A DNA stretch of 64,000 bases from Candidatus Woesearchaeota archaeon (GTDB lineage Archaea; Nanobdellota; Nanobdellia; Woesearchaeales; 21-14-0-10-32-9), in contig JAIPET010000001.1 in NCBI GenBank assembly GCA_021736975.1, positions 26,147 to 90,146 on the forward strand, written 5' to 3'. Position 1 is the first letter of the stretch, and every line of letters starts with the position of its first letter. Both the position numbers and the translations under genes were made by a program. The notes below the pieces were generated by a model. It saw only the letters and a program-made list of their open reading frames with translations. It searched no databases and had not been told where the DNA came from. Positions 1 through 64,000 of this stretch are shown one piece after another.

Positions 1-292
1 CTGTATTTTTATCCAAGAAAAAAAAGTGCATCTGAGATTTATAATTACATATCAAGATATTCTCAGAAAAATGGAGTGAAAGGTCCGAAAGCATTAGGGC
101 ATATTCTAAGTAAGTTTCCTGTAGATACAGATCTTACAGTGGTCAGTACAATGACTGGAACTAGGATTGTAAATAGTAGGTACATTAGACTTTATGTTTT
201 GCATAAGTCTTTTGTGATGAAATATTATAAAGAAAAAAATGAGTTAATTAAATTATCAAAGAAAAAGTCTCAGACCACTGCTAAGAAGAAAA

Positions 293-2392
293 ATGTCCGA
301 AGCTCCAGCAAAAAAAGATAAGTCAGTAATGGTACTTTCAAAAGTACATAGTGGCAGTAGGCAAACTGCTCTCACAGTAGATTATTCTACAGTTAATTAT
401 ACTAAATTAGAAACTATTTACAAAACCGATCAAATGCTTTTTCAAGCTGTCAACATCATCAGTAATTTTGCTATTTCTAAAGGGTATGAATTTATTATTG
501 ATGAGAATGTCAAAGAACAGATTGATCAAAGGGAAATCATATCTGACTTTGATTCAAAAGTAAATTTACCTAAACTTCTTACTGATGTTGTTAGACATTT
601 ACACATTTATGGTAATGCATATCTTGAGATTGTTTTCTCAAAAACTGAAAAAGATAAAGTTGTAGATCTTGTCTTAATTGATCCAAAAACTATCGAGTTT
701 AAGAAAACAGGTGCAGGAGAAATAGATCTTGATGATCAAGGCAAGATTAAAGGGTATGTTCAGAAAGTTGGAACTAAGACAATCGACTTAGATCCTGGTC
801 AAGTAATTCATTTCAGAATAAATACAATCGCTGATTCATTAACTGGTACTGGAATTATTGAGCCAGTCACTAAACTTATTGAAGCTAAAAGAAATATTGA
901 GCTAGGTCTTGCTGAATCCGTTTACAGACATGGCTTTCCTCAATTTCATGTTAAATTAGGAGATAAAGAACATCAACCAGAATCAGAACAGGTTGAAGAA
1001 GAAAGTGAGAAATATAAAAAGATTAATTCTAAATCTGAATTTGTTACGCCTTATTATTATGAGATTAAAGTTCTTGAAGCGCCATCTCTAAAAGGAGGAG
1101 AAGGTTATCTGAAATATTTTATTGATCAAATAGTTGCAGGTACTGGAGTTCCTAAAACTATTCTGCTTGGCACAGGAGAGAATACTAATAGAGCATCTTC
1201 TCAAACTGAGCAACAGAATTTCTTCTTATACATTGGAGGAATACAATCTCTCGTTTCTTCAGTATTAGAAAAAGAGTTATTTACAAAGATATTGAAAGTT
1301 GAAGAAAATACTGTTAGAATTCAATTTAATTCTTTACAATCAAAGACTGATCTTGAACTTGCACAAGAAAGGGAAATCTATCTGAAGTATGGAGTTGTTA
1401 CTCCTGATGAAGTCAGGCAAGAGATGGGCTTAGATCCTATTTCTTCACCCCCAAAAGAAAATAGCCAAGACATCTCTAATGTTTCATCAGGAGATTTTTT
1501 TAATTCAGATGACTTTTTAGGAAATGAAGATTTAATGATTGTGGAAGATGAAGATTTTAATGATGTCTTTATGCCTTATGCTCAGAAGTTTGCAGGATCT
1601 GATGCTAGTATCATGGAAGCACCGGGTGTTTTAGAAGTGTTAGGTCAACCAATTAAATCTAGATTTATCAAAGATGAACACATACTTATACATAGAGCTA
1701 ATAAGATCTTTGACAAGATAAGAAAGAAATTCTTAAAAGAGATTGATGGGAGATATGATATTAAAGATGATCTTGACAAACTCAAAGCTGAAGATATTAT
1801 TATTGATTCTGAACTACTTGCTCCTGAAAGAGATGCATTAGCAGCTGCAATATTTCTGGACTCTAAAAAGAAATTCAAACAAGGAATAAACTTGGGAGAG
1901 AAGTTTATCAAGAAAAATAATCCTGTTGTTGCAGGAATCAAGATTAAAAGTACAGTTCATGAGCCAGCACTTAAAGCATTAGATCTTTCTTCTTCTAAAC
2001 TTGCAGGTAAGGTTAGTGATGATTTGTTAAGGGAAACACAAAGAGTTCTACGTGAAGGTATTCAAGCAAGAAAAGGAGTAACTCAATTGAAAGAAGATAT
2101 TGAAACTGTATTTGAAAAGTTTGGAGGAACAAGTGGAAGATTCAATAAGATGGGAACTAGATCTGAATTAATTGCTAGAACTGAATTACAAAGATCTTTC
2201 ATTAATGGGAATATTCAAAGTTTCAAGGATCTAAAAGTTAAAACACTTAGAATGGTTACATTACCTGGTGCTTGTGAACAATGTTTAGAAGCTTCACCTG
2301 ATAATCAAGTAGTGCCGATTGATTTATCAGATGGAATTCTTCCAATTCATCCTAGATGCAGATGTGGCTGGTTTGCTAATAGTTTTAGTTAG
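293..2392 (+). CDS. phage portal protein fused to a Mu-gpF/SPP1-gp7-like head morphogenesis domain
   Basis: 699-aa ORF opening the structural module; the C-terminal ...HPRCRCGWF motif is typical of the Mu F family; too long for a portal alone. Confidence 0.45.
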   Translation: MSEAPAKKDKSVMVLSKVHSGSRQTALTVDYSTVNYTKLETIYKTDQMLFQAVNIISNFAISKGYEFIIDENVKEQIDQREIISDFDSKVNLPKLLTDVVRHLHIYGNAYLEIVFSKTEKDKVVDLVLIDPKTIEFKKTGAGEIDLDDQGKIKGYVQKVGTKTIDLDPGQVIHFRINTIADSLTGTGIIEPVTKLIEAKRNIELGLAESVYRHGFPQFHVKLGDKEHQPESEQVEEESEKYKKINSKSEFVTPYYYEIKVLEAPSLKGGEGYLKYFIDQIVAGTGVPKTILLGTGENTNRASSQTEQQNFFLYIGGIQSLVSSVLEKELFTKILKVEENTVRIQFNSLQSKTDLELAQEREIYLKYGVVTPDEVRQEMGLDPISSPPKENSQDISNVSSGDFFNSDDFLGNEDLMIVEDEDFNDVFMPYAQKFAGSDASIMEAPGVLEVLGQPIKSRFIKDEHILIHRANKIFDKIRKKFLKEIDGRYDIKDDLDKLKAEDIIIDSELLAPERDALAAAIFLDSKKKFKQGINLGEKFIKKNNPVVAGIKIKSTVHEPALKALDLSSSKLAGKVSDDLLRETQRVLREGIQARKGVTQLKEDIETVFEKFGGTSGRFNKMGTRSELIARTELQRSFINGNIQSFKDLKVKTLRMVTLPGACEQCLEASPDNQVVPIDLSDGILPIHPRCRCGWFANSFS

Positions 2393-2405
2393 TAGGTGAT
2401 CGTTA

Positions 2406-3246
2406 TTGAAATATTTCTCTATGTTTTCTGGAGTGGGAGGATTTGAAATTGGGATCAAAAAAGCAATACCAAAAGCAAAATGTATCGGATTCTCAGAAGT
2501 TGATACATACTCAGTTCAAATATATCAAAAGCACTTTCCAAAGCACAAGAATTTTGGTGATGCAACAAAAATCAACCCAAAAGACATACCTAACTTTGAT
2601 TTATTATGTGCAGGATTTCCTTGTCAAGCATTCAGCATTGCTGGAAAAAGGAAAGGTTTCGAAGATTCAAGAGGCACTTTGTTTTTTGAGATTGAAAGAA
2701 TTCTTAAAAGCAAAAAACCTGATTATTTACTCCTCGAAAACGTTAAAGGCCTACTCAGTCACAAACAAGGGAAAACTTTTGCCTACATTTTACAACGGCT
2801 GGATGAATTGGGGTATTGTATTGAATGGATGGTTCTTAACAGCAAGGATTTCAAAGTTCCCCAAAACAGAGAAAGAGTGTACATTATTGGATATCATAGA
2901 GAAAAATCCAAAAGAAAAATATTACCTTACGGATCAAACATTGAAATATTTAATAAAGCGAATCCGAAAGGGTTGGAACTCCAATATGATGGAGATTATC
3001 AAAGCAAAAGAATCTATTCTATATCAGGAGTTGCTCCAACAATACCCACAAGCAAATCAGGAGGAAATCATATTCCGTTTATTTCAGAAATACATTAGAC
3101 GATTGACTCCATTAGAAACTGAACGAGCTCAAGGGTTTCCAGATAACTGGACAAAAGGAGTCTCTGAAACACAAAGATATTCTATGATGGGGAATGCAGT
3201 AACAGTTAATGTAATTAAAGAAATACTTTCTAAAATAAAAAAATAA
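2406..3246 (+). CDS. DNA (cytosine-5)-methyltransferase, interrupted by an apparent frameshift near 3070-3100
   Basis: Motif I FSGVGGF, motif IV GFPCQAFS and motif VI ENVKGL lie in the frame of 2406..3098; motifs IX/X IRRLTPLETERAQGFPDNW...GNAV continue in the overlapping +1 frame ORF 2443..3246. Confidence 0.8.
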
Positions 3247-3277
3247 AAGGTGTCTCAGCCCACTTAGCCTGACTATT

Positions 3278-3366
3278 CCGACAAACCGGCCATTATTGTT
3301 TAGATTATTGTTGCCGTTGAGACCGTTATAATTATTGTTAAGGAACAGGACACGGCCCCAAGAGTA
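3278..3366 (-). repeat. DGR template repeat (TR), non-coding
   Basis: About 89 bp homologous to the 3' ends of both target genes; every difference from the VRs falls where the TR has T on the + strand (A on the coding strand); TR codons in the VR frame are mostly AAT/AAC and a stop codon is present. Confidence 0.8.
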
Positions 3367-3561
3367 GCCATTTCACTTTCTGGAAAGCCACCACCACTTC
3401 ACACATTAGGTGTCGTGGTTGTATTTTATAACAGCTAGGCTGTCATAGTGAAACGACGTGTAGTTCCAAGCTACTTCATTGCTTTTAATAAAGCAGCTGA
3501 GACAAAGTAGTAAGAATATATCTTATATAAAAACGTTTTTGTTTTCAGATTCTTTGGATGA

Positions 3562-4464
3562 TTATTTTCGCGCGCTTGGCGCCTCCGGCGCTACCCCGAC
3601 AAACCGGCCACCACCGTATAGATTATCGTCGCCGCCGAGACCGCCATAATCACTGTACAGGAACAGGACACGGCCCTGAGGAGTACTAGCATCACGACCA
3701 CCAAAAGGATGATAACAACCTAAGGTATCATCAGACGTGTCTTTTGCTCTTTCAAAGTATTCTTCTAAATTTTGCATTCCTGCGTTTCTTGCCATCACTA
3801 AAGAATTTGCTAAAAACTCCCTTTTTTTAACATAAGTAGATTCAGTATTCTGAGCTACTGAGTAAGGCATTACAATTCCAAACTGATGAGGTAAATCAGA
3901 AACACCTTTTTTAATTTCATCATCAAAATGATATAATTTAATTCCAGAGCCATCAGGAAGTTTACCATCCAGTAAATCATCAAACTCTTGATTTGTATAT
4001 TTAGCACTACCACTTACTAATCCTTCATCATAAGCTTGTTTAATACGTTTAGGAGTTAGTATTCCTCCGCCATTAACTAAAACTAAGACTGGTTCATTAG
4101 CACCATAAAATCTTCCCTTTTGATCAATTCCGATGTTTTCTTCTGTGTGAACAGTAAGCCAATTTTTATAAAAATCATGATTCTTTCCAGCTTTAACTTT
4201 GGCTGCAATAAGTTCAGGCATTGTAGCAACATAACCAGTACTTCCAGCATGTTCTAAAGCTTGTTGCAAAGCATCAGCAAGATTGCCATCATAAAACATC
4301 TTGCCTTTTAATATATCATTAATATTAACCATGTTTTGAGGCATAGCAGGTTGAGTTCTATTTGGGTTATTAACAGGTTGCCTTAAAGGTATTTCTTGTC
4401 CAGGAATCCAACCAGTAGCTTGAATGAATTTCTCCAAATCTTTATCAGGAATTATTCGAGTCAT
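3562..4464 (-). CDS. DGR variable (target) protein 1 with C-terminal variable region
   Basis: 300 aa; paralog of 6465..7385 with identical N- and C-terminal ends (MTRIIPDKDLEKFIQATGWIPGQEIP...FVGVAPEAPSARK); VR lies at the 3' end. Confidence 0.75.
   Translation of the reverse strand: MTRIIPDKDLEKFIQATGWIPGQEIPLRQPVNNPNRTQPAMPQNMVNINDILKGKMFYDGNLADALQQALEHAGSTGYVATMPELIAAKVKAGKNHDFYKNWLTVHTEENIGIDQKGRFYGANEPVLVLVNGGGILTPKRIKQAYDEGLVSGSAKYTNQEFDDLLDGKLPDGSGIKLYHFDDEIKKGVSDLPHQFGIVMPYSVAQNTESTYVKKREFLANSLVMARNAGMQNLEEYFERAKDTSDDTLGCYHPFGGRDASTPQGRVLFLYSDYGGLGGDDNLYGGGRFVGVAPEAPSARK
3568..3597 (-). promoter_or_regulatory. GC-rich IMH-like element with hairpin (GCGCC-TCC-GGCGC) at the VR1 3' boundary
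   Basis: tcgcgcgcttggcgcctccggcgctacccc is identical at both VRs and absent from the TR (TR has tagcctgactattcc instead); contains a short palindromic stem. Confidence 0.5.
3596..3685 (-). repeat. DGR variable region VR1
   Basis: Aligns to TR 3278..3366; 14 substitutions at TR-adenine positions, one elsewhere, and one indel at the 5' edge. Confidence 0.75.
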
Positions 4465-6449
4465 TTTGAAAGTAACACCTCCAGTCCAGCCTGAAGCATT
4501 TTATCCTTATCGTGAACAGGATGATAAACAATGTTAGGATCATTTCTTACGGCATTTCCTAGATCATAAGTTCCACCAATTTCAAAAAGTACAACATGAT
4601 TATTAGGATTACTTGCTATTTCTTTCATTTTCTTGGCTTCTCTTTGTGTTCGACCATCAATAACTAAACTACCATCAGTTACAACAACATATGTTCTTTG
4701 CTGTCCATCACGATAATTTGTGATACTGATATCTTCTTCATCATAACCATTATTAGGCTTAAACAAAGCACCTAAAGGTCCTGTTTCTCCTTTCCAAAAT
4801 TGATCAACAGTTACAATATCTGAACTTACTTGAGAATTACCAAAATTATGAATTCTCATTTTTGTTTGTTTACCCACCTGCTTTTCTCCTTGATGTAAAG
4901 CATCAACAAAACCATACATGACATGACTTAACATATCCCATCTACTTCCGTCATTTACTTTATATCTGCCAGCAGTACCGCCAAACATACTTCCTGAACT
5001 GTCAAGATAAAACTCAACCATATCAGGAACATTCATATGAGCATCAACATAAACAATATCTTTAAGATCTCGCTCTTTTAATTCATACTCGTTAAGTCTA
5101 TAAGTGCTATTTCCTATATCCATAAGCCATGGCAAACGAGTTTTCTTTTGTAAAGTACTGATTCTTCCAAGATTTACTCTACTTAATTGGTCTTCGGTAA
5201 GGACAGTACTCTTCTTTAGATTCCAATATTCTTGTTTTCCAACTATAACACTCTCGCCAACTTTTTGACCTCCAAGAATTTGAACCTTAGGATGATTTCG
5301 TTTGTAAAATTCATGTGTAGCTAAAACATCAAGATTTTTCATCTCATCAGCACTAGAATCTTTACTGCCAGGTTTTTTATTATCAACATCTTGAGGAAGT
5401 TGCATCTGAGATGCAGCTTGTTGTAAATCACCATCACTTTCTTGAGCTAATCCTTGAACGAATTGTTGTTGTTCAACAGGCGTCATGTCATCTAATAAAT
5501 CTTGTAAAATATTTTGAGGTGAAGCACCGCTACCAGCACCTTGCATATCAGGTCTTCCTTGAGGCATTCCTTTCTGAACATAAGGACCTAATACAGCCAT
5601 AAAACGTTCAATACCTTTATATCTATCATCTCCAGAAAAAACCTCTCTAATATCACTAACATAGGCTTGAACACGCTCATAATTCTCTTGATCAGAACCA
5701 CTTCCAAATAAAGATTTAGCTCTATCGACTAACGAAGCTCCTTTTGATTTAGGTAAATCAACAGATTGACCAATTAAACTACCTAAAGCTTTCTCAGCAA
5801 CAGCAACTCCTTCTTTGCCAGATTTACCTTCAAAGAAGCCATGAGTGCTTGCAGGACCGTACATAACACCATACAAGAATCTTGTAACAGTATAAAAATT
5901 AGTTTCAGAAGGAGAATCTTGTAATTCTAACAAGTCCCAAGTAGGAATAATATCATCTCTAACATACTCTCCTTTTTTATTATCTAATGCGAAACGATTA
6001 TCTAAAATAAAATCTTTAACTCCATTTTGAGATGCTTGAACCTTAACTACTTGTTCAAGTGGACTAAGATTTGGTTCAGCTTTTACAACACCACGTCTAA
6101 TGGATTGGTGGATTAATTTGTTATCATTATTTTCTCCTTCAACACTAAAAGGAGCTTCAATAGGATGATAAAGTTCATGATGTAATAAGTAATGTAAAGT
6201 CTCTTTTGCTAATTCTTCAGGAGTTCCATCCCAATACTTAGCAACAACATCTTCAAACTTTTGAGCTAAATTATTATCTTGAGAAATTTCTGCATAAATT
6301 CTTTTAAGATCAGTTGAAAATGTCCAGTCACGACCATTTTGTGCAACTCTTCGAATAACAGGAGTATCACTACGTAAAGGAAAGTCTCTCCTGACGTCAT
6401 CACGCCAGTCACGTTCAGCTTCATTAAGAAGCAATTGCATATCTTTCAT
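4461..6449 (-). CDS. VWA-domain (MIDAS) protein with N-terminal HExxH metallopeptidase-like motif
   Basis: DSSGSM MIDAS motif followed by DG/VVTDG stretches in the C-terminal third; HHELYH near the N-terminus; lies between the two DGR targets in one operon. Confidence 0.5.
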   Translation of the reverse strand: MKDMQLLLNEAERDWRDDVRRDFPLRSDTPVIRRVAQNGRDWTFSTDLKRIYAEISQDNNLAQKFEDVVAKYWDGTPEELAKETLHYLLHHELYHPIEAPFSVEGENNDNKLIHQSIRRGVVKAEPNLSPLEQVVKVQASQNGVKDFILDNRFALDNKKGEYVRDDIIPTWDLLELQDSPSETNFYTVTRFLYGVMYGPASTHGFFEGKSGKEGVAVAEKALGSLIGQSVDLPKSKGASLVDRAKSLFGSGSDQENYERVQAYVSDIREVFSGDDRYKGIERFMAVLGPYVQKGMPQGRPDMQGAGSGASPQNILQDLLDDMTPVEQQQFVQGLAQESDGDLQQAASQMQLPQDVDNKKPGSKDSSADEMKNLDVLATHEFYKRNHPKVQILGGQKVGESVIVGKQEYWNLKKSTVLTEDQLSRVNLGRISTLQKKTRLPWLMDIGNSTYRLNEYELKERDLKDIVYVDAHMNVPDMVEFYLDSSGSMFGGTAGRYKVNDGSRWDMLSHVMYGFVDALHQGEKQVGKQTKMRIHNFGNSQVSSDIVTVDQFWKGETGPLGALFKPNNGYDEEDISITNYRDGQQRTYVVVTDGSLVIDGRTQREAKKMKEIASNPNNHVVLFEIGGTYDLGNAVRNDPNIVYHPVHDKDKMLQAGLEVLLSK

Positions 6450-6464
6450 TGTTTGATACCTTCT

Positions 6465-7385
6465 CTATTTTCGCGCGCTTGGCGCCTCCGGCGCTACCCC
6501 GACAAACCGGCCATAATTGTTAAGATAATTGGCGCCGCTGAGACCGAAATAACTATAGTTAAGGAACAGGACACGGCCCTGAGGAGTACTAGCATCACGA
6601 CCACCAAAAGGATGATAACAACCTAAATCACCATCACTTGCTTTTGCCATTTCATAATATGATTCTAAATTCTCAAGTCCTCCTGCTCGAGCAATAACTA
6701 AAGGATTTTTCATAAAATCTTTCTTTTGATGATAACCTGATTTAGTTCCTTGAGCTATAGAATAAGGCATAACAACACCAAACCTATGAGGTAAACCAGA
6801 AACACCATCTTTTATTTGTTCAAAAGAAAACAATTCAATCTGAGAACCATCAGCTAATTTACCATCTAACAGATTATCAAACTCTTGATTTTCATATCTC
6901 GCACTATTGCTAATTAAACCCTCACCATAGGCTTTCATAATTCTATCAGGTGTAAGTATTCCTCCACCATTAACAACTACTAAAACAGGCTCATTTGCAG
7001 AATAAAACCTACCTTTTTGATCAATTCCGATGTTTTCTTCAGTATGAACTGCATACCATTTTTGCCAAAAATCATGACTTTTTTCTGCTTTTAATTTAGC
7101 AGAAATAAGTTCGGGCATTGTGGCAACATAACCATCAGTTCCAACATAATCTAAAGCTTCACCTAAAGCAACTGCTAAACCAATATAATTACCATCTTTC
7201 TTTTTTTCACTAAAAAAAGTCTTTCCCTTCAAGATATCATCAATATTAACGATACTTTGAGAAGTAATGGGTTGTGTTCTATTTGGGTTATTAACAGGTT
7301 GTCTTACAGGTATTTCTTGTCCAGGAATCCAACCAGTAGCTTGAATGAATTTCTCCAAATCTTTATCAGGAATTATTCGAGTCAT
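6465..7385 (-). CDS. DGR variable (target) protein 2 with C-terminal variable region
   Basis: 306 aa paralog of 3562..4464; the C-terminal 30 residues differ only at VR positions. Confidence 0.75.
   Translation of the reverse strand: MTRIIPDKDLEKFIQATGWIPGQEIPVRQPVNNPNRTQPITSQSIVNIDDILKGKTFFSEKKKDGNYIGLAVALGEALDYVGTDGYVATMPELISAKLKAEKSHDFWQKWYAVHTEENIGIDQKGRFYSANEPVLVVVNGGGILTPDRIMKAYGEGLISNSARYENQEFDNLLDGKLADGSQIELFSFEQIKDGVSGLPHRFGVVMPYSIAQGTKSGYHQKKDFMKNPLVIARAGGLENLESYYEMAKASDGDLGCYHPFGGRDASTPQGRVLFLNYSYFGLSGANYLNNYGRFVGVAPEAPSARK
6471..6500 (-). promoter_or_regulatory. GC-rich IMH-like element, second copy
   Basis: Identical 30-mer to 3568..3597, immediately 3' of VR2. Confidence 0.5.
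6499..6588 (-). repeat. DGR variable region VR2
   Basis: Aligns to the TR; differences (T to A, G or C on the + strand) occur only at TR T positions. Confidence 0.75.
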
Positions 7386-7390
7386 TTTAT

Positions 7391-8980
7391 CTACCTCACA
7401 ATAGAACCTAACCTGTGCTCATAGATACTGCTTTGTCCTTTTTTAGATTGATAGATTTCTCCAAAAGCTTTTATTGCTTCAGGTCCTCTTTCTTTTAGAG
7501 CAGAAGAAATATCTCCCTCATATGACCTACTAAAATGATCAAGCACTACAAGGTCAGCTAACACTCTTGATCTCATTGTTGCTTGAGCTGCACTTGTTGC
7601 TTGAGTATTAAGTTGAGACATATTATGTTGTAAGAAATTAAGATATTCCTTAAATCCATGTTCTTGACCAACTTTAATGGCTCCTTGCCATGCAGCTTGT
7701 CTTAATCCATAACCTTCAGGAATTCCAGCACCCTTATGCATATCAGCATAAGCTGATCTAGCATCATTTACAAGAGCCATTAAACTACCATAATCAGTAC
7801 CTGTAATTGTCTTACTTTCTAAAATTACTCCAATTCCTGCAGTAACATCATTTAAACCAACAGATGCATCATACGAACCATCTTTTACTCCTTTAATAAA
7901 TCCAAGAAGTCGTGATAAATCTCTGATTTTTCTAAGATCACGTCTAACAAATCCGTGCTTTAATTTACCTTGTGCATCAAGAATCTTTCTATAATTATTA
8001 TCATCTCTAACTGAAAAGTTTGGAGTAACACCTGCTTGTTGTAGTAATTCAATATTTCTTTCAAATGTTTGTTTAGGATCATAACCTACATACCCAAGAG
8101 CTGCATCAATAAATTCTCTTGTTTGACCGTCAAGTTGAGATGGGAACTGCTCAGGGTCTGTTATAACTGGATAAACTTCTTTCCAGCTTCCTTTTACACC
8201 TGAACGTTTAGCAAATTCACTCCAAAACTGTTCGTGTAAATCTCCTGCTAATGTTTTTTCTAACTGACTTGAACCTGCTTCTGCAACTCCATTAGGAAAT
8301 TTGAATTTTAAGAATCTGTTTTCTCCTGCGATATCAAGGTCAAGTGCAGCACTATGTTCTGCATCCGCAGGGTTCATAGCAGCTAAGATAGCAAGTCCTT
8401 TGTAACTACCATCTTTTCCAGGAATAGGAAGCCTTAAGTAACCAGTATCTCCATTGACGTGTACTACGCCATCAACTACTTGAAATACTTCTTGACTATC
8501 TCCTCTGTTAATTTCATCAATAAATAATGCTCCGTATTTAGAACATTTTTCTTGGTCAATCCTTGTTTTTGGTACTCCATTCTCTAAAGTGGTTTTAGTA
8601 AAAGGTTCAAGAGCTGAACTGCCTAAAACTCCTCCACTTAGTCTAAGAGTGTAATGCCCATCAGGACCGAATACTGCATTGAATAAGGCATCACTCGTGT
8701 ACGTTTTTCCAACACCCGTTACACCTTCATAGAGTACGTGAAAATCATCAAAAAACATGGATGCAGTATCAATATCGAGTACTGTTACTTCGGTTGAATT
8801 TGGAGAAGGTAATCTTCCTTTTCCATTTAAAAATTTCACATCAACATTATCTCCTTCTGTAATCTCCATATAAGGCGTTGGAGATACAACGCCATCAAGT
8901 GTGTCATACAAAGTTTGAACGAAATGTTTTCTCATTTCCTTATGATCTTTTTTTTCAGTTGCCATTTTGTACTTCTCCAT
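7391..8980 (-). CDS. AAA+ ATPase, MoxR-like
   Basis: Walker A GVTGVGKT, Walker B ALFIDEINRGD; 529 aa; upstream in the same operon as the VWA protein and the DGR targets. Confidence 0.6.
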   Translation of the reverse strand: MEKYKMATEKKDHKEMRKHFVQTLYDTLDGVVSPTPYMEITEGDNVDVKFLNGKGRLPSPNSTEVTVLDIDTASMFFDDFHVLYEGVTGVGKTYTSDALFNAVFGPDGHYTLRLSGGVLGSSALEPFTKTTLENGVPKTRIDQEKCSKYGALFIDEINRGDSQEVFQVVDGVVHVNGDTGYLRLPIPGKDGSYKGLAILAAMNPADAEHSAALDLDIAGENRFLKFKFPNGVAEAGSSQLEKTLAGDLHEQFWSEFAKRSGVKGSWKEVYPVITDPEQFPSQLDGQTREFIDAALGYVGYDPKQTFERNIELLQQAGVTPNFSVRDDNNYRKILDAQGKLKHGFVRRDLRKIRDLSRLLGFIKGVKDGSYDASVGLNDVTAGIGVILESKTITGTDYGSLMALVNDARSAYADMHKGAGIPEGYGLRQAAWQGAIKVGQEHGFKEYLNFLQHNMSQLNTQATSAAQATMRSRVLADLVVLDHFSRSYEGDISSALKERGPEAIKAFGEIYQSKKGQSSIYEHRLGSIVR

Positions 8981-9281
8981 CTAGAATTTTTATTTTAATT
9001 TCAACAAGCGTTTTAGGTCTAAGTTTATCTCTTAGGAATGCAGGAATAATGATTATATTCTGAGCTCCTTGCTTGCTGATTTGTTTTGTTAGTGTAAATT
9101 CATTCATTATACATTCACCATATAAACCACATAATATTTACATGTTGTTACTATGTAGTAAGCACAACTACTATTTAAATCTTTCTATATTTAGTCACTT
9201 ATAAGTAGTCCTTATTTGCTTTAGTACTCTGTTATTTATAAAGAAATAGGTAATTCTTTAAAAAGTTCTCCAACATAAACA

Positions 9282-9476
9282 TTACTCTGTTATGGGGAAT
9301 TTTTCAATAATTATGAACTCTTTATCGCCTGATCTGACTGCACTAACTTGTACTTTACTGCCGCTCTTTAAACCAATAGCTTTAGCTTCACGAGTGACCA
9401 AAACTCCAATTCCATTCCCGTAAGTATTCAACTGTTTTACAGATCTTTCGATGATTTCTTTTTTTGAATCAGTCAT
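9282..9476 (-). CDS. AbrB/MazE-like swapped-hairpin DNA-binding protein
   Basis: 64 aa from the internal Met (MTDSKKEI...); NGIGVLVTREAKAIGLKSGSKVQV resembles an AbrB/SpoVT domain; divergent from the RT. Confidence 0.45.
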   Translation of the reverse strand: MTDSKKEIIERSVKQLNTYGNGIGVLVTREAKAIGLKSGSKVQVSAVRSGDKEFIIIEKFPITE

Positions 9477-9486
9477 ATATTGTATA

Positions 9487-9579
9487 ATACTGTATATAAC
9501 TAATAAACACAGTATTATACTGTATATTACATATCCTTTGAACAACGTTAATAAATAAATGTAAGATACTGTATATTAC
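9487..9579. promoter_or_regulatory. three direct repeats ATACTGTATATWAC in the AbrB/RT divergent promoter region
   Basis: Copies at 9487-9500, 9517-9530 and 9565-9579, the last abutting the RT ATG; a partial inverted copy lies at 9508-9520. Confidence 0.5.
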
Positions 9580-9580
9580 T

Positions 9581-11254
9581 ATGGGTGATAAAAAAGACAT
9601 TCTTGTAGAAATATATGATGAAGTTTGTTCATATGAAAATTTAGAGCTAGCATTTCAAAGAGCCAGAAGGGGAAAAACACTAAAGCAGTATGTGATTGAT
9701 TTTGAAAAAGATTTAAAGGAAAATTTATTACAATTAAGATCGGAACTTCTTTTACATACATACGAACCAAGACCATTAAAAACATTCATTCTACGAGATC
9801 CAAAAACAAGAAAAATTAGTAAATCTGCATTTAGAGACAGAGTCATTCATCATGCAATATGTAACGTTATAGAACCTGTTTTTGATAAGCGATTTGTTCA
9901 TGATTCGTTTGCTAATAGAATTGGTAAAGGAACTCTTAATGCGATAAAACGATTTGATGTTTTCAAGAGAAAAGTATCTAAGAATAATACTATAAAATGT
10001 TATGTTCTTAAAGCAGATATTAAAAGTTATTTTGATACAGTTGATCATGAGATTTTAATAAAACTTCTATGTAAAAGAATTCATGATGGGAGATTAATGT
10101 GGCTAATTAGAATTATATTAAATAATCATCAAGGAAAAGTATCGAGTAAGGGGATGCCTTTAGGAAATCTAACATCTCAATTCTTTGCTAACGTGTATCT
10201 TAATGAGCTTGATCAATATGTTAAACAAAAACTGCGAGCAAAATATTATATAAGATATGTAGATGATTTTGTAATCCTACATCAATCTAGAATTCAATTA
10301 GAAGAGTATAAGGAAAAGATAGACCAGTTTCTCAAAGAAAAATTAGAACTAAAATTACATCCATTTAAATCTCAAATTATAAAATTAGAAAAGGGAATTC
10401 CTTTTTTAGGAATCAGAGTTTTTTATCATCACAAACTTCTTGTGAAAAAGAATATGAGAAAATTTGAGAAAAAAATGGAAGTTATGAAAAAAGATTACCA
10501 ATTGGAAAAAATAGAACGTGAAAAAGTAATAGAAAAATATGAGGGATGGATTGCCTATGCATCACATGCTAACACATACAAATATAGAAAACGGATGACT
10601 AGTAAATTAAACCATTCTTTCCCTGCTCAATCTGAAGTAAAAATTACTGCAGTAAAAAAACATGAGAATTTTCATAAAAAAGTAGATTTAAGTAAAATTG
10701 ACTTTACCCAACAAAAAACTCTACAATTAATTAATAGAGGAGTATCTATTGATAACATCGCTAAACAAAGAAACTTAAAGATTGGAACTGTTTGGGATCA
10801 TATCGCAAATCTAGTGGAATATCATCAAGTACCTCTTAAAAAAGTAATAACAACAAAGAAAGTTCATAAAATATTGTATGCAATAAAATCTCCAGAAGAT
10901 AAACTCAAAGATATCAAACAAAGAATAAATGATGAATCAATAAGTTATAATGAAATTCAAGTAGTACTTGCAAATGTAAAATCAAAGCATAAGAAAAAAA
11001 GTATTTCATATTATGTTGAATGGTATCAAAGAACAAACTGCTTTAGGAAATGCTATTACAATAAAGATCAAAGAAAAGAATGTCGAGTTAAATTTCAGCA
11101 ATTAGTAGCAAAAGGATTGAATATGGAGTTCTCAAAACATGATTTTCTGGATTTTTTTCATAATCATGTGAATATCTGTGTTCTACCTGAGAAAGATAAA
11201 AAAAGATTTATGTCTTGGGATGAATTTAAGAAATCAATTAAAAAGAAGCATTGA
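9581..11254 (+). CDS. DGR reverse transcriptase with about 180-aa C-terminal extension
   Basis: RT motifs: FDTVDH, GMPLGNLTSQFFANVYLNELD (DGR-type ...GxxxSQ) and YIRYVDDFVIL (YxDD); the extension carries an HTH-like segment and a Cys cluster. Confidence 0.85.
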   Translation: MGDKKDILVEIYDEVCSYENLELAFQRARRGKTLKQYVIDFEKDLKENLLQLRSELLLHTYEPRPLKTFILRDPKTRKISKSAFRDRVIHHAICNVIEPVFDKRFVHDSFANRIGKGTLNAIKRFDVFKRKVSKNNTIKCYVLKADIKSYFDTVDHEILIKLLCKRIHDGRLMWLIRIILNNHQGKVSSKGMPLGNLTSQFFANVYLNELDQYVKQKLRAKYYIRYVDDFVILHQSRIQLEEYKEKIDQFLKEKLELKLHPFKSQIIKLEKGIPFLGIRVFYHHKLLVKKNMRKFEKKMEVMKKDYQLEKIEREKVIEKYEGWIAYASHANTYKYRKRMTSKLNHSFPAQSEVKITAVKKHENFHKKVDLSKIDFTQQKTLQLINRGVSIDNIAKQRNLKIGTVWDHIANLVEYHQVPLKKVITTKKVHKILYAIKSPEDKLKDIKQRINDESISYNEIQVVLANVKSKHKKKSISYYVEWYQRTNCFRKCYYNKDQRKECRVKFQQLVAKGLNMEFSKHDFLDFFHNHVNICVLPEKDKKRFMSWDEFKKSIKKKH

Positions 11255-11312
11255 TTTGATACAAATTTAATAATCAATTATGATGGTAAATTAATTTAAC
11301 TCTTGAAATAAA

Positions 11313-11528
11313 TTACTTTTTAATATCTGAATCCTTGTTGGATATCACTTCTTGGATTAATAATTTGTAATAGTTTCCAAGTTCAATATCTTCTTCAGTC
11401 TTAGCCCAAACATCGTGGTCAAATTTGTTAAATCCCCATTCTTGTAGATATTCTTCTGCAAGTTTTTGGTCTTTGAAAACCATTAGTCCGCTGTTATCTT
11501 TCTTTAACAGTATGCATACTTCTTTCAT
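11313..11528 (-). CDS. hypothetical protein
   Basis: 71-aa ORF, no motif. Confidence 0.3.
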   Translation of the reverse strand: MKEVCILLKKDNSGLMVFKDQKLAEEYLQEWGFNKFDHDVWAKTEEDIELGNYYKLLIQEVISNKDSDIKK

Positions 11529-11602
11529 TTTGGATACCCCCTATTAATTAAAACTCACCCCTGAGAGTGGATAATACCTTAAAAGATATAATTTTTGTCA
11601 TT

Positions 11603-11863
11603 TTAGGATATTTTTCTTGTTTTTTTAGCATGGACTTCTTTCACTCTTTGAGTAAACCATGCAGATGCAAGGTCTTCTAATTCGGCTAGAAACTCTTGTT
11701 TTGCCAATGAAAATTCTAGTTTACTCTCTTTAGTTCTTTGATCCATTGATTTGAGATATTGTTTCACTTCTTTGAATGATTTCTCTAGTATCTCGTTTTG
11801 AATCTCTTTCTTACGAGCCATATTGAGTGAAGCGCTTACCTTTTTTAAATACTTTGCTATCAT
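11603..11863 (-). CDS. hypothetical protein
   Basis: 86-aa ORF, no motif. Confidence 0.3.
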   Translation of the reverse strand: MIAKYLKKVSASLNMARKKEIQNEILEKSFKEVKQYLKSMDQRTKESKLEFSLAKQEFLAELEDLASAWFTQRVKEVHAKKTRKIS

Positions 11864-11922
11864 TTAGGGATAACGATATTTCTCGAGTTTGTTTTTAGTT
11901 GTGATTTAGTTATTCTCTAGTT

Positions 11923-12201
11923 ATGACAATAAATTTATCATTTGACTGGAAAACCTACTCTTGGCTTAAAAGAGGTAATCGAAGGATCGAAGTTCTAAAG
12001 TTCCTTGCTAAATCTGAAAAGCCACTAACTGCAACTGATGTTAAAAAGGAGCAGAAAGTAGATATTACTCAATCTTCTTTTACTTTAAATGAGTTATGGA
12101 AGTTTAAGCTAATTGATTGTTTTAATCCAGAGGATCATCATGGTAAATTATTTGTAATCAATAAAAAAGGAATAAGTATGCTTGCTAAGCTGGAAAAATA
12201 A
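11923..12201 (+). CDS. winged-helix transcriptional regulator (ArsR/MarR-like)
   Basis: 92 aa; RIEVLKFLAKSEKPLTATDVKK...FKLI helix-turn-helix pattern. Confidence 0.4.
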   Translation: MTINLSFDWKTYSWLKRGNRRIEVLKFLAKSEKPLTATDVKKEQKVDITQSSFTLNELWKFKLIDCFNPEDHHGKLFVINKKGISMLAKLEK

Positions 12202-12256
12202 GGTTTATGTACACTCTAATAAAATAATATAAAGAAAAAAATAGATTTCTTTATCT

Positions 12257-13159
12257 ATGACAGATGAGCTTATCAAAGAGATAAATAGTTTTATTGAAGA
12301 ACTAGATAAGACAATAGAAGATTCATACGATTCTAAAAATATTATTGATAGTTTCATCGCCAATAATTATTCTACGTCAGAAGAGATTAATCAATTCATT
12401 GAACTTATTCAAGATCTTGATGAAGAAAAACCAAAGCAAGATCTAGAGGTTTTTGATGAAACACAAAATGAAATTTCCTTTATGTTGGAAGAACCATCAT
12501 CATTTATTGGTGATTCTCTTAAAAGACGTAATTTAGGAAGCGGTATATCAATTATAGTCGGATTTCTAAAGGATAGTACAAGAGCAAATTTAGCTTTACA
12601 AAGTTTCAGATTCAACAAGAAAGATCCATATAATTGGACTATGGATAAAGCTAAGGATTGGCTTAAAGGTAAAAAAGTCATTGAAGATAATAAAAGACAA
12701 GATCTCAAAAATCTTGAATATGTAACTATTGATGACGTTAAAATTCTCCATGTTCTAAAAGAAGGAACTAAACTAAGAATATTAGGAGTAGCAATTAGTG
12801 AGGGAGAATGGAACGGAATATTTTATCCAGCTAAAGAACTTGAGAAAGGATGTAAAAGTCTTGTAGGAAGACCACTAAGAATAGATCACTCATCAAGTTC
12901 AAGAGATATAGTTGGAAAAGTAATCAAATCAGTTTATGTTCCTGAGAAAAAGTGGATCGAGTTTGAAGCAATCGTAACTGATGAAGAGATTGCACAAAAG
13001 TTACTCGACAAACTTATTGATTCTGTTAGTGTCGGCGTACTCATAGATAAAGATGAGGTTGATGGTAAACCTGTGGCTCGTAATCTTGAGTTTAAGGAAT
13101 TAAGTTTAGTTGATGACCCCGCATGTAAAGATGCTAAGATTAAGCCTGTAAAAAATTGA
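12257..13159 (+). CDS. prohead serine protease (HK97 family) with N-terminal extension
   Basis: C-terminal ...ELSLVDDPA... motif and position immediately 5' of the scaffold and capsid genes. Confidence 0.5.
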   Translation: MTDELIKEINSFIEELDKTIEDSYDSKNIIDSFIANNYSTSEEINQFIELIQDLDEEKPKQDLEVFDETQNEISFMLEEPSSFIGDSLKRRNLGSGISIIVGFLKDSTRANLALQSFRFNKKDPYNWTMDKAKDWLKGKKVIEDNKRQDLKNLEYVTIDDVKILHVLKEGTKLRILGVAISEGEWNGIFYPAKELEKGCKSLVGRPLRIDHSSSSRDIVGKVIKSVYVPEKKWIEFEAIVTDEEIAQKLLDKLIDSVSVGVLIDKDEVDGKPVARNLEFKELSLVDDPACKDAKIKPVKN

Positions 13160-13233
13160 GTTCTGGATGACTGTCCTGCATATGGTATGCGAAAGTCAAA
13201 GCAAATAGAAAAACCTATGGAGGAGATTTTACA

Positions 13234-13701
13234 ATGGATGATGAACCAAAAGAATTGAAACAGGCAAAAGTCCTACTGAAGAAAGCTTCAGATGAACTTA
13301 ATGCCAAAAACTCCGAGATTGATAAATTAAAATCAGAGTCTGATAAAAAAGACAAGTTAATTTCGGAACTTACTGCAAAACACGAGGAGTTGTCTAAACA
13401 ACACACTGCAGTAATTGAAGAACTAAAACAGATCAAGCAAGAAGCTCGTGATGAAGTTCTAAAGAAACAGATTGAGTCAGAAGAGAAACTCGGAATTTTA
13501 GAAATGTCAAAAGAAGACAGACTAAAAGAACTAAGAGAACTTGACGAGAAAGGTGGCTTTGATCTGTATGCAAAACAGACAGAGAAAATGATGGAACTGC
13601 ACAAAGGTGTTGGTGACAGAAAGACTCTTGTCAATAATTCAAATCAACATAAGGATGCTAAGCAGGAGATTGCGAAAGCCCTTGGGATGGAGGCTGAATA
13701 A
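13234..13701 (+). CDS. scaffolding protein (coiled-coil)
   Basis: 155 aa, highly charged K/E-rich heptad-like sequence between the protease and capsid genes. Confidence 0.5.
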   Translation: MDDEPKELKQAKVLLKKASDELNAKNSEIDKLKSESDKKDKLISELTAKHEELSKQHTAVIEELKQIKQEARDEVLKKQIESEEKLGILEMSKEDRLKELRELDEKGGFDLYAKQTEKMMELHKGVGDRKTLVNNSNQHKDAKQEIAKALGMEAE

Positions 13702-13703
13702 AA

Positions 13704-14078
13704 ATGACATACGATATTCAAATTGATGAAGGTAAGAGTCCAAGTATGCTAATGGCATCAGCAGATCTTACCAAAGGGCAGTTTGTAGGTCTTGACTTAC
13801 AACCAGCTGTGGCAGGTGCAGACATCTTAGGAGTGTGTATCAGAGACTCGTTAGCGAATAATCCAATTTCATTGGCATGTATTGGTACTTTCTACCTTGA
13901 TGTAGAAGTTGGAGCTGCAGAGACAGTGAATGTTGGCGATGCATTGGAATTGAAAGATGCAAGTACGTTAATTGCTTTGAATCTTGGAACATCAGTAGCA
14001 AAAGCGTATGAGAAAATCGACAATAGTGCAGGTGGAACTTCCGTTGTGAAAAAGATTCCTGTTAAAATAATCAAATAG
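13704..14078 (+). CDS. hypothetical head protein
   Basis: 124-aa ORF in the head module. Confidence 0.35.
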   Translation: MTYDIQIDEGKSPSMLMASADLTKGQFVGLDLQPAVAGADILGVCIRDSLANNPISLACIGTFYLDVEVGAAETVNVGDALELKDASTLIALNLGTSVAKAYEKIDNSAGGTSVVKKIPVKIIK

Positions 14079-14094
14079 AGGAGGAAAGATCACA

Positions 14095-14901
14095 ATGAAA
14101 TCAATGAAAGAACTGTTTTCAACACAAGATGCGGCACCTATCATTAAAGAAATCATTGACGCTAATGTGTTCAAGGTTGCTACAAGAGAAAGGGTTGGTC
14201 GTCAAATCTTGCGATTAATAAATTTGAGCGAGGGCTCTTCAATAAAAATCCCCAAGATGGGTAAAGGAAAAGCGTATGTTATTCCTGAACTTGGAGAAAT
14301 CCCACTAGATGTAAGTACATTTGGCGATGTGGTTATCACACCATATAAGATTGGAAAAGCATTTGCTGTTCCATCAGAAGCTATCGAAGATTCAGCTTTT
14401 GACGTGATTAAACTAAAAGCAGATATGGCAACAGAAGATGTTGTTGCTAAAGAAGATGATGAAATCTTCAGAGTAATAAGTAATACTACAAACACTGTGT
14501 CTCCAAAGACTGTAGGAGAGTTTGTCCAGGAAGACGTTATTACTCTAAGAAATGCTGTCAACAAGAATAACTACAAAGCCAAGTTCTTAGTAGGTCATCC
14601 TGATGATATCGCTAAGCTTGAGAAAGATCTTATTAGCAAGGGCTATAAGGCTTTTGATAGACTTGACGAAGATGGAATCATCGGTAATGTCTCTGGATTA
14701 AGGGTTCTTGAAACTACAGCTGTGGAAGCAGGTTCTGTTATTGCTTTGGATAGCAGGGCAGTTGTGTTAGTTGAAAGACGACCTCTGAAGTTGAAGAACT
14801 TTGAAGATCCATTAAGAGATCTTGCAGGTGGAGTTACACTAACTGAAAGGGTAGCACCAGCAGTCCTTGATGACAATGCAATAGCGAAGATGATTTTGTG
14901 A
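14095..14901 (+). CDS. major capsid protein, HK97 fold (paralog 1)
   Basis: 268 aa, RBS-like GAGGAGG upstream, gene-order position; the C-terminal half is clearly paralogous to 14947..15684. Confidence 0.5.
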   Translation: MKSMKELFSTQDAAPIIKEIIDANVFKVATRERVGRQILRLINLSEGSSIKIPKMGKGKAYVIPELGEIPLDVSTFGDVVITPYKIGKAFAVPSEAIEDSAFDVIKLKADMATEDVVAKEDDEIFRVISNTTNTVSPKTVGEFVQEDVITLRNAVNKNNYKAKFLVGHPDDIAKLEKDLISKGYKAFDRLDEDGIIGNVSGLRVLETTAVEAGSVIALDSRAVVLVERRPLKLKNFEDPLRDLAGGVTLTERVAPAVLDDNAIAKMIL

Positions 14902-14946
14902 TCTTAACCGATCACATTTTTTTATCTTCTCTATGGAGGGTGACCT

Positions 14947-15684
14947 ATGGATTTAGTTAGTGTAAAATCTCAGATAATAGTAGAGACAAATAAGTTTCGT
15001 TTAGGTCCTGCTCTCTTTAAACTGCAACCATTATCAATTGGATCTGCAACTAAGATAAGTAAAATTAAAGGAGTCAATGGAGCGATAGTTCCTACTCTTG
15101 GCTCTGCCCCTATTTCTTTATTTGAAGTTGATACTGTAATTGCTTTTCCACTTACATTAAAATTACCTCTTCTTTTTTCTTCTGAAAGTTTCGAAGATAA
15201 TGATCTTGGATATATTATGCAAAAATCATTCAAAGAATGTTTTCATTTTGCAGATATAGAAAATCAGATTGTGATAGAAACACTTATTGCAGGATCAGGA
15301 AAGATCATAAGTGCAGAGAGCCACCCAAGCGTAAAAGAAACGCCTCTAATAAAAAATATTCATGAAGGTATGAAGTTCTTAGAAGATCATAAATATACGC
15401 CAAATAAGCTAGTAATTAACCCAGACATAGCAGAATCATTAAGACAAAGAGAAGAACTAAAAGAAAAACTTCAATCATATGCTATGGATGTCATAATCAA
15501 TGCATCTGTTCCAAAAGGGACTATCATCATTCTAGATAAAGATCACGCAGGACTGTTTATTGAAAGAGTGCCTGTTGAAATTAAAGATCACGTTGATTAT
15601 TGGAAAGATCAGAAAGGATTCCTACTTAGAGAAAGAGTTGTCCCTGTTGTAACAGATGGAAATGCTGTGGTGGTGATTCAATAA
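14947..15684 (+). CDS. capsid protein paralog (HK97 fold, paralog 2)
   Basis: 245 aa; LVINPDIAESL and ...FIERVPVEIKD...LLRERVVPVVTDGNAVVVI align with the corresponding segments of the preceding gene. Confidence 0.45.
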   Translation: MDLVSVKSQIIVETNKFRLGPALFKLQPLSIGSATKISKIKGVNGAIVPTLGSAPISLFEVDTVIAFPLTLKLPLLFSSESFEDNDLGYIMQKSFKECFHFADIENQIVIETLIAGSGKIISAESHPSVKETPLIKNIHEGMKFLEDHKYTPNKLVINPDIAESLRQREELKEKLQSYAMDVIINASVPKGTIIILDKDHAGLFIERVPVEIKDHVDYWKDQKGFLLRERVVPVVTDGNAVVVIQ

Positions 15685-16565
15685 TGGGAGTTGAAATTGA
15701 ATTACTTGAACAATTGAAAGAAGCTACCAAAGCTATTCAAACAGTAGCTGAAGCATTAACTATCAAAACAGATGGAAGTATCAACGTAAATGAACTTAAT
15801 CCTCTTCAAGAGATTATGTTAAAAGATGGAAGTGGGGCTATCTATAAAGCAAGAGTTAATTCAGATGGAAGATTACTTGTTGACACAAATCTTGTTATAT
15901 CTCCCGATGCAATAATTACTGATCCAATTGATCCAAATAAGAAAGCAAAAGTCAATTCCTCTGGAAGACTTCTCGTTGAAACTGAACAGCAGGGAGCAAA
16001 TGATACCATTATTGTAGATCCAATTGACAATGACAAAAAAGCTAAAGTGGATGCAAATGGAAGATTATTAGTAAGCGCTACCAGTGGGAACGGACTGCTT
16101 GGATCAGTAAAAATAGAAGATGCAACTGATTCAAGCAAGAAGGTTTTTGTTGATGCTTCTGGAAGAATGCTTGTTGCATTACCTCCACCAAGTCCACCTA
16201 TAGGTACAACTGAAGTTAAACAAACCAAGTTTAATGATGTTGGGGGAAATAGTGCTGATTATGATTATTATATAATTCCAAATGGGGAGACTATTAGAAT
16301 TCAGAAGCTACTTGGATCATCTGAAGATAGAGCAAAAGAATCATATGTTGCATTATGGTTAGACAATAATGGAGAAGACGCAACAGGAAGCGATGGTCAT
16401 GTAAACTGGAGTCTTATCTCTATAGCTTTCTCAAATATTAGCAATGTGAACTTCGATCTTAATGAAGAAGTAGTAGGAGATGGAATAAAAAGAATAGTTC
16501 TCCATAGAAGAAGAATGGATGCTGGAGCAAGATTGGTTTTTGCCAGATGGCAGGGGTATTACTAA
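15684..16565 (+). CDS. head decoration/fibre protein with tandem repeats of about 40 aa
   Basis: Repeats NSDGRLLVDTN / NSSGRLLVETE / DANGRLLVSAT / DASGRMLVAL. Confidence 0.45.
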   Translation: MGVEIELLEQLKEATKAIQTVAEALTIKTDGSINVNELNPLQEIMLKDGSGAIYKARVNSDGRLLVDTNLVISPDAIITDPIDPNKKAKVNSSGRLLVETEQQGANDTIIVDPIDNDKKAKVDANGRLLVSATSGNGLLGSVKIEDATDSSKKVFVDASGRMLVALPPPSPPIGTTEVKQTKFNDVGGNSADYDYYIIPNGETIRIQKLLGSSEDRAKESYVALWLDNNGEDATGSDGHVNWSLISIAFSNISNVNFDLNEEVVGDGIKRIVLHRRRMDAGARLVFARWQGYY

Positions 16566-16961
16566 ATGGCAACAGCTGAAACATACAAAGGAAAAATAGA
16601 ATTATACAACCCCGCGACCCAAGTAGACTTAACCACAGATTACTTGACTATCTTTGAAATTATCCATGAGGGTTTCATAGACATGATGAAACTTTCATTC
16701 AATAACTTATCTGATGTCGTGGTCAAGGTAACAATTGATGGAGAAACATATTATGAATTTAATCTTGAAGACCTCAAGAACCAAGTCAAACTCACAAAAG
16801 ATGAACAAGACACTTTCATGAATACAGCAAGTAATTCTTTTTGTGATTCATATCCAACTCCTTTATTCTTTGAGAGTTCAATCAAAGTCGAAGTGAAGAA
16901 ACTTTCAGGTAATAGAAAAATCAAAGGAGGCATCATAAGATACAGGTTGAAAGGTGATTAA
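16566..16961 (+). CDS. hypothetical structural protein
   Basis: 131-aa ORF in the co-directional block. Confidence 0.3.
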   Translation: MATAETYKGKIELYNPATQVDLTTDYLTIFEIIHEGFIDMMKLSFNNLSDVVVKVTIDGETYYEFNLEDLKNQVKLTKDEQDTFMNTASNSFCDSYPTPLFFESSIKVEVKKLSGNRKIKGGIIRYRLKGD

Positions 16962-16963
16962 TC

Positions 16964-17200
16964 ATGGTAACAGTTCAAGAAAAAATAGATGAAATCGAAA
17001 ACGGACTCAATTATGTAACAAACTCTCTAATCTTAAAGAGCCATGATGATAGGGGACTCGTCATCAAGTGGCTTGAACAAGATTTGGGTGTAGCCGAAAG
17101 AAAAGAAATTTTTATCGAACTCAACGAGGATGAGTCACATATGGCTGTTGAAAAAAGAACATCAATAAACAGTATAGAAGTTGAACCAGCAGGTGGGTAA
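16964..17200 (+). CDS. hypothetical protein
   Basis: 78-aa ORF. Confidence 0.3.
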   Translation: MVTVQEKIDEIENGLNYVTNSLILKSHDDRGLVIKWLEQDLGVAERKEIFIELNEDESHMAVEKRTSINSIEVEPAGG

Positions 17201-17288
17201 TCAAGATGGCTAATTGGAAATACAAAGTTGTACAAAGAAGAATTAAAGATGTTTCAGAATTAGCTCTGAACAATTTAGGTAACAACGG

Positions 17289-17603
17289 ATGGGAACTGAT
17301 ATTCATGAACCAATTGTGGAATGGCAAAATAATTGCTGTATTCAAAAAACAAACATAGGAGGGATAATTATGACAAACGTATATGTGAATGGAGAGTACG
17401 ATTGGAAATTAAGATTAAAGCTAGGTGCAAAGAGATTCCTTAAAGGATTAGGTGCATCTATACTTTTAACACTTATTCAATTCAGTGCAGAATTTCTACA
17501 AAACAATCCAGAGATCTTCCCACATGAATATACCCTATACACTGGACTTGTAGTTTCAGCATTACTTGGAATTGAAAAGGCAATCCAAAAAGAGAAGAAG
17601 TAA
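17289..17603 (+). CDS. small membrane protein (two predicted TM helices)
   Basis: 104 aa with hydrophobic segments GASILLTLIQF and LYTGLVVSALLGI. Confidence 0.3.
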   Translation: MGTDIHEPIVEWQNNCCIQKTNIGGIIMTNVYVNGEYDWKLRLKLGAKRFLKGLGASILLTLIQFSAEFLQNNPEIFPHEYTLYTGLVVSALLGIEKAIQKEKK

Positions 17604-17604
17604 A

Positions 17605-18087
17605 ATGGTTCAAAAAGAATACACAACAATAGATATAGTAAAATCCAGGATAGGCAATAAACACGTTGATACAGACGTGACTGATGCAGAAATTATTCAA
17701 TGGATTCAAGAAGCAAGTAACTTCATTGATTTATCTACCAAAAAAATAGGAATTGGTTTTGAAGAGACAGATCCATTGCATCCAACAGTCCAACAAATTG
17801 TTACAGATCTTGCAGTTATTAAGCTATTACTTAGAATAAGTGGGGCTGGTCTAGCTACTACTTCAGGACTTTCATATAAAGTTGGAGAATTCTCAGTAGA
17901 CAAGAAAAACTTAGAAGCATCTTCTATCAAAGAAATAAAAGTTTATGAGATCAGTGCAAAGGAGAGTCTCCTAACATTAAAAGAATATCTCAAAGTAGAT
18001 GATAAAAAATCGTTCATAGGTGCATCTGTTACGCAAGGAGAATCATCTCCAAATACAAATTATGGAGATAACTCACCTCAAGGATAA
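17605..18087 (+). CDS. head-tail connector/adaptor candidate
   Basis: Likely starts at the internal Met MVQKEYTT; position between the head and tail genes. Confidence 0.3.
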   Translation: MVQKEYTTIDIVKSRIGNKHVDTDVTDAEIIQWIQEASNFIDLSTKKIGIGFEETDPLHPTVQQIVTDLAVIKLLLRISGAGLATTSGLSYKVGEFSVDKKNLEASSIKEIKVYEISAKESLLTLKEYLKVDDKKSFIGASVTQGESSPNTNYGDNSPQG

Positions 18088-18089
18088 AA

Positions 18090-18464
18090 ATGGAAATTAA
18101 TACAGAAGACTTTGACAAAATAGTGGACTTAGATCTTGGAATAGATGTAACTTTAAGAAGAAAAACCACTACAGTTGATCCTGATTATGGAAGTTTAATC
18201 TCAGATTCAAATCAAGATACAATTATCAAAGTGGTCTGGCAAGAAATAACTGGGGAAGAGGAAAACTTTAGACCTGAAGGTGGGTTTAACATTGGAGACA
18301 TTAAGTGTTTTACAAAATCCAGTTATGAAAATGGGACTTTGATCATCGACTCAAAAACAGATACAATACTAAAAGGGGGAGTTGAACATAAGATCCTCAA
18401 AAATACTAATCACACAGTTGGTGATACAGTGGTGTACAAGGTGCTACATCTTAGGCTGAAATAA
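18090..18464 (+). CDS. head-tail joining protein candidate
   Basis: 124-aa ORF with tight coupling. Confidence 0.3.
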   Translation: MEINTEDFDKIVDLDLGIDVTLRRKTTTVDPDYGSLISDSNQDTIIKVVWQEITGEEENFRPEGGFNIGDIKCFTKSSYENGTLIIDSKTDTILKGGVEHKILKNTNHTVGDTVVYKVLHLRLK

Positions 18465-18492
18465 TATAAAGAAAAAAACATGATTTAGTTCT

Positions 18493-18855
18493 ATGGTCAA
18501 GATCAAAATAGAGAGTCCTGACCTGGCAAGAATCAGAAAGAAAGTGGACTCCTTTGCCGATAAGGGCTTTAAGGAAGATGTTCACGAATCGATAAGGAAA
18601 GTGCTTCCTAAGATTCATTCTGATGCATTTGATGACTGCCCTAAAAAGTCAGGGATCTTAGCCGCATCTTTGCATGTAGGCTTTGAAGATGAAGTCACAG
18701 GATATATTGCCGATGGAGTGTTTTATGGATTGTTCCAAGAAGAAGGAACTCGAACAATACCTGCAAAACATTTCATGAGAAATGCTGTAAATCACAATTT
18801 CCCAAGCGTGGGAGAAGAAGTGGTTGAGAAAGCAAAAAAGCGATTCAAACAGTAA
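18493..18855 (+). CDS. head-tail joining protein candidate (HK97 gp10-like)
   Basis: 120 aa, gene-order position. Confidence 0.3.
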   Translation: MVKIKIESPDLARIRKKVDSFADKGFKEDVHESIRKVLPKIHSDAFDDCPKKSGILAASLHVGFEDEVTGYIADGVFYGLFQEEGTRTIPAKHFMRNAVNHNFPSVGEEVVEKAKKRFKQ

Positions 18856-18889
18856 AGTTTGGGTATCTTCAAGAGCGAGGAGTCAAACA

Positions 18890-19351
18890 ATGGACAAAGA
18901 ACCAATTATAATAGTTCAAGATTTGCTAAGAAGCAATCTGTATGATTACAATACTTCTCGTTCTAGTGAATGGATTTATCCAGACTTTCCAAATGTAAAT
19001 TTAGGCAATCCATCTTATCCAAGAGTTTCTGTAACTGATGCAGACGAGCCAGCATCAAAAGTAACTGTTGGAACTAAAAGTGAAAAACAAATCATTGACA
19101 TTGATATCAATGTATGGGTTAAAGCTGGAGTGATCTATGAAAAGGATACAGAACAGTTTGAAGGAACTAAGCTAAGAGATGCTATCGCAAGAGCAATAGC
19201 CGACACATTACGAATTAATCAAAATCAACTGGCATCTGATGGATTGAACAATTACGAAAGAGTCAGTATGAAGACAATTAATAGTGAAGTTGCCGAGGGC
19301 ATTATGAGAAAGCAAATTACGATAAGGTTCACACGAATCATAATTGATTGA
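18890..19351 (+). CDS. tail completion protein candidate
   Basis: Probable start at the internal MDKEPIII. Confidence 0.3.
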   Translation: MDKEPIIIVQDLLRSNLYDYNTSRSSEWIYPDFPNVNLGNPSYPRVSVTDADEPASKVTVGTKSEKQIIDIDINVWVKAGVIYEKDTEQFEGTKLRDAIARAIADTLRINQNQLASDGLNNYERVSMKTINSEVAEGIMRKQITIRFTRIIID

Positions 19352-19405
19352 GTTTCAGAAAAAGAAAATGCAAAACAAAAAAACCAACATGGAGGATGAT
19401 TAAGA

Positions 19406-19879
19406 ATGACATTATTTTTTGGAACTCAAGGAAAGATATCAATAGATAGTGTTCAGTCTAAAAATGTGACTGAATGGAGTCTGTCTGTTAAGGCAGATAT
19501 TGAACAGATCAAGACCATTGGTAATTTTACCATATTTGATGAAAAACCTTTGGATCTTGTTGAGGGTAAGTTAAGTCTTATCACAGATGATCATGCATTT
19601 ATTGCGAAGTTGTTTGGAACAGTAGACACTACTGCAGACACACCATCAGTAGGGGATGAAACAAATGTTGTTACACTTGGATCTACAAGAACCAAATTCA
19701 ATGCAACATTTCAATACACAGATGCTAATGGCAACGATGTAAAAATTGAGTGCGTTGATTGTGTTGCTACAGACCACGAATTTAGCAACGAAGCAGAAGG
19801 TGTACTTGAAGAAAGTTTTAGCTTCAATGTAAAACCAAACGATGTGACCATTACCACAATAAAGAAAGCTACACCATAA
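19406..19879 (+). CDS. major tail protein candidate
   Basis: 157 aa, RBS GGAGGA upstream, precedes the chaperone pair and tape measure. Confidence 0.35.
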   Translation: MTLFFGTQGKISIDSVQSKNVTEWSLSVKADIEQIKTIGNFTIFDEKPLDLVEGKLSLITDDHAFIAKLFGTVDTTADTPSVGDETNVVTLGSTRTKFNATFQYTDANGNDVKIECVDCVATDHEFSNEAEGVLEESFSFNVKPNDVTITTIKKATP

Positions 19880-19914
19880 GCTTGACTAATTGAGTAAGGC
19901 AAAGGCATGACGAG

Positions 19915-20262
19915 ATGATACTCATGACAGAGGAAAACAAAACTAAGGAAAAGGAAAGTAAAGAAGTCGACCCAAAGGAAAAGCTGGAACAGCAAGACTT
20001 CCGAAACATCACCATATATCATATCCATAAGGATGTGGTAGATGATTTCAAAGAGTGGTGTAAGGTTAATGCTGGGAACAAGTTTCCTGCAGGTATTCAA
20101 CTTTTACTTTCCCGATCTAAAGTTTTTGAATTGATGTCAAACTTTGACACAAGAATCAAAGCTTTAGAACACAATTTGTCTATGATAATGAATAGACAAA
20201 AGAGTGTCGAGGAACACTCCCCTAAAGAACCGAAAGTTAAGACTATTGGAGGTGGAGCTTAA
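19915..20262 (+). CDS. tail assembly chaperone candidate
   Basis: 115 aa immediately upstream of the tape measure. Confidence 0.35.
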   Translation: MILMTEENKTKEKESKEVDPKEKLEQQDFRNITIYHIHKDVVDDFKEWCKVNAGNKFPAGIQLLLSRSKVFELMSNFDTRIKALEHNLSMIMNRQKSVEEHSPKEPKVKTIGGGA

Positions 20263-20594
20263 TGACAAGAAAATATACTATGCAGGATCTCTTAGCGAAA
20301 TCTAAAGAGAAAAAGAAAGTTGAAGTAAACTTTGAAGATGGAGTGGTTGAGTTTGATATCAGCAAAATTGATTTTGGTGTAATGAACCAAATCAGAAAGA
20401 AAACAAAAAATGATGATATGGAACTCACACGAGAAATGATCAAAGCATCAACTGATCTTCCTGACGATCAAGTGGATAGGTTGCCTTTAGGAGTCATTAG
20501 AGAATTAGGAGATAAGATCTCTGAACACTCAGGACTAGATAAGGCATCTAAGAGTGAAGCTGAACGTTTTCAAGATCCTCAGAAGGCAAATTAG
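20262..20594 (+). CDS. tail assembly chaperone candidate
   Basis: 110 aa, start overlapping the previous stop (ATGA). Confidence 0.35.
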   Translation: MTRKYTMQDLLAKSKEKKKVEVNFEDGVVEFDISKIDFGVMNQIRKKTKNDDMELTREMIKASTDLPDDQVDRLPLGVIRELGDKISEHSGLDKASKSEAERFQDPQKAN

Positions 20595-20775
20595 TTTATG
20601 TACTTCTGAGGCACTATGGAATGAGTTGGGATGAGATCAATAATTTAACGATTGACCAATTTAATTTCATGATTTCAGCATATAATGAAGACGTGAAGGA
20701 AAAGAATAGACAGGCAAGGAAGAAGCGTTAGAATGCTTCCTGCGAGGACAGGTGATAAACTATGAGTGAAAGGAC

Positions 20776-23700
20776 ATGGCTGAATCAGTACGGATCAAAT
20801 TTACAGGAGAAGATAAGGTCTCACCTACTGTCTCCAGGATTAATTCAAGTTTAGGTAGTCTTGGCTCTAAAATATCATCTGTTGGGAAGTCTTTTAACAA
20901 AGTCAATAAGGCACTAGTTCTCGGCTTTACTGCAATCACGGGTGCCGTTGTAGCACTTGGGGTTAAAGCCATAAAGAGTTTTGGAGAGTTTGATAGGCAA
21001 ATTAAAAGAGTTCAAGTTCTGGCAGGTGGAACAGAAGAAGATTTTAAGAGTTTAATGGACACAGCGTTCAGACTTGGTTCTAGCACAGCTTTTTCTGCAC
21101 AAGAAGTTGCGGAAGCATTTGAAGAATTTGCTAAAGCTGGTTTTTCTGTGAATCAAATTCTAAAAGCATCTGAATCAACATTGGGTTTAGCAACTGCGGG
21201 TAATATTAATCTTGCTGAAGCAGTTAATATTTCTGTTGCCGCTCTAAATGCATTTGGTAGAGAAGCAGATGATATGAATGGAGTAGCAACTATCTTAACA
21301 ACTTCATTTACTAATTCTGCTCAAACACTCGAAGATCTTGGTCAAGCATTAAAGTTCGTTGCTCCATTAGCTTCTAGTTTAGGGATTAGTTTAGAAGAGG
21401 TTAGTGCAGCTCTTGGAACTCTAGCAAATGTTGGTTTAAAGGGAAGTATTGCAGGAACTTCATTAAATCAGGCGATGTTACAATTGCTTAATCCAACAAC
21501 TAAATCTGCAGAAGTAATGGAAGATCTTGGCGTACAATTCTTTTCACTTGATGAGGCAGGTCAAGCGGCGAGTGCAACTATTAGAGCAACAAAAGACGAA
21601 TTTAATTTACTAAGAGATCGAGTAAGAGAGAGTGATATTGAAGTTGCTAATTTGGGATCTCAACTTGCAGAAGCAAAAAGAGAATTAAGTGGTCTTGCTA
21701 AAGATGCAGGTGGATTTGAAGGATTATCATCAGGTCTTACTGCGTTACAAAATAGTTTCGATGATGCTAGACTGAAAAATAAAGAATTAAGAGATGCTCT
21801 TGATGCACAAGAATCAACTTTTGAAGGATTAAGAAAACAAGTCCAGGAAGGATCTCAAGAGTTTATAGGGTTAAGAGATACAGCTAAACAACTTAATGAT
21901 GCTTTCAATGAAGTGGATGCATCAAGAATCCAAAGGGCAATGGCATTGGTTCAAATCTTCAAAGTTAGAGGTGCAAGATCATTTTTAACACTTACAAAAG
22001 AAATAGAAGAGTTTGACAGGTTATTCAATACAATAGCCGCAACTGAAATAAGAACAGAACTCCTCGATGAAGCAAGTTTAAGAAAAGCACTTGATGCACA
22101 AGATAGTTTTGCCTCTGCATTTGGGATTACATTTGAGAAACTTGTAGCAGATGCAACAAAAGTTCCAGAAGGATTAGACAAAGCATTAACTGATGCAAAA
22201 CTAGACGAAAGAGCTAGAGATATATTTAGAAATCTTAGAGATGAAGTAACAAATCTTGGACTAGATAGTGAATCTGTTGAAGCAGTATTATCTGATTTTT
22301 TACCATTAGATGCTGTAAAAGATTTTAGAAAAATAATTCAACTTACTGATCAAGATTTTGAAAGTTTTTTAGCTAATATTAATGCAACAAATCAAGATGC
22401 TCAAACATTAAACAAGACACTCCTAAATAATTTAGGATCTGCTTTAGAAGAATTACAAGATACAGTAACAACTACTTTTATCAGAATTGGCGGGGCAATT
22501 GCAGAAAGATTAGATCTTACAAATGTAGTGAGAAATATTCAGCAAGCAATAGAAGATTTCTCTACAGGTGGAGGAGTTGAAGCATTAGCAGACAAACTTG
22601 TAAATGTGTTCAAAACTATTGGGAATTTCTTTAAAGGAATTAAAACAGGTTTTTCTCAAGTATTTACGCCTGAAATAATTGATAATCTAAAGAACGCATT
22701 TGTAAGAAACTTTGGAATAATTCAAAACGAAGCAGGTAATCTTGGAGTAGTCTTTGGAAGAATACTTGGGAGCATGGTTAAAGGGGGGGCTGAACTTATA
22801 ACTAGAGTATTAAATTCAGACATTATAGAAAATGCTAGTAAGGCATTTAAGAGAATTGGAAGTGTCCTTGAAAAATTAGGTCCTACTATTGGTGCAGTTG
22901 CTACTGGCTTTGTTTTACTATCTCCCATTTTAGGTCCTTTATTCTACATTGGTGGAAAATTAGCGAGTATATTTGGATTCTTAATATCATCAGTTATTGG
23001 ATCAGGAAAAGCAATCTCTGGACTGATTGGTGGAACAGGGAAACTTGGAGGATCTTTTGGAGGTATTATTGGAAAGATCACAGGGGTAGGTGCAACTGCA
23101 ACAAAGACAACAGCTGGAACTGCAGGACTTCTTGGAAAACTTGGAGGTCTTGGATCTTCAATAAGTGGAGTATTCTCTGCTATAGGGTCTGCTTTAGGTG
23201 TAAGTGCAGGTGTAGCGGCTGGCATTGTAGTCGCTGTGATTGGAACAGTTATCGGATTTATTAATCAAGTGAGACAGAATTTCTTAGGACTAGGGGATGA
23301 TTTTAAAACAATTTTCGGAGCTATATGGACAGTTCTCAAAGCTGTTGGGTCTGCATTAAAAGAAAACCTTATCGATATTGGTGGACTGCTTAAACCAATT
23401 TGGGAAGGTATCAAAGACACTTTCAATGGACTTGGCAAGATCTTAGGTGCATTGGTAGCCTCAGTTATTCATCCTTTTGCAGAAGGACTTAGAAGATCTG
23501 GAGATGAGGGGCTTAAAGCTGGAGAGATAATCAAAGGTGCAGTTACTCTTATGCTTGCTCCATTAAGAATTGCATTAACTATTCTTGGAAGTTTACTAAA
23601 AGCAGTTGGAGCAATAATTAATTTTGTAGCCACAATCATTGCAGGTATTGTTGAACTTGGCTTTGCTTTCCAAGACGCATTTAGGAGATTTAAAACAGAG

Positions 23701-24960
23701 GGATTTTCTGCATTTAAAGGAGTTGGAGAAGTAGCTAAAAAGATTGGAATATCTATTCTTAAATCATTCATAGGTGCAATTGATTCAATCATAAATATAT
23801 TCATAGATCTAATTAATGAAGTCGTAAATATAGCGAAAAAGATTCCTTTACTTAACAAAGTAATTGATAAAAATTTCAAAATAGATAAAAATGTGCTTGG
23901 TAATCTTTTAGGATTCAGTAAAGAAGCTGAGAAGACAGTTGACAAAATTAAAGAAACACAAGATGTCTTAACGGAAGCACCAACAGCAATACCTGGCATT
24001 CAAGCAACTCAATCATTTTTACCAGGAATAAATGAAGGAAATACTGCTGGTTTAGGATTCTCAAGTTCAGCAATTGAAGCAATGTCTACAAACAGTGATG
24101 CTATTACAGCTTCGGCAGTAGATCCATTTAAAGAAGCAAGTATCCAAGCATCAGACTTTGGATTCACTTCTATGGAAAATTACTCTGCTCCGTTTAGAGA
24201 TCCTGATGCAATATCTTCAATAAAATCAGATATTATGTCAGTATTTCCAAGTCCTGAACAAGCATCTCAACAAGGGAGAGAGTTTGGTAAATTCTTCTTT
24301 ACAGGTTTGGCTAGTGGGATGCAGGAATTATCTGGAATCTTTCAACAAAATATTTTACCTATTTTTACAACTATGAATGAAGCATTGAAAACATTTATTT
24401 CAGCTTTCTTGAGAAACTTGTTTGTGCTAAAATCAGTTCCACCATTCTTCTTGAAATTAGCAACAAACATTTACAGAATATTTGTTGGTGGATGGCAATC
24501 TACATTCAACATGATTGCAGACATTACAGAAACTGTAGTCAATAGTATGCAGAATAATCTAGAAATATTTTATAATAATCTAGTATCAATAATTAACAGA
24601 TTAATTTCTGAATATAATCGAGCTGCAGAGATATTAGCCAGAGACATTACTAGAACTCATAAAAGCACAAGATCATATACTGACAGTAAAGGAAGATCAA
24701 GAACTAAAACCACTTACAGAACTGAGACTCTCTACAAAGGAGTCAACATTCCAAAACTTGCCCAATTCTCTAATGTTAAACTGGATAAGCTTCAGCTAGA
24801 GAGAGCTATAATACCTCAGTCTCCTGTAACTGTAGATGCTGGCGGATTCAATGTCAATATAGAGAATCTTAACACTTCAAGTGAAACTGACAAACAGAGA
24901 TTATTCTCAGAAATTGATGCGTTTATTGCTAATAAACTTGGAGGTTTAGTAAGATTATGA
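20776..24960 (+). CDS. tail tape measure protein
   Basis: 1394 aa; N-terminal alpha-helical region, central Gly-rich hydrophobic stretch, canonical position. Confidence 0.8.
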   Translation: MAESVRIKFTGEDKVSPTVSRINSSLGSLGSKISSVGKSFNKVNKALVLGFTAITGAVVALGVKAIKSFGEFDRQIKRVQVLAGGTEEDFKSLMDTAFRLGSSTAFSAQEVAEAFEEFAKAGFSVNQILKASESTLGLATAGNINLAEAVNISVAALNAFGREADDMNGVATILTTSFTNSAQTLEDLGQALKFVAPLASSLGISLEEVSAALGTLANVGLKGSIAGTSLNQAMLQLLNPTTKSAEVMEDLGVQFFSLDEAGQAASATIRATKDEFNLLRDRVRESDIEVANLGSQLAEAKRELSGLAKDAGGFEGLSSGLTALQNSFDDARLKNKELRDALDAQESTFEGLRKQVQEGSQEFIGLRDTAKQLNDAFNEVDASRIQRAMALVQIFKVRGARSFLTLTKEIEEFDRLFNTIAATEIRTELLDEASLRKALDAQDSFASAFGITFEKLVADATKVPEGLDKALTDAKLDERARDIFRNLRDEVTNLGLDSESVEAVLSDFLPLDAVKDFRKIIQLTDQDFESFLANINATNQDAQTLNKTLLNNLGSALEELQDTVTTTFIRIGGAIAERLDLTNVVRNIQQAIEDFSTGGGVEALADKLVNVFKTIGNFFKGIKTGFSQVFTPEIIDNLKNAFVRNFGIIQNEAGNLGVVFGRILGSMVKGGAELITRVLNSDIIENASKAFKRIGSVLEKLGPTIGAVATGFVLLSPILGPLFYIGGKLASIFGFLISSVIGSGKAISGLIGGTGKLGGSFGGIIGKITGVGATATKTTAGTAGLLGKLGGLGSSISGVFSAIGSALGVSAGVAAGIVVAVIGTVIGFINQVRQNFLGLGDDFKTIFGAIWTVLKAVGSALKENLIDIGGLLKPIWEGIKDTFNGLGKILGALVASVIHPFAEGLRRSGDEGLKAGEIIKGAVTLMLAPLRIALTILGSLLKAVGAIINFVATIIAGIVELGFAFQDAFRRFKTEGFSAFKGVGEVAKKIGISILKSFIGAIDSIINIFIDLINEVVNIAKKIPLLNKVIDKNFKIDKNVLGNLLGFSKEAEKTVDKIKETQDVLTEAPTAIPGIQATQSFLPGINEGNTAGLGFSSSAIEAMSTNSDAITASAVDPFKEASIQASDFGFTSMENYSAPFRDPDAISSIKSDIMSVFPSPEQASQQGREFGKFFFTGLASGMQELSGIFQQNILPIFTTMNEALKTFISAFLRNLFVLKSVPPFFLKLATNIYRIFVGGWQSTFNMIADITETVVNSMQNNLEIFYNNLVSIINRLISEYNRAAEILARDITRTHKSTRSYTDSKGRSRTKTTYRTETLYKGVNIPKLAQFSNVKLDKLQLERAIIPQSPVTVDAGGFNVNIENLNTSSETDKQRLFSEIDAFIANKLGGLVRL

Positions 24961-25340
24961 AAATAACAAGTCAAGATAAAAGTACAGATCTCTTTGTATT
25001 TGACAATGAAGAAAAAGCAGTTGTTACTTTAGAAACTACTGATAAAATCGTATGGGTTACTCATGAAATTCCAAATAGAGCAGGAAATATAAAACACTTT
25101 ATGGGATCAGGAGATGGCGACGTTCTTCTTACTGGCAAATTATTAGGACTGCAACCAACGAAAGCAGATAACAAAACAATTCTTAGAAATCTTGCTCTAG
25201 CTGGAACTATTGTTTACTTTGATACTGAAGGATATGAACCTGCTCTTGATGGACATTATGTGATAACAGAAATCAGTATCCCTGAAACAGGAGGAGAACC
25301 TTGGGAGTTTACTATTACACTCAGTCAATTCAATAATTAA
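24957..25340 (+). CDS. distal tail protein candidate
   Basis: 127 aa immediately after the tape measure. Confidence 0.35.
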   Translation: MKITSQDKSTDLFVFDNEEKAVVTLETTDKIVWVTHEIPNRAGNIKHFMGSGDGDVLLTGKLLGLQPTKADNKTILRNLALAGTIVYFDTEGYEPALDGHYVITEISIPETGGEPWEFTITLSQFNN

Positions 25341-25348
25341 GATTCAAG

Positions 25349-27892
25349 ATGATTCAAACGCACAAACCATTAAACAAGATCTATGTAGACATAGGCAATG
25401 GGTGGCAAGACATAAGTAGATTCATCACTAAATGGGATGCAGTAAAAAGTGTGACTTCACAAACAGATACTGCATCACTAAACTTTGATTACAACGCTTT
25501 ACAATATATCCAATCTTTTGATTCTTCAGCTAAAATTAAAGTTCTTGCAGGTTATGATTCTGAAAACTTAAAACTTTACTTTGATGGTTTGATTAAGAAC
25601 ATTAAAAAAACAAATACGAATGAAGATTTCGACGTGGAAGCAGAAGATTATTCTGTTTTCATGCTTAATAGAGTTGCCACATTCGCATTTAGTAATACAA
25701 AAGCAATAGATATTATCAAGCATGTTCTTTCAATTAAAATTCCTGAATATTCATGGACTGATGATACTTTTGATGATCATGAGTTCATAGTTGATAGTAT
25801 CGCATTTGAAGATAAACCCATTCATGAGATTATAGATTATTTTGCTAATCTTATCGGTGCTGATTTTTGGGTTACAAGTGACGGAGAAGGTAATATAATA
25901 TTTCATTGTAAGCAAAGAAATAGTATTGAGTCTGACTTTGTTCTTGAAAGAGGAGTTAATCTTAAGGGATTAATTTTTATTGAAGATAAAAGCCAAATGG
26001 CTAATAGGGTTATTGTTCAAGGAGATCAAAAAGAGTTTTCAACACAACAAAATTTCTTAGGGACTGGAGAATTAGTGGATTTCTATTTGATTTTTAGACC
26101 ACATAACGTGAGAGTGACTGTTGATGGTGTTCCTTTAAATGGTGGAGTCGAAGGTATTTCTCAAAATCCTGAGTTTTATGTTGATTACTATGAAAAGAAG
26201 ATCACTCTAAAAGTAGCCCCTCCTGAAAATGCAGTAATTGAAATTGGATATGCTTATGATATTCCTATCAAAGTTGAATCTTCTGATTTCGCTTCGATTA
26301 ATAAGTATGGAGAGAAAGTCAAGATCATTAAGAATAAGAATATCAGTGATAAGGCAGAAGCACAGAAGTATGCGAAAGAATATATTAAACAATTTGGCAA
26401 ACCAGTTTTTATTGCAGAAGCGGATGCTCCAGCAAGTACTGAGTTTGATGTTGGAGATGTAATCACTCTAAAAGATTCTGAAAAGCAAATTAACAATGCA
26501 ATGCAGGTTCTTGAATGTAGTTATAGTTTCTCAAAGACTGATGGATTTAATTCTTCACTTAAATTAGCACAAACTCAACAATCTGGAACTAACATGCTTA
26601 AAGATATTATTTTGAGATTGAAGCAATTAGAAGAAGTTCTCAAAGGAGACGTGGAGATAGTTACCAAATTAATGAAGTTTGAAGAAACTATTACAGTAAA
26701 GATCAAAAGAATTAGTGCAAGAAAAAGATTACTCCCACCAGGTTTCAGCTGGAGTAAAGAAGGAAGCTGGAATAATTTAGACTGGGGTATTTACGGAAAC
26801 ACTTCGTGGGAAACATTCTTTGAATCTGGAGACAAGGATATGTTTGCTAGTGAATTCCAAACAATCCATGATGAAGCATTAACTCTCGAAATATTTTTTA
26901 GTCCTGAATTAGATAAGATCATGATTTGGTCATTAGGACAATACACTAAAGATTCATGGAATAAACCAAGAGAGCTTATTGTACCAACTCCAACAATGCT
27001 TAAAGAAGTCATTGATGAATTAAGATATGAATATGATAAACTTTCTATGAATCTCTCAGTAGATCCAAATTATAGTGATGCAACTATCTGGAGTCTACAA
27101 GGTGGAAGCCCACCTTATTGGTCTAAGATGAGTTTCACTCGAAAGATTGCAGAAGCAGGACCTATTCAGCAAATCCATGATAAAGAATCATTTGATAATC
27201 TTGAATTTAGAGACAGAACAAGCTTTGGTCTTGACTTCTCCATAGAAAAGCCAATGTGGAGCATGAATTACACATGGAGTAGATCAGGTATAGAAATAAG
27301 TTCAAAAATATCTCAACATGATAAATATGCTGAAGATCTTATCAAAACAAAAGACAAGCTAAACATGGCTTATGACTTCTTAGAATTCTTAGACAAAGAA
27401 CTTGTATTTAGTAGATCTAAGTGGAGCAGAAGTCCTGAAATTGAGTATGTAGAAACAGAAAAAGATATTATGAAAGAAATACATGATAATCTTGTAGCAC
27501 AGGACAAACTATCAATGGAATTCAATCCATTAACAGATGGTTTCTTTTGGAGCATCAGAGGTTGGAATAAAGATGATTGGGGTAACATCCCATCAGATCT
27601 TGTTCAACAAGACCTAAAGCAGAGAACTGCTAAGGATGATTTGGTTTCTAAAGATAGAATGAACGTTGATCTAACTTGGTCAAACGAGTTCAAAGGTTGG
27701 AGTCTCAAAGTATGGGGCAAAGAAGGATGGATTAAGTTCGAACAACCAGCACCTCAAGAAAGTATTCAGGAGAAAACTGAGGAAGAATTGCTGACAATAA
27801 ATGAAAGAATTGGTTTTGAGAGTACAAACAACTTGGACAATGGTCTTGCTCTCATAAACACAAAATCACAATGGAGCGTGGCAACATGGTAG
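25349..27892 (+). CDS. tail tip / baseplate protein
   Basis: 847 aa following the tape measure and distal tail protein. Confidence 0.45.
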   Translation: MIQTHKPLNKIYVDIGNGWQDISRFITKWDAVKSVTSQTDTASLNFDYNALQYIQSFDSSAKIKVLAGYDSENLKLYFDGLIKNIKKTNTNEDFDVEAEDYSVFMLNRVATFAFSNTKAIDIIKHVLSIKIPEYSWTDDTFDDHEFIVDSIAFEDKPIHEIIDYFANLIGADFWVTSDGEGNIIFHCKQRNSIESDFVLERGVNLKGLIFIEDKSQMANRVIVQGDQKEFSTQQNFLGTGELVDFYLIFRPHNVRVTVDGVPLNGGVEGISQNPEFYVDYYEKKITLKVAPPENAVIEIGYAYDIPIKVESSDFASINKYGEKVKIIKNKNISDKAEAQKYAKEYIKQFGKPVFIAEADAPASTEFDVGDVITLKDSEKQINNAMQVLECSYSFSKTDGFNSSLKLAQTQQSGTNMLKDIILRLKQLEEVLKGDVEIVTKLMKFEETITVKIKRISARKRLLPPGFSWSKEGSWNNLDWGIYGNTSWETFFESGDKDMFASEFQTIHDEALTLEIFFSPELDKIMIWSLGQYTKDSWNKPRELIVPTPTMLKEVIDELRYEYDKLSMNLSVDPNYSDATIWSLQGGSPPYWSKMSFTRKIAEAGPIQQIHDKESFDNLEFRDRTSFGLDFSIEKPMWSMNYTWSRSGIEISSKISQHDKYAEDLIKTKDKLNMAYDFLEFLDKELVFSRSKWSRSPEIEYVETEKDIMKEIHDNLVAQDKLSMEFNPLTDGFFWSIRGWNKDDWGNIPSDLVQQDLKQRTAKDDLVSKDRMNVDLTWSNEFKGWSLKVWGKEGWIKFEQPAPQESIQEKTEEELLTINERIGFESTNNLDNGLALINTKSQWSVATW

Positions 27893-28347
27893 GAAAAAAA
27901 GATACACTCAAAGCAAAAGGAACTGTAAATATTAGCGTCATCAATAAAGATGGCAAAGTCATCGAGAGCATGACACATAACAAAGTTGTAGATTTAGGGA
28001 TTGAAGCACTCATAAAGCATGTCAATGGAGCATACACTAGTCTGATTGAATATTTTAGAATGGGGGTGGGACTAAATCCACCAACAGGATCAGACTCAGG
28101 TTTAGAGAGTCCTGTTGAGTTTACAACAGGTGTTACAACTAAGGTCTTTGATTCTGTAGGTTATCCAACTGTAAAAGAGATGAAATATCAATTAACAGTG
28201 GACTTTGCAGAAGGTAATGGGCAAACACTATCTGAGATAGGTTTATTCTTTGCAGATGGAACTATGTTCTCAAGATTCTTGCATCAAGGAGTAAACAAAA
28301 CAAGCTACATCAAGATAGTGTACCAATACACAATTTCAATCGAATAG
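27886..28347 (+). CDS. small tail protein (paralog A)
   Basis: SEIGLFFADGTMFS resembles SEIGIFDSASGGNMFV of the next gene. Confidence 0.35.
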   Translation: MVGKKDTLKAKGTVNISVINKDGKVIESMTHNKVVDLGIEALIKHVNGAYTSLIEYFRMGVGLNPPTGSDSGLESPVEFTTGVTTKVFDSVGYPTVKEMKYQLTVDFAEGNGQTLSEIGLFFADGTMFSRFLHQGVNKTSYIKIVYQYTISIE

Positions 28348-28356
28348 AGGTAAAAG

Positions 28357-28704
28357 ATGGGAGTAACTAAGAAAGGAAAAAAGCAGATCTTGGAATTACT
28401 GCAAGGGCAAATCTCTCACTTCGGGTTAGGTACAGATTCATCAAGTGAATCTGAGTTTGCAGAGAATCTTGGAGATGAGAAGTTCAGGAAAGTAATTACC
28501 GATAATGCAATTGATGAAGAAACTCTAAGCATGGATGTAGAGTGCTTTCTTGGTTCAGGAGAAGCCAATGGACATGACTTCTCTGAGATAGGTATATTTG
28601 ACTCAGCGAGTGGTGGAAATATGTTTGTGATATCAAACTTTCCTCCTGAAGAAAAAACCCCTCTACTTGAGTGGTTGATCGATGTTGTAATCGAGATAAA
28701 ATAA
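28357..28704 (+). CDS. small tail protein (paralog B)
   Basis: 115 aa paralog of the preceding gene. Confidence 0.35.
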   Translation: MGVTKKGKKQILELLQGQISHFGLGTDSSSESEFAENLGDEKFRKVITDNAIDEETLSMDVECFLGSGEANGHDFSEIGIFDSASGGNMFVISNFPPEEKTPLLEWLIDVVIEIK

Positions 28705-28732
28705 CATAAAGAAAGAAATATGAGGTGTTACT

Positions 28733-31402
28733 ATGGCATATGAAATAAAAAACAATGAAATTGCATGGGCTCCAGCAGTTGAAAATATCAACAGAGGATT
28801 TAGAGTCTTTGGCGTGAGTTCTGATGATAGTATGAAAGTTCTAACATATCAAGACATGACTTTACATGTACCTAATGGAGGTAATATTTGGATCAACGAC
28901 ATTAGACGAACATGGTTGACCAGTCTCCAAGATAATTTCGAAAATGGCATAACTGAATGGGAATCAGGAGATGACACAACAACAAGTGAAGAAAACTCAA
29001 TAGTTCAGAGTGGTACAAAATCATTGAAGTTAAGCTGGAATCATGATGGATCTACTCAATTTGCAAACAGAGTTCAAAAACTGTATAATGTTATTGATTT
29101 TAAGTACAGAAATAAATTAATTTTCCATTTCTACCCTGTCGCCAATCTCGAAGATAAATTATACATTAAGTACAAAAACAACGACAATGAATTCATTTTA
29201 GCAGAGGTTCTTCCACAAGACGTTACGGCAGGACAATGGAATAAAATAGAAATAGATTTACCTCCGACAGATGTTCAAAAGAATAAATTCCAAGCATTAA
29301 TTTTTGAATTCGATGGTTTACAATGGAGTACTGGAACACATGAGTTCTATATTGATGAGGTTTCTTTTGATACGCTCATTGATATTGTAGAAGCAGATCC
29401 TAACGACGAAAGAAAAGACATTATTACTATGGGGGAAGATGGCAAAATAGAGTTAATTACAGGAACTCCTCAAAGTCAGAACCCTGTTGAACCACCTGAT
29501 CTTCCAGCAGATAGATGTTGTCTTGCTATCATAACAGTTCCTGCTGGATCAACTCAAATAACTGCTGGACAAATTTTTGATACAAGAGTACCAAATACTT
29601 TTGCAGTTAATGCTGATAAAACTAAAAACGAATTAACGACAATAAAGAATGAAATAGTACAATTGGCATTAACAGATATTGAACAAAACGCACTTCTCAA
29701 TCTTCCTAGTGAGATTCCATTTAGCAATATGGTTGTTGAAAAGTTCTGGGATAGAGATGGTCTCAACAATACTGTTGAAACAGTGAATGAAGGAGAAAAC
29801 ATGCATGGTTATTATGAAGCATTAGATGCACCTAGAGGGCAAATCAATGTAAGTGGTTTGCCTGACATTTCAGGAATGGGTGGTACTGGGTGGGCAGAAG
29901 CCACATGGAGAACACGAGCTTACTATTGGAGGGGGAAAGTGTGGACTTGGATGCATAGCACTTCTGTTTATAACGAGATTGGTTGGGGGATTGCATCAAT
30001 TAATCCTGTAACTGGTGAAAAAATATTTGCAAATATTTGGACTGATGATTGGCAACTAGATCCTAATGATACCAATCCAAACGGCTCAAGAGAATTTAGT
30101 TACTACAAACAGAATAGTACTCAATGGTGTGCTCATCCTAAAGATTGGACTCATGACGAGGATTATTTGTATGTTCCTGTGTATGTCTCATCCATTCGTA
30201 TTGGGTACTATTCAAGTCAAGTAATTATTTTGGCTATAGATGAAGATGGAAATGTTGTGAGAACTATTCAGGCAGAAGAAACAAACGGTCCTTATCATGA
30301 TTGGTATGCTGTTCATCAGTTTCAGTATGATGTAAATCTAAAATCATTTCTGATTTATCATAGTGGGAGACGTTACACTGATTGGGGTCATCATAATGTG
30401 CCTGTTATGTATGATAAAAATTGGAATTCTGTTTTTGTAGGTAATATGCAAGACACAAATTATTATCCTTATTTGTGGGCATATATTCCAGATAATCAGT
30501 ACTTGTATCAACTGTCATGGTATAATGTATCTGGCAACTACAGGATTTATGCATATAGGTGGAGAATTGTAAAAAAAACAAATGGTGATCTTGATATAAC
30601 CTATCAAGGAGGATATACTCAAGGAAATCATACTAACACATTTGGGAGGCCTTTTTGGTATAATCAAACAGTGATATGTAATCAGAAAGATAGAATTTGG
30701 ATGTGTTATAGGGATGCTGAATATCATTTGCGTTGTTTATATATTGAAGCAGGTACTAACGATGACTGGTGGGAGAATTATAACCTAGGAGATAATCCTC
30801 TTGATAGAGGACTAGTTATGGAGTCATCTGTAGAGTCAACTCAAACTAATGGACTTCCTTATGTCTCTTATGCGGTAGCGTATGGTAGTGACACTGCTTT
30901 TTATGGATACGGTGATAAAACGTACAAACTTGAAGGTGGAAAAGGTATTCCTGGAGAAGTAGTTGCAGCTGGATCTTTTGCAGGTAGAAGAGGAGTGAGT
31001 GCAGTGGGTAAAACATCATTAGCGTTTTGGGACACTACAAATGATGCTTTTTACATTGCAGACTATTCTAATGCATTAACTGGAAGGGAGCAGACAGGAT
31101 TTGATATGACAACAAAAACTTTCAACTTTGAAAATGTTAAAGGGTTGTATATTACTGCAAAAGTTGCTGGGAGAGGGACTTCAGATCTATTGTCCATGAT
31201 TAAGGTTGATGTGCTGGATAACTTAGGAACTCCTATAACAGGTCTAACTAATTTGAGTGTTGATACTTATCATGTGATTCCTGTTGAACTTCAACCAATA
31301 GATCAGTTTAAGTTAAGGTTTCATTTTACGCCTGATGGAACTAAAAATATTCTTGCACAATTCCACGAATATGGTGTATTCGTAGATAATGAGGTGGTCT
31401 AA
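28733..31402 (+). CDS. tail fibre / receptor-binding protein
   Basis: 889 aa, very Trp/Tyr/Asn-rich C-terminal part, distal position in the tail module. Confidence 0.5.
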   Translation: MAYEIKNNEIAWAPAVENINRGFRVFGVSSDDSMKVLTYQDMTLHVPNGGNIWINDIRRTWLTSLQDNFENGITEWESGDDTTTSEENSIVQSGTKSLKLSWNHDGSTQFANRVQKLYNVIDFKYRNKLIFHFYPVANLEDKLYIKYKNNDNEFILAEVLPQDVTAGQWNKIEIDLPPTDVQKNKFQALIFEFDGLQWSTGTHEFYIDEVSFDTLIDIVEADPNDERKDIITMGEDGKIELITGTPQSQNPVEPPDLPADRCCLAIITVPAGSTQITAGQIFDTRVPNTFAVNADKTKNELTTIKNEIVQLALTDIEQNALLNLPSEIPFSNMVVEKFWDRDGLNNTVETVNEGENMHGYYEALDAPRGQINVSGLPDISGMGGTGWAEATWRTRAYYWRGKVWTWMHSTSVYNEIGWGIASINPVTGEKIFANIWTDDWQLDPNDTNPNGSREFSYYKQNSTQWCAHPKDWTHDEDYLYVPVYVSSIRIGYYSSQVIILAIDEDGNVVRTIQAEETNGPYHDWYAVHQFQYDVNLKSFLIYHSGRRYTDWGHHNVPVMYDKNWNSVFVGNMQDTNYYPYLWAYIPDNQYLYQLSWYNVSGNYRIYAYRWRIVKKTNGDLDITYQGGYTQGNHTNTFGRPFWYNQTVICNQKDRIWMCYRDAEYHLRCLYIEAGTNDDWWENYNLGDNPLDRGLVMESSVESTQTNGLPYVSYAVAYGSDTAFYGYGDKTYKLEGGKGIPGEVVAAGSFAGRRGVSAVGKTSLAFWDTTNDAFYIADYSNALTGREQTGFDMTTKTFNFENVKGLYITAKVAGRGTSDLLSMIKVDVLDNLGTPITGLTNLSVDTYHVIPVELQPIDQFKLRFHFTPDGTKNILAQFHEYGVFVDNEVV

Positions 31403-31567
31403 AGATGAGGATTTATAGAAAAAGACAGTCAAAAGCACAAATGATTCAAGCAAAAGCTAGACTCATGGCTCAAAAATCAGAGTATGTTCTTGGGTCTCCT
31501 GAGGAAATCCAATGTCAATCTATGATTGATAGATATGATGAGTTGATCGGAGCATAGTGAGGGAAAA

Positions 31568-32086
31568 ATGAATGAAGAAATTAAGTTTGATGAAGAAATG
31601 GTTATACAAGGTCAATGGACTCAAGATCAATTGGATCTTATGAAATCATTAATGGATCAGATTAACAAGGTAATGTCAGAAAGATTTCCGGGATTAGCAG
31701 ATCATGTTTCAATAAAATATGATTTACCTGACGAAGGAATTGGAGCAAAGTTTACTGCTAACTTTAATGTTGACGAAATTATGTATTTGGGAGATATGAA
31801 TCAAATACATAATTTAGAAGTATTCAAAGAACATCCTAAGGATTCTGAGAAATCTCTTAGAGCATTGTTTAATGATATGGCAGTATTGACATATTACCAA
31901 TTGCTACAAAAAGCAATCACAAGTGCATTAGGTTATGTTACTAAACGAGCTGAAGAAGAAGGGATGCATGATCAAGGGAGATTCTTTGTGAAAAGAAAGA
32001 AAGTTATTCCTTTGCCATTTATTCCAGAGGATGTTGTGTTGATGCATCCTAACACAATTAAGAATCTAAAAAGAGATGGAAGGTGA
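31568..32086 (+). CDS. hypothetical protein
   Basis: 172-aa ORF. Confidence 0.3.
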   Translation: MNEEIKFDEEMVIQGQWTQDQLDLMKSLMDQINKVMSERFPGLADHVSIKYDLPDEGIGAKFTANFNVDEIMYLGDMNQIHNLEVFKEHPKDSEKSLRALFNDMAVLTYYQLLQKAITSALGYVTKRAEEEGMHDQGRFFVKRKKVIPLPFIPEDVVLMHPNTIKNLKRDGR

Positions 32087-32450
32087 TCATATGAATTCAA
32101 AAGACCAAATAATCATATTGAATAAAGTACTTAAGGAAGTGCAGGAAGAGGATGACTCTTCGCTACCACTTTTATTTAATTTTAGCGTGAGAAATGAAGC
32201 AGGTAAGTTCACACATACAATTAATGCCAAAGTAGCATTAGAAGCGAGTTATGTGGGTGACAATACATTATCTAGTGCTATTCGAGAACAGAATCTTGAA
32301 GAAGTAAAGAGCATCTTGAGATCTGCGTATCAATATCTTTCAGATAACATCAACAAAAAACTTTCTTCCTTGGCAACCAAAAAAGTAAAGGAAAAGAAAA
32401 AAGAGATTGTAGAGGAGACTAAGGAAGAAGATGGCGTCTCCGAAGCTTAA
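32076..32450 (+). CDS. hypothetical protein
   Basis: 124-aa ORF. Confidence 0.3.
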   Translation: MEGDHMNSKDQIIILNKVLKEVQEEDDSSLPLLFNFSVRNEAGKFTHTINAKVALEASYVGDNTLSSAIREQNLEEVKSILRSAYQYLSDNINKKLSSLATKKVKEKKKEIVEETKEEDGVSEA

Positions 32451-32757
32451 TGGCAAACATGGCGAGATGATCACCCAGATGTATGGAAAGATCGGGGTGC
32501 TGATCAACGATGTTGCTAATATAAAAGATAGTCAAAAAGAGATGAAGTTAGATATATCTAAGATCAATGATAATATTACCGATCTAAAAGTGAATACTAA
32601 AGGTTACTCTGAAAAAATCAAAGCTGTTTCTGATGATATTAATGAACACAAAAAAGAGCATGATAAAATGTTTGGAAAGGTGCTAGGGATCATTGGAGTG
32701 ATCACAACAGTTATTTCTTTATTTGTCTCTATTATATTTAATTTCTTTAAGCGCTGA
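32431..32757 (+). CDS. membrane-anchored coiled-coil protein (holin-like candidate)
   Basis: C-terminal TM segment GIIGVITTVISLFVSIIFNFF. Confidence 0.3.
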   Translation: MASPKLNGKHGEMITQMYGKIGVLINDVANIKDSQKEMKLDISKINDNITDLKVNTKGYSEKIKAVSDDINEHKKEHDKMFGKVLGIIGVITTVISLFVSIIFNFFKR

Positions 32758-32799
32758 AACAGAATATTTATTAAATGTTTATTGTTCTGATGATTCAAT

Positions 32800-33564
32800 A
32801 TGGGAGACTTGATGGAAAGAAAAGAGCCAGATAAAAAGCATCTGAATTTATTTGATGAAATGGCTGTAAGGATGAAAGAAGTAATCAAAGATTCAGATAT
32901 GCCTCAACCTGTAAGCAATGGAGAATCTAGCGCCTATCTTAATCTCTTCAAATACTGGAATGATTTCTTAATTAAGGGCAAACTTCCATCATATAGCTGG
33001 ATAATTAGTAATATTTTCAGGGCAAGTGACCTAGGCGGAGCTTCCATTTTCATGGGTTGTAAAGAACTCGCTATTTTCCAGTTTTATTCTAAAGAATTTA
33101 TGGACTTTTTAGCTAAATCGATTAAAGACATAGGTGCTAATAAGATCATCGAAATAGGGGCAGGAGATGGGCTTCTAAGCCACTTTCTACAGCAAAAGGG
33201 AATAGATATCATTCCAACAGATAATCACAGTAGAGAGGACATAAATCATCCTAAAAGTGTTGAGAAACTAAGCCATAAAGAAGCTCTAGAAAAGCATAAT
33301 CCTGAAATAGTTTTAATCAGCTGGGAAGAGCTGGGATATGATTATGCAATTGACGTTCTAAAGTATCATTCAGTAAAATGTATTGTTTGGATAGGGGAGT
33401 ATAAAGGTGGTTGTACAGGTAGTGAAAAGCTGTGGAATTATGAAAATAAAGATACTGACAATCCATTCTGCCTTGCTAGAACTGATAACTGTATGTTTGG
33501 AGAAAATGTTCACAAACACACAGGAGTTTGGATCTTTTATCCAAAAAAATCTACTTTAGAATAA
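32800..33564 (+). CDS. class I SAM-dependent methyltransferase
   Basis: Motif I IIEIGAGDGLL. Confidence 0.5.
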   Translation: MGDLMERKEPDKKHLNLFDEMAVRMKEVIKDSDMPQPVSNGESSAYLNLFKYWNDFLIKGKLPSYSWIISNIFRASDLGGASIFMGCKELAIFQFYSKEFMDFLAKSIKDIGANKIIEIGAGDGLLSHFLQQKGIDIIPTDNHSREDINHPKSVEKLSHKEALEKHNPEIVLISWEELGYDYAIDVLKYHSVKCIVWIGEYKGGCTGSEKLWNYENKDTDNPFCLARTDNCMFGENVHKHTGVWIFYPKKSTLE

Positions 33565-33623
33565 ACTTAAAATAAACATACATACCTAGAATTGGCAATG
33601 CAGGGATTAAATATTCCATTATA

Positions 33624-33872
33624 TCAACCATGCAGTATGTATTCACAAAGTCTTCTTAATTGACCTGCTTTGATCTCTATCTTTTCAGTTGCATCAGAAT
33701 AATCTAATTTTTCTTCCCATGTTCGAGCAACTCTTTTTACATAGTCTCTCTCATGTTTTTCTTTGCTTAGATGTTTTCGATCACTGAATCTTCCCTTTTT
33801 GTCTCGTCTTTTTGATTTCATATGTATAACCTTGATTACATTAATCCAAAGAATCTCTTTATCTTTTGCCAC
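33624..33872 (-). CDS. hypothetical basic protein
   Basis: 82-aa ORF. Confidence 0.3.
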   Translation of the reverse strand: MAKDKEILWINVIKVIHMKSKRRDKKGRFSDRKHLSKEKHERDYVKRVARTWEEKLDYSDATEKIEIKAGQLRRLCEYILHG

Positions 33873-33905
33873 AGAGTAAATTTAACTTCTATCTTGTGGG
33901 GGCTT

Positions 33906-34133
33906 TTAATTCTTTGAAGTGTTCTCTTTTTGGTAGTTTTCTTTTTTGTTTTTGCCATGAGTTCTTCCTCCTATTCTTTGGTTGATTTCATGATTTAAGA
34001 AATTTCTAAATGCGATAATATCTTTAGTTCTATGATTGACTTTGTACTTCATGCCAATTCGTTTCATATCGATAAGTTCCTTTAGACTAACAACGAGTCC
34101 TCCCTTAGACGATACTTTCATTTGTTGATCCAT
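33906..34133 (-). CDS. hypothetical protein
   Basis: 75-aa ORF, overlaps the next start. Confidence 0.3.
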   Translation of the reverse strand: MDQQMKVSSKGGLVVSLKELIDMKRIGMKYKVNHRTKDIIAFRNFLNHEINQRIGGRTHGKNKKENYQKENTSKN

Positions 34134-35188
34134 TATGCAATAACCTCCACAACAGATTCATTTTTTGATTGATTAAGAGTATATTCTTTCTCAACAAGTA
34201 TCCCTTTACCTTTAATATGAGGAAGAATCCAAATCTTTTTCCCAGCATTAACTCCATATCTTTCTGCTTTAAGAGTTCTAAAATGACCTCTAACCCAAAA
34301 ACGATGAGAATAAGCTACATCATTCAATGTTGGATCAATAGAATTAATATATTTTTTCAACGTATCGCTTATCTTAATTACTGCTCTTATTGGTAATGGT
34401 GCTTTTCCTTTTTTAACTCGTTTAATATTTTGTTCTTCAGTAGGTTTTATTTCTGTGTATGAAACAGAGGGGTCATTAAGAAAATTAAGAAAATTCTTTA
34501 ATAAAATCCTTAGTTGTTTTCTAATTTTTCTTTCAAGTAAAGGTTTTTTGTAATCTGATTTATTTGATTTTAATATAAACCAATCATTTATAATAAAATT
34601 TGATTCATAATTCCATCCAAAATAATGACATTCAATATCAAAATTATCGCCTATATGCCCTATTTCTCTAAAACAAATTCCTTGAATTTGAACATTATCT
34701 ATTTTTATTGAAGTATCAAGAAAAACACTTAGAAAAGGAAGTCTAGGATTATTTACTGAAGATTTAGTTAGCATTAATAAATTCAAAATTTTACTGTCTA
34801 TTTGAAATGATTTTGACATTAACATATAAGGTAAAAACTTGATTGATCTTTTGTGAATTCCAGCAAGTTCAGAAGGAAGCATATTCGCTGAATGAACCAT
34901 TGTAGTCATAAACTCAACATTTTTTAAATAGCAATTCCCATCAGAAAACATTTCATTAAAATCTCTATTTTTCGGAACGAAATTTGTAATAAGAGAATGT
35001 GTTTTCTTTGAAGTTTCTATAAGTGAATTAAATTCTTCATCTTCAGGAAATCTATCATTTTTGTAAATAAAATAATGATAATAAAATGCATTCAAACTTT
35101 CACCGAGTTTTTTTAACATTATTTTTACCTCTTCTTTGTTTTCTTTTTGTAATGGATAAGAAAGACTTGTTTTAATCCTTCTTCCCAC
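34133..35188 (-). CDS. hypothetical protein
   Basis: 351-aa ORF, no motif. Confidence 0.35.
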   Translation of the reverse strand: MGRRIKTSLSYPLQKENKEEVKIMLKKLGESLNAFYYHYFIYKNDRFPEDEEFNSLIETSKKTHSLITNFVPKNRDFNEMFSDGNCYLKNVEFMTTMVHSANMLPSELAGIHKRSIKFLPYMLMSKSFQIDSKILNLLMLTKSSVNNPRLPFLSVFLDTSIKIDNVQIQGICFREIGHIGDNFDIECHYFGWNYESNFIINDWFILKSNKSDYKKPLLERKIRKQLRILLKNFLNFLNDPSVSYTEIKPTEEQNIKRVKKGKAPLPIRAVIKISDTLKKYINSIDPTLNDVAYSHRFWVRGHFRTLKAERYGVNAGKKIWILPHIKGKGILVEKEYTLNQSKNESVVEVIA

Positions 35189-35290
35189 ATTATGTAGAGT
35201 TGTCCAAGTATCTTAGACACTACATATAGTGTCCAAATTATTACTGCACTAAGACCCATTGTCTTAATGAGTAATGCAACAAGGAGAATC

Positions 35291-35689
35291 TCAAGCAGTA
35301 GGTTCATTTTCTTTTTCCTGATCCTCTTCAGATGTCTCTGTTGTTACCTTTACTTCAGAAGTTGTTTCAGGTTCTGCAGGTGTTGATTCTTCAGTACTTG
35401 GCTGTACTTCTTCATTTACTGCATCTTCTTCTGAGAAGTTCTTTTCTAAAACTTCAATCTTTCCCTGAAGAGTTTTGATTTCATGGTCTTTTGAAGCAAT
35501 CAAGTCTTTCAATTCTGAAAGAGTTTTTGTAACATCAGACTTGAATTCCATGAATGATGTCTTTACTTCAACTATTGTTTTTTCTAATCCATTAATTTTT
35601 TCAATTTGTTCCATTTGTATTCCTCCTTTCTCTCTGCCATTTTGGCAGACATTGTTTATGAAAGCGTAATTGTTGATCACCATGACCAA
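35291..35689 (-). CDS. coiled-coil acidic protein
   Basis: Heptad-like segment and an E/T-rich acidic tail. Confidence 0.3.
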   Translation of the reverse strand: MVMVINNYAFINNVCQNGREKGGIQMEQIEKINGLEKTIVEVKTSFMEFKSDVTKTLSELKDLIASKDHEIKTLQGKIEVLEKNFSEEDAVNEEVQPSTEESTPAEPETTSEVKVTTETSEEDQEKENEPTA

Positions 35690-35748
35690 TTAATAGGCCT
35701 GGATTCTCAACTGTTTGATTCATTGGTTTCTTACAGTAATGACATGAG

Positions 35749-35958
35749 TTATTTGATTGCATAGGCTTTTATCGTCCCCACTTTTGTGGATTTTACATTG
35801 CTATATTCTTCTTCAATTTCTGTTAGAAGTTTGCTTGTTAGATTCCAGCTTCTATTGATGCTCATAGCTATCTCTCGAGCAGACTTAGGATTATACGTAA
35901 TGCATTTTATGATCTGCTCTTTGATTCTATTCCTAGTTTCCTCATTTATTTTGCTCAT
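35749..35958 (-). CDS. small wHTH DNA-binding protein
   Basis: 69 aa; SAREIAMSINRSWNLTSKLL helix-turn-helix. Confidence 0.4.
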   Translation of the reverse strand: MSKINEETRNRIKEQIIKCITYNPKSAREIAMSINRSWNLTSKLLTEIEEEYSNVKSTKVGTIKAYAIK

Positions 35959-36066
35959 AATGTTTCACCAAAGGAAAATATTTTCATAAATAGAAATGAG
36001 TATTTTTTTCTTTATATTATTTCAGCAGACACGATGTCTTATTATATAAGAAGAAGAAATAAAAGA

Positions 36067-37161
36067 TTATTTTAAATCAATATTGACTTCGATTAACTTA
36101 TTTATGTCATCAACAATGCTGTTTTTTATTTTACTAAGCTTAGAAATCTTATTAGCAATATCTTTTTGTTTTTTAAAATCCAAATGTTTATCTTTATCAA
36201 CAGGAATCTTAATTTCTATGTCTTTGATTCTTCCCTTACCTGCTTTATGACCAAAACCAAATTTTTTCTTTGAAAATTCTTTTTCTATTTCATATTTTAG
36301 AAAATCAATTGATAATAGTTCTTTATATTTTTCATAAATTATTAAAGGTATTACTTTTTCAGATAACGAAAATCTTCCTTGTCTAAAATGAGGTTTCTCA
36401 ACAGATCCATCAATATTCCAAGTTAAACAGTCTTCAAAATATTTAATATCTTTTAGATTATCTTTCACATACCCATAATCAACAGAGTCTTTATCTTTTG
36501 ATGCACTATAAACAGGGATTGTTCCTTTATTTTTATTAATAAAATCTTTAGTAAAAAAACTTCTGTTTGTGGTGATGGATAAATCAAAGATATCACTAAT
36601 TTTTAATATTTTATACTTATTATCTGTGATAAAATTTACTTTGAGACTTTGGATTTCTTCAATTTTTGAAACCAATTCTTTCTTAATTTCTTTGATTAAG
36701 TTGTATTTTTCAATTATTTCTTTTTGTTTAGAAACATCAATCTCGTTATTTTTTTTAAGAGGAATCTTAATTTTAAATTTAGACATGTTTTTCAAAGATG
36801 ATCTTAAAGTTCTATCAAATCCATACTTTTTTTTGTTTTCCTCCAATTGATATAATATATATTCTGGTAAAATCTTATCTTCAATAATTTCTAAACAACC
36901 ACAGTGATCGGTAGGCATGAATTTAATACCTTTTTTTATATGATTAAAATCAAAATTGCCATCTATCCCCCATATAATAAATTCTTTATCAAAATTCTTA
37001 ATGATTGTTTTATCTGTAAAACCCATTGATTGAAAAACATTAGCACTGATTACAGGGATGTCTTTATTCGATTGAAATATATCTTTTCTAAGAACTCTCT
37101 TTCCAAGAAACATTTTAAAATAATTCTTATCATTTAAGGTAGTTTCTTTGTAAGATGCCAT
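36067..37161 (-). CDS. hsdS: type I restriction-modification specificity subunit (HsdS-like)
   Basis: Two repeated target-recognition-like halves (IPVISANVF... / IPVYSASKD...); immediately downstream of the N6-MTase with overlapping stop/start. Confidence 0.55.
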   Translation of the reverse strand: MASYKETTLNDKNYFKMFLGKRVLRKDIFQSNKDIPVISANVFQSMGFTDKTIIKNFDKEFIIWGIDGNFDFNHIKKGIKFMPTDHCGCLEIIEDKILPEYILYQLEENKKKYGFDRTLRSSLKNMSKFKIKIPLKKNNEIDVSKQKEIIEKYNLIKEIKKELVSKIEEIQSLKVNFITDNKYKILKISDIFDLSITTNRSFFTKDFINKNKGTIPVYSASKDKDSVDYGYVKDNLKDIKYFEDCLTWNIDGSVEKPHFRQGRFSLSEKVIPLIIYEKYKELLSIDFLKYEIEKEFSKKKFGFGHKAGKGRIKDIEIKIPVDKDKHLDFKKQKDIANKISKLSKIKNSIVDDINKLIEVNIDLK

Positions 37162-37162
37162 T

Positions 37163-39187
37163 TTATTTCAGTAGGGATATTTGTTGTTTATATTCATCCA
37201 TTTTTTCAGAGATTGTATCAACTAATTCTAAAAACCCTTCAACATCAACTTCCTTTTCTTCTTCCTCAATTCCTAGTTTAACTTTCTCTTCGAATGACCA
37301 CCATCGATCTACAGACCAAAATTTATCAACATCATCATAGAACTTCTTAATCGGGAATATTTTGCATCTTGGATCTTTTGTTTTGAAATCTGATTTGATA
37401 TTCTTGAATTGATTAAATAGTTTAACTGCTTCCTCTAAATCATTCTCTACAATATCAAAACGATTTACATCTAATGTTTCCCCAATCTCACTTACAAGAT
37501 ATGAAAATACTGGATGATTTTGTTTATCAGAAGAATTTCTTTTTTTTGTGATTGCAAGAATATATGTTTTTTTAATTGTTGTAAAAAATGTTTTTTTAGG
37601 TAAAGAAATTATGGCATCAATAAAACATTCATTTAAAATAAATTGCCTCATCTTTTTATCATTTATTCTATTTAAGATACCATCAGGGATTACGATAAAA
37701 GCTTTCCCTCCTTTTTTCAATGATCTTACAACCCATTCCATGAATAAACCTTCAACACCAAGAGCATTAACACTATAATACTGTTTTAATTCATTATCTT
37801 TATTGATCTCATCTTTTAAATTTGAACTACCACTCGTGACATAAGGCGGATTAGTTAAAATTAGGTCAAATTCTTCTTTAACTGGATATCTTAATGTTCC
37901 AAGTATTGAATTTGTTTTAAGTTCAAAAGAATCATTAAATAACTTAGAAAATTGTGTTGTAATCTTTGGATTTCTTTTAATTAGATCAGAAAAATAAATT
38001 AGCATATTTGCTTTAGCAAGAATAATGGTTTTTTGTTCTTCTGTATCGAAACCTTTATCAAATCCCCTTATATTAATGTGTGATTCTAATTTATTGTTTT
38101 TTACTTTATAAAAATCATCTAAGTTCTTCAAAATTGGCTCAAGCAAGAATTTACCAACACCGCACGCAGGATCACAGATTGTTTTATCATAATAATTCTC
38201 TATGTCAAACATTTTAGAAACTGCTTTTACTACCTTTAATGGTGTAAAAAATTGACCCCAATTTTTCTTACTGATACTCTCTTTTAGAAAACTTTCAAAT
38301 AATTTACTCTTAAAATCATAAGAAACATTTTCTAGTTTACCATATCCTTCAAATTTATAAAGTATTTTTTTAAAGACTGTCGCGTATCCCTCAACTGCCT
38401 TTTCATCTTTACTTACAAAGATTGTACCATTTATGATTGTAGTTCCATCTTTTTTATTCATAGGAAACAATTCATACTTTATTTTAGGACGAATATTATT
38501 TGCATAATATTCTAAAACATATGAATCATTTCTTTTACTATAAAGTTTAAGTAAAGACTTAAAATCTTCAGGATCTTCCAAAATATCTAAATCGCTTAAA
38601 TACTTGAAAATAAATAACTCGACAAAAGTATAAAGACAATTCTCAGGCGTTGCACCACTAACAGACCAAATATCTTGCCATATAGATTTTGCCAAGTCAG
38701 TAGGATCTCTTTCCTTCTTAGGTTTAATTTGAGAAGTAGTTTCATCTATTGAATCATTAATCTTTATTATTAATTGTTCCAACTCATTAGAGTCCAAATC
38801 TTTAAAATTCTGATTTAATGCATTTCCTTTCTCGTCTTTTATTAATTCTCCTTTTCTTAATACATTGCACCATACTGTGTTTATAGTGTCTGTAGCAATT
38901 AATAATTTTGTTTTCAAAGATTTAGCAACTACTAATTCTTGATTGATTGCTTTTTGTCTTAACTTTTCTGTTCTAAATTCTTTAGGTGTCTTACCTTCAA
39001 TTAGAGCTATAACTTTTTTATTTTCTAAAATCAAACAATCTGGTTTTTTATTTTCAACACCTTTATATGTTCTTTTTTCTATTAAATTATTTTCTTTCAG
39101 TTGTTTAATTGTAGTAGCCCCAAGAATTTTAAATTCCCAATTAGTAAAATTCTTTTTTAATGTTTTAAGATTTAGTTCCTCGCTCAT
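37163..39187 (-). CDS. hsdM: N6-adenine DNA methyltransferase (type I HsdM-like)
   Basis: Motif I DPACGVGKFLLE and motif IV LTNPPY. Confidence 0.7.
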   Translation of the reverse strand: MSEELNLKTLKKNFTNWEFKILGATTIKQLKENNLIEKRTYKGVENKKPDCLILENKKVIALIEGKTPKEFRTEKLRQKAINQELVVAKSLKTKLLIATDTINTVWCNVLRKGELIKDEKGNALNQNFKDLDSNELEQLIIKINDSIDETTSQIKPKKERDPTDLAKSIWQDIWSVSGATPENCLYTFVELFIFKYLSDLDILEDPEDFKSLLKLYSKRNDSYVLEYYANNIRPKIKYELFPMNKKDGTTIINGTIFVSKDEKAVEGYATVFKKILYKFEGYGKLENVSYDFKSKLFESFLKESISKKNWGQFFTPLKVVKAVSKMFDIENYYDKTICDPACGVGKFLLEPILKNLDDFYKVKNNKLESHINIRGFDKGFDTEEQKTIILAKANMLIYFSDLIKRNPKITTQFSKLFNDSFELKTNSILGTLRYPVKEEFDLILTNPPYVTSGSSNLKDEINKDNELKQYYSVNALGVEGLFMEWVVRSLKKGGKAFIVIPDGILNRINDKKMRQFILNECFIDAIISLPKKTFFTTIKKTYILAITKKRNSSDKQNHPVFSYLVSEIGETLDVNRFDIVENDLEEAVKLFNQFKNIKSDFKTKDPRCKIFPIKKFYDDVDKFWSVDRWWSFEEKVKLGIEEEEKEVDVEGFLELVDTISEKMDEYKQQISLLK

Positions 39188-39423
39188 TTTTGGACTTCTC
39201 CGTTAGAGTGTTTTTTTAGATAATCATCTATTATTGGTTCTAAAACTTCCCACACATTTCTATGTCCATTTTTCTTGATAGTATATTGGAGATCAATCCA
39301 TTTACTTTTATCTCCCCTGAATGATATTGTTTTAAGCCCATTAGAATTTTGTGGAGATTTAGTTTTAGATACCATATTATTACTTGTAATAAAGATTACA
39401 TATATAAATGTTGTCATCTTCAA
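39184..39423 (-). CDS. hypothetical protein
   Basis: 79-aa ORF overlapping the hsdM start. Confidence 0.3.
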   Translation of the reverse strand: MKMTTFIYVIFITSNNMVSKTKSPQNSNGLKTISFRGDKSKWIDLQYTIKKNGHRNVWEVLEPIIDDYLKKHSNGEVQK

Positions 39424-39460
39424 AGTAATAATTATTACTTGTAATAAAGGTTACATAAAT

Positions 39461-40516
39461 TTACAATGATAAGTACTCTACCTTAGAAGTGTTCCCTTTC
39501 TTGCCTCCAAAGACTTTGGTTACGGCAATGTATTTGTTTAATTCTAGAGCTTTTATACGCCTATAGAAGCTCCTGTAGCCTAGATCACCATTAACCTCTT
39601 GATATGCTTTAAAGAGTGCAGGGATGGTTTCTCCGTTCTTCTTTTTTACAAGATCTAGTATGTTTCTTGTAGGTTCATCTAGGTCAGAGCTTCCTTTAAT
39701 CGCATACTTGTCAATCTTATCCAAGATCTTCTTTACATGATCAAGTTTAACATATTTAGATGAAAGATTGTCAGCATATTTTCCAGCTTTCAATAGAATC
39801 AACAAACCACTTCTTATATCTCCACGATCATAAGTTTGATCAACTGCAAATGCGAATGAATCATTTTCAAAACATCCTTTACAAAAAGCATGATCAACTC
39901 TTTCCTTAAGAATTCCTCTTGTTTCTTCTAAATTGTATTTTTTAAATTCTACACATTCAAGAAATAATCTTGATCTAATTCTGTTATCTATTGATGATAA
40001 TAATTTCCCTTTGTGGTTAGTTATTAATATGATGCTGTATCTTAAAATGTGTTCAGTGATTGTGTAAAGAAAATCTAGATCTTCAGCTTTATCAATTTCA
40101 TCGAAGACAAATACTGCACTTGATTTGTTAATCCTATCTGCTATCTCTTTGAATAGTTCAACTCCCTTCTTGTTGTTAGTAAATGGATAATTTAATTGCT
40201 CACAAATATATAAGGCAATTTTGTAAGTAGTATTGTGTTGCCAGCAATTAACATAAATTGGTGTGATAGAGTCTGTTTCTTCTTCAAGCTCTTTAATGAT
40301 ATTTTTACATGCAAGGGTTTTCCCAATACCTGAAGAACCGTAAACTAAAACATTCTCTCCTTTCTGATTTTTGAAGAGAGGTTTTATACAGTTAGCTATT
40401 GCGAACTGATGATTTTCTCTATATCTTATTAGCTTCGGCTGATAGTCGAAATCAAGAACATGAATGTTTTTGAAAACACATTCATCAGCAGTTAGCATAT
40501 CCTTGAACAGTGTCAT
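39461..40516 (-). CDS. Orc1/Cdc6-family AAA+ replication initiator
   Basis: Walker A VYGSSGIGKT, Walker B VFVFDEIDK, C-terminal winged-helix-like region, about 350 aa; AT-rich upstream region with palindromes. Confidence 0.7.
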   Translation of the reverse strand: MTLFKDMLTADECVFKNIHVLDFDYQPKLIRYRENHQFAIANCIKPLFKNQKGENVLVYGSSGIGKTLACKNIIKELEEETDSITPIYVNCWQHNTTYKIALYICEQLNYPFTNNKKGVELFKEIADRINKSSAVFVFDEIDKAEDLDFLYTITEHILRYSIILITNHKGKLLSSIDNRIRSRLFLECVEFKKYNLEETRGILKERVDHAFCKGCFENDSFAFAVDQTYDRGDIRSGLLILLKAGKYADNLSSKYVKLDHVKKILDKIDKYAIKGSSDLDEPTRNILDLVKKKNGETIPALFKAYQEVNGDLGYRSFYRRIKALELNKYIAVTKVFGGKKGNTSKVEYLSL

Positions 40517-40714
40517 TTTTCTGTTTAACTTAATCCTGCTATTTTATAGCATTCCAACTACCTGAAGCTTTAGAGAAAGAAGAATGTATAAATTTGATTA
40601 TCAAATTGGGATAACTTTTTTGGAAGTTTATCCCAAACATTCATCTTACCTGCTTTTTAAAGCCTCGGTGTAGATAAAAGAGCCTAAGAAATATATAAAT
40701 TCTTTGATAACTTG

Positions 40715-40891
40715 TCAAGTCCAAGAGGATTAAACTAGAAGAAGTAAGATTTGACGAGGATAGAACGCCAAATCATTGATTCTGCACTTGACAAAATACA
40801 TAGAGTTTATTCTGCAATATCTTCCATCTTAATATAATCTCATAGAGTCATTTAAATATTGTAGGTCTACTTGTCATGTCTGTCAAGTCTA
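40715..40891. promoter_or_regulatory. ACTTGNCAAGT palindromic motifs in the orc1/cdc6 upstream region (putative operator or origin elements)
   Basis: ACTTGTCAAGT at 40715-40725, a half site at 40780, ACTTGTCATGTCTGTCAAGT at 40871-40890; related ACTTGACTTGACAAGT at 44253-44268 upstream of the second integrase, and 45391-45406. Confidence 0.4.
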
Positions 40892-40894
40892 ACC

Positions 40895-41140
40895 TTATTC
40901 ATTTGCCCAAGACCAAACATCTTCAGGTAAAGCATCTCTTGATGCAGTATCAAGATCATGAATTATTCTTTTTGCTTTCTCAAGTCTATCTTCTTTGATC
41001 AACTGTGCAACATATCTAAAATCGGTTGCATCTGACTTTAATTGACCACCTGCAGGATCAAATTGTTTTCCTTTCTCTAATTGATCTGCTCTAGAGTTTA
41101 ATTCTTTAATAAATAATTCTTTGTTCATTATAATCACCAA
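40895..41140 (-). CDS. hypothetical protein
   Basis: 81-aa ORF. Confidence 0.3.
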   Translation of the reverse strand: MVIIMNKELFIKELNSRADQLEKGKQFDPAGGQLKSDATDFRYVAQLIKEDRLEKAKRIIHDLDTASRDALPEDVWSWANE

Positions 41141-41724
41141 TCTAAAGTCCTACTATACTCGGTGGCTTCTTTTCTTTTTTCAGAATAAGATTTAAGATCC
41201 CATAACATATCGGCTAATTCATCTTTACTTAGATCATTCATCATAACAATAAAGTATTCTTTGTAAGATTCAATCTTTGCTTCTGGAGACAAAGTATCAC
41301 TTTCACGTTCTAAGATTCCCACATATCTCGGATAATCATATCCTTGCGTATCAACTAAAATAAATTCATCTTCTGTTTTAAGTAATACTTTCCACAATCT
41401 ATATTCTGAGAAGTTAAACTCTTGCATTTCATTCCAATCCTTAAATGATTGTTCTCCAATTTCTTTCTCTTGATTCATCATTTCAGATAATTCTGCAGGA
41501 GTAATCTTCCCTGTTGTTTTACCATAAACTTCTTTTAATGATTCAGGTTTTCTTGAAAGTAAAATCCTTTTGTTGTTCTGATTTTCTTGGTCGTTACTCC
41601 CATCTTGAAACCCATCAGTGTATATTTTATCAAAGATGACTTCTAAGTCCTCATCATGTTCTGTAGATTTTACTTTTAACAAGTCCTTTACTTGTTTGAC
41701 AATAGATTTTATGTAATCTCCCAT
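41134..41724 (-). CDS. hypothetical protein
   Basis: 196-aa ORF. Confidence 0.3.
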   Translation of the reverse strand: MGDYIKSIVKQVKDLLKVKSTEHDEDLEVIFDKIYTDGFQDGSNDQENQNNKRILLSRKPESLKEVYGKTTGKITPAELSEMMNQEKEIGEQSFKDWNEMQEFNFSEYRLWKVLLKTEDEFILVDTQGYDYPRYVGILERESDTLSPEAKIESYKEYFIVMMNDLSKDELADMLWDLKSYSEKRKEATEYSRTLDW

Positions 41725-41725
41725 T

Positions 41726-41950
41726 TTAAACCTCTAACCAAGATCTTTCTCTTTGGATTGTTTCAGTAGGAATTATCTCCCCCTTTCGTTTTGATTCGGC
41801 TACGCTAAAATCAAAGATAGCTTCTTCAGTTCCACAACAACTACAAATCATAGTTTTATTATCTCGCCTACTTGTTGCCCCGTAACCTTGTGTGTGGTTA
41901 TGACATCGAGGACATTTCCATATTTTTTTATCCATTTTTATCATCTCCAA
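41726..41950 (-). CDS. zinc-ribbon protein
   Basis: CPRCHNH...CSCCG cysteine pairs. Confidence 0.4.
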   Translation of the reverse strand: MEMIKMDKKIWKCPRCHNHTQGYGATSRRDNKTMICSCCGTEEAIFDFSVAESKRKGEIIPTETIQRERSWLEV

Positions 41951-42125
41951 ATTTTTCTTTGAGTTTCTTGTCTATCATCTCAATATGATTCATTACATCA
42001 TCAGCGTTTGTTTGACTTTTGTCATAGTACCTTTTGATTTTCCAAGTATAACTGCCTCTTGCAGTTCGACTAATTTCGATACTATCTTGTTTATCGTTTT
42101 GTAATTCTTCAGCTTCCAATTTCAT
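41928..42125 (-). CDS. hypothetical protein
   Basis: 65-aa ORF. Confidence 0.25.
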   Translation of the reverse strand: MKLEAEELQNDKQDSIEISRTARGSYTWKIKRYYDKSQTNADDVMNHIEMIDKKLKEKFGDDKNG

Positions 42126-42172
42126 TGTTTATCATCCCCATTATCGGTTCTTGTTTTTTTCTTCATAATATT

Positions 42173-43057
42173 TTAGTCAACCATTTTCTTTACATTGTGT
42201 TTCATAAAGATCTGATTTTGCATCATTGCTATGGCTTCTTCTTCTGCAATGTTTTCTTTTGGTTTAGTGCTTGCTTCTGATTGTGGTGTGATTACAATCT
42301 TCACTAGGTTTGTGAGTTCTGCAATTTGATCTTTAAGACTACTAATCTCTTTGTTGTGCTTTTCTTCTGTCGAATTAAATACGCTATTGACTATGTCTCG
42401 TTTTGCTTTCATGCTTGTTTTGATATATCGTTCAGTTGACCTAAGATTCTTATGCCTTCCACAGATTTGTGCGGCGAATACACCTCTTGAATCACAGATC
42501 TTCTGCAGATAATAATGTCTTAATGTATGATAACTTAGAACCGATAGTTTATGTCCTGTTGCAGATGTGCTATATTTGTGATCAAGCCCAGCTGCTTTTC
42601 TGAACCTTATAGTTCTTGATCTAATTGTTCCAGGACTAAGATGTTTTTCACCAGTGTATGAATACCTTCCAGAACTAGGTGGTCTTCCACACCTCGACAT
42701 GCGACCGTATTTCATCCTCCAAAAGATGTAATTATCAGAAAGAAGTATTTGCTGTTTGTAAGTTAAGATATGATTCTTTAATCTCTCGATCATAAAGTCA
42801 GGAATGATTATCTTTTCTCCTTTCTCTTTGTTTTTTTGTTCAGGGAGGATTAAAGTTTTTTCAACAAAATCTATGTGATCAACTTTTATGCTACAAGTCT
42901 CAATGCTTCTTAATCCTAGTTCACTAGCACAGTAATATATGTTCTCCCAAAACATAACATAGTCTGAATCATACCTTGATTCCACATCTCTTACTGCTTG
43001 CATAAATATATTGAATTGTGCTTCAGTAATTGATTTTTGTTTTGCTTCTTGTGCCAT
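42173..43057 (-). CDS. int: tyrosine recombinase / integrase (paralog 1)
   Basis: LRSIETC (Arg), HTLRHYY (H-x-x-R), RSTERY (Tyr) catalytic residues. Confidence 0.75.
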   Translation of the reverse strand: MAQEAKQKSITEAQFNIFMQAVRDVESRYDSDYVMFWENIYYCASELGLRSIETCSIKVDHIDFVEKTLILPEQKNKEKGEKIIIPDFMIERLKNHILTYKQQILLSDNYIFWRMKYGRMSRCGRPPSSGRYSYTGEKHLSPGTIRSRTIRFRKAAGLDHKYSTSATGHKLSVLSYHTLRHYYLQKICDSRGVFAAQICGRHKNLRSTERYIKTSMKAKRDIVNSVFNSTEEKHNKEISSLKDQIAELTNLVKIVITPQSEASTKPKENIAEEEAIAMMQNQIFMKHNVKKMVD

Positions 43058-43107
43058 AGTTTTATTCTCCAGCGCTCACGCTATCTTGTAAATAATAAAT
43101 GAAAAAA

Positions 43108-43470
43108 TTAAGCCCATAACTTAGTCATAAGCTCCTTTGCGTATGTCGCTATTTCTTGTGGTGTAGCTTTAGATCCAGCATGTATTGTGGCTGTTGCTTT
43201 TAGGCATACTTGTAAATGTATATCTTCTGTTAGAATATCATCTCTTTTAGGTTTAGGTGTTGGACTTGGTTTTGGTTTCTCTGCAGATTTAATCTTTTCA
43301 AAGGATTTTACGTTTCTAAATTTCCCATTGGGGTCATATTCTACTTTTACAGTGTCTCCTTTTTCAAGATCACATTTACCATATCCATTGTACCAGGTAT
43401 CTTCAATTACAAAACCAAACTTAGGACCTTTTCTGCTTACAGCAGTTACTTCTCCAGTTTCAGATGGCAT
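43108..43470 (-). CDS. hypothetical protein
   Basis: 120-aa ORF. Confidence 0.3.
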   Translation of the reverse strand: MPSETGEVTAVSRKGPKFGFVIEDTWYNGYGKCDLEKGDTVKVEYDPNGKFRNVKSFEKIKSAEKPKPSPTPKPKRDDILTEDIHLQVCLKATATIHAGSKATPQEIATYAKELMTKLWA

Positions 43471-43804
43471 TTGGTTTCACCTCTTGAGTCTTTTTGTCCC
43501 ACTCTGTTAAAGAAAACATTCCTTTACCCATAACTTTGAATCTATTCTTTTTGTCAGTTGACATTCTGGCAAAGATTGTGTTTTGTGGTGTGAGTCCTTT
43601 TGACTCTCCTATCTTTAGAACTTCTTCCATTACTTTTTTGTAATGCATTGGTTTGCCAAATTCTTTTAGAATATTGTAGCAGATTTCTCTATGAGATTCT
43701 GCAGTACTTTTTTGTTTCTTTGGCTCTGTTTTAATCTCTGCAGGTTCTTTTTTTGTATCTGCATCGATAACTTTATATGGTTGCTTTTGTTTTTTTCCTT
43801 TCAT
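43460..43804 (-). CDS. wHTH (Mrr-N/HARE-HTH-like) DNA-binding protein
   Basis: HREICYNILKEFGKPMHYKKVMEEVL...TPQNTIFARMSTD...FSLTEW pattern. Confidence 0.35.
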   Translation of the reverse strand: MKGKKQKQPYKVIDADTKKEPAEIKTEPKKQKSTAESHREICYNILKEFGKPMHYKKVMEEVLKIGESKGLTPQNTIFARMSTDKKNRFKVMGKGMFSLTEWDKKTQEVKPNAI

Positions 43805-44350
43805 GGTAGTTTACCTCCGGGTACTCTATCTAGGGATTGAGACACTGCTTTGCGGTTGGGTCTCAGTCCCGCTCATAATTATATGAGTATTATTTTGTTT
43901 TGCAGTTTTCTTTTAAGATCACATAAACCTCCTTTCCAATGTGTTTCTTTAGATATGGTATTACTGCTCCATTTCCTGATTTATTTACAGGTCTTATTTC
44001 TATATCTTCAGGTTCTACTATGATCGTCCTTGTTTTAATTTGTGTTTTATTAGGCATTTGTATCGTCCTCGTAAATTATGGTTATGTCTATACATTAAGA
44101 GACTATCCTTCTATATAAATCTTGTCATGAAATGAGCTATTTTTAGCGGATATTTCGCTGTCATATCTGCGTGATAATAGCAGATACATACTAGACTTGA
44201 CTAACATAATCCAGTTAATTTCTCCTCAACAAATAGCAGTTTTCAAAGCTAAATCGATTTGGACTTGACTTGACAAGTAGGGAGATTTCCCTTATAAGGG
44301 TGTACAATTTCTGTTACATCATATCAATACATTAATGGGGGTAATGTAAT

Positions 44351-45349
44351 TTGGAATCGAAAAACTCAAGAGGTCCGTTCGGACATCGAAACGAAGCTAA
44401 AGAAAAAACAATAACAGATGAACAATTCGAGAGATTCATTAAAGCAGTTGCATTTGTAGAAGAACCTGAGTATATCGCTTTTTGGGAGAACATATACTAT
44501 TGTGCATCATACTTGGGTCTTAGAAGTATTGAAACATGCAAAGTAAGAATAGAAGATATTGACTTTTTAGCCAAAACCCTCACATTACCCGAACAAAAGA
44601 ATAAGGTTCGATTTGAAAAGATCATTATCCCTGATTTCATGCTTGAAAGACTAAAAGAACACATAATAAAATACAAAGCCCAAATTATCATAAATTCAGA
44701 ATATGGTAGCTTAATTCACGATCCAAGAATCATATCCAAAGCAAAAAAGCAAGAACTCAAAGGAGAATATTATCTCTTCTGGAGAATGAAGCAAAAAATC
44801 AGAGGTTGTAAACGATACAATGAGAAACACATGGATACTTCTACTATCAGAACTCACTTAATCAAAACTAGAAAGACTGCAGGTCTTGACATGAAATACG
44901 GAATGACCAACACAGGTCATGCATTATCCATCCTAAGTTACCATACCCTTAGGCATTATTATCTGCAGAAGATTTGTGATCAAAGAGGAGTCTTTGCGGC
45001 TCAGATAAGTGGTCGACATAAGAATTTACGATCTACAGAAAGATATTTGACAACTTCATTAACAGCCAAACAATCTATTGTCAATGAAGTATTCAATGTT
45101 CAATCACAACATGAATCGGCAGAAATTGCATCTCTAAAACATGAGATCCAGGAGCTGAAAGAAATTATGAAGGCTTCTGTCTTGCTTAGCAATGGCAATC
45201 CCAGAAACATCAAAAATCAAAATAGGATAGCAGTAGAAGAATCAGAAAGTTATATGCAAAATCGAGCATTGTATCAGGCTCGTAAGATCAGACGAGTGAC
45301 CGAAGAAACTGAAGTCAGAAAAGAAGTTGTTGTAGGTGAACAATTTTAA
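44351..45349 (+). CDS. int: tyrosine recombinase / integrase (paralog 2)
   Basis: About 60% identical to 42173..43057 across the catalytic region, same R/H-x-x-R/Y residues. Confidence 0.75.
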   Translation: MESKNSRGPFGHRNEAKEKTITDEQFERFIKAVAFVEEPEYIAFWENIYYCASYLGLRSIETCKVRIEDIDFLAKTLTLPEQKNKVRFEKIIIPDFMLERLKEHIIKYKAQIIINSEYGSLIHDPRIISKAKKQELKGEYYLFWRMKQKIRGCKRYNEKHMDTSTIRTHLIKTRKTAGLDMKYGMTNTGHALSILSYHTLRHYYLQKICDQRGVFAAQISGRHKNLRSTERYLTTSLTAKQSIVNEVFNVQSQHESAEIASLKHEIQELKEIMKASVLLSNGNPRNIKNQNRIAVEESESYMQNRALYQARKIRRVTEETEVRKEVVVGEQF

Positions 45350-45666
45350 TCTGATTCAAGATCATACAATTTTTTGCATATCTCTTTCTTGGACTTGTCC
45401 ACTTGACAGGGCAACCGAAAACTATATATCTGTCCTATGTTTTAATGATTGTAAGTTTCCCTTAACCAAGATTCATTCCAGAAAAGGTCTGATTCGGGTT
45501 ATAACGAATTTGGGGAAAGCGTTATATTCTTGTAACGGAAATATAAATGTTTCGATTATTTATCACTATAAAGTAACAAAATTATTGTTTGTGTTTTTTA
45601 TAGTTATTTATGAATATAGCTTAAAATATAGTTAGCTTTTTATAAAGAGGATTTTTTTTTAAAATA

Positions 45667-48069
45667 ATGAAATACGAATTAATAGGATTAGGAAACCCGA
45701 TGATGGATATAATGTTAGAAGTCTCTGATGAAAAATTACAAGAATTAAATTTACAAAAAGGACAATGCAACTTAGTAGATGAAGAAACAATAAAAAAATT
45801 AGAATCGCAAATAGATGAATCAAATGGAAAATTGATTTTAGGCGGATCAGTATCAAATATGATTGCAATATTCTCGCAATTAGGCGGAAAATCAAAATTT
45901 ATAGGAAAAATAGGTTCTGACAAAATAGGTCAAAAATATGAAGAAGGAATGAAAAAAATAGGAGTAGATCCAAATCTAATAATTTCTGAAAAAATGACAG
46001 GACGAAATTTAAATTTTGTGACTCCAGACTCAGAAAGAACAATGACAGTTCATCTAGGTTCTGCATTAACATTAAGATCAGAAGACATATCAGAAGAGAT
46101 AATACAAGAAACAAAATATTTCCAAGTAGCAGGATACGTATTAGAAGACGAAAATCTAAGAACTGCAACAATAAAAGCATTCAAAATAGCAAAACAAAAA
46201 GGAGCAAAAATATCAATAGACTTAGCAGATCCATGGCTGGTAGAAAGATGTAAAAACTCTTTATTAGATATAGTTAAAGAACACGCAGACATATTATTTG
46301 CAAACGAAGAAGAAGCAAAAAAAATAACAGGAAAAGAAACAGCAAAAGAATCAATAGAAGAACTATCAAAATATGTAGATTTAGTAATTGTAAAAATAGG
46401 AAAAGAAGGAAGCATAATAAAAAAACAAAACGAAAAAATAATCACAATAAAAGGATTTAAAGTAGAAGCAAAAGACACAACAGGAGCAGGGGATAGCTAC
46501 GCAGGAGCATTCTTATATGGATTAACACAAAATTGGCCACTAGAAAAAACAGGAAAACTAGCATCCTTTATAGCATCAGAAGTTGTAAAAATCATAGGTG
46601 CAAGATTAACAAAAATACCTGAATACGAACACATATTCAAAAATACATTTTCAACGGAGGAAACAAAAATGGATTATAAAGTAGCAGATATATCGCAAGC
46701 AAAATACGGAAGACAAGAAATAACAATAGCAGAAAAAGAAATGCCAGGACTAATAGCACTAAGAGAAAAATACGGCGAAGAAAAACCACTAAAAGGCGCA
46801 AAAATAATGGGCTCACTACACATGACAATACAAACCGCAGTACTCATAGAAACATTATCTGAATTAGGAGCAGACGTAAGATGGTGCTCATGCAATATTT
46901 ATAGTACACAAGACCATGCAGCAGCAGCAATAGCACAAACAGGAATACCTGTATTTGCATGGAAAGGAGAAACACTAAAAGAATACTGGTGGTGCACAGA
47001 ACAAGCACTAACTTGGCCAGATGGAACAGGACCAGACCTAATAGTTGATGATGGAAGCGACGCAACAATGCTCGTTCACAAAGGAGCTGCAGCTGAAAAA
47101 AATCCTGCTTTGCTAAACATTGATTACAGTAGTGAGGGTGAAGATTACCAAGAACTAATAAAATTAATAAAAGAATCATATCAAAAAGACAAAACTAAAT
47201 GGACAAAAATCGCTGAATACATAAAAGGAGTAAGCGAAGAAACAACAACAGGCGTAAATAGACTATACCAAATGATGAAAAACAAAGAATTACTATTTCC
47301 TGCAATAAACGTGAATGACTCAGTAACAAAAAGCAAATTTGACAACCTATACGGCTGCAGAGAATCATTAGCAGACGGAATCAAAAGAGGAACAGACGTA
47401 ATGATAGCAGGAAAAAAAGTTTTAGTATGCGGATATGGAGATGTAGGGAAAGGATGCGCACACAGCATGAAAAGCTATGGTGCTAGAGTTACAGTAACCG
47501 AAATAGATCCAATATGCGCATTACAAGCAGCAATGGAAGGATACGAAGTAAAAACCATTGAAGATGTCGTATCGGATGTAGATATATTTGTAACAACAAC
47601 AGGAAATAAAGACATAATAACAATACAGCACATGGAAAAAATGAAAGACAACGCAATAGTTTGCAACATCGGACATTTTGACAACGAAATCCAAGTAGAA
47701 AAACTAGAAAAATATCCAGGAATAAAAGAAGAAAACATAAAACCACAAGTAGACAAATTCGAATTCCCAGACGGACATTCAATAGTTTTACTAAGTAGAG
47801 GAAGACTAGTAAATCTAGGAAATGCAACAGGACACCCAAGCTTTGTAATGAGTAACAGTTTTACAAACCAAGTACTAGCACAAATAGAACTATGGAAAAA
47901 CAAACACGAAATAGGAGTAAGCGTACTTCCAAAAGAACTAGACGAAGAAGTAGCAAGACTGCACTTAGCAAAAATAGGAGTGAAACTAACTAAACTAAGC
48001 AAAGAACAAGCAGACTACATAAACGTTAAACAAGAAGGACCATATAAACCAAATCACTATAGGTATTAA
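45667..48069 (+). CDS. fused adenosine kinase (PfkB family) and S-adenosyl-L-homocysteine hydrolase
   Basis: N-terminal half has the PfkB signature [13 protein letters not shown]; C-terminal half has SAHH hallmarks ([20 protein letters not shown]-binding [10 protein letters not shown]); single uninterrupted 800-aa ORF. Confidence 0.8.
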
Positions 48070-48258
48070 TTTTTTTTTTATTTTTTACTTTTTGGGCATG
48101 CATAAATTATGTATTTATATCCGCGGAAAAAATATGGATGCGACCGTAATCAGCTAATGCTGATTGAATATAGTTGTTTTATGTGTTTTTTCTGCAAGAA
48201 AAAAAGCCGAAGGCTCAGTTCAAAAAATATTTTTCGCACTTCTTCAAAAACGAGCTTT

Positions 48259-48717
48259 TTACTTTTCAAAATAAGTTTTATATGACCTTAAAGTTGCATT
48301 TCCTATGCTTCTTGAACCAAAATTCCTATATAGAAATCCTAAAAATCCTGGAAATTGTACATTACTTATAATTAGATGAAAATTGACAACCTTGCCTTTA
48401 CTAGAAAACTCACAAAAATAATGTGACTTTCCATTCATCTTTTTTCCGGCTTGGTATTCTTCATCGAATTCAATTACAAATTTATCTGTTTGGACACTTT
48501 TAACAATATTTGTACGTTTCATAAGTCCTTCATTGTTTTTAATTATTACAAAATCCTTCCCTTCCTTATCCAAAACAACATTTGAAATTCCAGGCATTAG
48601 GCTAACTACACCAACAAAATGTTTCCCAATTTCTGCAAGTGATTTTTTAACTTTTTGTATATCGCAATCAATTTGATTAGAACCATCGAACCAAACAGAT
48701 TTTTTTAATTTAGTCAT
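48259..48717 (-). CDS. hypothetical protein
   Basis: 152-aa ORF bracketed by an 18-bp perfect inverted repeat. Confidence 0.4.
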   Translation of the reverse strand: MTKLKKSVWFDGSNQIDCDIQKVKKSLAEIGKHFVGVVSLMPGISNVVLDKEGKDFVIIKNNEGLMKRTNIVKSVQTDKFVIEFDEEYQAGKKMNGKSHYFCEFSSKGKVVNFHLIISNVQFPGFLGFLYRNFGSRSIGNATLRSYKTYFEK

Positions 48718-48897
48718 ATAAAACTTATTTCTTTATTATTATATAAATGTATTCGTCATCCAAGATAAATATTTTTTTAATTGAATGCGCTATGTGTTAA
48801 ATGATTGTGTGGTAGAATGAAAGAAGCAATATTTTGTTTAAATGTTGATAAGTTGTGTGAGGCAAAGTCGAAACCCGTAGATTTTTATTATTGCGCG

Positions 48898-49179
48898 TTA
48901 TTTGTAAATATTTTTTCTATGGCCTATTTCAATAACAATAATTAAAAGTTTGCCTGCTTTAATGTCAATAATTACTCTATAGTCTCCAACTCGTAATCTA
49001 AAATAAGGAGAAGCAACTAATTTTTTAACGTGAGAATGTGGTCTAATTCTACATCTTTCTAATGTAGAAATAATTCTTCTAGAATCTTGTTTATTTAGTT
49101 TATTTAGGAATTTTTTAGATTCGTTTGTAAAAAAAAGATCAAACACTAAAAAATCACCTCGTGATTTTGTGTGCACCAA
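48898..49179 (-). CDS. RelE/ParE-family type II toxin
   Basis: ...YFRLRVGDYRVIIDI...IIVIEIGHRKNIYK. Confidence 0.7.
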   Translation of the reverse strand: MVHTKSRGDFLVFDLFFTNESKKFLNKLNKQDSRRIISTLERCRIRPHSHVKKLVASPYFRLRVGDYRVIIDIKAGKLLIIVIEIGHRKNIYK

Positions 49180-49203
49180 AAATTTTTAATTTTTAAGTGC
49201 ATT

Positions 49204-49422
49204 TTACATTCCTAATTCCTTTTTAACATCTTCAAGAGAATAAACTCTTCCTGCTTTAATATCTTCTTCAGCTAGTTTGATTCTTTTTTTAGTTTCTTCA
49301 GATAATTCCATGGAATCCTCTAAAGCATCCCAAATTACTTCTTCATAAGATTCTTTATCATACATCTTTCTCTCTTTTAGTTTTGAGAGCAATTCTTGAC
49401 TTACTGATATTGTTGTTGCCAT
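49204..49422 (-). CDS. antitoxin candidate (RelB-like) upstream of RelE
   Basis: 72-aa acidic protein immediately upstream of and co-oriented with the toxin. Confidence 0.45.
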   Translation of the reverse strand: MATTISVSQELLSKLKERKMYDKESYEEVIWDALEDSMELSEETKKRIKLAEEDIKAGRVYSLEDVKKELGM

Positions 49423-49999
49423 AACAACTATATAATTGACTATATATATAAATATTTTGTTTTTTTAAGGCTTAAAAGAAAATTAGAACCTAAATACAAT
49501 TGCAACTAATCCTTGTAGGGCTGAAATTTAGTACCTCGTTCCGAAGGAAAATTTTTGAGTAAGCGGGCGGGCGACATTCTAAGCAAATTGGGATAGGATT
49601 ACTAAAGAAATTATTGCAAGAACAGATTTAATACCTGTATCGGGACATGAATATACTCATAGAGTGCAACATAACAATGGAGTTGTGTCTAAAAAATATT
49701 CAATATTTATGGAAGGTCATGCAAGGGGAGTGCAAAGACAATTATCTGAAGATTATCAAGAGTGAGAAGACAACGAAGCATTTCTCTATAACATTTTGGA
49801 CATCACAGTTGGAGAATTTAAAAGTACATATTTATGGATGTGTAAAAAGTTAGGCCAAGAACCAAGTAAAAGTTTGTTAAAAACAAAAAGCATACGAAGC
49901 AGGAAGAAAATAAATTTTACTTTTTTTTAGCTTTCCTTTATTCTTATTTTATCTTTCGGTTTAGTCAAAGCCCTATTCTATTTTTAGCCCAAATCTCAA

Positions 50000-50042
50000 A
50001 TTGCAATTAATCCTTGTTATACGTTTTTTCTGCAAGAAAAAA
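50000..50042 (+). repeat. dif-like site followed by the hairpin TTTTTTCTGCAAGAAAAAA; start of a 130-bp repeat module
   Basis: ATTGCAATTAA-TCCTTG-TTATACG then a perfect 8-bp stem with GCA loop; the module 50000-50130 is about 95% identical to 56125-56245. Confidence 0.6.
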
Positions 50043-50155
50043 AGCTGAAGGCTCAGTTAAATTTTCACGTTAATAAATATCGACCAAAGGGAGCCTATAT
50101 GTCCGAAGGACGAGTTGGGGCGTTTTAAATAGTTAAATATATAATGAGTTAATGT

Positions 50156-51159
50156 TTGTTTGTTCTTATGGTTGCAAACGATGATGAAATTAGAACAATA
50201 TTCAAATCATTAGATTTAAACATAAATAATATTTCTAAAGTCAAAACACTTGCTAATTTCTTGGTTAAAGTTGAAACTGATAAAGGGAATTATTTTCTAA
50301 AGATTTATGATAGTAAAATAGAAGCTAAGACAGGTTACAAATTAGCTCATTTGTATCCGCTTTTATTAGAAAATAATATTCCTGTTCCAAAAGTTGTCAA
50401 ATATGATGACAGTTTAGAATTAGTTAAGCATCCTTACTTGATAATTACTGAAATTGAAGGTCAAATGCTTTGCGATGTAATTGAGACAATGAGCAGAAAA
50501 GAAAAAGTTTCTTTTTATTATGAATTTGGAAAAATAATTGCGAATTTCCATTCAATTACTTTTGATAAATTCGGAGAAACTTTTGATGGTAAAACTGTTC
50601 AGAATTTTACTGAAGCAAATAATAAAGGTCCGTTTGATAATTGGAAAGATATGCATAAAGAAATAATCGAATTTAGGTTAAATATTTTCAGAAACTCAAG
50701 TTTTGAAGATCTAATTGAACCTATTAGTTCTTGGTTTGAAAAAAATTCAGATCTTATTGATTATCATATTACTCCGAGACTACTTCATATTGATTTAAAT
50801 CAAAAAAATGTATTCGTGAATAATAATAAAATTTCAGGAATAATTGATTTTGATGGAGCTTTTGTTGGACATAATGAAGAAGAATTAATGAGAACTGAAG
50901 GTGCAAATTTTTCAAATGATGAAGAATTAAAGCAATCATTTTTCGAATGATATACAGAAATTATTAAATTAGATTCTGATTATGAACTACGAAGAAAATA
51001 CTATTATTTTGCAAGATTACTTGTTCATACTGATTGCATAATTCAATATGGTGAAAGTTATGTTGATGTTAAAAAAGAAGGAGATATTGTTAGAAAAGAA
51101 ATTTTTAAATTATTAAATGATGAAGAAATTGATTTTAATAAGAATAAGCGAAATACTTA
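50156..51159 (+). pseudogene. aminoglycoside/choline-kinase-type phosphotransferase (APH family) with in-frame TGA at 50948-50950
   Basis: HIDLNQKNVFV (HxDLxxxN) and IIDFDGAF (DFG/IDxD) motifs; the same frame stays open for 69 more codons after the TGA, giving a typical family length of about 334 aa. Confidence 0.55.
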
Positions 51160-51214
51160 ATCTAGCTCCAACTCTTTTTGTTTCTTTTTTCTAAAAAGAA
51201 AATAGTGAAAATTT

Positions 51215-51238
51215 AATTGCGTATAAGCCTTGTTATAC
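51215..51238 (+). repeat. dif-like palindromic site ATTGCGTATAA-GCCTTG-TTATACG
   Basis: 7-bp perfect inverted arms CGTATAA/TTATACG around a 6-bp spacer; a member of an at least 10-copy family, all in + orientation, lying between the single-gene units. Confidence 0.6.
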
Positions 51239-51302
51239 GTTTTTTCTGCAAGAAAAAATCGCGAAGTGAAACGTAGCGACAGTATGACGCAAGGTGGTGG
51301 CG

Positions 51303-51860
51303 TTACAGAAGTGGCTTAATATTATTAAATAATTCTTCAAATTCAATATATCCTGCTTCCTCGTTAAAGTGTCCTGCATTTTTTATAATATTAGGTATTG
51401 CACCAAGTTTATCTGCTAACTCATTTGCACATTCTATTGGAACGTAAGGGTCATTATCTGAATGATAAATAAAGAATTGTTTACAATTTTGTTTTATCTT
51501 TGACCAATCAAAGGTTTTATCTACAAATGTTCTATTGATTGAATCAAAAGTTTCATTTCCTAATAATTTTAAGAAACCTGAAATGAAATATGAACCTTTG
51601 ATTGTTACATTAATATGTTCCAATACACTTAGTAAAAATGCAGGTGCTAAACTATGACCTACAAAAATGGTATTCTCATCAATTTGGTTTTCATATTCTG
51701 CAAAAATAGTATTCCAGTTTTCCAATGATTGATTTTCAGGAGTTGGAAATTCAGGAACAATCACTTCGTGATTTAATTCTTCTAATTTTTGCTTTAACCA
51801 AGGAAACCAGTTTTCTTTTGGATTACCAAAAGCACCATGAATGAGGAAAATTTTTGTCAT
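51303..51860 (-). CDS. alpha/beta hydrolase (YdeN/RBBP9-like serine hydrolase)
   Basis: 185 aa, GHSLA nucleophile elbow, D and H later in the sequence. Confidence 0.55.
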   Translation of the reverse strand: MTKIFLIHGAFGNPKENWFPWLKQKLEELNHEVIVPEFPTPENQSLENWNTIFAEYENQIDENTIFVGHSLAPAFLLSVLEHINVTIKGSYFISGFLKLLGNETFDSINRTFVDKTFDWSKIKQNCKQFFIYHSDNDPYVPIECANELADKLGAIPNIIKNAGHFNEEAGYIEFEELFNNIKPLL

Positions 51861-51920
51861 AATAATATAATAGAAAGCAGGATTTTATAAGATTTGTGAT
51901 TAAGCCACCACCTGAGTAAT

Positions 51921-51944
51921 ATTGCGTATAATCCTTGTTAAACT
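51921..51944 (+). repeat. dif-like site (right arm degenerate)
   Basis: ATTGCGTATAA-TCCTTG-TTAAACT. Confidence 0.5.
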
Positions 51945-52064
51945 CTCCGTTAGGATTGATTTTTAGTGCAACGATGCCGAAGGCAAAAAATCAAAGTCGA
52001 GAAAGAGGGCGTTCTATTTAATGAGCGAATGCAATACATCAAGAACAGGAATATAGGGGCACAC

Positions 52065-52982
52065 TCACGTTTCTTTTAGTTCATATACATTATCCAATAA
52101 ATCTGGCTTTGGAATTGAAGATAATTCTCCTTTACTTCCACTTTTAACCCATTTAATATGCCATAAATATAGAAGTCCGACAGACATTTGTTCTAAATAT
52201 ATTCCTAATGTCCAAATTATTCCTTCATAAATTATTACTACTGTCCAAAATAAAGATGAGAATGCAACACCAGATTTATCCAAATAAATAATTATTATCA
52301 ATGGAATAGCCATAAATAATGATGCAATACCTGTTAAAGTATATGTTGTAATAAATTGTAATGGATGTTTTTTTATGACTTCAAGAGATCTTTTAAACGC
52401 TGAAAATGGTCCTTTATTTTCCCAAGCAATAGCTGGTAATGTTAAAAAGATGTACATTCTAACTAATTTTTCAAACATTCTTAATCCGAGTTTTAACCAA
52501 CTAAAGGGTCCAGAGTTTGCTCCTCCTAATGTTAATGCAGCATCTCTAGGAGATGGTTCTGGTCTTGAACTTCTTCCTTTCTTTTTACTAGTTAAAACTC
52601 TAATAATTAGTAGAATAAACCAAACAATTGCCCAAATTAGCGCGACTGGAATTACTTTTATCAAATCTAAAAATACTGCTTCTTTTATTGCTTTTCCAAA
52701 TGATATTTTTTCTCCGAATTCAATCTGTTGCATGAATTCAAGCATCATAATATTTGCAACACAAATAATTAATGTAATCAGGAAAATTACTCCAAATATA
52801 ATTAATAGTAGTAATCCTAAATCATTTGGTGCTTCAAAATAATACCTTAGATATAATATAATTGATGCAACTAAAATCCATGAGAAAAATATTGGGATTA
52901 GAAAAATTGGTTTTCTAAAAAGAAATTTGAATGAATCAGTAAAAAGTTTCCATCCTTCGCCTAGTTTACCTAAAAATGCCAT
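52065..52982 (-). CDS. polytopic membrane protein
   Basis: 305 aa with several hydrophobic helices; flanked by two nested perfect 14-bp inverted repeats. Confidence 0.45.
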   Translation of the reverse strand: MAFLGKLGEGWKLFTDSFKFLFRKPIFLIPIFFSWILVASIILYLRYYFEAPNDLGLLLLIIFGVIFLITLIICVANIMMLEFMQQIEFGEKISFGKAIKEAVFLDLIKVIPVALIWAIVWFILLIIRVLTSKKKGRSSRPEPSPRDAALTLGGANSGPFSWLKLGLRMFEKLVRMYIFLTLPAIAWENKGPFSAFKRSLEVIKKHPLQFITTYTLTGIASLFMAIPLIIIIYLDKSGVAFSSLFWTVVIIYEGIIWTLGIYLEQMSVGLLYLWHIKWVKSGSKGELSSIPKPDLLDNVYELKET

Positions 52983-53084
52983 TTAAATATTAAATGTCAA
53001 GAGTAATATATAAATATTTCTAGAGTGAGTGTGCCCCTTTCAAATCTTTAGCCCTCTTTCTCGATTGAGTTTAAGTGCTGTTAT

Positions 53085-53125
53085 CTTTCCTGACGACCAA
53101 AGGGAGGAAAGCGCAGCGGGGCTCG
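53085..53125 (+). repeat. repeat module B: CGACGACYRAARGGAGGARAGCGCAGCGGGGC
   Basis: Copies at 53085-53125, 53958-53995 and 58897-58930, partial at 60072-60100; contains the SD-like AAAGGAGG. Confidence 0.5.
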
Positions 53126-53299
53126 AAGGTGTAGCGAAGCGGAACCATCGAGAGTTGAGAATAAGTCCGTCCATCAGATGAACGAAGTGGTACATCTAGA
53201 CAAATCATCGAGGGGTTTGGTTGTTAGAAAACTTGTTGCCACTAAATAGAGACTATAAAGCGAAAGGTTTTTAAATACATAATCATTTTCCTTTTTAAA

Positions 53300-53902
53300 A
53301 TGACAATAATAATTCCAAAATATTCAGAATCAAAAATTGTTGAACCAACAAAACAAGATTATCAACAACTAAGTATTGATATGCCTGATAAGAAAAATAT
53401 AAGATTAGCATCATTAGATGAAATAAAAACTTTTTCTGGAGTTGATTTATCATATGGAGTTCCAATTATTAAAAAAGGATTTTTTGGAAATAAAAATTCA
53501 GATTTATATGCACCAACTGATGAAGATTGTTCTAGATTAGGAATAGAAAATAATTATGCCGTATCTCAAGAAGGTGATGTAATGCTAAAAAGTTATTCTT
53601 TAGAAGATGGTGTTGCATATGTTTCTGATCCACATGGAAGTTTAGTTGAAACTTTTGCAAAAAGTTCAGCAATAGCATCGGATGTAATCAAAAATGGAAT
53701 TGTAAATATGAAAGTATTTATCAAAGATGCAGGTATTGGAAATTTAGTATTAACCCATCCTGATGTGGGTACTTCTTTAAAAAATCATGGATCAAAATTT
53801 GTTGATACCTTATTTCCAAATTATAGAAAAATAATGGCAACAATACCAGATTCAAGTTCGCAAGGTATAACATCTAACGGACTAGAATATGCATTATATT
53901 AA
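53300..53902 (+). CDS. hypothetical protein
   Basis: 200-aa ORF; TATA-like TTTTTAAATA about 25 bp upstream; flanked by a 14-bp perfect inverted repeat. Confidence 0.45.
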   Translation: MTIIIPKYSESKIVEPTKQDYQQLSIDMPDKKNIRLASLDEIKTFSGVDLSYGVPIIKKGFFGNKNSDLYAPTDEDCSRLGIENNYAVSQEGDVMLKSYSLEDGVAYVSDPHGSLVETFAKSSAIASDVIKNGIVNMKVFIKDAGIGNLVLTHPDVGTSLKNHGSKFVDTLFPNYRKIMATIPDSSSQGITSNGLEYALY

Positions 53903-54102
53903 ACCAAACCCCCTTCTTTTTTTTAGGACTTATTCTCAATTGAAGATAATTCCTGTTATGTCTCCCGACGACTAAAAGGAGGAGAGCGCAGCGGGGCAAA
54001 ATCCAAAGGATTTTGAGTTCAGAATTCGGGCGTTATTAATATTAACTTTAAAGTGGTAACAGTACCGAAAGATTTATAAATATAAAGTCAATTCATTTTA
54101 TT

Positions 54103-54387
54103 ATGAGATTATATCAAAAAATTATCGCTGGAGGAATAGTAATTGCTGGTTTGGCTGGACTTACTGGATGTAAAGATAATTCTAATCAAGAATCTCAAAG
54201 AAATGAACCTGCTCCATCACATTTTGCGACAGTTCCAATGGTTTATGAAACTGGAATGTCAATGACGAGTGGAGATTTTGATGGAGATGGAGATTTAGAT
54301 TTGATTGTTGGAGCAAAATATCCTGGAAAAAGCGAAGGACGAGTTTATAGATTCAACAATGATGGAGAAGGTAATCTTTCTCAGTAA
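54103..54387 (+). CDS. lipoprotein with FG-GAP/VCBS-like repeat
   Basis: Signal peptide and lipobox LTGC; DFDGDGDLDLIVGAKY; TATA-like TTTATAAATA about 25 bp upstream. Confidence 0.5.
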   Translation: MRLYQKIIAGGIVIAGLAGLTGCKDNSNQESQRNEPAPSHFATVPMVYETGMSMTSGDFDGDGDLDLIVGAKYPGKSEGRVYRFNNDGEGNLSQ

Positions 54388-54433
54388 ATCTTTCGGTTTC
54401 TATAATTATACTTTTAGCCCGAATTCTGAATTA

Positions 54434-54472
54434 GACATAATCCTTGTTATACGTTTTTTCTGCAAGAAAAAA
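54434..54472 (+). repeat. dif-like half site plus hairpin TTTTTTCTGCAAGAAAAAA
   Basis: ...ATAA-TCCTTG-TTATACG followed by the hairpin; a variant module is shared with 51239-51300. Confidence 0.5.
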
Positions 54473-54518
54473 TTGCGAAATGAAATGGAGCAACAGTATG
54501 ACGCAGAGAGCTTTTCCG

Positions 54519-55016
54519 TTACTTGTTGAAAAAATTAATACATTCTGGAATTACTTTTAGAAAATTCTCTGGAGAATTATTTAAACTTTGAAGTAATTCC
54601 TCTTTTGAAAACCATTTGATTTTTTCAACTTCATCTTCTTGAATTGTAAATTGTTTTATATCTTTATCGACTAAAGCAAAAAACCATTGAGTAAAATGTT
54701 TGTGTTCTCCATCGTGAAAATGATGAAATGACTTTTGAAATTTTTGATTCTTTAAACCAATCTCTTCTTCAGCTTCTTTAACAATATTGGATTCATATGA
54801 TTCTCCTTCATCAATAGTTCCAGCAACTGCTGGACCCCATTTCCCAGGATTATTTTTTTTGTTAAATGATCTTTGTGCAAGGAGAATCTCGCCATTAGAA
54901 TTTTGAATCCATAAAGCTGAAACTCTATAAATATCAGATTGGTTTAAAGTTCCTCTTTCTTTAGAACCTATGATTTCATCATTTTCATTTACAATAACTA
55001 TTTTTGCTTTAGACAT
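54519..55016 (-). CDS. NUDIX hydrolase
   Basis: Nudix box GTIDEGESYESNIVKEAEEEIGL. Confidence 0.75.
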   Translation of the reverse strand: MSKAKIVIVNENDEIIGSKERGTLNQSDIYRVSALWIQNSNGEILLAQRSFNKKNNPGKWGPAVAGTIDEGESYESNIVKEAEEEIGLKNQKFQKSFHHFHDGEHKHFTQWFFALVDKDIKQFTIQEDEVEKIKWFSKEELLQSLNNSPENFLKVIPECINFFNK

Positions 55017-55075
55017 ATCTTTTTACAATTCAAGAAGTAATATAAATTTATCGAAAGGAAAAGCTCTCGAGTAAT

Positions 55076-55099
55076 ATTGCGTATAACCCTTGTTATATT
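55076..55099 (+). repeat. dif-like site
   Basis: ATTGCGTATAA-CCCTTG-TTATATT. Confidence 0.5.
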
Positions 55100-55167
55100 C
55101 CCCGTAGGGCAGAAATTTAGTGCAACGTCCCGAAGGGAAATTTCAGAGTTTTGGAAATGGGCCGTCA

Positions 55168-56064
55168 TTAAAAATTTGATATTAAAAAATCTGTAACAAC
55201 TTTTGCTAATTCTTCTTCCTTATCTTCAAAATCGTGATTAGTTTTTGGAATAATTACTGCTTTGGTTCTGCTGTTACTTTTCTTCAATAATTCAACTGAT
55301 TCGTTGACTGACATCATCATATGTTCAGAACCTTCTTTAACAACATCTGCATTTGTGAATTTGTCATTATTTGAAATTACTGCCAAAATAGGAACTTTAA
55401 TTTTAGAATAAAAATCCAATTTCTTTAGACGAAATGGAAATGCTTTAGATAATTCTGAATTGTCTGAAAACTGATTTATGAACGATTCGGCACTTTTTGG
55501 CAGTATCCCTGCGTGACTATACCATTGTGTTGTTAAAAATTGTTCTCTTTTATCTTTTTCAATTAGGTTTTTTGCTTCAGTAAATAAGTCATCTTTACAG
55601 TTAGTTTTATCCATGAATTTATGGGCACAACCAAAAGAATCAGAAAAACCTAAAAGTACAATTCCAGTAATTTTATCTTTATACTTTCCTTTATTCATGT
55701 AATAAACAATTTTTTCAGTTCCTAAACTATGGCCTTGTAGGATTATGTTTGAATATCCCTTATTTATGACAAATTCAATCCATGCATCAATATCCAAAAG
55801 ACAATCCTCAAAATTCTCGACCGCTGAGCCTGTTTTTTGCCAAGTGTGTGTCAAAACAGAATTTCCTCTGTTGTTAATTGATAACCACGAGAATCCATTT
55901 TTGGGAAAAGCAACAGCCATATTCTCAAAGAATGGCTCTTCATAAAAATTGCTTGCAGAACCATGAATATTAATCACGATTTTGTCTGAATTTTTATTTT
56001 CCAAAAATAATCCGTGAAGAATTAACTTGTCTTTTGTTGTTACAGATACTATTGGGTATTTCAT
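55168..56064 (-). CDS. alpha/beta hydrolase (esterase/lipase-like)
   Basis: GHSLG nucleophile motif, 298 aa. Confidence 0.6.
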   Translation of the reverse strand: MKYPIVSVTTKDKLILHGLFLENKNSDKIVINIHGSASNFYEEPFFENMAVAFPKNGFSWLSINNRGNSVLTHTWQKTGSAVENFEDCLLDIDAWIEFVINKGYSNIILQGHSLGTEKIVYYMNKGKYKDKITGIVLLGFSDSFGCAHKFMDKTNCKDDLFTEAKNLIEKDKREQFLTTQWYSHAGILPKSAESFINQFSDNSELSKAFPFRLKKLDFYSKIKVPILAVISNNDKFTNADVVKEGSEHMMMSVNESVELLKKSNSRTKAVIIPKTNHDFEDKEEELAKVVTDFLISNF

Positions 56065-56124
56065 ATCTATATAGATTTGAAGAAGAATTAAAAAGATTTC
56101 GTTTTAGGCCCCTTTCCAAAATTG

Positions 56125-56245
56125 AATATAAGCTCTGTTATACGTTTTTTCTGCAAGAAAAAAAGCCGAAGGCTCAATTAAATTTTCACGTCAATCAATA
56201 ACGACCAAAGGGAGCCAATATGTCCGAAGGACGAGGGGGGTCCAG
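56125..56245 (+). repeat. dif-like half site, hairpin and 100-bp repeat module (second copy)
   Basis: Near-identical to 50000-50130; ends in the left inverted repeat of the next unit. Confidence 0.6.
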
Positions 56246-56286
56246 ATTTTTTGTTTCTTTTTTTTTAAAAAAGAATATTGAATCTT

Positions 56287-57714
56287 TTAGTTTCTCATAA
56301 TTTTTTCAAAAATTAATCCTACAAATATTCCAACTATTCCTGCTAACAAATTCATTATTGCCGGTTCAAATCCAAATAAAGGAATCTTAAGAAATAAGTT
56401 TAATATTACTGATATTAATCCGAAAGATAGGGCAAACCAACCAACAGTTTTTGATTTAATTCCATGTAATGGGGCTAATAAGCAAGGAAGCAAACCCATT
56501 AAACCCGCAATTTGAATAGTTGCTAAACTTACGATGAATTTAGGAGGTGAAATAGAAAGTATTACACTTATCACTAGAACAGATATCATCAATATTCTGC
56601 TTAGAGATACTTTAATTTTTTCTCTTTTCAAAACATTTTCTTCAAATATTGCTGTTACTGAAAGTAGAACTGAATCTATTGTTGATATGGATGCTGCAAC
56701 AACTCCGACAATCACAAGTATGGATGCAATGATTATCAATCCTAGTAAAAATCCTGTTGAGTTTGACAAAACACTTTGAATAACATCTCCGACTACAAAA
56801 TCAGGGGTTGAAACAGCAACATTTGCTGCAGCGTATAAACCAATTAATCCCGCAAACAAAATTGTAAAAACTCCTGCAATTGGATACCACAAGCTAATCA
56901 TCTTTAGCGTCTTTTTATTTGCTGCCATTATTCTTACACTAACTTGAGGTGTTGCTAGAACAATGAATGCAAAAAGTATTGCATAGGAGATTAAAAGAGG
57001 TACTGTGAAATAGCCATTCGGACCTGGAATTGAAGTTAGTCCTGCTTCACTAATCTTTGCTAAAAAATTAGTGCCTTTCATAAAAAATAACAATACTGCT
57101 CCAAAAACACCTACTCCAACTAAAGTGAATATTCCTTGAATTTGATCAGTCTTTGCGTCAACAATAGAACCGCCCTTCCATAAATAAAATCCAACTAAAG
57201 CCGCAAGAATTATTAAACCAGTGATATAGCTAATTGCTCCATCTGTATATGAAACAAATAATTTGCCTATTCCAGCTAGTTGCAATATTAAATACGGAAA
57301 CAAAAATAATATTGTTGTCAAAGATAATATTTTTGAAAGACTTTTTGAATTATATCCATCTAATAACAATCCAATAGGAGAAAGAAAAGTTTTATTGTTT
57401 TTTTCTTGGTCCTGTCTTAGTTTTGATATTTTAACACCATAAGTCATTAAAATAATAGGAGTTAACATCACACCTAAACCGAGAAAGAAAAATGCACCGA
57501 CTCCATGTGCATAATATAATGCGGGTAAACCAACAACAGTGAATGCACTAAATGTTGTAGCAAAAAGAGAAAAGAAAATAAGGTTCGGACTAAGTCTTCC
57601 AATAGCAGTAAAAAATTCATAATTAGTGATTTTTTTAGGGAGTTTAATTTTAACCCATAAAGAAATTCCAATAACCAAGAGAATGGATATAATTGCAATT
57701 GTTAGTTCAATCAT
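56287..57714 (-). CDS. polytopic membrane transporter (sodium:solute symporter-like)
   Basis: 475 aa, about 12 hydrophobic helices. Confidence 0.4.
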   Translation of the reverse strand: MIELTIAIISILLVIGISLWVKIKLPKKITNYEFFTAIGRLSPNLIFFSLFATTFSAFTVVGLPALYYAHGVGAFFFLGLGVMLTPIILMTYGVKISKLRQDQEKNNKTFLSPIGLLLDGYNSKSLSKILSLTTILFLFPYLILQLAGIGKLFVSYTDGAISYITGLIILAALVGFYLWKGGSIVDAKTDQIQGIFTLVGVGVFGAVLLFFMKGTNFLAKISEAGLTSIPGPNGYFTVPLLISYAILFAFIVLATPQVSVRIMAANKKTLKMISLWYPIAGVFTILFAGLIGLYAAANVAVSTPDFVVGDVIQSVLSNSTGFLLGLIIIASILVIVGVVAASISTIDSVLLSVTAIFEENVLKREKIKVSLSRILMISVLVISVILSISPPKFIVSLATIQIAGLMGLLPCLLAPLHGIKSKTVGWFALSFGLISVILNLFLKIPLFGFEPAIMNLLAGIVGIFVGLIFEKIMRN

Positions 57715-58219
57715 AATTTAGATTTATTAATTAAAGTTTATAATGTTTTCTAAAATCAACGTGGACTTGGAATGTTTTTCTCAGTAAATCAATTTCGAAC
57801 AACAAAGTTGTGAGCCAATATGTGCGTAGCACCTGGACTCCCCCTCTTTTGCTTCTTTTTCTAAAAGAAGAATGAGATTTAGACTAGTGAAAATTTAATT
57901 GCGTATAACATCGCGATTAAGAGAAGTTGTTTGCAGTGACTTTAATCTATAAATAAGCAAACAATTTGGGCTAATTTCTGGTCGGGCACGAAGCCGATTT
58001 GCGAAGCAAAAAGAAATTACCTCTTAATCTGCTGTTGGGAGATTTTTTCTGAAAGAAAAAACACGAGCTGACGCACAAAGCGTCCTCGTGAGTAAAAAAT
58101 TATCTTTGGGTGGGGGGCGGAGGTGGAAACTCCGCAATTAAATAGGAAAAATTATCGTGTTATTTTGAGAAATTAGGGTTGGGCGAAAGACTTATAAACT
58201 ATAGGGTGATAACAAGAAT

Positions 58220-58570
58220 ATGATAAAAGAAATTTGGAAAGAATGTGTAGCACTTGGCTTAGCAGGAGCAATTTATTTTTCTCCAGCTGCGGTTGAAATT
58301 TACATGAACAGCAAATTTAAGGACATTGGAGAAGAATTTTCTGTAAGAGAAATTGGTAATCAAAGACAATTTTATATTGGTGCCGAGATGGGATTGGCTC
58401 GTCTTGCAATAGATGAAAACAAAGACGGCACCCTTGACAAAGTATATAGAAATATGCCAATTTCTCCAATGATGGGTGGTCCAGGATACAGATTGATGGA
58501 AACAGAAACAACCGCAACCGACAGAGAAAAATTTGCAAGGGCAGAACGACTTCTAAGCCAAGCAAAATAA
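58220..58570 (+). CDS. hypothetical protein
   Basis: 116-aa ORF; TATA-like CTTATAAACT about 25-30 bp upstream. Confidence 0.4.
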   Translation: MIKEIWKECVALGLAGAIYFSPAAVEIYMNSKFKDIGEEFSVREIGNQRQFYIGAEMGLARLAIDENKDGTLDKVYRNMPISPMMGGPGYRLMETETTATDREKFARAERLLSQAK

Positions 58571-58877
58571 ATTCTTTCTTTCAAAAATAAAGCCCTACCC
58601 TAAGAAAAATTTGGGAGAGCAAAGCGAACCCTTTACCCTTTGTTATATGAGGTGCGAAGCATTTCATTTCTGTTTTTGTTTGGTCGGGTAAAAGAAGTTT
58701 TTCATAGTATTTTCACGATGATTTTTCAGTATCTCGGGTGGGAAGAAAGATAATTTTTTATTTCCCCGAGCCGAAGAATGAGGCGAGTGGTGTAAATCCC
58801 AACGTCAGGGATATACGAAGTTTTTCTGGAACGAAGCGGAAGAAAAATTTGGGTGAAGCCCGAGCCGAGGGCTGAAC

Positions 58878-58897
58878 CGTATATCCCTTGTTATACG
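58878..58897 (+). repeat. dif-like site
   Basis: CCGTATAT-CCCTTG-TTATACG. Confidence 0.5.
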
Positions 58898-58969
58898 CCC
58901 CGACGACTGAAAGGAGGAGAGCGCAGCGTGGTGCGAACGAAGTGAGCAAGTCAGTGGAGTGGCGTTAAT

Positions 58970-59935
58970 CTAATAAGAAGTCGTTCTCGTTAAATGATAT
59001 GGTTTATCATTTTTTAATTTTTCTTGTCCAAGAATCCAAATATGATCGTTAACATGAATAGAATCTGCGTGTGCAATCTTCTTTTTTATCTTTTGTTTGA
59101 TTAGTTCTACAACCCAAACAGTATTTGCTCTTAATTCTATTTCTTCCTCGCTGTCTTTATCAATTTGAATTTGATTATCAATTTTATCAGCGAGGTAATC
59201 TGAATAAGAGAAAATACCTAATCTTCTTAAAACAAAAGGTAATTTATAATCGGCACACGCAGTTAGTTTATCAATATTTTTTAACTTGCCAAATTCGTGT
59301 CCGTTGAAAGCTTGCACAATATCAGCAACTAAAAGTTGTGCACGCTTGTAAAAATAAACTCTCTTTCCGTTGTAAGTTGATGAGTCCTCAAAAGAAGGAA
59401 AATTCTCAACTATCAAACTCAATAATTTTTGTGAATCGCCATTTGCTTTTTCTAGGAGATTAGTAAAATCGCCGTCAAATTTCTTGAGTAATGTTGTTCC
59501 AATTTCTCTTAAAATATTCAACCTTTCTTCAAAAAGAGGAATTTGAACATTTCCCTCCAAGATTTTACTAAGCTCTTCTTCTTTAATCTCAGAAAGAAAT
59601 TTTGCGTCCAAAATGGGAATTTTATTTTCTATTGCTCTGGCAACAGCACTTATCATTCCATACGCACCATCAACTTCTTCGGAATGATAAATTATTTTCC
59701 ATTTTGGGTCGCCCCAATATGAAAAACTGATTGAGTTAAACACGAGTAAAAAATGCAGTCTATCTTTCGGGCTTAACTTTTTGAGATTAAATGGCGATTC
59801 ATCAATCCAATGTTTGATATGAGAATGACTAAAATAATCAACAAACTCATCAACTTTTTCAGAGTTTATTTTTACGTGTTGAGAATTATCAACAACGAAT
59901 TTGCAAGTTTCAATTATTCTATTCATGTTATCCAT
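58970..59935 (-). CDS. hypothetical protein (possibly DUF2419 / queuosine-salvage-like)
   Basis: 321-aa ORF; the family assignment is tentative, from overall pattern only. Confidence 0.35.
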   Translation of the reverse strand: MDNMNRIIETCKFVVDNSQHVKINSEKVDEFVDYFSHSHIKHWIDESPFNLKKLSPKDRLHFLLVFNSISFSYWGDPKWKIIYHSEEVDGAYGMISAVARAIENKIPILDAKFLSEIKEEELSKILEGNVQIPLFEERLNILREIGTTLLKKFDGDFTNLLEKANGDSQKLLSLIVENFPSFEDSSTYNGKRVYFYKRAQLLVADIVQAFNGHEFGKLKNIDKLTACADYKLPFVLRRLGIFSYSDYLADKIDNQIQIDKDSEEEIELRANTVWVVELIKQKIKKKIAHADSIHVNDHIWILGQEKLKNDKPYHLTRTTSY

Positions 59936-60015
59936 TATAAATTAAAAAATGATACTAATTAAAAAATGTTTCTATAACGACTTCCACTTTGTAGCCACTC
60001 CACTGATTGCGTATA

Positions 60016-60039
60016 ATCGCTGTTCATTTTCCCGAGCGT
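60016..60039 (+). repeat. dif-like site (right arm degenerate)
   Basis: ATTGCGTATAA-TCGCTG-TTCATTT, overlapping the end of the right inverted repeat of the 58970 unit. Confidence 0.45.
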
Positions 60040-60215
60040 AATGAAATGAAGCGAGAGCCTGCAAGGCGTGGCACGAGCGGAACGACTGAAAGGAGTGACC
60101 TCGTGAGTTTCCAATCTCCGAAAATTCTTTGATATCATAGTTGCTGAAATGTATATTGACTATGTAGTAGTAAATAAATAGAAAGATTTAAAAGTAAACA
60201 GATTCTTCTTTTTCT

Positions 60216-60719
60216 ATGACAATGGAAAGTTCCCAAACATACGCGAAGCCATTTGATTTAGAAGAAAGGCTGGAAACTCAAGATAGCAGAAGCGCCTTTC
60301 AAAAAATCAAAGATGTATATTTCAAACCTAAATCTTTTGAAAAATGGAAGAACGGGAGAGTTTACGAATGGATTGGTGCAAAATATATTCAAAAAGCAGT
60401 GATGGGAACAGTAGGTAAACTCGGGCGTTCAATAGGAAGGGATGAAGAAAGTGGAACAAATTATTTTATTGGAAAACAATTAAATCTTGATGCCTTAGAA
60501 ACTTATGAAAGAAAAACAAGATTTAATGAAATGTTACATGCCCCCCAAATAATTTGGAACGCGTCTGTATTGGTAAAATATTTAGGTGATGGTAATTATG
60601 GCGGAGAGGTTTTCTGGGGAAGTTTTTTTCTTGCATTAAATAGTTCTTGCACAATTATTCAAAGATACAATCGTGCAAGAGTAGATAATGTCATAGAAAA
60701 AAGATACAAGAAAAAATAA
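60216..60719 (+). CDS. hypothetical protein
   Basis: 167-aa ORF. Confidence 0.4.
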   Translation: MTMESSQTYAKPFDLEERLETQDSRSAFQKIKDVYFKPKSFEKWKNGRVYEWIGAKYIQKAVMGTVGKLGRSIGRDEESGTNYFIGKQLNLDALETYERKTRFNEMLHAPQIIWNASVLVKYLGDGNYGGEVFWGSFFLALNSSCTIIQRYNRARVDNVIEKRYKKK

Positions 60720-61037
60720 TCTTTCTATTTTACAAAATACTTTTCAGCAATTTCGTTTAATCAGCGATGTTATGCGACAATTTTAATTTCGCATTGGAGC
60801 GTTAAGCGAAGATATCAAAATCAGAATTTTTGGTTTACCGACGCTAGGAGGAGATTGGAAATTGAAATGAACAATATATATACGAAAAAAGGCAAATTTT
60901 GCTTTTTTAGGACTTCAGAGTCTTAAATTTATGATTTCGATTCAGAAAAAGTGTTTTGATTTATTAGTGTCAAATCCGAAAATTTTCCAAAATTTTGATG
61001 GTAGCACATATAAATTTCATAATATTCACGTTCATTA

Positions 61038-61853
61038 ATGACTTTTGATGTTCTTTACAATATGAAAAGAGAAATGCTCCGTCGCAAACTTTCTCCAAGA
61101 ACAGTAAAAACCTATTTGAATTATGTTAAAATGTTTTTGCTTGCTAATAAAGAAAAAGATGTTAGAAAATTTTCTAAAAAAGACGTAAGAGAATTTCTTT
61201 ATAAACTTGAAGAAAAAAAAGTTTCAGGAAGTACACTAAATGTAGCTCATAACGCTTTGCGTTTCATGATGATTGATGTTTTACACAAAGCTTGTTATTT
61301 AAAAATAAAATATGCAAAAACTCCTGTTAGACAAATAGAATATCTAACTAAAGAAGAGGTTATTAAAATTTTAAATGTTATTGAAAATGCAAAACATAAA
61401 TTATTAATTTCTTTGATGTATGGAGCAGGTCTTAGAGTGCGAGAAGTGACTCGTTTAAAGATTACAGATTTTAGTTTTGAAGAAAATATTGGATTTGTTA
61501 GAGGAGGAAAAGGAAACAAGGATAGATTATTTATTATTCCTCAAAAAATAAAGAAAGAACTACAAAAAGTTTGTTCTCAAGAAACACACTGGATTTTTCC
61601 AGGAAGAAACGGTTCGTTAACTGTCAAATCTGTACAATTAATTGTTAAACAGGCAGGAAAGAAAGCAAAAATAAAAAAACATGTTCATCCACACATATTT
61701 AGACATTCATTCACAACGCATTTATTAGAATCAGGAATTGATGTAAATTCAGTTCAAGGACTTCTTGGACATGTAAGACCAGAAACAACTCTAGGATATT
61801 CGCATACATTAAGACCGAAAAAGATTACAATAAAAAGTCCGCTAGATTACTAA
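61038..61853 (+). CDS. xer: Xer-like tyrosine recombinase (XerA/XerC/D family)
   Basis: GLRVREVTRL (box I Arg); HPHIFRHSFTTHLLESGIDVNSVQGLLGHVRPETTLGYSHT (box II H-x-x-R...H...Y); 271 aa. Confidence 0.8.
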   Translation: MTFDVLYNMKREMLRRKLSPRTVKTYLNYVKMFLLANKEKDVRKFSKKDVREFLYKLEEKKVSGSTLNVAHNALRFMMIDVLHKACYLKIKYAKTPVRQIEYLTKEEVIKILNVIENAKHKLLISLMYGAGLRVREVTRLKITDFSFEENIGFVRGGKGNKDRLFIIPQKIKKELQKVCSQETHWIFPGRNGSLTVKSVQLIVKQAGKKAKIKKHVHPHIFRHSFTTHLLESGIDVNSVQGLLGHVRPETTLGYSHTLRPKKITIKSPLDY

Positions 61854-61985
61854 AGTATGTTATTGTATAATTATGAATCTTTTATGATTTTTATTTCATA
61901 TTTTTACACATTTAATATTTTTTTCGTGTTATTTTTTTTGAGTCAAAAAGATACTTTTTTAAATAATCTATTTATTTTTAATTAA

Positions 61986-62585
61986 ATGCTTAATGAATAC
62001 ACAGTTCTTGACATTGAAACAACAGGACTTTCTAGATATAGACATAAAATAACAGAAATAGCAGCAGTAAATATAGTTGATGGAATTGTAAAAAAAGAAT
62101 TTCAAACACTAATAAATCCAGAAACAAAAATACCAAGATTCATAACGCGCTTAACAGGAATAAATGACGAAATGGTAAAAGATGCACCTACAATAAACGA
62201 AGCAATGCCTAAATTCTTAAATTTTTTAGATGAATCAGTAATGATTGCACATAATGCTTCATTTGACTACGGATTTTTGAAATATAATACAGAAGAATTA
62301 ATAGGAAAAAAATTTGAAAATCAAAAACTATGCACAAGAAAACTCGCATCAAGACTTATTCCTGAATTGCCAAGTAAAAAATTATCTTGTGTTTGCGAAC
62401 ATTATAATATAATTAATGAAGATGCACACAGAGCAATGACTGATGTAAAAGCAACATTTGAAGTATTTAAAAAATTTCACGAAACATTACTTGAAGCTGG
62501 AATAAAAGAAAGAGAAGAAATATTAAAATTTGAATCATTGCCAGGGCATAAATGCAGACAAATTCTATATGAAAAATTAAATTGA
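61986..62585 (+). CDS. DnaQ-like 3'-5' exonuclease (DEDDh)
   Basis: Exo I VLDIETTGL, Exo II AHNASFDYGFL, Exo III HRAMTDV. Confidence 0.75.
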   Translation: MLNEYTVLDIETTGLSRYRHKITEIAAVNIVDGIVKKEFQTLINPETKIPRFITRLTGINDEMVKDAPTINEAMPKFLNFLDESVMIAHNASFDYGFLKYNTEELIGKKFENQKLCTRKLASRLIPELPSKKLSCVCEHYNIINEDAHRAMTDVKATFEVFKKFHETLLEAGIKEREEILKFESLPGHKCRQILYEKLN

Positions 62586-62778
62586 TACTAATATGAAAAA
62601 CTAATTTTTTTGTATTGCGAAACACTATTTTTGATTCCATCAAAAACAAATAATAAATATTTATACCTATTTTGATTTACAAAATGCAAATATTTCAAAA
62701 TTATTTCAAGGCAATACTGATGTTTTTATATTATCCTAAAAATTGTATAATATTTAAAAAATAAAAAATTAAAAATAA

Positions 62779-63993
62779 TTATTTAGTTTTATACTGATTG
62801 AATAATTCAGCAAATACTTTAGGAACAAGAGCCATTTTTTCTGGAGTTTCAACATAAGCAATTCTCATCTGAGTATTCCCAGGATTAACTTCTCCTTCTT
62901 TTGCATTATAAAAACCTGCCATTGGAGAAACTAAAAGAGTATACTTTTCCCCATTTATTTCTACTTTTCCTTCACTAGCACAATAATTAACAAAATCCAT
63001 TGCGTCAAATTGATCATTCACTAAATTTCTAACATCAACAACACTATAAATAGACGCATCAGGACTAGAAACAATAATTCCAGGAAGTTCTTCTTTAATC
63101 TTTGTTGTTAATTGAGTAAGCATAGGTTTGTAGTAATTTCTTTGAGTTTCAAACCAAGACTTTAAATTTTCAACAGATTCATGAGCTAATGCTCCAAATA
63201 AATACTGATCAATAACAGGACTACAAAGTTCCTTAGTATTTTCTGCAACGCATTTTTCATTAAACGCCTTATTATCAGTAACCATTGCACCTATTCTAAG
63301 TCCGCAAGCATTCCAAACCTTTGAAGCAGTTTCAATAACAATTCTTCTACCTTCAATTCCAGGAACTAAATTATTAGTTAAACCATATAAACTCGTAGTT
63401 TCAGAACTATTATAATGTAATTCTCTATAAGCTTCATCACTAATCATCCACATATTGTTTTCAACACATAACTTTCCAAGTTCCTTCATATCATCCATAG
63501 AATAAAAATGACCAGTAGGATTATCATAAGGAATAACAACCATCGCCCCAGGATTTTCATTTTTAATAATATTTTCAATTTCACTAATATCAGGAATAGC
63601 AAATTTACCATTCTCATTAAGATGTCTACTTACAGAAACAGTTCTAATGCCAAGAGGTTTAGCCATCGCATTATAATTTGTGTACGCAGCATCAATTAAT
63701 AATAAAGGCCTATCGCCATTAAGAACACTCTCACAAGTACCATAAATTATAAGTCCCATAGCTTGAGAACCGCCATTTGTAATTTGAGCATATAATTTAC
63801 TTGTATCAAAACCTGATGCACTAATAATATTCAAAAAAGCATCATTAGTTTCTTTAAATCCTATAGTGGAAGAATACTGAATAACTCCATCTTTAAACGG
63901 ACTACTTTCTTTTTTTAAATCAAACATTCTTTTTTGAATAGATGGATGCGCAGGTAAACTAACATTTCCAATGTGCGTGTTTAATGCAATCAC
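62779..63993 (-). CDS. class I/II PLP-dependent aminotransferase (N-terminus beyond the window end)
   Basis: SKVWNACGLRIGAMV (PLP-lysine region), about 400 aa; the ORF runs to the window edge. Confidence 0.55.
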   Translation of the reverse strand: MIALNTHIGNVSLPAHPSIQKRMFDLKKESSPFKDGVIQYSSTIGFKETNDAFLNIISASGFDTSKLYAQITNGGSQAMGLIIYGTCESVLNGDRPLLLIDAAYTNYNAMAKPLGIRTVSVSRHLNENGKFAIPDISEIENIIKNENPGAMVVIPYDNPTGHFYSMDDMKELGKLCVENNMWMISDEAYRELHYNSSETTSLYGLTNNLVPGIEGRRIVIETASKVWNACGLRIGAMVTDNKAFNEKCVAENTKELCSPVIDQYLFGALAHESVENLKSWFETQRNYYKPMLTQLTTKIKEELPGIIVSSPDASIYSVVDVRNLVNDQFDAMDFVNYCASEGKVEINGEKYTLLVSPMAGFYNAKEGEVNPGNTQMRIAYVETPEKMALVPKVFAELFNQYKTK

Positions 63994-64000
63994 ACCATCA

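Follow-up and report, generated by a model that had tools for sequence, protein, structure and literature searches.

The DGRs of phages classically target tail fibres (PMC4372165). ANMV-1, a putative archaeal virus (Paul et al. 2015, PMC4372165), is a head-tailed virus genome with a complete DGR, in which the Mtd-like target AdtA adjoins the tail-fibre genes in a compact cassette with Avd, the template repeat (TR) and the reverse transcriptase (RT). For AvpA-like proteins, a "symbiosis" role was proposed by Handa et al. 2016 (PMC5006420). Integrated Caudoviricetes with methyltransferase or defence cargo are described among the tailed proviruses of Woesearchaeales and other DPANN viruses (PMC11705971; Wu et al. 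2024, cited in PMC13573593), and no DGR or reverse transcriptase is mentioned in PMC11705971.

The locus described here, a stretch of 64,000 nucleotides (the window), very probably represents a temperate head-tailed virus that is integrated in the low-GC chromosome of a DPANN archaeon (Woesearchaeota) and carries, as a cargo cassette, a DGR that diversifies the binding sites of two lectin-like proteins. Each part is of a known kind, and the combination of a tailed provirus with DGR cargo in Woesearchaeota is new.

Extent, integration and gene content of the provirus

Positions 1-45554 of the window are the right-hand 45.5 kb of an HK97-type tailed provirus of ~55.2 kb (Table 1). A near-identical provirus was found at a second locus in another MAG, which fixed both ends and showed the mobility of the element: the homology between the two insertion loci ends exactly at a 13-bp direct repeat, TATAAATGTTTCG, with breakpoints at L093:5740/L088:919 and at window 45599/L095:11250. 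The provirus proposed in the initial annotation is thus confirmed, and its right end, given as 45600, was right to within ~50 bp; the left end had been placed at position 1 and actually lies ~9.6 kb beyond the window start, in a left portion that holds the terminase and replication genes. Virus-host junctions recurred in at least four independent assemblies. The 13-bp core, which a more distant relative also has at its left end (L156:1050), is not within a tRNA gene, and its opposite strand, CGAAACATTTATA, resembles an archaeal BRE/TATA element. Integration would be catalyzed at this core by one or both of the tyrosine recombinases, which are 51% identical to each other and both accompany the provirus copy at the second site.

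Table 1. Features of the provirus, its DGR cassette and the flanking chromosome (window positions unless a contig is named)
Feature	Position	Strand	Basis or remark
Whole provirus	~-9607 (L093:5740) to 45554		breakpoints between two independent insertions
attL	L093:5740-5752		13-mer identical to attR core
Portal protein	293..2392	+	Pfam Phage_portal 4.8e-19
C5 cytosine DNA methyltransferase	2406..3246	+	DNA_methylase profile; frameshift near 3075-3095
Short hairpin and T-run	3236..3272	-	IMH*-distal; probable 3' end of TR RNA
DGR TR	3273..3358	-	86 nt; coding NNNYNGLNGNNNLNNNG with AAY codons
RT-16 RNA (RF03019)	3359..3502	-	Rfam; structured 5' leader of TR transcript
Putative BRE/TATA-like promoter	3523..3543	-	AAAAACG-TTTTTATATAA, inferred from sequence
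DGR target 1, AvpA-like C-type-lectin-fold protein	3562..4464	-	paralogue of target 2
Hairpin GCGCC-GGA-GGCGC	3579-3591		at target 1
VR1	3591-3676		in target 1
662-aa protein	4461..6449	-	N-terminal domain with invariant HExxH; C-terminal vWA/MIDAS
DGR target 2, AvpA-like	6465..7385	-	AvpA (5ioo) match 4.4e-9
VR2	6494-6579		in target 2
MoxR-like AAA+ ATPase, 529 aa	7391..8980	-	best PDB fold
Two small ORFs upstream of ATPase	8955..9476	-	64 aa (9282-9476); 50 aa (8955-9107)
DGR RT, 557 aa, C-terminal HTH_40	9581..11254	+	Pfam RVT_1 7.7e-27, HTH_40 1.8e-19
Head module	12257..16961	+	prohead protease to MCP paralogue, and others; includes 300-aa putative prohead protease/scaffold, coiled-coil protein, cement protein
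HK97 MCP	14095-14901	+	Phage_capsid 2.4e-16
MCP paralogue	14947-15684	+	25% identical to MCP, E 7e-13
Neck and tail module	17289..31402	+	includes tail tube candidate, distal tail and hub proteins, 889-aa fibre-like protein
Neck protein	18493-18855	+
Tape measure, 1394 aa	20776-24960	+
HsdS-like specificity subunit	36067-37161	-
N6_Mtase, N6-adenine MTase, 674 aa	37163-39187	-
Virus-encoded Orc1/Cdc6 homologue	39461..40516	-	Pfam AAA_22 and Cdc6_lid
Integration module	42173..45349		Pfam
Tyrosine recombinase 1	42173-43057	-	Pfam
HARE-HTH protein	43460-43804	-	Pfam
Recombinase 2	44351-45349	+	Pfam; paralogue of recombinase 1
attR core	45542..45554	+	13-bp direct repeat
Host (Woesearchaeota) chromosome	45555..64000		PfkB-SAHH fusion, ParE/DUF7557 pair, APH, hydrolases, SSF transporter, Q_salvage, XerA-like recombinase, RNase_T exonuclease, aminotransferase
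ParE/RelE toxin	48898-49179	-
72-aa DUF7557 protein	49204-49422	-	upstream of ParE/RelE toxin
Xer tyrosine recombinase, 271 aa	61038-61853

The HK97-type morphogenesis genes noted initially were recovered, comprising the portal, cement protein, MCP, neck protein, 1394-aa tape measure and tail proteins. No sheath gene was detected in the element, which together with the HK97-type capsid and the long tape measure points to a siphovirus-like virion. Homologues of the portal (n = 22, 61-91% identity) lie on contigs of up to 665 kb, and TerL is only ~27% identical to that of any isolate in INPHARED.

Replication of the virus would proceed through archaeal-type functions, namely Orc1/Cdc6, a GINS51-like protein (Gins51_C, 7e-7) and, by weak matches, candidates for an AAA+ helicase and an archaeo-eukaryotic type primase, neither of which found a match in the PDB. 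The Orc1/Cdc6 assignment holds: besides both Pfam domains, the best PDB matches are archaeal Orc1 structures (Sulfolobus Orc1-1, 2qby_A, 5e-24; Aeropyrum ORC1, 2v1u, 1.5e-23), with 176.0 bits against NCBIfam TIGR02928, slightly below the cut-off of 181.3. The claim of an orphan type I MTase stood in part, in that N6_Mtase and HsdS genes are present and no HsdR was found in the element; an unassigned N-terminal extension of 285 aa on the MTase leaves the class "orphan type I" unproven. The two frames of the C5 methyltransferase gene, which is missing from three relatives (L156, L157 and L158), match positions 1-181 and 178-324 of the profile.

The host chromosome

The low GC was borne out (0.25-0.37). 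TATA-like motifs had been reported ~25 nt upstream of start codons, and a TATA-like octamer indeed starts at -33 to -29 (mode -30) in 14 of 15 host genes, against an average of 2.6 and at most 9 in 2000 shuffles and 4/21 genes on a bacterial control contig. Many of these octamers are preceded by CGAAAG. A BRE/TATA element lies ~30 nt upstream of the ATG in 14/15 flanking genes, and SD-like words occur in only 2/15, consistent with the little or no Shine-Dalgarno sequence claimed. Alongside these promoters, an archaeal host is supported by four MAG bins labelled Woesearchaeota, by the physical linkage of the second insertion to a Rad50-like gene and a TyrRS of the archaeal/eukaryal type, and by cassette homologues that adjoin genes for Ribosomal_L31e, Ribosomal_S19e, Cbf5 and aRF1. 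This TyrRS scored 322.9 bits with NF006330 (cut-off 220) and matched human (1e-126), Archaeoglobus (3e-71) and bacterial (7e-14) structures in the PDB. The Orc1/Cdc6 and Gins51_C of the virus, and the Nanoarchaeota or Woesearchaeota origin of nearly all named homologues of the ATPase and the vWA protein, add to this support.

On the readable stretch of the 103-kb contig, no marker genes placing it in Bacteria, which would have refuted the initial reading, turned up, and neither rRNA nor ribosomal protein genes were seen. The 271-aa XerA-like protein is a tyrosine recombinase that scores best, among NCBIfam models, with archaeal XerA (192.9 bits; cut-off 220), and the RelE/RelB-like pair corresponds to the ParE/RelE toxin and the DUF7557 protein. 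SAHH, suggested as a placement marker, proved uninformative because its fusion to PfkB is common to CPR bacteria, where it occurs at 74-78% identity. The flank also contains bacterial-type genes (NrdR, DusB, a PcrA/UvrD-like helicase and an RNase D-like gene).

These last genes, together with the PfkB-SAHH fusion in CPR-labelled bins, would suit a bacterial host (CPR/Patescibacteria or Cloacimonadota) whose archaeal labels are binning errors, as would a Q_salvage gene that shares 92% identity with its counterpart on a clearly bacterial contig of 1.19 Mb and a 68-kb contig copy binned as Cloacimonetes. The 68-kb contig is almost wholly provirus, so mis-binning is easy, and BRE/TATA elements at -30 with leaderless starts misfit the bacterial -10/-35 geometry. 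Considering also the gene linkage at the second insertion, the four bins, which are independent, and the archaeal ribosomal proteins on contigs with cassette homologues, a bacterial host is extremely improbable. It is likewise very improbable that an assembly chimera or a defective remnant has been taken for a functional integrated virus, a reading to which the frameshifted C5 methyltransferase and the breaks of assemblies at the duplicated target genes and TR/VR repeats would lend themselves: the genes for morphogenesis, packaging, replication and integration are all intact, one element occupies two sites with a clean att duplication, the junctions were found again in several assemblies, and a relative of 33 kb is listed as a viral genome in IMG/VR.

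The DGR cassette and its slot

The DGR was verified by TR/VR mismatches that fall at TR adenines in 28 of 29 cases (VR1 16/17, VR2 12/12), the AAY-codon run in the TR and the RT motifs LGNLTSQ and YVDD. The VRs vary between samples, and the TR is conserved. RT-16 scored 84.1 bits (gathering score 50) over the full model, and the TR starts at most 5 nt from its 3' end in 10/10 related instances; a GAATAG element, the hairpin and a T-rich tail are kept across 9 loci. The TATA octamer of the putative promoter is centred ~25 nt upstream of the RT-16 5' end. The RT gene and the target operon are divergent, with ~6 kb between RT and TR, and no Avd-like accessory gene was found for the DGR.

Following established DGR biology, a separate transcript from the BRE/TATA promoter would comprise the RT-16 leader, the 86-nt TR and the short hairpin/T-run; the RT, whose gene lies on the other strand at a distance of 6 kb, would copy the TR with misincorporation at adenines, and the cDNA would replace the VR at the 3' end of the two AvpA-like genes, with the GC-rich IMH and the trinucleotide-loop hairpin as guides.

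The DGR belongs to the AvpA type of DPANN cells and forms a cargo cassette of 8 kb; it is not a tail-fibre DGR. The cassette contains the RT, the MoxR-like ATPase, the HExxH-vWA protein, two AvpA paralogues and the TR RNA led by RT-16, with a gene order conserved across 55 metagenome loci, and sits between the portal and prohead protease genes. In the IMG/VR relative L158, the cassette is 94.7% identical in nucleotides over 8,022 bp, with 74% identity for portal DNA and 67% for portal protein; L157 has the slot without an insert and L156 has a different 6.5-kb insert there. From one relative to another the slot holds different cargo or none, and the cassette is swappable. A homologous operon is common in virus-free archaeal chromosomes.

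The MoxR-like ATPase has no Pfam or PADLOC match; its AF2 model (pLDDT 86.9) best fits the MoxR ATPase 2r44 (E 1.1e-6) in the PDB, followed by MCM and NorQ. Its homologues number 126, and the named homologues of the ATPase and the vWA protein are nearly all from Nanoarchaeota or Woesearchaeota. The HExxH domain has no fold match, and the cassette proteins showed neither a signal peptide nor a TM segment. The region of the two small ORFs contains repeated palindromes of the form TATACAGTAT..ATACTGT; a regulator role, guessed by eye for these ORFs, received no support from Pfam.

Function of the diversified proteins and comparison with known systems

Tentatively, the two hypervariable lectin-fold proteins are read as ligand-recognition subunits of a diversifying sensor/effector system, not as a tropism switch. 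They would be interchangeable subunits of a putative cytoplasmic MoxR-ATPase/vWA-HExxH machine that the prophage would express separately from its virion genes, to the benefit of virus or lysogen during conflict with other genetic elements; PADLOC found no defence model. It may still be that the AvpA proteins belong to the virion or are secreted.

MoxR-type ATPase/vWA pairs are cytoplasmic in solved examples such as NorQ-NorD. This, the cassette proteins without a visible signal peptide or TM segment, and the constant partnership with a MoxR-like ATPase and a MIDAS/vWA protein weigh against a lysogenic-conversion module in which diversified adhesins or ligand binders would attach the DPANN cell to its own host cell, with no conflict or sensor system. 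Such a module is rather unlikely, even though it matches the role put forward by Handa et al. 2016 (PMC5006420), the wide occurrence of the cassette in DPANN chromosomes without any virus and its transcription opposite to the virion genes. A DGR that serves the virion would agree with its location inside a tailed virus, with the classical phage targets (PMC4372165) and with the same slot holding the cassette in at least two related viruses. It is nevertheless improbable, given that ~17 kb separate the targets from the tail-fibre region, that the targets are on the opposite strand and share an operon with the ATPase and the vWA protein, that this operon is common in archaeal chromosomes without a virus, and that close viral relatives lack the cassette entirely.

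Among the closest known systems are the DUSEL4 Nanoarchaeota DGRs and their variable protein AvpA (PMC4372165; PMC5006420; 5IOO), with which the cassette shares the target family (5ioo match and IMH-encoded RFxGV motif), a short VR rich in AAY close to the C terminus and followed by a GC hairpin with a trinucleotide loop, multiple targets per TR and a DPANN host lineage. The present cassette differs in lying inside a tailed provirus, and a MoxR-like ATPase, HExxH-vWA protein or RT-16 leader is not mentioned by Paul et al. 2015 or Handa et al. 2016. Like ANMV-1, the locus is a head-tailed archaeal virus genome with a complete DGR; it departs from ANMV-1 in that its AvpA-type targets belong to an ATPase/vWA operon away from the tail genes, that an Avd was not found, and that 6 kb separate the TR from the RT. 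The DGR RNA of Bordetella phage BPP-1 (RT-10; Weinberg et al. 2017, PMC5737381) is likewise a structured RNA adjoining the TR and came from the same motif screen, whereas RT-16 lies 5' of the TR with only ~25-40 nt after the TR, so the priming geometry may differ. Compared with the DGR-diversified MoxR-vWA "ternary" conflict systems of multicellular bacteria (Dore et al. 2024, PMC10907252; Kaur et al. 2020, cited there), the domains here escape Pfam and PADLOC, CLec resides on separate small proteins instead of being fused to vWA, and a virus in an archaeal host is the carrier.

Gene content and insertion sites of the provirus

Portal, HK97 major capsid protein, tape measure and large terminase genes were all found in the head-tail morphogenesis block, which places the element in Caudoviricetes; its part to the left of the window (GC 0.25–0.37) was read from Logan contigs of the same sample series. 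The initial annotation had noticed HK97-type morphogenesis genes together with a diversity-generating retroelement (DGR) in one element, and the major capsid protein, portal, tape measure and an adenine-specific template/variable repeat (TR/VR) pair bear this out. The adjacent pair of HK97-type capsid genes is kept in the three virus relatives L156, L157 and L158. The C5 methyltransferase is missing from three relatives; two assemblies, each of a different sample, have it in truncated form.

Features of the provirus and its DGR (window coordinates; arrows give the reading direction of repeats)
Feature	Position	Strand	Evidence or remark
Large terminase, 491 aa	just left of window		Terminase_6N 1.5e-6
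ParB_N protein and Dam-type MTase	left of window
Gins51_C protein	left of window		7e-7, above cut-off
378-383-aa protein	left of window		weak Prim-Pol match
682-aa AAA+ protein	left of window		marginal AAA matches
Head-tail morphogenesis block	293 to ~31400	+	family profile matches
Portal	first in morphogenesis block	+	Phage_portal 4.8e-19
C5 cytosine methyltransferase	2406-3246	+	split by single frameshift near 3075-3095
TR	3358->3273	-	86 bases, 27 of them A; N-rich AAY codons
VR1	3676->3591	-	16/17 mismatches at TR adenines
VR2	6579->6494	-	12/12 mismatches at TR adenines
DGR reverse transcriptase (RT)	9581-11254	+	RVT_1 7.7e-27; LGNLTSQ at 194, YVDD at 226; C-terminal HTH_40
Putative prohead protease/scaffold, 300 aa	downstream of 8-kb insert	+
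Cement protein	morphogenesis block	+
HK97 major capsid protein (MCP)	14095-14901	+	Phage_capsid 2.4e-16
Capsid paralogue	14947-15684	+	25% identity to MCP, E 7e-13
Neck protein	morphogenesis block	+
Tape measure, 1394 aa		+	PhageMin_Tail 4.4e-41
Distal tail and fibre-like proteins	morphogenesis block	+
HsdS/N6-MTase pair, Orc1/Cdc6, small ORFs, tyrosine recombinase, HARE-HTH protein	between 34 and 44 kb	-
Second tyrosine recombinase	after HARE-HTH protein	+	51% identity to first

The Orc1/Cdc6 initiator claimed for the element is a probable one: AAA_22 and Cdc6_lid were detected in the homologue, which matched PDB Orc1 at 5e-24 and scored 176.0 bits against TIGR02928 (cut-off 181.3), and a C-terminal winged helix was not detected. 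The name 'MCM-like' was dropped for the 682-aa protein, since its AAA matches are marginal and it had no PDB match, leaving it a helicase candidate only. For the methyltransferase described as an orphan type I enzyme, the element encodes M and S subunits and no R gene, and a 285-aa N-terminal extension leaves this reading in doubt. This extension of the MTase (37163-39187, minus strand) shows a weak HSDR_N match and, by eye, a PD...ExK-like motif, and in PADLOC the HsdS-like subunit matches a type IIG enzyme best. Instead of an orphan methylase, the two genes might thus encode a nuclease-MTase fusion of BcgI type.

The 18-mer ATA(A/T)(T/C)ATAAAGAAA(A/G)AAA occurs in five copies, at 222, 12224, 18461 and 28701 on the plus strand and at 36020 on the minus strand. 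Three of the five lie 32–33 nt upstream of the starts at 12257, 18493 and 28733 and look like virus-specific promoters; the host part of the window showed no copy. Directly after the tail genes, 32431-32757 (plus strand) encodes a protein of 108 aa whose only transmembrane segment is C-terminal; it may act in lysis like a holin, although an endolysin was not recognised.

To the left, the provirus is bordered by host genes for a Na/H exchanger, a rhodanese, a nitroreductase, DusB and a metallophosphoesterase, and this flank ends at the identical point in three assemblies; to the right, cellular genes begin at 45667. A second MAG (GCA_021734105.1) carries the provirus at 97–99% identity with both recombinases retained and with wholly different flanking genes (radical-SAM on the left; NUDIX, Rad50-like ATPase, TyrRS and RNase D-like on the right). 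By alignment, homology between the two contexts starts at L093:5740 and L088:919, in the left-hand contigs of the first and second insertions, and stops at window position 45599 and at 11250 of L095, the right context of the second. The 13-mer TATAAATGTTTCG stands exactly at the left breakpoint and again at window 45542-45554 and L095:11192-11204, with no further copies in the compared insertion-site sequences. Together with the adjoining arm it also recurs on a 665-kb contig, at L156:1050, where a more distant relative has its left end. Repeats at both ends, two tyrosine recombinases and two loci thus mark an integrated provirus; neither an empty attB nor a circular attP was observed. The 13-mer is taken to be the att core, which gives a provirus of about 55.2 kb, from window position -9607 to 45554.

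On the opposite strand, the core (45542-45554; L093:5740-5752; L088:919-931) reads CGAAACATTTATA, which is BRE/TATA-like, and at two of three att sites the TATA and the ATG of the neighbouring host gene are about 30 nt apart, a promoter distance. From these observations it appears that the virus integrates into a promoter-like sequence and regenerates it. Just right of attR, 45 nt of sequence (45555-45599 against L095:11205-11250) are 66% identical between the two sites, which are unrelated in other respects, compared with about 97% inside the element; this fits host DNA, yet exceeds what chance would give in AT-rich DNA, and an extended attB requirement is one possibility. The window is without a tRNA gene, so tRNA-targeted integration was ruled out.

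Assignment of the host

The host is archaeal, as four lines of evidence agree, and the virus's own Orc1/Cdc6 and GINS51-like protein can be listed alongside them. For the promoters, a TATA-like octamer begins 29–33 nt ahead of the start codon in 14 of 15 host genes, in many cases following CGAAAG, and Shine-Dalgarno sequences are nearly absent. Shuffling (2000 trials) gave a mean of 2.6 and a maximum of 9 such genes, the other 11-nt windows of the host upstream regions gave 0–7, and the count was 4 of 21 for the bacterial contig L087 and 5 of 7 for the second-site flank. The TATA motifs and scarce Shine-Dalgarno sequences noticed initially are therefore confirmed, and their geometry agrees with archaeal TATA boxes that precede leaderless starts by about 26 nt, not with bacterial -10/-35 promoters. 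About 5–6 kb from the second insertion, the TyrRS gene (L095:15791-16822, minus strand) scored 322.9 bits against NF006330 (cut-off 220), and judging by its sequence the enzyme is of the archaeal/eukaryal type; its neighbour had top scores against archaeal Rad50 models. The PDB matches of the TyrRS were human cytoplasmic 1e-126, Archaeoglobus 3e-71, Methanocaldococcus 5e-66 and Thermus 7e-14, the woesearchaeotal enzyme thus standing far closer to the eukaryotic cytoplasmic one than to the archaeal ones. Exact protein matches place the window in a 103,326-bp GenBank contig of a MAG labelled Candidatus Woesearchaeota archaeon, and four independent bins carry the Woesearchaeota label on these contigs. 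Finally, homologues of the virus cargo (50–85% protein identity) lie beside Ribosomal_L31e, Ribosomal_S19e, Cbf5 and aRF1 on large contigs, and the named ones are nearly all from Nanoarchaeota or Woesearchaeota. Promoters, linked TyrRS and Rad50-like genes, MAG labels and cargo next to archaeal ribosomal protein genes together sustain the archaeal host first proposed.

A bacterial host was weighed against this evidence. The Q_salvage gene (58970-59935, minus strand) shares 92% protein identity with L087:10001-10957, and L087, at 1.19 Mb, is clearly bacterial (S6-SSB-S18 genes, EF-Tu, DNA polymerase III alpha); its lineage was rejected as the host, and the match looks like very recent inter-domain gene transfer. 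Other ORFs of L087 have a broken-up appearance that suggests an alternative genetic code. Placement by SAHH, suggested as a check, proved uninformative. The gene is an 800-aa PfkB-SAHH fusion (45667-48069, plus strand) that is 65–78% identical to genes in Woesearchaeota, Pacearchaeota, Moraniibacteriota and Paceibacterota bins, and the 80 SAHH loci found are a mixture of Bacteroidota, CPR, Woesearchaeota and others, without synteny to the window's other host genes; with a fusion common to both domains, SAHH was discarded as a host marker. Considering the distribution of PfkB-SAHH and the Q_salvage match, individual metabolic genes evidently cross domains. The bacterial-type flank genes NrdR, DusB and PcrA/UvrD-like are a caveat to the archaeal assignment, not a contradiction, and in the part of the window's contig that was read (on the right, up to about 9 kb past the window) no archaeal information-processing markers were seen. 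The host recombinase, annotated as XerA-like, still has archaeal XerA as its best-scoring model, but its 192.9 bits fall below the NF040815 cut-off of 220, so that the likeness stands and formal membership does not. The provirus, with little host DNA on either side, is also present on a 68,248-bp GenBank contig (MCF7859147-226) of a MAG labelled Candidatus Cloacimonetes, the only such label and probably a binning error due to the contig being mostly provirus. The archaeal assignment gives Woesearchaeota a well-delimited provirus with att sites and two insertion sites.

The DGR and its template RNA

The presence of a DGR, claimed from the start, is firmly supported: 28 of 29 TR/VR mismatches, both VRs pooled, fall at TR adenines, the RT motifs are in place, VRs vary among samples, and the repeat ends show IMH/IMH* asymmetry, the VRs ending in GGGGTAG followed by a GCGCC-GGA-GGCGC hairpin, whereas the TR ends in GGAATAG without such a hairpin. 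Such VR/TR ends and hairpin have been described for nanoarchaeal DGRs (PMC4372165), with which the present DGR shares them. VR1 and VR2 lie at the 3' ends of two paralogous genes (300 and 306 aa). Their products AvpA1 and AvpA2 are homologous to the nanoarchaeal variable protein AvpA, known from its crystal structure (5ioo, 4.4e-9), with which they share the RFxGV motif. The RT gene and the target operon are divergently transcribed, and 6 kb separate the RT from the TR. Among the small ORFs near the RT and ATPase genes, no Avd-like protein was found (no significant Pfam match); Avd is common but not universal among DGRs.

Near-identical targets in other samples differ chiefly in the VR, and the relative L158 differs from the window in one base of the TR and at 15 TR adenines in each of the two VRs. 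This variation across samples, with a TR nearly unchanged in L158 while the VRs vary, indicates that the DGR was active recently. One VR of L158 (15307-15392) has an in-frame TAG from a change at a non-adenine position; either this target copy is disabled or the TAG is an artefact of a consensus drawn from a mixed population.

The sole Rfam match in the window is RT-16 (RF03019; 3359-3502, minus strand), which scored 84.1 bits against a gathering threshold of 50 over model positions 1–158. Its 3' end abuts the TR, and its 5' end is preceded, at about 25 nt, by a BRE/TATA-like element. In 10 of 10 instances, the window included and with partial duplication among them (L125 = L154, L107 = L108), the TR starts at most 5 nt from the 3' end of RT-16, and the TRs so placed have adenine-only mismatches to 2–3 VRs. 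Two architectures exist, that of the window being ...AvpA-RT-16-TR with the RT remote. Folding of the whole TR RNA gave z = -2.7 with no clear pairing between leader and 3' tail. RT-16 was originally reported merely as 'near RT genes' (PMC5737381), and a literature search found no later functional assignment; the orphan motif can now be placed as the 5' leader in a DGR template RNA, a role open to testing in vitro. In BPP-1, by contrast, the structured element RT-10 is 3' of the TR, so that the TR RNA is organised differently here.

The cassette as viral cargo and its MoxR-like and vWA partners

DPANN archaea are abundant, uncultured and unusually rich in DGRs of unknown purpose; to our knowledge, their AvpA-type DGRs have hitherto been treated as cellular, with the role unknown and no link to conflict systems. 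DGRs in DPANN are already known, as is a DGR in the archaeal virus ANMV-1, and so are tailed proviruses of Woesearchaeales, whose description mentions no DGR or RT (PMC11705971). New are the combination, with a cellular-type AvpA DGR in the cargo slot of a tailed provirus, the RT-16 leader, and the cryptic partners of the AvpA DGR, MoxR-like and vWA by predicted fold. The novelty is one of interpretation, since the sequence was already public in MAGs and the relative in IMG/VR.

Portal homologues at 61–91% identity delimit a small virus lineage on contigs of up to 665 kb. In L157, the scaffold, cement and MCP genes directly follow the portal, and the slot is without an insert; in L156, another gene set of 6.5 kb occupies it. 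A search of IMG/VR by portal gave no match, and L158 is the single viral contig found by the ATPase profile. Its portal, TerL and MCP are 67%, 78% and 78% identical to those of the window virus, and its slot holds the window's cassette at 94.7% nucleotide identity over 8,022 bp, the match (window 3239-11247) running exactly from the TR terminator to the 3' end of the RT, whereas the adjoining portal DNA is 74% identical. Either the cassette has been exchanged between viruses or it is far more constrained than the rest of the genome. Its conservation beyond the surrounding virus points to viruses as vehicles of DGR spread, since at this locus a DGR of the DPANN type is physically part of a tailed virus that is mobile. 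A function in virion tropism is argued against by this conservation together with the opposite orientation, own promoters and virus-free chromosomal copies of the cassette.

The operon runs ATPase, AvpA2, 662-aa protein, AvpA1, RT-16 and TR, and the order of an RT divergent from ATPase-AvpA-(AvpA)-vWA-AvpA was found in 55 metagenome loci. Neither the ATPase nor the 662-aa protein had a match in Pfam, PADLOC or PDB sequence searches; the ATPase belongs to no MoxR sequence profile (AAA_3/AAA_5), and PDB profile searches gave it E 0.1 or weaker. Only structure prediction resolved the two proteins. The ATPase model, built with homologue alignments (pLDDT 86.9), had the MoxR ATPase 2r44 as top Foldseek match (1.1e-6, TMt 0.56), followed by MCM and NorQ, and a vWA partner is encoded in the same operon; by predicted fold, the ATPase is MoxR-like. 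The 662-aa model (pLDDT 86.7) combines a Rossmann-like vWA fold bearing the MIDAS residues DxSxS...T...D, conserved as DSSGS/TDG, with an N-terminal domain containing an invariant HExxH motif. No hydrophobic segments were found in any cassette protein.

In the RT/ATPase intergenic region (8955-9580, minus strand) there are two small ORFs (64 and 50 aa), and a palindrome-like repeat (TATACAGTAT..ATACTGT) occurs three times. In other loci with related cassettes, a homologue of the upstream small ORF lies directly upstream of the ATPase gene (L143) or a small ORF overlaps the ATPase start (L152, L154). An AbrB-like reading of the small ORFs found no support from Pfam; ORFs and repeats may be the cassette's regulator and operators.

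These results lead to a tentative proposal, regarded as possible rather than probable, that DPANN AvpA-type DGRs are diversifying sensor machines of a MoxR ATPase and a vWA metallopeptidase, carried as cargo by tailed viruses and served by a template RNA unlike that of BPP-1, with RT-16 on its 5' side, almost no 3' spacer and no need of linkage to the RT. If true, such a template RNA implies another way of priming cDNA synthesis. With AvpA targets always accompanied by a cryptic MoxR-like ATPase and a vWA protein, both missed by profile searches, 'unknown function' becomes a testable complex. DGR-diversified MoxR-vWA conflict systems have been described in multicellular bacteria, and the CPR/DPANN clade was stated not to be associated with MoxR-vWA domains (Dore et al. 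2024, PMC10907252). The present cassette resembles those bacterial systems in joining a MoxR-like ATPase and a vWA protein, here by predicted fold, to a DGR, which suggests that the association does exist in DPANN but is too diverged for profile searches.

Follow-up and report, generated by a model that had tools for sequence, protein, structure and literature searches.

An AvpA-type diversity-generating retroelement in a Woesearchaeota provirus, with template repeat and reverse transcriptase on opposite strands

The 64,000-nucleotide stretch of a Candidatus Woesearchaeota archaeon analysed here (the window) contains, within a head-tailed provirus and as part of its morphogenesis module, what is very probably a complete diversity-generating retroelement (DGR) of the DPANN-archaeal (Nanoarchaeota/Woesearchaeota, AvpA-type) lineage, devoid of Avd, a reading that takes in what is proposed below about template and priming. 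It is a further member of the AvpA-type DGRs described earlier (Paul et al., 2015, PMC4372165; Handa et al., 2016, PMC5006420) for DPANN archaea and not a new DGR type, since its RT family is confined to DPANN, its targets are homologous to AvpA, and both multi-target cassettes and the placement of TR and RT on different strands have been described. The headline finding is thus confirmatory; what is new is the role of the Rfam RT-16 RNA, the complementarity of the TR flank, a putative TATA box and T-run belonging to the template itself, the identities of an ATPase and an HExxH-vWA protein in the cassette, and the sharing of the cassette with a diverged virus.

A first-pass annotation had proposed one template repeat (TR), two target genes bearing variable segments (VR1 and VR2) and, some 6 kb distant on the opposite strand, a reverse transcriptase (RT), and each of these core points was borne out when tested. 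The features concerned are:

3239..11247, no strand: entire cassette, shared as a module with IMG/VR contig UViG_3300037424_003016 (94.7% identity)
3358..3273, minus: TR, intergenic, with an A-rich variable part at about 3340..3293
3291..3273, minus: IMH* GGCCGGTTTGTCGGAATAG, within TR
3676..3591, minus: VR1, 3′ end of target gene 1
3609..3591, minus: IMH GGCCGGTTTGTCGGGGTAG of VR1
3591..3579, minus: GC hairpin GCGCC-GGA-GGCGC after VR1
6579..6494, minus: VR2, 3′ end of target gene 2
6494..6482, minus: GC hairpin after VR2
3562..4464, minus: target gene 1, 300 aa, AvpA-like C-type-lectin family
6465..7385, minus: target gene 2, 306 aa, paralogue of target 1
9581..11254, plus: DGR RT, 557 aa, intact ORF, with motif ...GMPLGNLTSQFFANVY... 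and YVDD

A repeat search of the window found an 86-nt repeat in three copies (3273-3358, 3591-3676 and 6494-6579); the number of copies had been given correctly, with coordinates 5-9 nt off. On the minus strand, which is the coding strand of the targets, TR and VR1 differ at 16 of 27 adenines and at 1 of the 59 other positions (Fisher p=2e-9), and TR and VR2 at 12 of 27 adenines and none of the 59 (p=1e-7), so that mismatches tabulated by TR base are strongly biased to A instead of being spread evenly over the four bases. The earlier statement that substitutions occur exclusively at adenines holds for VR2 and fails for VR1 by a single synonymous T->G change (CTT to CTG), the sole non-A mismatch; the figure of 14 or more substitutions fits VR1 and is too high for VR2. 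TR is non-coding, as had been described, with an in-frame TGA at 3375-3373, just upstream of its core. Its reported richness in AAT/AAC is also confirmed: read in the target frame it holds 11 AAY codons, with 11 adenines at codon position 1, 12 at position 2 and 1 at position 3. From these eleven codons we infer a potential repertoire of ~15^11, or 9e12, variants per target, comparable to that expected of the 12 variable residues in AvpA. Each VR leads into the IMH and then a GC hairpin whose loop has three nucleotides; the 32-nt IMH-plus-hairpin sequence is identical at both VRs and present nowhere else in the window (0 expected by chance), and the hairpin is absent after TR. All VRs examined read GGGGTAG where each TR reads GGAATAG (window, L003, L007, L008, L014).

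Both VRs are indeed the 3′ ends of paralogous genes, whose ORFs were confirmed and which share long stretches beyond the VR (repeat search). Target 1 matches PDB 5ioo (AvpA) with E 3e-9 in two stretches spanning residues 53-295 (phmmer), and its RFVGV motif is encoded by the IMH; an IMH-encoded RFxGV strand is a feature of AvpA (Handa et al., 2016, PMC5006420). By these resemblances the targets are AvpA-like lectin variable proteins. The 90%-identity cluster of target 1 has four members from four sources, which differ most densely in the VR.

The RT carries RVT_1 (residues 75-280), with YVDD and with LGNLTSQ, a form of the DGR-type [I/L/V]GxxxSQ motif that replaces QGxxSP, and HTH_40 (376-463) (Pfam), as well as a conserved Cys-rich tail (C487, C491, C501, C533). 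Its best PDB match is the Bordetella phage bRT 8ub7 (E 1.5e-45, vs 1e-26 for a group II RT), whose IGSLTSQ aligns with LGNLTSQ, in agreement with the DGR-type RT first called from this motif. It falls under every NCBIfam cut-off, including those of group II TIGR04416 (171 vs 300 bits), Drt2, Drt3a and Drt5. It has 6680 homologues, and almost all of the sources that bear a name are DPANN archaea. Judged by motif and nearest relatives, the RT belongs to the DGR clade.

The remaining genes and repeats of the cassette are:

4461..6449, minus: 662-aa HExxH-vWA protein, with an N-terminal helical domain with HExxH and a C-terminal vWA domain with MIDAS (DSSGS...TD)
7391..8980, minus: MoxR-like AAA+ ATPase, 529 aa
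8955..9107, minus: 50-aa ORF, head of the minus-strand operon
9282..9476, minus: 64-aa ORF (the mechanical ORF starts at 9545), annotated earlier as AbrB-like
9472..9530, no strand: AT-rich inverted/direct repeats (ATATACAGTATWATAC), in the divergent region between 64-aa ORF and RT

The ATPase, which probably starts at 8965 and would then have the 524 aa annotated in relatives, has Walker A (GVTGVGKT), Walker B (FIDEINRG) and AAMNP motifs that are invariant or near-invariant in the family alignment, and its AF2 model (pLDDT 88) has 2r44, NorQ, CbbQ and MCM as top Foldseek matches. In the family alignment of the 662-aa protein, H90, E91, H94, T590 and D591 are invariant and D482-S486 near-invariant; its AF2 model (pLDDT 87) matches BatB, the Rea1 MIDAS domain and LapA vWFA in Foldseek. 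Motifs and predicted folds, the latter with modest TM-scores, identify the pair as MoxR-type and vWA-MIDAS members, which we call divergent because neither protein has a match among the Pfam, PHROG and NCBIfam HMMs; the 662-aa protein also has no PDB sequence match. As the same ATPase-vWA operon pair occurs elsewhere with no RT within 9 kb, the pair lies outside the DGR machinery proper. The 50-aa ORF is conserved in L003, L012, L014 and L061 (tblastn), has no Pfam match and aligns to AbrB with an hhalign probability of 3.6%. The AT-rich repeat has 27-nt arms that are 81% complementary (repeat search) and may possibly be an operator with promoters.

No ORF in 3239-11300 matches Avd or another accessory family (HRDC/MSL/CH1) in Pfam, NCBIfam or PHROGs. 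Since an accessory protein is not universal, the absence of Avd is no bar to DGR membership; the accessory-gene-free Architecture A accounts for a sizeable minority of DGRs, for which the text gives both 29% and 75/372 (Wu et al., 2018, PMC5758913). We found no support for the AbrB-like gene that had been placed in the Avd position. The 64-aa product has no Pfam or PDB match and an hhalign probability of 0.1% against AbrB/SpoVT/MazE sequences, and its gene is confined to the three viral versions of the cassette and absent from cellular ones, so it is no general Avd substitute. Nor are the single TR with two targets and the divergent RT non-canonical, as had been thought: a TR shared by several targets and a TR encoded on another strand than RT have both been reported (Wu et al., 2018, PMC5758913), and TR lies opposite the RT strand, divergently or convergently, in 9 of 57 related TR-bearing DPANN genome loci. 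Twelve loci whose VRs are A-biased show this opposite-strand arrangement again, and a collinear cassette, ATPase-T-vWA-T-TR-RT, is found in L063.

TR is embedded in a set of elements that may together form a template RNA:

3359..3502, minus: Rfam RF03019, "RT-16 RNA", a structured domain abutting the TR 5′ end
3504..3491, minus: 5′ arm of RT-16 hairpin P1
3473..3466, minus: 3′ arm of P1
3463..3457, minus: conserved CUACACG of RT-16
3252..3272, minus: TR 3′ flank UCAGGCUAAGUGGGCUGAGAC, complementary to both arms of P1
3524..3533, minus: TATA-like box (TTTTTATATA), proposed as an archaeal promoter, with the 5′ arm beginning about 28 nt downstream of it
3232..3249, minus: T-run (CUUUUAUUUUUUUAUUUU) after the 3′ flank, the proposed end of the template RNA

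RT-16 matches the full-length Rfam model (positions 1-158) with 84.1 bits against a gathering score of 50, and it abuts the TR 5′ end on the TR strand in 24 of 26 loci tested, whatever the orientation of RT. The RT-16/TR spacer is almost invariant between the window and the related virus L003, compared with a mean divergence of ~5% over the cassette. RT-16, previously without an assigned function, appears to be the structured half of the DPANN DGR template RNA. It is the only RNA that Rfam gives in the 64 kb; neither a group II intron nor a retron (msr/msd) RNA was found.

The complementarity between P1 arms (A and A′) and flank (F1 and F2) is locus-specific across 38 loci (A′:F1 z=-10.8, A:F2 z=-7.3; 0 of 10000 permutations reach the observed values), as is that between the arms themselves (A:A′ z=-8.7; controls z=+0.4 and -0.9). 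Compensatory changes in the flank/P1 pairings occur in L007 and L003, two of those in L007 being double-sided. On this comparative evidence the three complementarities (A:A′, A:F2, A′:F1) are mutually exclusive and covarying. Since the P1 arms are complementary, locus by locus, to the TR 3′ flank as well as to each other, a structural switch is suggested; the centroid fold keeps an outer flank helix (6 bp) together with P1.

The TATA-like box is invariant in a four-locus alignment and starts 26-29 nt upstream of the arm in ~15 related loci. T-runs come after the flank in every opposite-strand locus listed and also in L003, L007 and L008; a scan for bacterial-type terminators found nothing. The template RNA seems to be equipped with a TATA box and a T-run of its own, although strings of both kinds are frequent in so AT-rich a genome. 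In the window the T-run overlaps the stop codon of a methylase gene on the other strand. The opposite-strand layout, with promoter-like and terminator-like signals of its own for the template, suggests that template RNA and RT are separable modules.

How recently has the element worked? The L003 TR has a C->T change relative to the window TR, and both L003 VRs have T where both window VRs have C. The L008 TR differs from that of the window at 8 positions, and all three L008 VRs follow it at the 7 that are non-A. Since TR and VRs change jointly at non-A sites, TR-to-VR copying took place after the lineages split, and for L003 this copying is later than the split of two 95%-identical cassettes. 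Comparison of related genomes thus indicates that the DGR was evidently active recently, by mutagenic homing from TR to VR. At least one target copy is damaged in the lineage, as VR1 of L003 contains a stop codon (TAT->TAG). The flanks of UViG_3300037424_003016 are at most 74% identical to those of the window or unalignable (blastn, mismatch profile), so that by alignment it is a cassette of ~8 kb, at ~95% identity, that is common to the window and an otherwise diverged virus.

Among known systems, the closest are the Nanoarchaeota/DPANN AvpA-type DGRs (PMC4372165, PMC5006420), one of which, L056 (Nanoarchaeota SCGC AAA011-G17), is among the loci recovered through the RT alignment. They share with the present element the RT family, the target family, the IMH-encoded RFxGV motif, the trinucleotide-loop GC hairpin within the ORF tail and the RT-16 element 5′ of TR. 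L056 and most relatives, however, carry VR, RT-16, TR and RT in this order on a single strand, and their RT is ~350 aa long, whereas here the DGR lies in a head-tailed provirus, the RT gene points the other way at a distance of 6 kb from TR, the RT has an additional 200-aa HTH_40 and Cys-rich extension, and the targets are interleaved with the MoxR-like ATPase and HExxH-vWA protein. The DGR of Bordetella phage BPP-1 (mtd-avd-TR-brt) is similar in A-specific mutagenic homing from TR to VR, in IMH vs IMH*, in the GC hairpin after the IMH, in a target with a C-type-lectin fold and in an RT with an I/LGxxxSQ motif. It differs from the present DGR, which lacks Avd and has two targets, putative promoter and terminator signals of archaeal type and a TR RNA that is presumably not co-transcribed with RT. 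The large structured RNA is 5′ of TR here (RT-16, in the position of avd) and 3′ in BPP-1 (spacer, Rfam RT-10), and the TR 3′ flank is just ~21 nt. In the Bordetella phage DGR, RNA flanking TR is required and pairs across TR (Handa et al., bioRxiv 10.1101/2023.10.23.563531).

The bacterial MoxR-vWA "VMAP ternary" conflict systems, in which a DGR diversifies the CLec/FGS domain (Kaur et al., 2020, PMC7159879; Dore et al., 2024, PMC10907252), likewise combine in one gene cluster a MoxR-type AAA+ ATPase with a vWA/MIDAS protein and a lectin-fold protein subject to DGR diversification. Here, in contrast, the lectin is a separate small protein that is not fused to vWA, the vWA protein has an HExxH domain, and the same ATPase-vWA pair also exists without a DGR. 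With all ORFs of at least 50 aa accounted for, the cassette contains neither a VMAP protein nor a recognisable effector, and we do not claim membership for it. By analogy only, the proposed template recalls a retron ncRNA (msr-msd, a1/a2 inverted repeats), in having structured RNA 5′ of the templated segment and in a pairing of 5′ and 3′ ends that closes the unit and sets a 5′-proximal nucleotide beside the template 3′ end. Unlike in retrons, the RT is of the DGR clade, the product replaces a gene segment and does not accumulate as msDNA, and the msr/msd family was not detected; assignment to group II introns or retrons was rejected on the Rfam result and the TIGR04416 score.

How might the element operate? 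RT-16, TR and the 21-nt 3′ flank would be made as a separate RNA of ~270 nt from its own TATA box (3533..3524), ending at the T-run (3249..3232), and RT, expressed from the opposite strand, would bind this RNA in trans. The arms of the first RT-16 hairpin could pair either with each other or with the TR 3′ flank, and pairing with the flank would form a closing duplex of ~20 bp in which the conserved CUACACG faces the conserved GGAAUAG at the TR end. By analogy with two duplexes of the Bordetella phage DGR RNA, the template:primer one and the one joining regions up- and downstream of TR, this switch may allow self-primed cDNA synthesis at the TR 3′ end, the priming site being a guess. The adenine-mutagenised cDNA would then replace the VRs, and the two lectins may act with the co-operonic MoxR-like ATPase and HExxH-vWA protein. 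A wider proposal, which we put forward tentatively as possible rather than probable, is that the template of DPANN DGRs is a small-RNA gene in its own right, made up in this order of TATA box, RT-16, TR, a short flank and T-run, and free to lie at any place and on either strand with respect to RT; that its 5′ hairpin toggles to the 20-bp flank duplex, in which CUACACG self-primes without Avd, the HTH_40/Cys-rich tail of RT taking over the RNA-holding role of Avd; that the stand-alone lectins act with a cryptic MoxR-vWA machine; and that entire cassettes are traded between DPANN cells and their tailed viruses.

Three other explanations deserve consideration. That the repeats are merely the ends of paralogous genes together with a piece of a decayed pseudogene, kept alike through gene conversion, and that the RT belongs to an unrelated group II intron, retron or defence system is highly improbable. 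Although the targets are paralogues with long common stretches and group II and Drt models are among the sub-threshold NCBIfam matches of the RT, the one-base mismatch bias (p about 1e-9 and 1e-7), the AAY codon design of TR, the affinity of RT for bRT below all NCBIfam cut-offs, the absence of group II or retron RNA from the window (Rfam) and the presence, in dozens of loci, of this RT family beside an RT-16+TR unit effectively refute this reading. It is also quite unlikely that the DGR died recently, a rearrangement having split RT from TR and left the VR differences as fossils of earlier activity. The 6-kb separation on opposite strands, the lack of Avd and the nonsense codon in VR1 of L003 could be so explained, but the RT ORF is intact with all catalytic motifs and 97% identical to that of its relative, the RT-16/TR spacer has stayed nearly invariant while the cassette diverged by ~5%, the point change in the L003 TR is mirrored in both its VRs, and the opposite-strand layout is shared with the 12 loci whose VRs are A-biased.

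A more serious alternative, though we consider it rather unlikely, accepts RT-16 and the flank complementarity as real and denies that they gate priming: they could be a terminator or stability element, a cDNA stop (like the "cPRT Stop") or an RNA-processing signal, with priming elsewhere. The duplex between regions upstream and downstream of TR in the Bordetella phage has been assigned to cDNA termination and not to priming (Handa et al., bioRxiv 10.1101/2023.10.23.563531), a T-run follows the flank, and the centroid fold retains just the outer 6 bp alongside P1. However, the flank pairs locus-specifically with both P1 arms, which a simple terminator hairpin would not need, and this pairing would set CUACACG and GGAAUAG, invariant and single-stranded, opposite each other at the TR 3′ end, where cDNA starts in the known system.

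The clean anatomy of this DGR makes it possible to interpret RT-16 as the structured half of the template RNA in DPANN DGRs, on the 5′ side of TR, with the Bordetella phage spacer on the other side, and the mutually exclusive, covarying pairings provide a concrete, testable model for priming in a DGR without Avd. The separability of template RNA and RT would be useful for engineering DGR-based mutagenesis. Finally, the orphan AvpA lectins are linked here to two proteins overlooked by profile libraries, the MoxR-like ATPase and the HExxH-vWA protein, a link that may offer a first handle on the role of hypervariable lectins in DPANN archaea and their viruses.

A repeat search of the window recovered three copies of an 86-nt repeat, which bears out the three homologous segments of the first-pass annotation but moves their coordinates by 5–9 nt. 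The first copy, the template repeat (TR), is intergenic; the other two, the variable regions VR1 and VR2, form the 3′ ends of two paralogous ORFs, as had been annotated. The parts of this diversity-generating retroelement (DGR) are as follows.

3273-3358, minus strand: TR
3562..4464, minus strand: target 1, an AvpA-like gene, with VR1 at 3591-3676
4461..6449, minus strand: 662-aa HExxH-vWA protein
6465..7385, minus strand: target 2, an AvpA-like gene, with VR2 at 6494-6579
7391..8980, minus strand: 529-aa MoxR-like ATPase
8955..9107: 50-aa ORF
9472-9530: AT-rich repeats between a 64-aa gene and the reverse transcriptase (RT) gene
9581..11254, plus strand: 557-aa RT

On the minus strand, VR1 differs from the TR at 16 of 27 adenines and 1 of 59 other positions (Fisher p = 2e-9), and VR2 at 12 of 27 adenines and 0 of 59 other positions (p = 1e-7). 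Substitution at TR adenines, which had been called exclusive, is so for VR2 but not for VR1, whose sole non-A change is synonymous (CTT to CTG). [quoted passage not shown] Both VRs terminate in GGCCGGTTTGTCGGGGTAG, followed by the hairpin GCGCC-GGA-GGCGC; the TR carries GGAATAG and has no hairpin. The 32-nt string of IMH plus hairpin occurs twice in 64 kb, where no occurrence is expected by chance, and the IMH pattern has no further site in the window. A self-BLAST scan for A-bias detected only the TR at 3358..3273 and no second TR elsewhere in the window. One codon outside the TR homology, four residues upstream of the VR core (DA[S/V/G]TPQ; 3687-3689 and 6590-6592), is AGT, GTT or GGT and varies among copies and genomes, including the related locus L003 on an IMG/VR virus contig; this variation is not at TR adenines.

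Neither target has a match in Pfam, PHROGs or NCBIfam. Target 1 is homologous to AvpA, the crystallized variable protein of Nanoarchaeota (5ioo, E 3e-9, residues 53-295), and has the RFxGV motif that the IMH encodes in AvpA (PMC5006420). The first ~40 residues of the two targets (MTRIIPDKDLEKFIQATGWIPGQEIP.RQPVNNPNRTQP) are nearly identical, with DNA identity of 89% (window 4293-4467 and 7214-7388) against 71-76% over the remainder of the genes; this segment may be a docking segment or a product of gene conversion.

The RT, which contains ...GMPLGNLTSQFFANVY... and YVDD together with the Pfam domains RVT_1 (residues 75-280) and HTH_40 (376-463), is of the DGR type, in agreement with its original assignment. 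The closest solved structure is the Bordetella phage DGR RT (8ub7, E 1.5e-45), with IGSLTSQ aligned. Group II RTs are the next-best structures (E 1e-26), and with the NCBIfam group II model the RT reaches 171 where the cut-off is 300; the NCBIfam models for defence RTs score far under their cut-offs, and Rfam finds neither an intron RNA nor a retron RNA in the window. No second RT was found elsewhere in the window. Past HTH_40, residues 470-557 (window 10988-11254) contain four conserved cysteines, with C487, C491 and C501 invariant and C533 nearly invariant in 32 homologues, a conservation that suggests a zinc-binding module. This long form of the RT occurs in about a quarter of the related loci, the others encoding proteins of ~350 aa.

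Is the element active? Our evidence is comparative across genomes rather than read-level. L003 carries the same cassette at 94.7% identity, and its TR differs from that of the window by one C-to-T change at a non-A site, where both L003 VRs have T and both window VRs have C. The TR of L008, a locus of cellular Nanoarchaeota, has 8 differences from the window TR, and at the 7 that do not create an adenine, three of three L008 VRs match their own TR. Differences between the window and L003 fall at TR-A sites in 13 of 16 cases for VR1 and 13 of 14 for VR2, and in the 90%-identity cluster of target 1 (4 members from 4 sources) differences are densest in the VR. Together, these differences reflect concerted copying from TR to VR, with mutagenesis of adenines, since a very recent split. 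Target 1 of L003 is cut to 272 aa by a TAT-to-TAG change within VR1 (L003 ~4050), a T-to-G change at a non-A site. The sole non-A change in window VR1 (window 3340) is also T to G, and in both cases the T is immediately 5′ of mutated AA, which hints at RT error when extending from misincorporated adenines.

RT homologues number 6680 at E<=1e-20. Among the best 120, RVT_1 is combined with HTH_40 without exception, and wherever a source is named it is an archaeal MAG, in nearly all cases from Woesearchaeota or Nanoarchaeota. Scanning one genome per species by RT alignment yielded 80 loci, all from MAGs labelled archaea and most of them DPANN; a dozen bear the name "uncultured Methanosarcinales", which we regard as a binning label. 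One of the loci is from Nanoarchaeota SCGC AAA011-G17, among the cells of the first archaeal DGR description (Paul et al. 2015, PMC4372165). As already described for Nanoarchaeota DGRs, a trinucleotide-loop hairpin lies within the ORF tail here too. Since the RT relatives are mostly DPANN, the target is an AvpA homologue and the hairpin is of this type, the element is a member of a known lineage.

The self-BLAST scan for A-bias gave TR/VR sets in 57 of the 80 loci. In 48 of the 57, VR, TR and RT follow one another on a single strand, and ~50 nt separate the end of the TR from the RT start codon; the other 9 have the TR on the strand opposite to the RT. An opposite-strand TR may lie far upstream with the targets between (L014, L016 and L020, and likewise the window, L003, L007 and L008) or just beyond the RT stop codon (L013, L017, L026, L027, L028 and L071). 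A third orientation variant, in L025 and L061, has the TR on the strand of the RT and the VR-bearing targets on the other. That TR and RT can occur on different strands, that one DGR can have several targets and that cassettes can enclose unrelated ORFs are all known (Wu et al. 2018, PMC5758913), so the layout called non-canonical at first is correctly described but is not new. L063 has a collinear cassette (ATPase, target, vWA, target, TR and RT on one strand), from which the order in the window can be derived by inversion of the RT gene. We conclude that the DGR is genuine and complete, has been active recently and belongs to the known DPANN/AvpA kind, and that its opposite-strand layout is a recurrent variant, already noted.

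The region directly 5′ of the TR matches the Rfam family RF03019 (RT-16) at 3502..3359 on the minus strand, with 84.1 bits against a gathering score of 50, and the match stops one base short of the TR. RT-1 to RT-19 were defined only as motifs near RT genes; RT-10 was tied to the Bordetella phage spacer and a DGR role was speculated for others (Weinberg et al. 2017, PMC5737381). We found no later functional assignment for RT-16 in the literature searched. RT-16 reaches its gathering score in 24 of 26 loci and in all 24 is directly 5′ of the TR, on the strand of the TR whatever the direction of the RT; none was found elsewhere in the ~470 kb scanned. Of 61 TR-bearing loci, 50 have the conserved CUACACG of RT-16 at 100-230 nt upstream of the TR. 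Since RT-16, wherever found, adjoins the TR on the TR's strand, the two constitute one unit. In Bordetella phage, the structured spacer is 3′ of the TR, whereas here the structured domain is 5′, in the position of avd. In L056 (9568-9768), the locus of Nanoarchaeota AAA011-G17, Paul et al. 2015 drew "Avd-like" small ORFs between RT and target; as a lead, these may coincide with the RT-16 region.

Several signals surround this unit. A TATA-like box, TTTTTATATA (3533..3524), begins 28 nt upstream of the 5′ arm of the first RT-16 hairpin and is invariant in the four closest loci, and in about 15 loci such a box starts 26-29 nt upstream of the arm. At the other end, CUUUUAUUUUUUUAUUUU (3249..3232) comes after the 3′ flank of the TR. 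Fold prediction for 3522..3247 gave a z-score of -2.9, with a centroid that retains P1, the RT-16 core and the outer long-range helix. Scans around the TR for sigma-70 promoters and intrinsic terminators gave nothing usable, the models being bacterial and the organism using archaeal signals. We infer that a discrete template RNA of ~270 nt may be made independently of the RT mRNA, a reading to be weighed against the AT-richness of the genome.

The 21 nt that follow the conserved GGAAUAG of the TR (3272..3252) are complementary to both arms of the first RT-16 hairpin. F1 (UCAGGCUA; 3272-3265), which comes first in this flank, pairs with the 3′ arm, A′ (UAGCUUGG; 3473-3466), and F2 (GGGCUGAGAC; 3262-3252), which follows it, with the 5′ arm, A (GUCUCAGCU; 3504-3491). 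The viral locus L007, with the 5′ arm GUCCCAGU and the flank ACUGGGAC, has two double-sided compensatory changes, and in L003 a G.U pair of the flank pairing becomes A-U. Complementarity of this sort could arise from a motif common to all loci, and we therefore compared own-locus with cross-locus duplex energies for 38 loci with 10000 permutations. Own-locus pairing was the stronger for A′:F1 (z = -10.8), A:F2 (z = -7.3) and the Rfam hairpin A:A′ (z = -8.7), with 0 of 10000 permutations as extreme in each case, and controls with swapped partners in the same 38 loci had no effect (A′:F2, z = +0.4; A:F1, z = -0.9). We reject the common-motif explanation on these grounds.

A:A′, A:F2 and A′:F1 are not all formable at once. 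The RNA could have two states, one with the RT-16 hairpin and one with a closing duplex of ~20 bp between arms and flank, which would bring CUACACG face to face with GGAAUAG at the 3′ end of the TR. Every VR examined (window, L003, L007, L008 and L014) has GG in place of the two A's of GGAAUAG; thus, these A's are not copied into the VRs, and the transferred cDNA stops immediately 5′ of them. In Bordetella phage, RNA on both sides of the TR is required. There, the adenosine that primes is presented by a duplex of TR and spacer, and cDNA synthesis is halted by a second duplex, in which RNA upstream of the TR pairs with RNA downstream of it (Handa et al., bioRxiv 10.1101/2023.10.23.563531). Such duplexes were predicted in 207 DGRs, Nanoarchaeota included, from only the 40 nt upstream of the TR (bioRxiv 10.1101/2023.10.23.563531). 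The DPANN flank pairings would be the counterpart of the Bordetella phage duplexes, with a role in either priming or stopping.

The two genes accompanying the targets encode products of 529 and 662 aa that have no match in Pfam, PHROG or NCBIfam and nothing meaningful in the PDB by phmmer; their identities came only from AF2 plus Foldseek. Each family comprises ~120 clusters, with named members almost all from DPANN archaea. The 529-aa product has Walker A (GVTGVGKT), Walker B (FIDEINRG) and AAMNP motifs, and its model (pLDDT 88) matches the MoxR-family structure 2r44, NorQ and CbbQ, plus MCM. The 662-aa product has an invariant HExxH and the MIDAS motif DSSGS...TD, and its C-terminal 200 residues (model pLDDT 87) match the vWA domains of BatB, Rea1-MIDAS and LapA. 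MoxR-vWA pairs coupled to lectin domains that are diversified by DGRs are known from cyanobacteria and proteobacteria (PMC7159879; PMC10907252), and Dore et al. (PMC10907252) state that clade-5F DGRs of DPANN/CPR lack any association with such domains. We find the pair in five related loci (L003, L008, L012, L014 and L063; for L012 only the ATPase, on the stretch examined). ATPase-vWA operons also occur with no RT within 9 kb, in L091 (9001-16661) and L093 (9001-15222), and include several proteins of 180-320 aa that tblastn does not recognize as AvpA-like. Since the pair is also found without an RT, it is a partner of the target proteins and not retroelement machinery, and the ATPase-vWA system is therefore older than its coupling to DGRs or exists without it. 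A VMAP ternary system was considered and rejected, no VMAP or effector component being present.

Between the ATPase and RT genes, a mechanical ORF of 87 aa most likely starts at 9476 and encodes 64 aa, as called in relatives. An AbrB-like gene had been placed here in the avd position. Neither the 64-aa product nor the 50-aa ORF has a significant Pfam match, phmmer against the PDB gave nothing meaningful for the 64-aa product, and hhalign against AbrB, SpoVT, MazE and Abh sequences assigned probabilities of 0.1% (64 aa) and 3.6% (50 aa), which leaves the label unsupported, though not disproved. The 64-aa gene occurs only in three viral cassettes and the 50-aa gene in five loci; neither is a general replacement for Avd. 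The AT-rich repeats at 9472-9530 may be an operator.

The cassette is flanked on one side by a portal gene (293..2392) and on the other by head/tail genes, which include a head-protease-like gene, a tape-measure gene (20776..24960) and others; in the virus contigs of L003 and L007 the placement is equal, with annotated capsid genes downstream. From ~34 kb on, the window contains type I R-M genes, an Orc1/Cdc6-like ATPase, three tyrosine recombinases and metabolic genes.

36067..37161: HsdS
37163..39187: HsdM
39461..40516: Orc1/Cdc6-like ATPase
42173..43057, 44351..45349 and 61038..61853: tyrosine recombinases
45667..48069: fused PfkB-kinase/AdoHcy-hydrolase, 800 aa

A queuosine salvage protein and an SSF transporter are also encoded in 34000-64000, a region that looks cellular or mosaic. 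Given the virion genes and the gene content of the right half, the window looks like part of an archaeal chromosome that carries a provirus. The RT, ATPase, vWA and AvpA families, Orc1/Cdc6 and the TATA-type promoters point to a DPANN archaeon or its virus; megablast of window 3000-11500 against 50,697 phage records gave no match. Against L003, the borders of the cassette are sharp (3239 and 11247), with ~95% identity inside and at most 74% identity or unalignable sequence outside, and they coincide with the T-run of the template RNA and the RT stop codon. Window 3239-11247 is 94.7% identical to 3656-11666 of L002, on the same virus contig (IMGVR_UViG_3300037424_003016), whereas between the portal genes no more than 1.4 kb aligns, at 74% identity, and the other genes are unalignable as DNA. 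The 8-kb cassette was probably exchanged recently as a unit between otherwise diverged viruses. L008 has a version with 72-85% protein identity in a purely cellular neighbourhood. Next to the cassette, a C-5 cytosine DNA methylase (window 2406-3246, plus strand) that is absent from L003 is split over two reading frames, with N-terminal motifs (FSGVGG, PCQ, ENV and QNRERV) in ORF 2406..3098, C-terminal motifs (RRLTPxE..QGFPDNW and GNAVTV) in ORF 2443..3246 and a frameshift near 3080-3095; it could be a pseudogene, an assembly error or a programmed shift.

For DGRs of this lineage, four points are worth pursuing: the connection of RT-16 with the TR, the alternative pairings that covary, the hints of an autonomous gene for the template RNA and the cryptic MoxR-vWA partners.

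Follow-up and report, generated by a model that had tools for sequence, protein, structure and literature searches.

Results

Organization of the locus

The window analysed here (the whole 64-kb stretch of DNA) is a provirus of a DPANN archaeon and holds, at positions 3232..11254, a complete DGR cassette. Besides a divergent reverse transcriptase (RT) and two small ORFs, it comprises the genes for an ATPase (529 aa), target 2, a protein of 662 aa and target 1, together with an RT-16 RNA leader and TR. The four operon genes all lie on the minus strand. The 529-aa ORF (7391..8980) is followed after a gap of 5 nt by the 306-aa target 2 (6465..7385), which is separated by 15 nt from the 662-aa ORF (4461..6449), and this in turn overlaps the 300-aa target 1 (3562..4464) by 4 nt. 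The close spacing on one strand confirms the single ATPase/target 2/VWA/target 1 operon proposed by the first-pass annotation, which was made from the sequence without database searches. TR, which that annotation placed last in the operon, does lie downstream of target 1, but it is not simply a last cistron: it is found 203 nt after target 1, behind the RT-16 leader and a promoter-like TATA element.

The HMM searches that had been proposed as a check on the four operon proteins were run and gave no match in Pfam (also at E 10), PHROGs, NCBIfam or PADLOC. Between the RT and the ATPase lies a small conserved ORF of 64 aa (9282..9476, minus strand), possibly a regulator, with no significant Pfam match and with 84-100% aa identity to its counterparts in four other loci (L001, L027, L029 and L034). 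A second small ORF of 50 aa (8955..9107, minus strand), again without a Pfam match, overlaps the start of the ATPase gene; in L003 and L039 its place is taken by an ORF of 48-58 aa that resembles a ribbon-helix-helix protein. An AbrB/SpoVT identity was considered for both small ORFs and found no support in Pfam, the AbrB-like pattern in the 64-aa ORF being one seen by eye only.

Diversification of the two targets

The RT (557 aa, 9581..11254, plus strand) is oriented divergently from the operon, about 6 kb from TR, and matches RVT_1 (E 7.7e-27), HTH_40 (E 1.8e-19) and the reverse transcriptase family phrog_1423 (E 7e-114). It carries LGNLTSQ at 10160..10180 (aa 194-200), in agreement with the [LIV]GxxxSQ motif of DGR-clade RTs, and YVDD at residue 226. 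When an accessory Avd or HRDC protein was sought, no Avd-like ORF was found in the cassette; the RT bears instead a C-terminal HTH_40 domain with a Cys-rich tail. Such an accessory protein is not universal among DGRs.

TR (3273..3358, minus strand) contains 27 adenines and 12 AAY codons. Its two copies on the same strand, VR1 in target 1 (3591..3676) and VR2 in target 2 (6494..6579), differ from it at TR adenines in 16/17 and 12/12 mismatches, respectively, or 28/29 when both are pooled, and each is followed by the same hairpin, GCGCC-GGA-GGCGC. As read from this comparison, the DGR rewrites 12 AAY codons in the predicted ligand-binding face of two AvpA-type lectins. The conserved flanks of the repeat occur only three times in the whole 64-kb window, so no gene of the tail module is diversified. 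The gene at 28733..31402, which had been singled out as a bona fide tail fibre escaping diversification, indeed lacks the repeat, but its label finds no support in PHROGs or Pfam and rests on position. We have dropped the tail-fibre identity, the gene giving only a weak "head protein" PHROG match and DUF4815 at E 0.005.

Immediately upstream of TR, and abutting it as a 5' leader, is a full-length match to the RT-16 RNA motif (Rfam RF03019; 3359..3502, minus strand; 84.1 bits, E 1e-11), which occupies the equivalent position in 6/6 complete related cassettes. On the other side of TR, a small stem-loop with a T-run (3232..3272, minus strand; fold z -2.0) is likely the terminator of the TR RNA and marks the left edge of an exchangeable cassette; the alignment with the L034 cassette (94.7% nt identity) ends at window position 3239. 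Against this near-identical cassette the VRs stand out. VR1 shows 16 nt differences from its L034 orthologue, 13 of them at TR-A positions, and VR2 shows 14, again with 13 at TR-A positions, versus a single difference between the two TRs. This divergence of the VRs is the sequence signature of ongoing mutagenic homing, and on these comparisons the DGR cassette is confirmed as both complete and active. The L034 orthologue carries a VR-internal stop codon, and mutagenesis therefore has casualties.

Target lectins and their common N-terminal tag

Target 1 matches AvpA, the DGR variable protein of a nanoarchaeote (PDB 5IOO; Handa et al. 2016, PMC5006420; Paul et al. 2015, PMC4372165), in two stretches covering residues 53-295 (phmmer E 3e-9), with GRFVGV conserved. 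Target 2, which is 100% identical to NCBI K9N07_07745, was placed in the same family by jackhmmer. By homology, then, both targets are members of the AvpA family of C-type-lectin fold. They share with AvpA a VR at the end of the fold that ends in GRFVGV, 12 AAY codons, a hairpin with a trinucleotide loop inside the coding sequence and the presence of multiple targets per DGR. AvpA (255 aa), however, lacks the tag and linker (about 50 aa) of the window targets and has a 46-aa C-terminal tail. In published descriptions, AvpA-type targets are orphans, with no ATPase or VWA partner mentioned. We considered whether the targets preceding and following the VWA gene are fixed positional orthologues and rejected this, since a diagnostic insertion occurs at either position. 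Among the best 120 of 172 homologues, all of about 290-310 aa, none joins an AvpA-like domain to the ATPase or the VWA protein in one polypeptide.

The new finding here is that every client protein of these operons begins with a common tag, about 20 aa long, and continues with a P/Q-rich linker, and that some relatives have this tag on LRR or other repeat proteins. The tags of target 1 (4387..4464, minus strand) and target 2 (7308..7385, minus strand; tag HMM E 1e-8) are identical and read MTRIIPDKDLEKFIQATGWIPGQ, against a family consensus of M-T/I-K/R-I-I-P-R-E-L-I-K-H-L-E-W-x-P-G-Q. In a set of 1763 ORFs the tag HMM matches the N-termini of operon genes and nothing else, and tagged genes are present in 13/16 genome loci with enough flank. 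Tag identity is 85% within an operon versus 46% between operons; likewise, the 5' tag regions of the two window targets are 89% identical at the nt level versus 71-76% in mid-gene. In related operons the tag heads LRR proteins (LRR_14, E 5e-39) instead of DGR lectins, as well as three other repeat bodies that include propeller-like and helical-repeat proteins. The variant tag of locus L038 goes undetected by the canonical tag HMM, and its link to the family rests on L087 and L088. Neither the four operon proteins nor the LRR clients show a signal peptide, a class III pilin signal or a TM segment.

A cryptic MoxR-like ATPase and a MIDAS/HExxH protein

The window ATPase has no Pfam match even at E 10, and the curated AAA_3/AAA_5 threshold is not reached; sub-threshold AAA_5 matches occur in 15/26 members of its family (best E 0.0026), and its profile finds nothing significant among PDB sequences (McrB, E 0.03). 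Its motifs are nevertheless clear, with Walker A GVTGVGKT at 8702..8725, Walker B FIDEINRG at 8501..8524 and a sensor-1 region AAMNPAD at 8363..8383. In an alignment of 26 sequences, G86, T88, G89, G91, K92, E156 and N203 are invariant and T93 and D155 nearly so, and the GxxGxGKT, DE and sensor-1 N203 of an AAA+ core are thus all present. The AlphaFold2 model (pLDDT 87.4) has beta-hairpins at the expected positions, and Foldseek ranks the MoxR ATPase 2R44 first among PDB entries (E 7.5e-7), with MCM and NorQ next. Modelling therefore places the 529-aa protein in the MoxR clade of AAA+ proteins (MoxR/Mg-chelatase/MCM/midasin, the helix-2 insert/pre-sensor-II clade) at the level of the fold. The "MoxR-type" label of the first-pass annotation holds to that extent, with conserved Walker motifs and MoxR 2R44 as the nearest fold, but it is a divergent, fold-level assignment below every curated family threshold. 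A partner gene with a VWA domain adjoins it in 15/16 loci with enough flank.

In the 662-aa protein, an N-terminal helical domain with HExxH is followed by long beta-hairpins in the middle and a C-terminal VWA/MIDAS domain. The DSSGSM and HExxH motifs read from the sequence at the outset were located (HELYH at 6165..6179, DSSGSM at 4986..5003, VVVTDG at 4671..4688) and are conserved in a 26-sequence alignment of the family, where HExxH is invariant and the motif residues are invariant or nearly so. The VWA domain has a Rossmann-like fold with a DxSxS...T...D metal site, and HExxH, which a sister family retains, lies on a predicted helix (77-98) preceded by a beta-hairpin. From these features, the protein combines a MIDAS-competent VWA domain with a predicted helical HExxH domain. 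For the latter, no fold or profile match to a peptidase stood among the matches listed, which VWA matches filled; PhageMetallopep was matched in 2/26 members, weakly (E 0.054). The profile of the protein finds nothing significant among PDB sequences, and an exhaustive profile search with the family returned 106 hits only and connected it to no ordinary family of VWA domains or peptidases. A distant sister of the VWA protein sits in a type IV pilus-like locus, among T2SSE, T2SSF, ParA and KaiC-like genes (a single locus).

Distribution and genomic context

The cassette recurs in about 90 DPANN-archaeal loci, with copies in chromosomes, in a conjugative element and in three related proviruses, and it is therefore not a tail-fibre module. 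Gene order is the same in 56 independent metagenome loci, and ATPase and VWA genes occur together in 15/16 genome loci with enough flank. This conserved synteny bears out the early suggestion that the variable targets are coupled to the ATPase/VWA pair. In L001 the cassette lies between ribosomal-protein, eRF1 and tRNA-synthetase genes, with no viral genes; in L003 it is on a 270-kb chromosome contig, and in L039 it is beside conjugation genes. Such contexts, together with the absence of a PHROG match, agree with the proposal that the targets are not classical receptor-binding proteins; PHROGs gave no sign of tail, baseplate or fibre homology for the cassette proteins, whose location is not restricted to virion modules. 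The contexts include a chromosome beside a PemK toxin, and methylases with MNT; a defence-island context is anecdotal, coming from few loci. L038 adjoins a 3500-aa Laminin_G/FG-GAP surface protein, and no RT or TR was found in the available sequence of L038 and L088.

In the three related proviruses the cassette occupies the same site, flanked by the portal and capsid genes of the head-morphogenesis module. When the window is compared with L034, the 94.7% nt identity spans exactly the stretch from the RT to the TR terminator, whereas the flanking virion proteins are 50-78% identical, and the cassette thus behaves as an exchangeable moron. Neither the ATPase nor the VWA protein found a tblastn match in 50,697 phage records.

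Discussion

The combination of a MoxR-clade ATPase, a vWA protein with an effector-like domain and a DGR-diversified CLec/FGS lectin, here a separate polypeptide, has its closest parallel in the DGR-associated vWA-MoxR (VMAP) systems of cyanobacteria and gammaproteobacteria (Kaur et al. 2020, PMC7159879; Dore et al. 2024, PMC10907252). There, too, a MoxR-clade AAA+ protein, a MIDAS vWA and a DGR-diversified C-type lectin (FGS) lie together in a single locus, the vWA component has an effector-like domain attached, occasionally a metallopeptidase, and the systems are predicted to be cytoplasmic sensors. The window cassette differs in lacking a VMAP protein (VMAP-C), its third component being a tagged lectin; in those systems the lectin is fused to the vWA, whereas here it is a polypeptide of its own with an N-terminal tag, and it is of the AvpA and not the TvpA/FGE type. 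Moreover, the operon proteins match no Pfam family, the ATPase and vWA being so divergent that Pfam misses them, and the hosts are DPANN archaea and proviruses instead of multicellular bacteria. A 2017 case of a DGR-diversified lectin joined to an AAA-type ATPase in ultra-small prokaryotes, as summarised in PMC10907252, is also similar, but it is a fusion protein for which that summary reports no VWA/HExxH partner, while the window proteins are separate.

The best structural matches of both the ATPase and the VWA protein are to Midasin/Rea1 with its MIDAS-UBL pair, NorQ-NorD and CbbQ-CbbO, in which a MIDAS adaptor captures an element of the client and an AAA+ ring remodels or releases it. Those machines mature ribosomes or metallo-enzymes and have one fixed client; here the clients form a hypervariable or interchangeable family, and an HExxH domain is part of the adaptor. 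What MoxR-vWA pairs have in common is held to be the capture of an extended peptide by the MIDAS followed by ATP-driven remodelling (PMC7159879), and DGR-diversified CLec domains have been proposed as the sensors of vWA-MoxR conflict systems (PMC10907252). By analogy with Midasin/UBL, NorQ/NorD and the vWA-MoxR ternary systems, the VWA MIDAS site or the AAA+ ring may capture the extended tag and linker of each client. If the characterised MoxR-vWA pairs are a guide, the ATPase would remodel the complex once the variable lectin face binds its ligand, and the HExxH domain would be the output, a peptidase that cleaves either the linker or the captured ligand.

The shared N-terminal tag suggests a modular recognition machine and not a virus tail fibre, and the cassette probably encodes a self-contained, soluble, cytoplasmic machine of DPANN archaea and mobile elements. 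We infer its function and docking from the comparisons above: we would give an even chance to a cytoplasmic MoxR-vWA ternary system for recognition and conflict, the archaeal version of the DGR-linked vWA-MoxR systems of bacteria. Its biological role is likely the recognition of foreign proteins, either viral or from rival elements. The DGR would supply anticipatory receptor diversity, and for a provirus the benefit could be superinfection exclusion or success in inter-element conflict. A toxic effector is not recognisable in the cassette, and its proteins match none of the PADLOC defence models. As for the cytoplasmic location, proteins without a signal peptide are still compatible with unconventional export in DPANN cells.

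A machine for the export and display of adhesins is an unlikely, though the least unlikely, alternative. The tag would be a targeting signal, with the ATPase and VWA protein loading lectins and LRR/repeat proteins onto pili, the S-layer or vesicles and thereby serving attachment of episymbiotic DPANN cells to their hosts (a provirus would alter the adhesion of its host by lysogenic conversion). Both CLec and LRR domains are modules typical of adhesins, a symbiotic-interaction role was proposed for AvpA-like proteins (Handa et al., PMC5006420), vWA and MoxR/GvpN pairs have been linked to archaeal type IV pilus loci (PMC4858521), and the surface-protein gene beside L038 would fit as well. The T2SSE/T2SSF neighbourhood of the distant VWA sister also points towards surface structures and away from conflict, but it is one locus of a distant family; the canonical cassette has no secretion or pilus genes in or adjoining it in the loci whose neighbours were Pfam-annotated, and the four proteins and LRR clients lack the export signals and TM segments noted above.

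Rather less probable is a quality-control chaperone, in which the MoxR-like ATPase, VWA protein and HExxH peptidase would fold, assemble or cull the products of mutagenised genes addressed by the tag, while the lectins function elsewhere. Its premise is that many DGR variants would misfold, as the stop codon inside the L034 VR might illustrate; MoxR-vWA pairs are classically maturation chaperones (RavA/ViaA, NorQ/NorD, CbbQ/CbbO; PMC9976466, PMC13036017), and a stoichiometric operon arrangement fits. The same ATPase/VWA pair, however, serves non-mutagenised LRR/repeat proteins in operons without an RT or TR in the available sequence (L038 and L088), so that the need for it does not depend on mutagenesis; in other lineages, moreover, most DGR targets require no such chaperone. 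Finally, a role in virion assembly, with the lectins as virion-borne receptor-binding proteins, is very improbable: the site between portal and capsid genes, the tail fibres that most viral DGRs diversify and the MoxR/VWA pair p618/p892 with which an archaeal virus, Acidianus two-tailed virus, develops its tails (Scheele 2011, as cited in PMC7159879) speak for it, but the window pair travels with a DGR, also outside viruses (L001, L003, L039), as an exchangeable moron far better conserved than the virion proteins around it, and has neither a PHROG match nor a tblastn match in phage/virus records.

The conflict-system reading can be taken one step further, to a tag-addressed plug-in receptor system in which a short N-terminal peptide docks interchangeable modules (DGR-hypermutated AvpA lectins, LRRs, propeller-like and helical repeats) onto one MoxR-vWA-zincin engine in DPANN archaea and mobile elements. 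We put this forward tentatively, as possible but somewhat doubtful. Were it true, it would be an archaeal counterpart of antigen-receptor-based immunity, with germline-encoded (LRR) and somatically diversified (DGR) receptors feeding one pathway, and it would overturn the view of DPANN DGR targets as orphan adhesins unconnected to conflict systems.

DPANN archaea and CPR bacteria hold a large share of the known DGRs, and since 2015 the AvpA-type targets found in Nanoarchaeota and Woesearchaeota have stood as functional orphans. In the study of Dore et al. (PMC10907252), the CPR/DPANN DGRs examined had no conflict-system partners, a picture into which the window cassette does not fit. Here, AvpA-type targets are obligate partners of a cryptic MoxR-like ATPase and a MIDAS/HExxH protein, putatively joined to them by the common tag, which makes a tag-MIDAS interaction, ATP-dependent remodelling and peptidase activity testable, and the combination of DGR, MoxR and vWA reaches beyond multicellular bacteria, to ultra-small archaea and to their viruses. 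That standard HMM libraries miss the whole module points to a detection gap.

The DGR of Bordetella phage BPP-1 (Mtd tail fibre) has in common with the window an RT, adenine mutagenesis between TR and VR, a target of CLec fold, a hairpin flanking the VR and carriage by a (pro)virus. Here, in contrast, the target is not a virion protein, Avd is missing, TR lies 6 kb from a divergent RT, and the RNA motif is RT-16 on the 5' side of TR, where BPP-1 has RT-10 on the 3' side. This position immediately 5' of TR suggests that RT-16 is the leader of the DGR template RNA, an RNA motif that thereby gains a genomic position.

Organization of the operon and its DGR

Four minus-strand genes at 3562..8980 encode, in order, a 529-aa ATPase (7391..8980), a 306-aa target (target 2, 6465..7385), a 662-aa VWA/HExxH protein (4461..6449) and a 300-aa target (target 1, 3562..4464), and their junctions (a 5-nt gap, a 15-nt gap and a 4-nt overlap) bear out the tight single operon proposed in the first-pass annotation. 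An 86-nt repeat is present in three copies in the window (3273..3358, 3591..3676 and 6494..6579). When the first copy is compared with the other two, 28 of the 29 mismatches fall at minus-strand adenines of 3273..3358, which identifies this copy as the DGR template repeat (TR); the variable repeats (VRs) at 3591..3676 and 6494..6579 are located 3'-terminally in the 300-aa and 306-aa genes, respectively. The conserved flanks of the repeat have no further copy anywhere in the 64-kb window, so no tail-module gene is diversified. The earlier statement that the gene at 28733..31402 is not diversified is thus upheld, but its designation as a bona fide tail fibre is not, this 889-aa ORF being without a supporting family match.

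The reverse transcriptase (RT) gene (9581..11254, plus strand; RVT_1, E 7.7e-27; DGR motif LGNLTSQ) is divergent from the operon. A 200-aa C-terminal extension of the RT (residues about 376-557) carries an HTH_40 domain as well as a tail rich in Cys and His. Relatives are either of this long type, at about 557 aa, or of a short type, at about 370-396 aa. The TR RNA gene lies 6 kb from the RT in the opposite orientation, and the window cassette has no Avd-like gene. Two small minus-strand ORFs without a Pfam match may encode regulators: one of 64 aa between RT and ATPase (9282..9476), 84-100% identical across cassettes that are otherwise 66-76% identical, and one of 50 aa that overlaps the ATPase start (8955..9107), with 48-58-aa ORFs likewise placed in the related loci L003 and L039.

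The Rfam motif RT-16, published only as a motif "near RT genes" without an assigned function (PMC5737381), was found at 3359..3502 (minus strand), its 3' end abutting the first base of the TR, with a TATA-like element upstream (about 3523..3541) and a stem-loop and T-run downstream of the TR (3232..3272). RT-16 also touches the TR 5' end in all six complete related cassettes (L029 15429-15563; L003 16325-16475; L019 15468-15606; L032 6930-7096; L009 15530-15754; L033 15199-15379). This constant position suggests that RT-16 forms the 5' leader of the template RNA in DGRs of this type. Compared with L034, a related provirus on an IMG/VR contig, the window has 14 and 16 differences in its two VRs, 13 in each at TR adenines, and one in its TR; the DGR is therefore active. 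The target 1 orthologue of L034 carries a TAG stop inside the VR (about 15307-15392, …GDD*DGLYG…), which may reflect either damage by mutagenesis or an artefact of assembling a mixed population.

The ATPase and the VWA/HExxH protein

Profile searches with the four operon proteins gave no match in Pfam (even at E 10), PHROGs, NCBIfam or PADLOC. The ATPase belongs to a family of about 120 clusters (48-96% identity), and AAA_5 matches fall below threshold in 15 of 26 members. An AlphaFold2 model built from 26 relatives (pLDDT 87) agrees with the MoxR-type assignment made from sequence: among PDB structures it lies closest to the MoxR ATPase 2R44 (E 7.5e-7), with MCM subunits and NorQ next, and these nearest folds would place the protein in the helix-2-insert/pre-sensor-II clade.

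The Walker, MIDAS and HExxH motifs read earlier are present and invariant or nearly so in family alignments. In the 662-aa protein (model pLDDT 86.5), D592 is invariant, D483, S485, S487 and T591 are nearly invariant, and an invariant H91-E92-x-x-H95 lies within an N-terminal helical domain; the HExxH is retained in a distant sister family, and the protein is, by this motif, a putative metallopeptidase. Only 106 relatives were recovered from 1.84 billion representative proteins by an exhaustive profile search, and the family is therefore isolated. Members of the distant sister family (about 720-760 aa; contexts P0254 of JGI 3300072015, L035 and L037) likewise have an ATPase homologue and a protein of 245-265 aa as partners; one member is located inside a type IV pilus-like cluster with T2SSE, two T2SSF, ParA and KaiC-like genes.

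A shared N-terminal tag and a variable slot

The targets match the crystal structure of AvpA, a Nanoarchaeota DGR variable protein with a divergent C-type-lectin fold (PMC5006420), over the full length of the lectin domain, with the VR and the GRFVGV strand included (E 3e-9). They exceed AvpA by about 50 N-terminal residues, comprising a conserved peptide, the tag, and then a P/Q-rich linker. The tag reads MTRIIPDKDLEKFIQATGWIPGQ in the window, and its consensus in other loci is M-T/I-K/R-IIPRELIKHLEW-x-PGQ. Among 1763 ORFs (569 kb), a 24-residue tag HMM matched only the N-termini of genes in these operons and none outside them. Targets 1 and 2 are 89% identical at the nucleotide level in the 5' tag region and 71-76% mid-gene, and tag identity is 85% within an operon and 46% between operons.

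The tag is retained on lectin bodies too diverged for alignment (L006, L011, L021, L033 and L015) and extends to other folds. In locus L088, five genes flanking the ATPase and VWA genes all start with MVKEIPRG; their products are a DGR-type lectin, an LRR protein and three proteins built of repeats (helical, 38-aa and 50-aa). Locus L038 contains neither an RT nor a TR within 10 kb; downstream of its ATPase-VWA pair come four genes, two for LRR proteins (LRR_14, E 5e-39) and two for repeat proteins, that share one variant tag. The variant is tied to the canonical tag by locus L087, where the latter precedes a repeat body of the L038 type. Since lectin and non-lectin bodies bear the tag, the conserved core of the system is the ATPase plus the VWA/HExxH protein, and tagged ligand-binding proteins, most commonly DGR lectins, occupy a variable slot.

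Distribution and mobility

The cassette gene order was found in 29 genome loci and 56 metagenome loci. Relatives of the cassette belong almost exclusively to Nanoarchaeota, Woesearchaeota, Parvarchaeota and Nanohalarchaeota. The recurring order is a divergent RT, small ORF(s), ATPase, one or two targets, VWA protein, one to three targets and TR, and 15 of the 16 genome loci whose sequence extends 5.5 kb or more past the ATPase on its downstream side contain the VWA gene. In all complete cassettes the TR follows the last target, and every target has an adenine-mismatched VR.

The homologous proviruses L029 and L034 carry the cassette between portal and capsid genes, as does the window. Elsewhere it adjoins TrbC/VirB4-type conjugation genes (L039), lies next to methylase and nucleotidyltransferase genes on a 270-kb Woesearchaeota contig (L003), or stands amid archaeal ribosomal-protein, eRF1 and tRNA-synthetase genes with a PemK toxin adjacent (L001). 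No RT, TR or RT-16 accompanies the chromosomal copy in L001 (10001-15413; ATPase, target, VWA, target) in the 10 kb to either side; this copy is either served in trans or the fossil of a DGR. Window positions 3239..11247 are 94.7% identical in nucleotide sequence to L034 7735-15745, with ends exactly at the RT end (11247) and the TR terminator (3239), whereas the flanking virion proteins (portal, capsid) are only 50-78% identical. The cassette looks to have been swapped recently between related viruses as a discrete unit, and by this comparison behaves like an exchangeable moron, not like a component of the virion programme.

Possible roles of the cassette

Characterised MoxR-vWA pairs have a principle in common: the MIDAS captures an extended client peptide, after which the AAA+ ring remodels the complex (PMC7159879, section 8). 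A conserved tag on a flexible linker is what a MIDAS capture element would be expected to look like, and homogenisation of the tag within operons fits co-adaptation to each operon's own partner. By this analogy we infer three steps: tagged lectins would dock onto the VWA protein or the ring, ATP-driven remodelling would be coupled to ligand binding at the hypervariable face, and the HExxH domain would provide the output.

We favour an intracellular recognition or conflict role, because the proteins are predicted to be soluble (neither hydrophobic segments nor signal peptides are predicted for the four), because LRRs can replace lectins, and because the carriers are proviruses, a conjugative element and toxin/methylase islands. 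Bacterial DGR-linked vWA-MoxR systems offer an analogy for such a role (PMC7159879, PMC10907252). The main rival is the display of adhesins for host attachment. This reading draws support from the role in symbiotic interactions that Handa et al. suggested for AvpA-like proteins and from the one distant sister locus within a type IV pilus-like cluster (PMC4858521), but the proteins have no secretion signal of any kind. A quality-control chaperone private to the cassette is a less probable reading, since non-mutagenised LRR clients use the same ATPase-VWA pair. The non-viral contexts all but exclude a virion role and also support the earlier view that the targets are not classical receptor-binding proteins.

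DGR biology, the AvpA fold and the MoxR-vWA partnership are already known, as are DGR lectins linked to MoxR/vWA systems in cyanobacteria and gammaproteobacteria. VMAP ternary systems have a defining VMAP protein; the window cassette has none and is therefore not classed with them. In the searched literature, which did not extend to Paul 2017, we found no report of AvpA-type targets as obligate members of such an operon, of a cryptic MoxR-like ATPase and an HExxH-VWA fusion as their partners, of clients as separate polypeptides sharing a tag, of LRR or other repeat proteins in the same slot, or of DPANN proviruses carrying the module.

The provirus and its host

The window holds a head-tail provirus with recognisable gene content: portal (293..2392), major head protein (14095..14901), tape measure protein (20776..24960), tail protein (25349..27892), type I methylase and specificity subunits (36067..39187), Cdc6/Orc1-like ATPase (39461..40516) and integrase (42173..43057). 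Cellular genes begin at about 45 kb (AdoHcy hydrolase, solute symporter, queuosine-salvage protein, aminotransferase). The Cdc6/Orc1 gene, the 85% identity of the queuosine-salvage gene to that of a Nanoarchaeota MAG and the taxa of the cassette relatives point to a DPANN archaeon as the probable host.

A C-5 cytosine methylase gene (2406..3246, plus strand) is seemingly interrupted by a frameshift: the N-terminal motifs (Pfam positions 1-181 of 324) lie in ORF 2406..3098, and typical C-terminal motifs (...QGFPDNW...GNAVTVNV) close ORF 2443..3246, which overlaps it in another frame. It could be a pseudogene, a sequencing error or a case of programmed frameshifting. Among the cellular genes, 45667..48069 (plus strand) encodes an 800-aa fusion of a PfkB-family kinase and S-adenosylhomocysteine hydrolase, and the 46-48 kb bin of the window has an unusually high AT skew (0.42).
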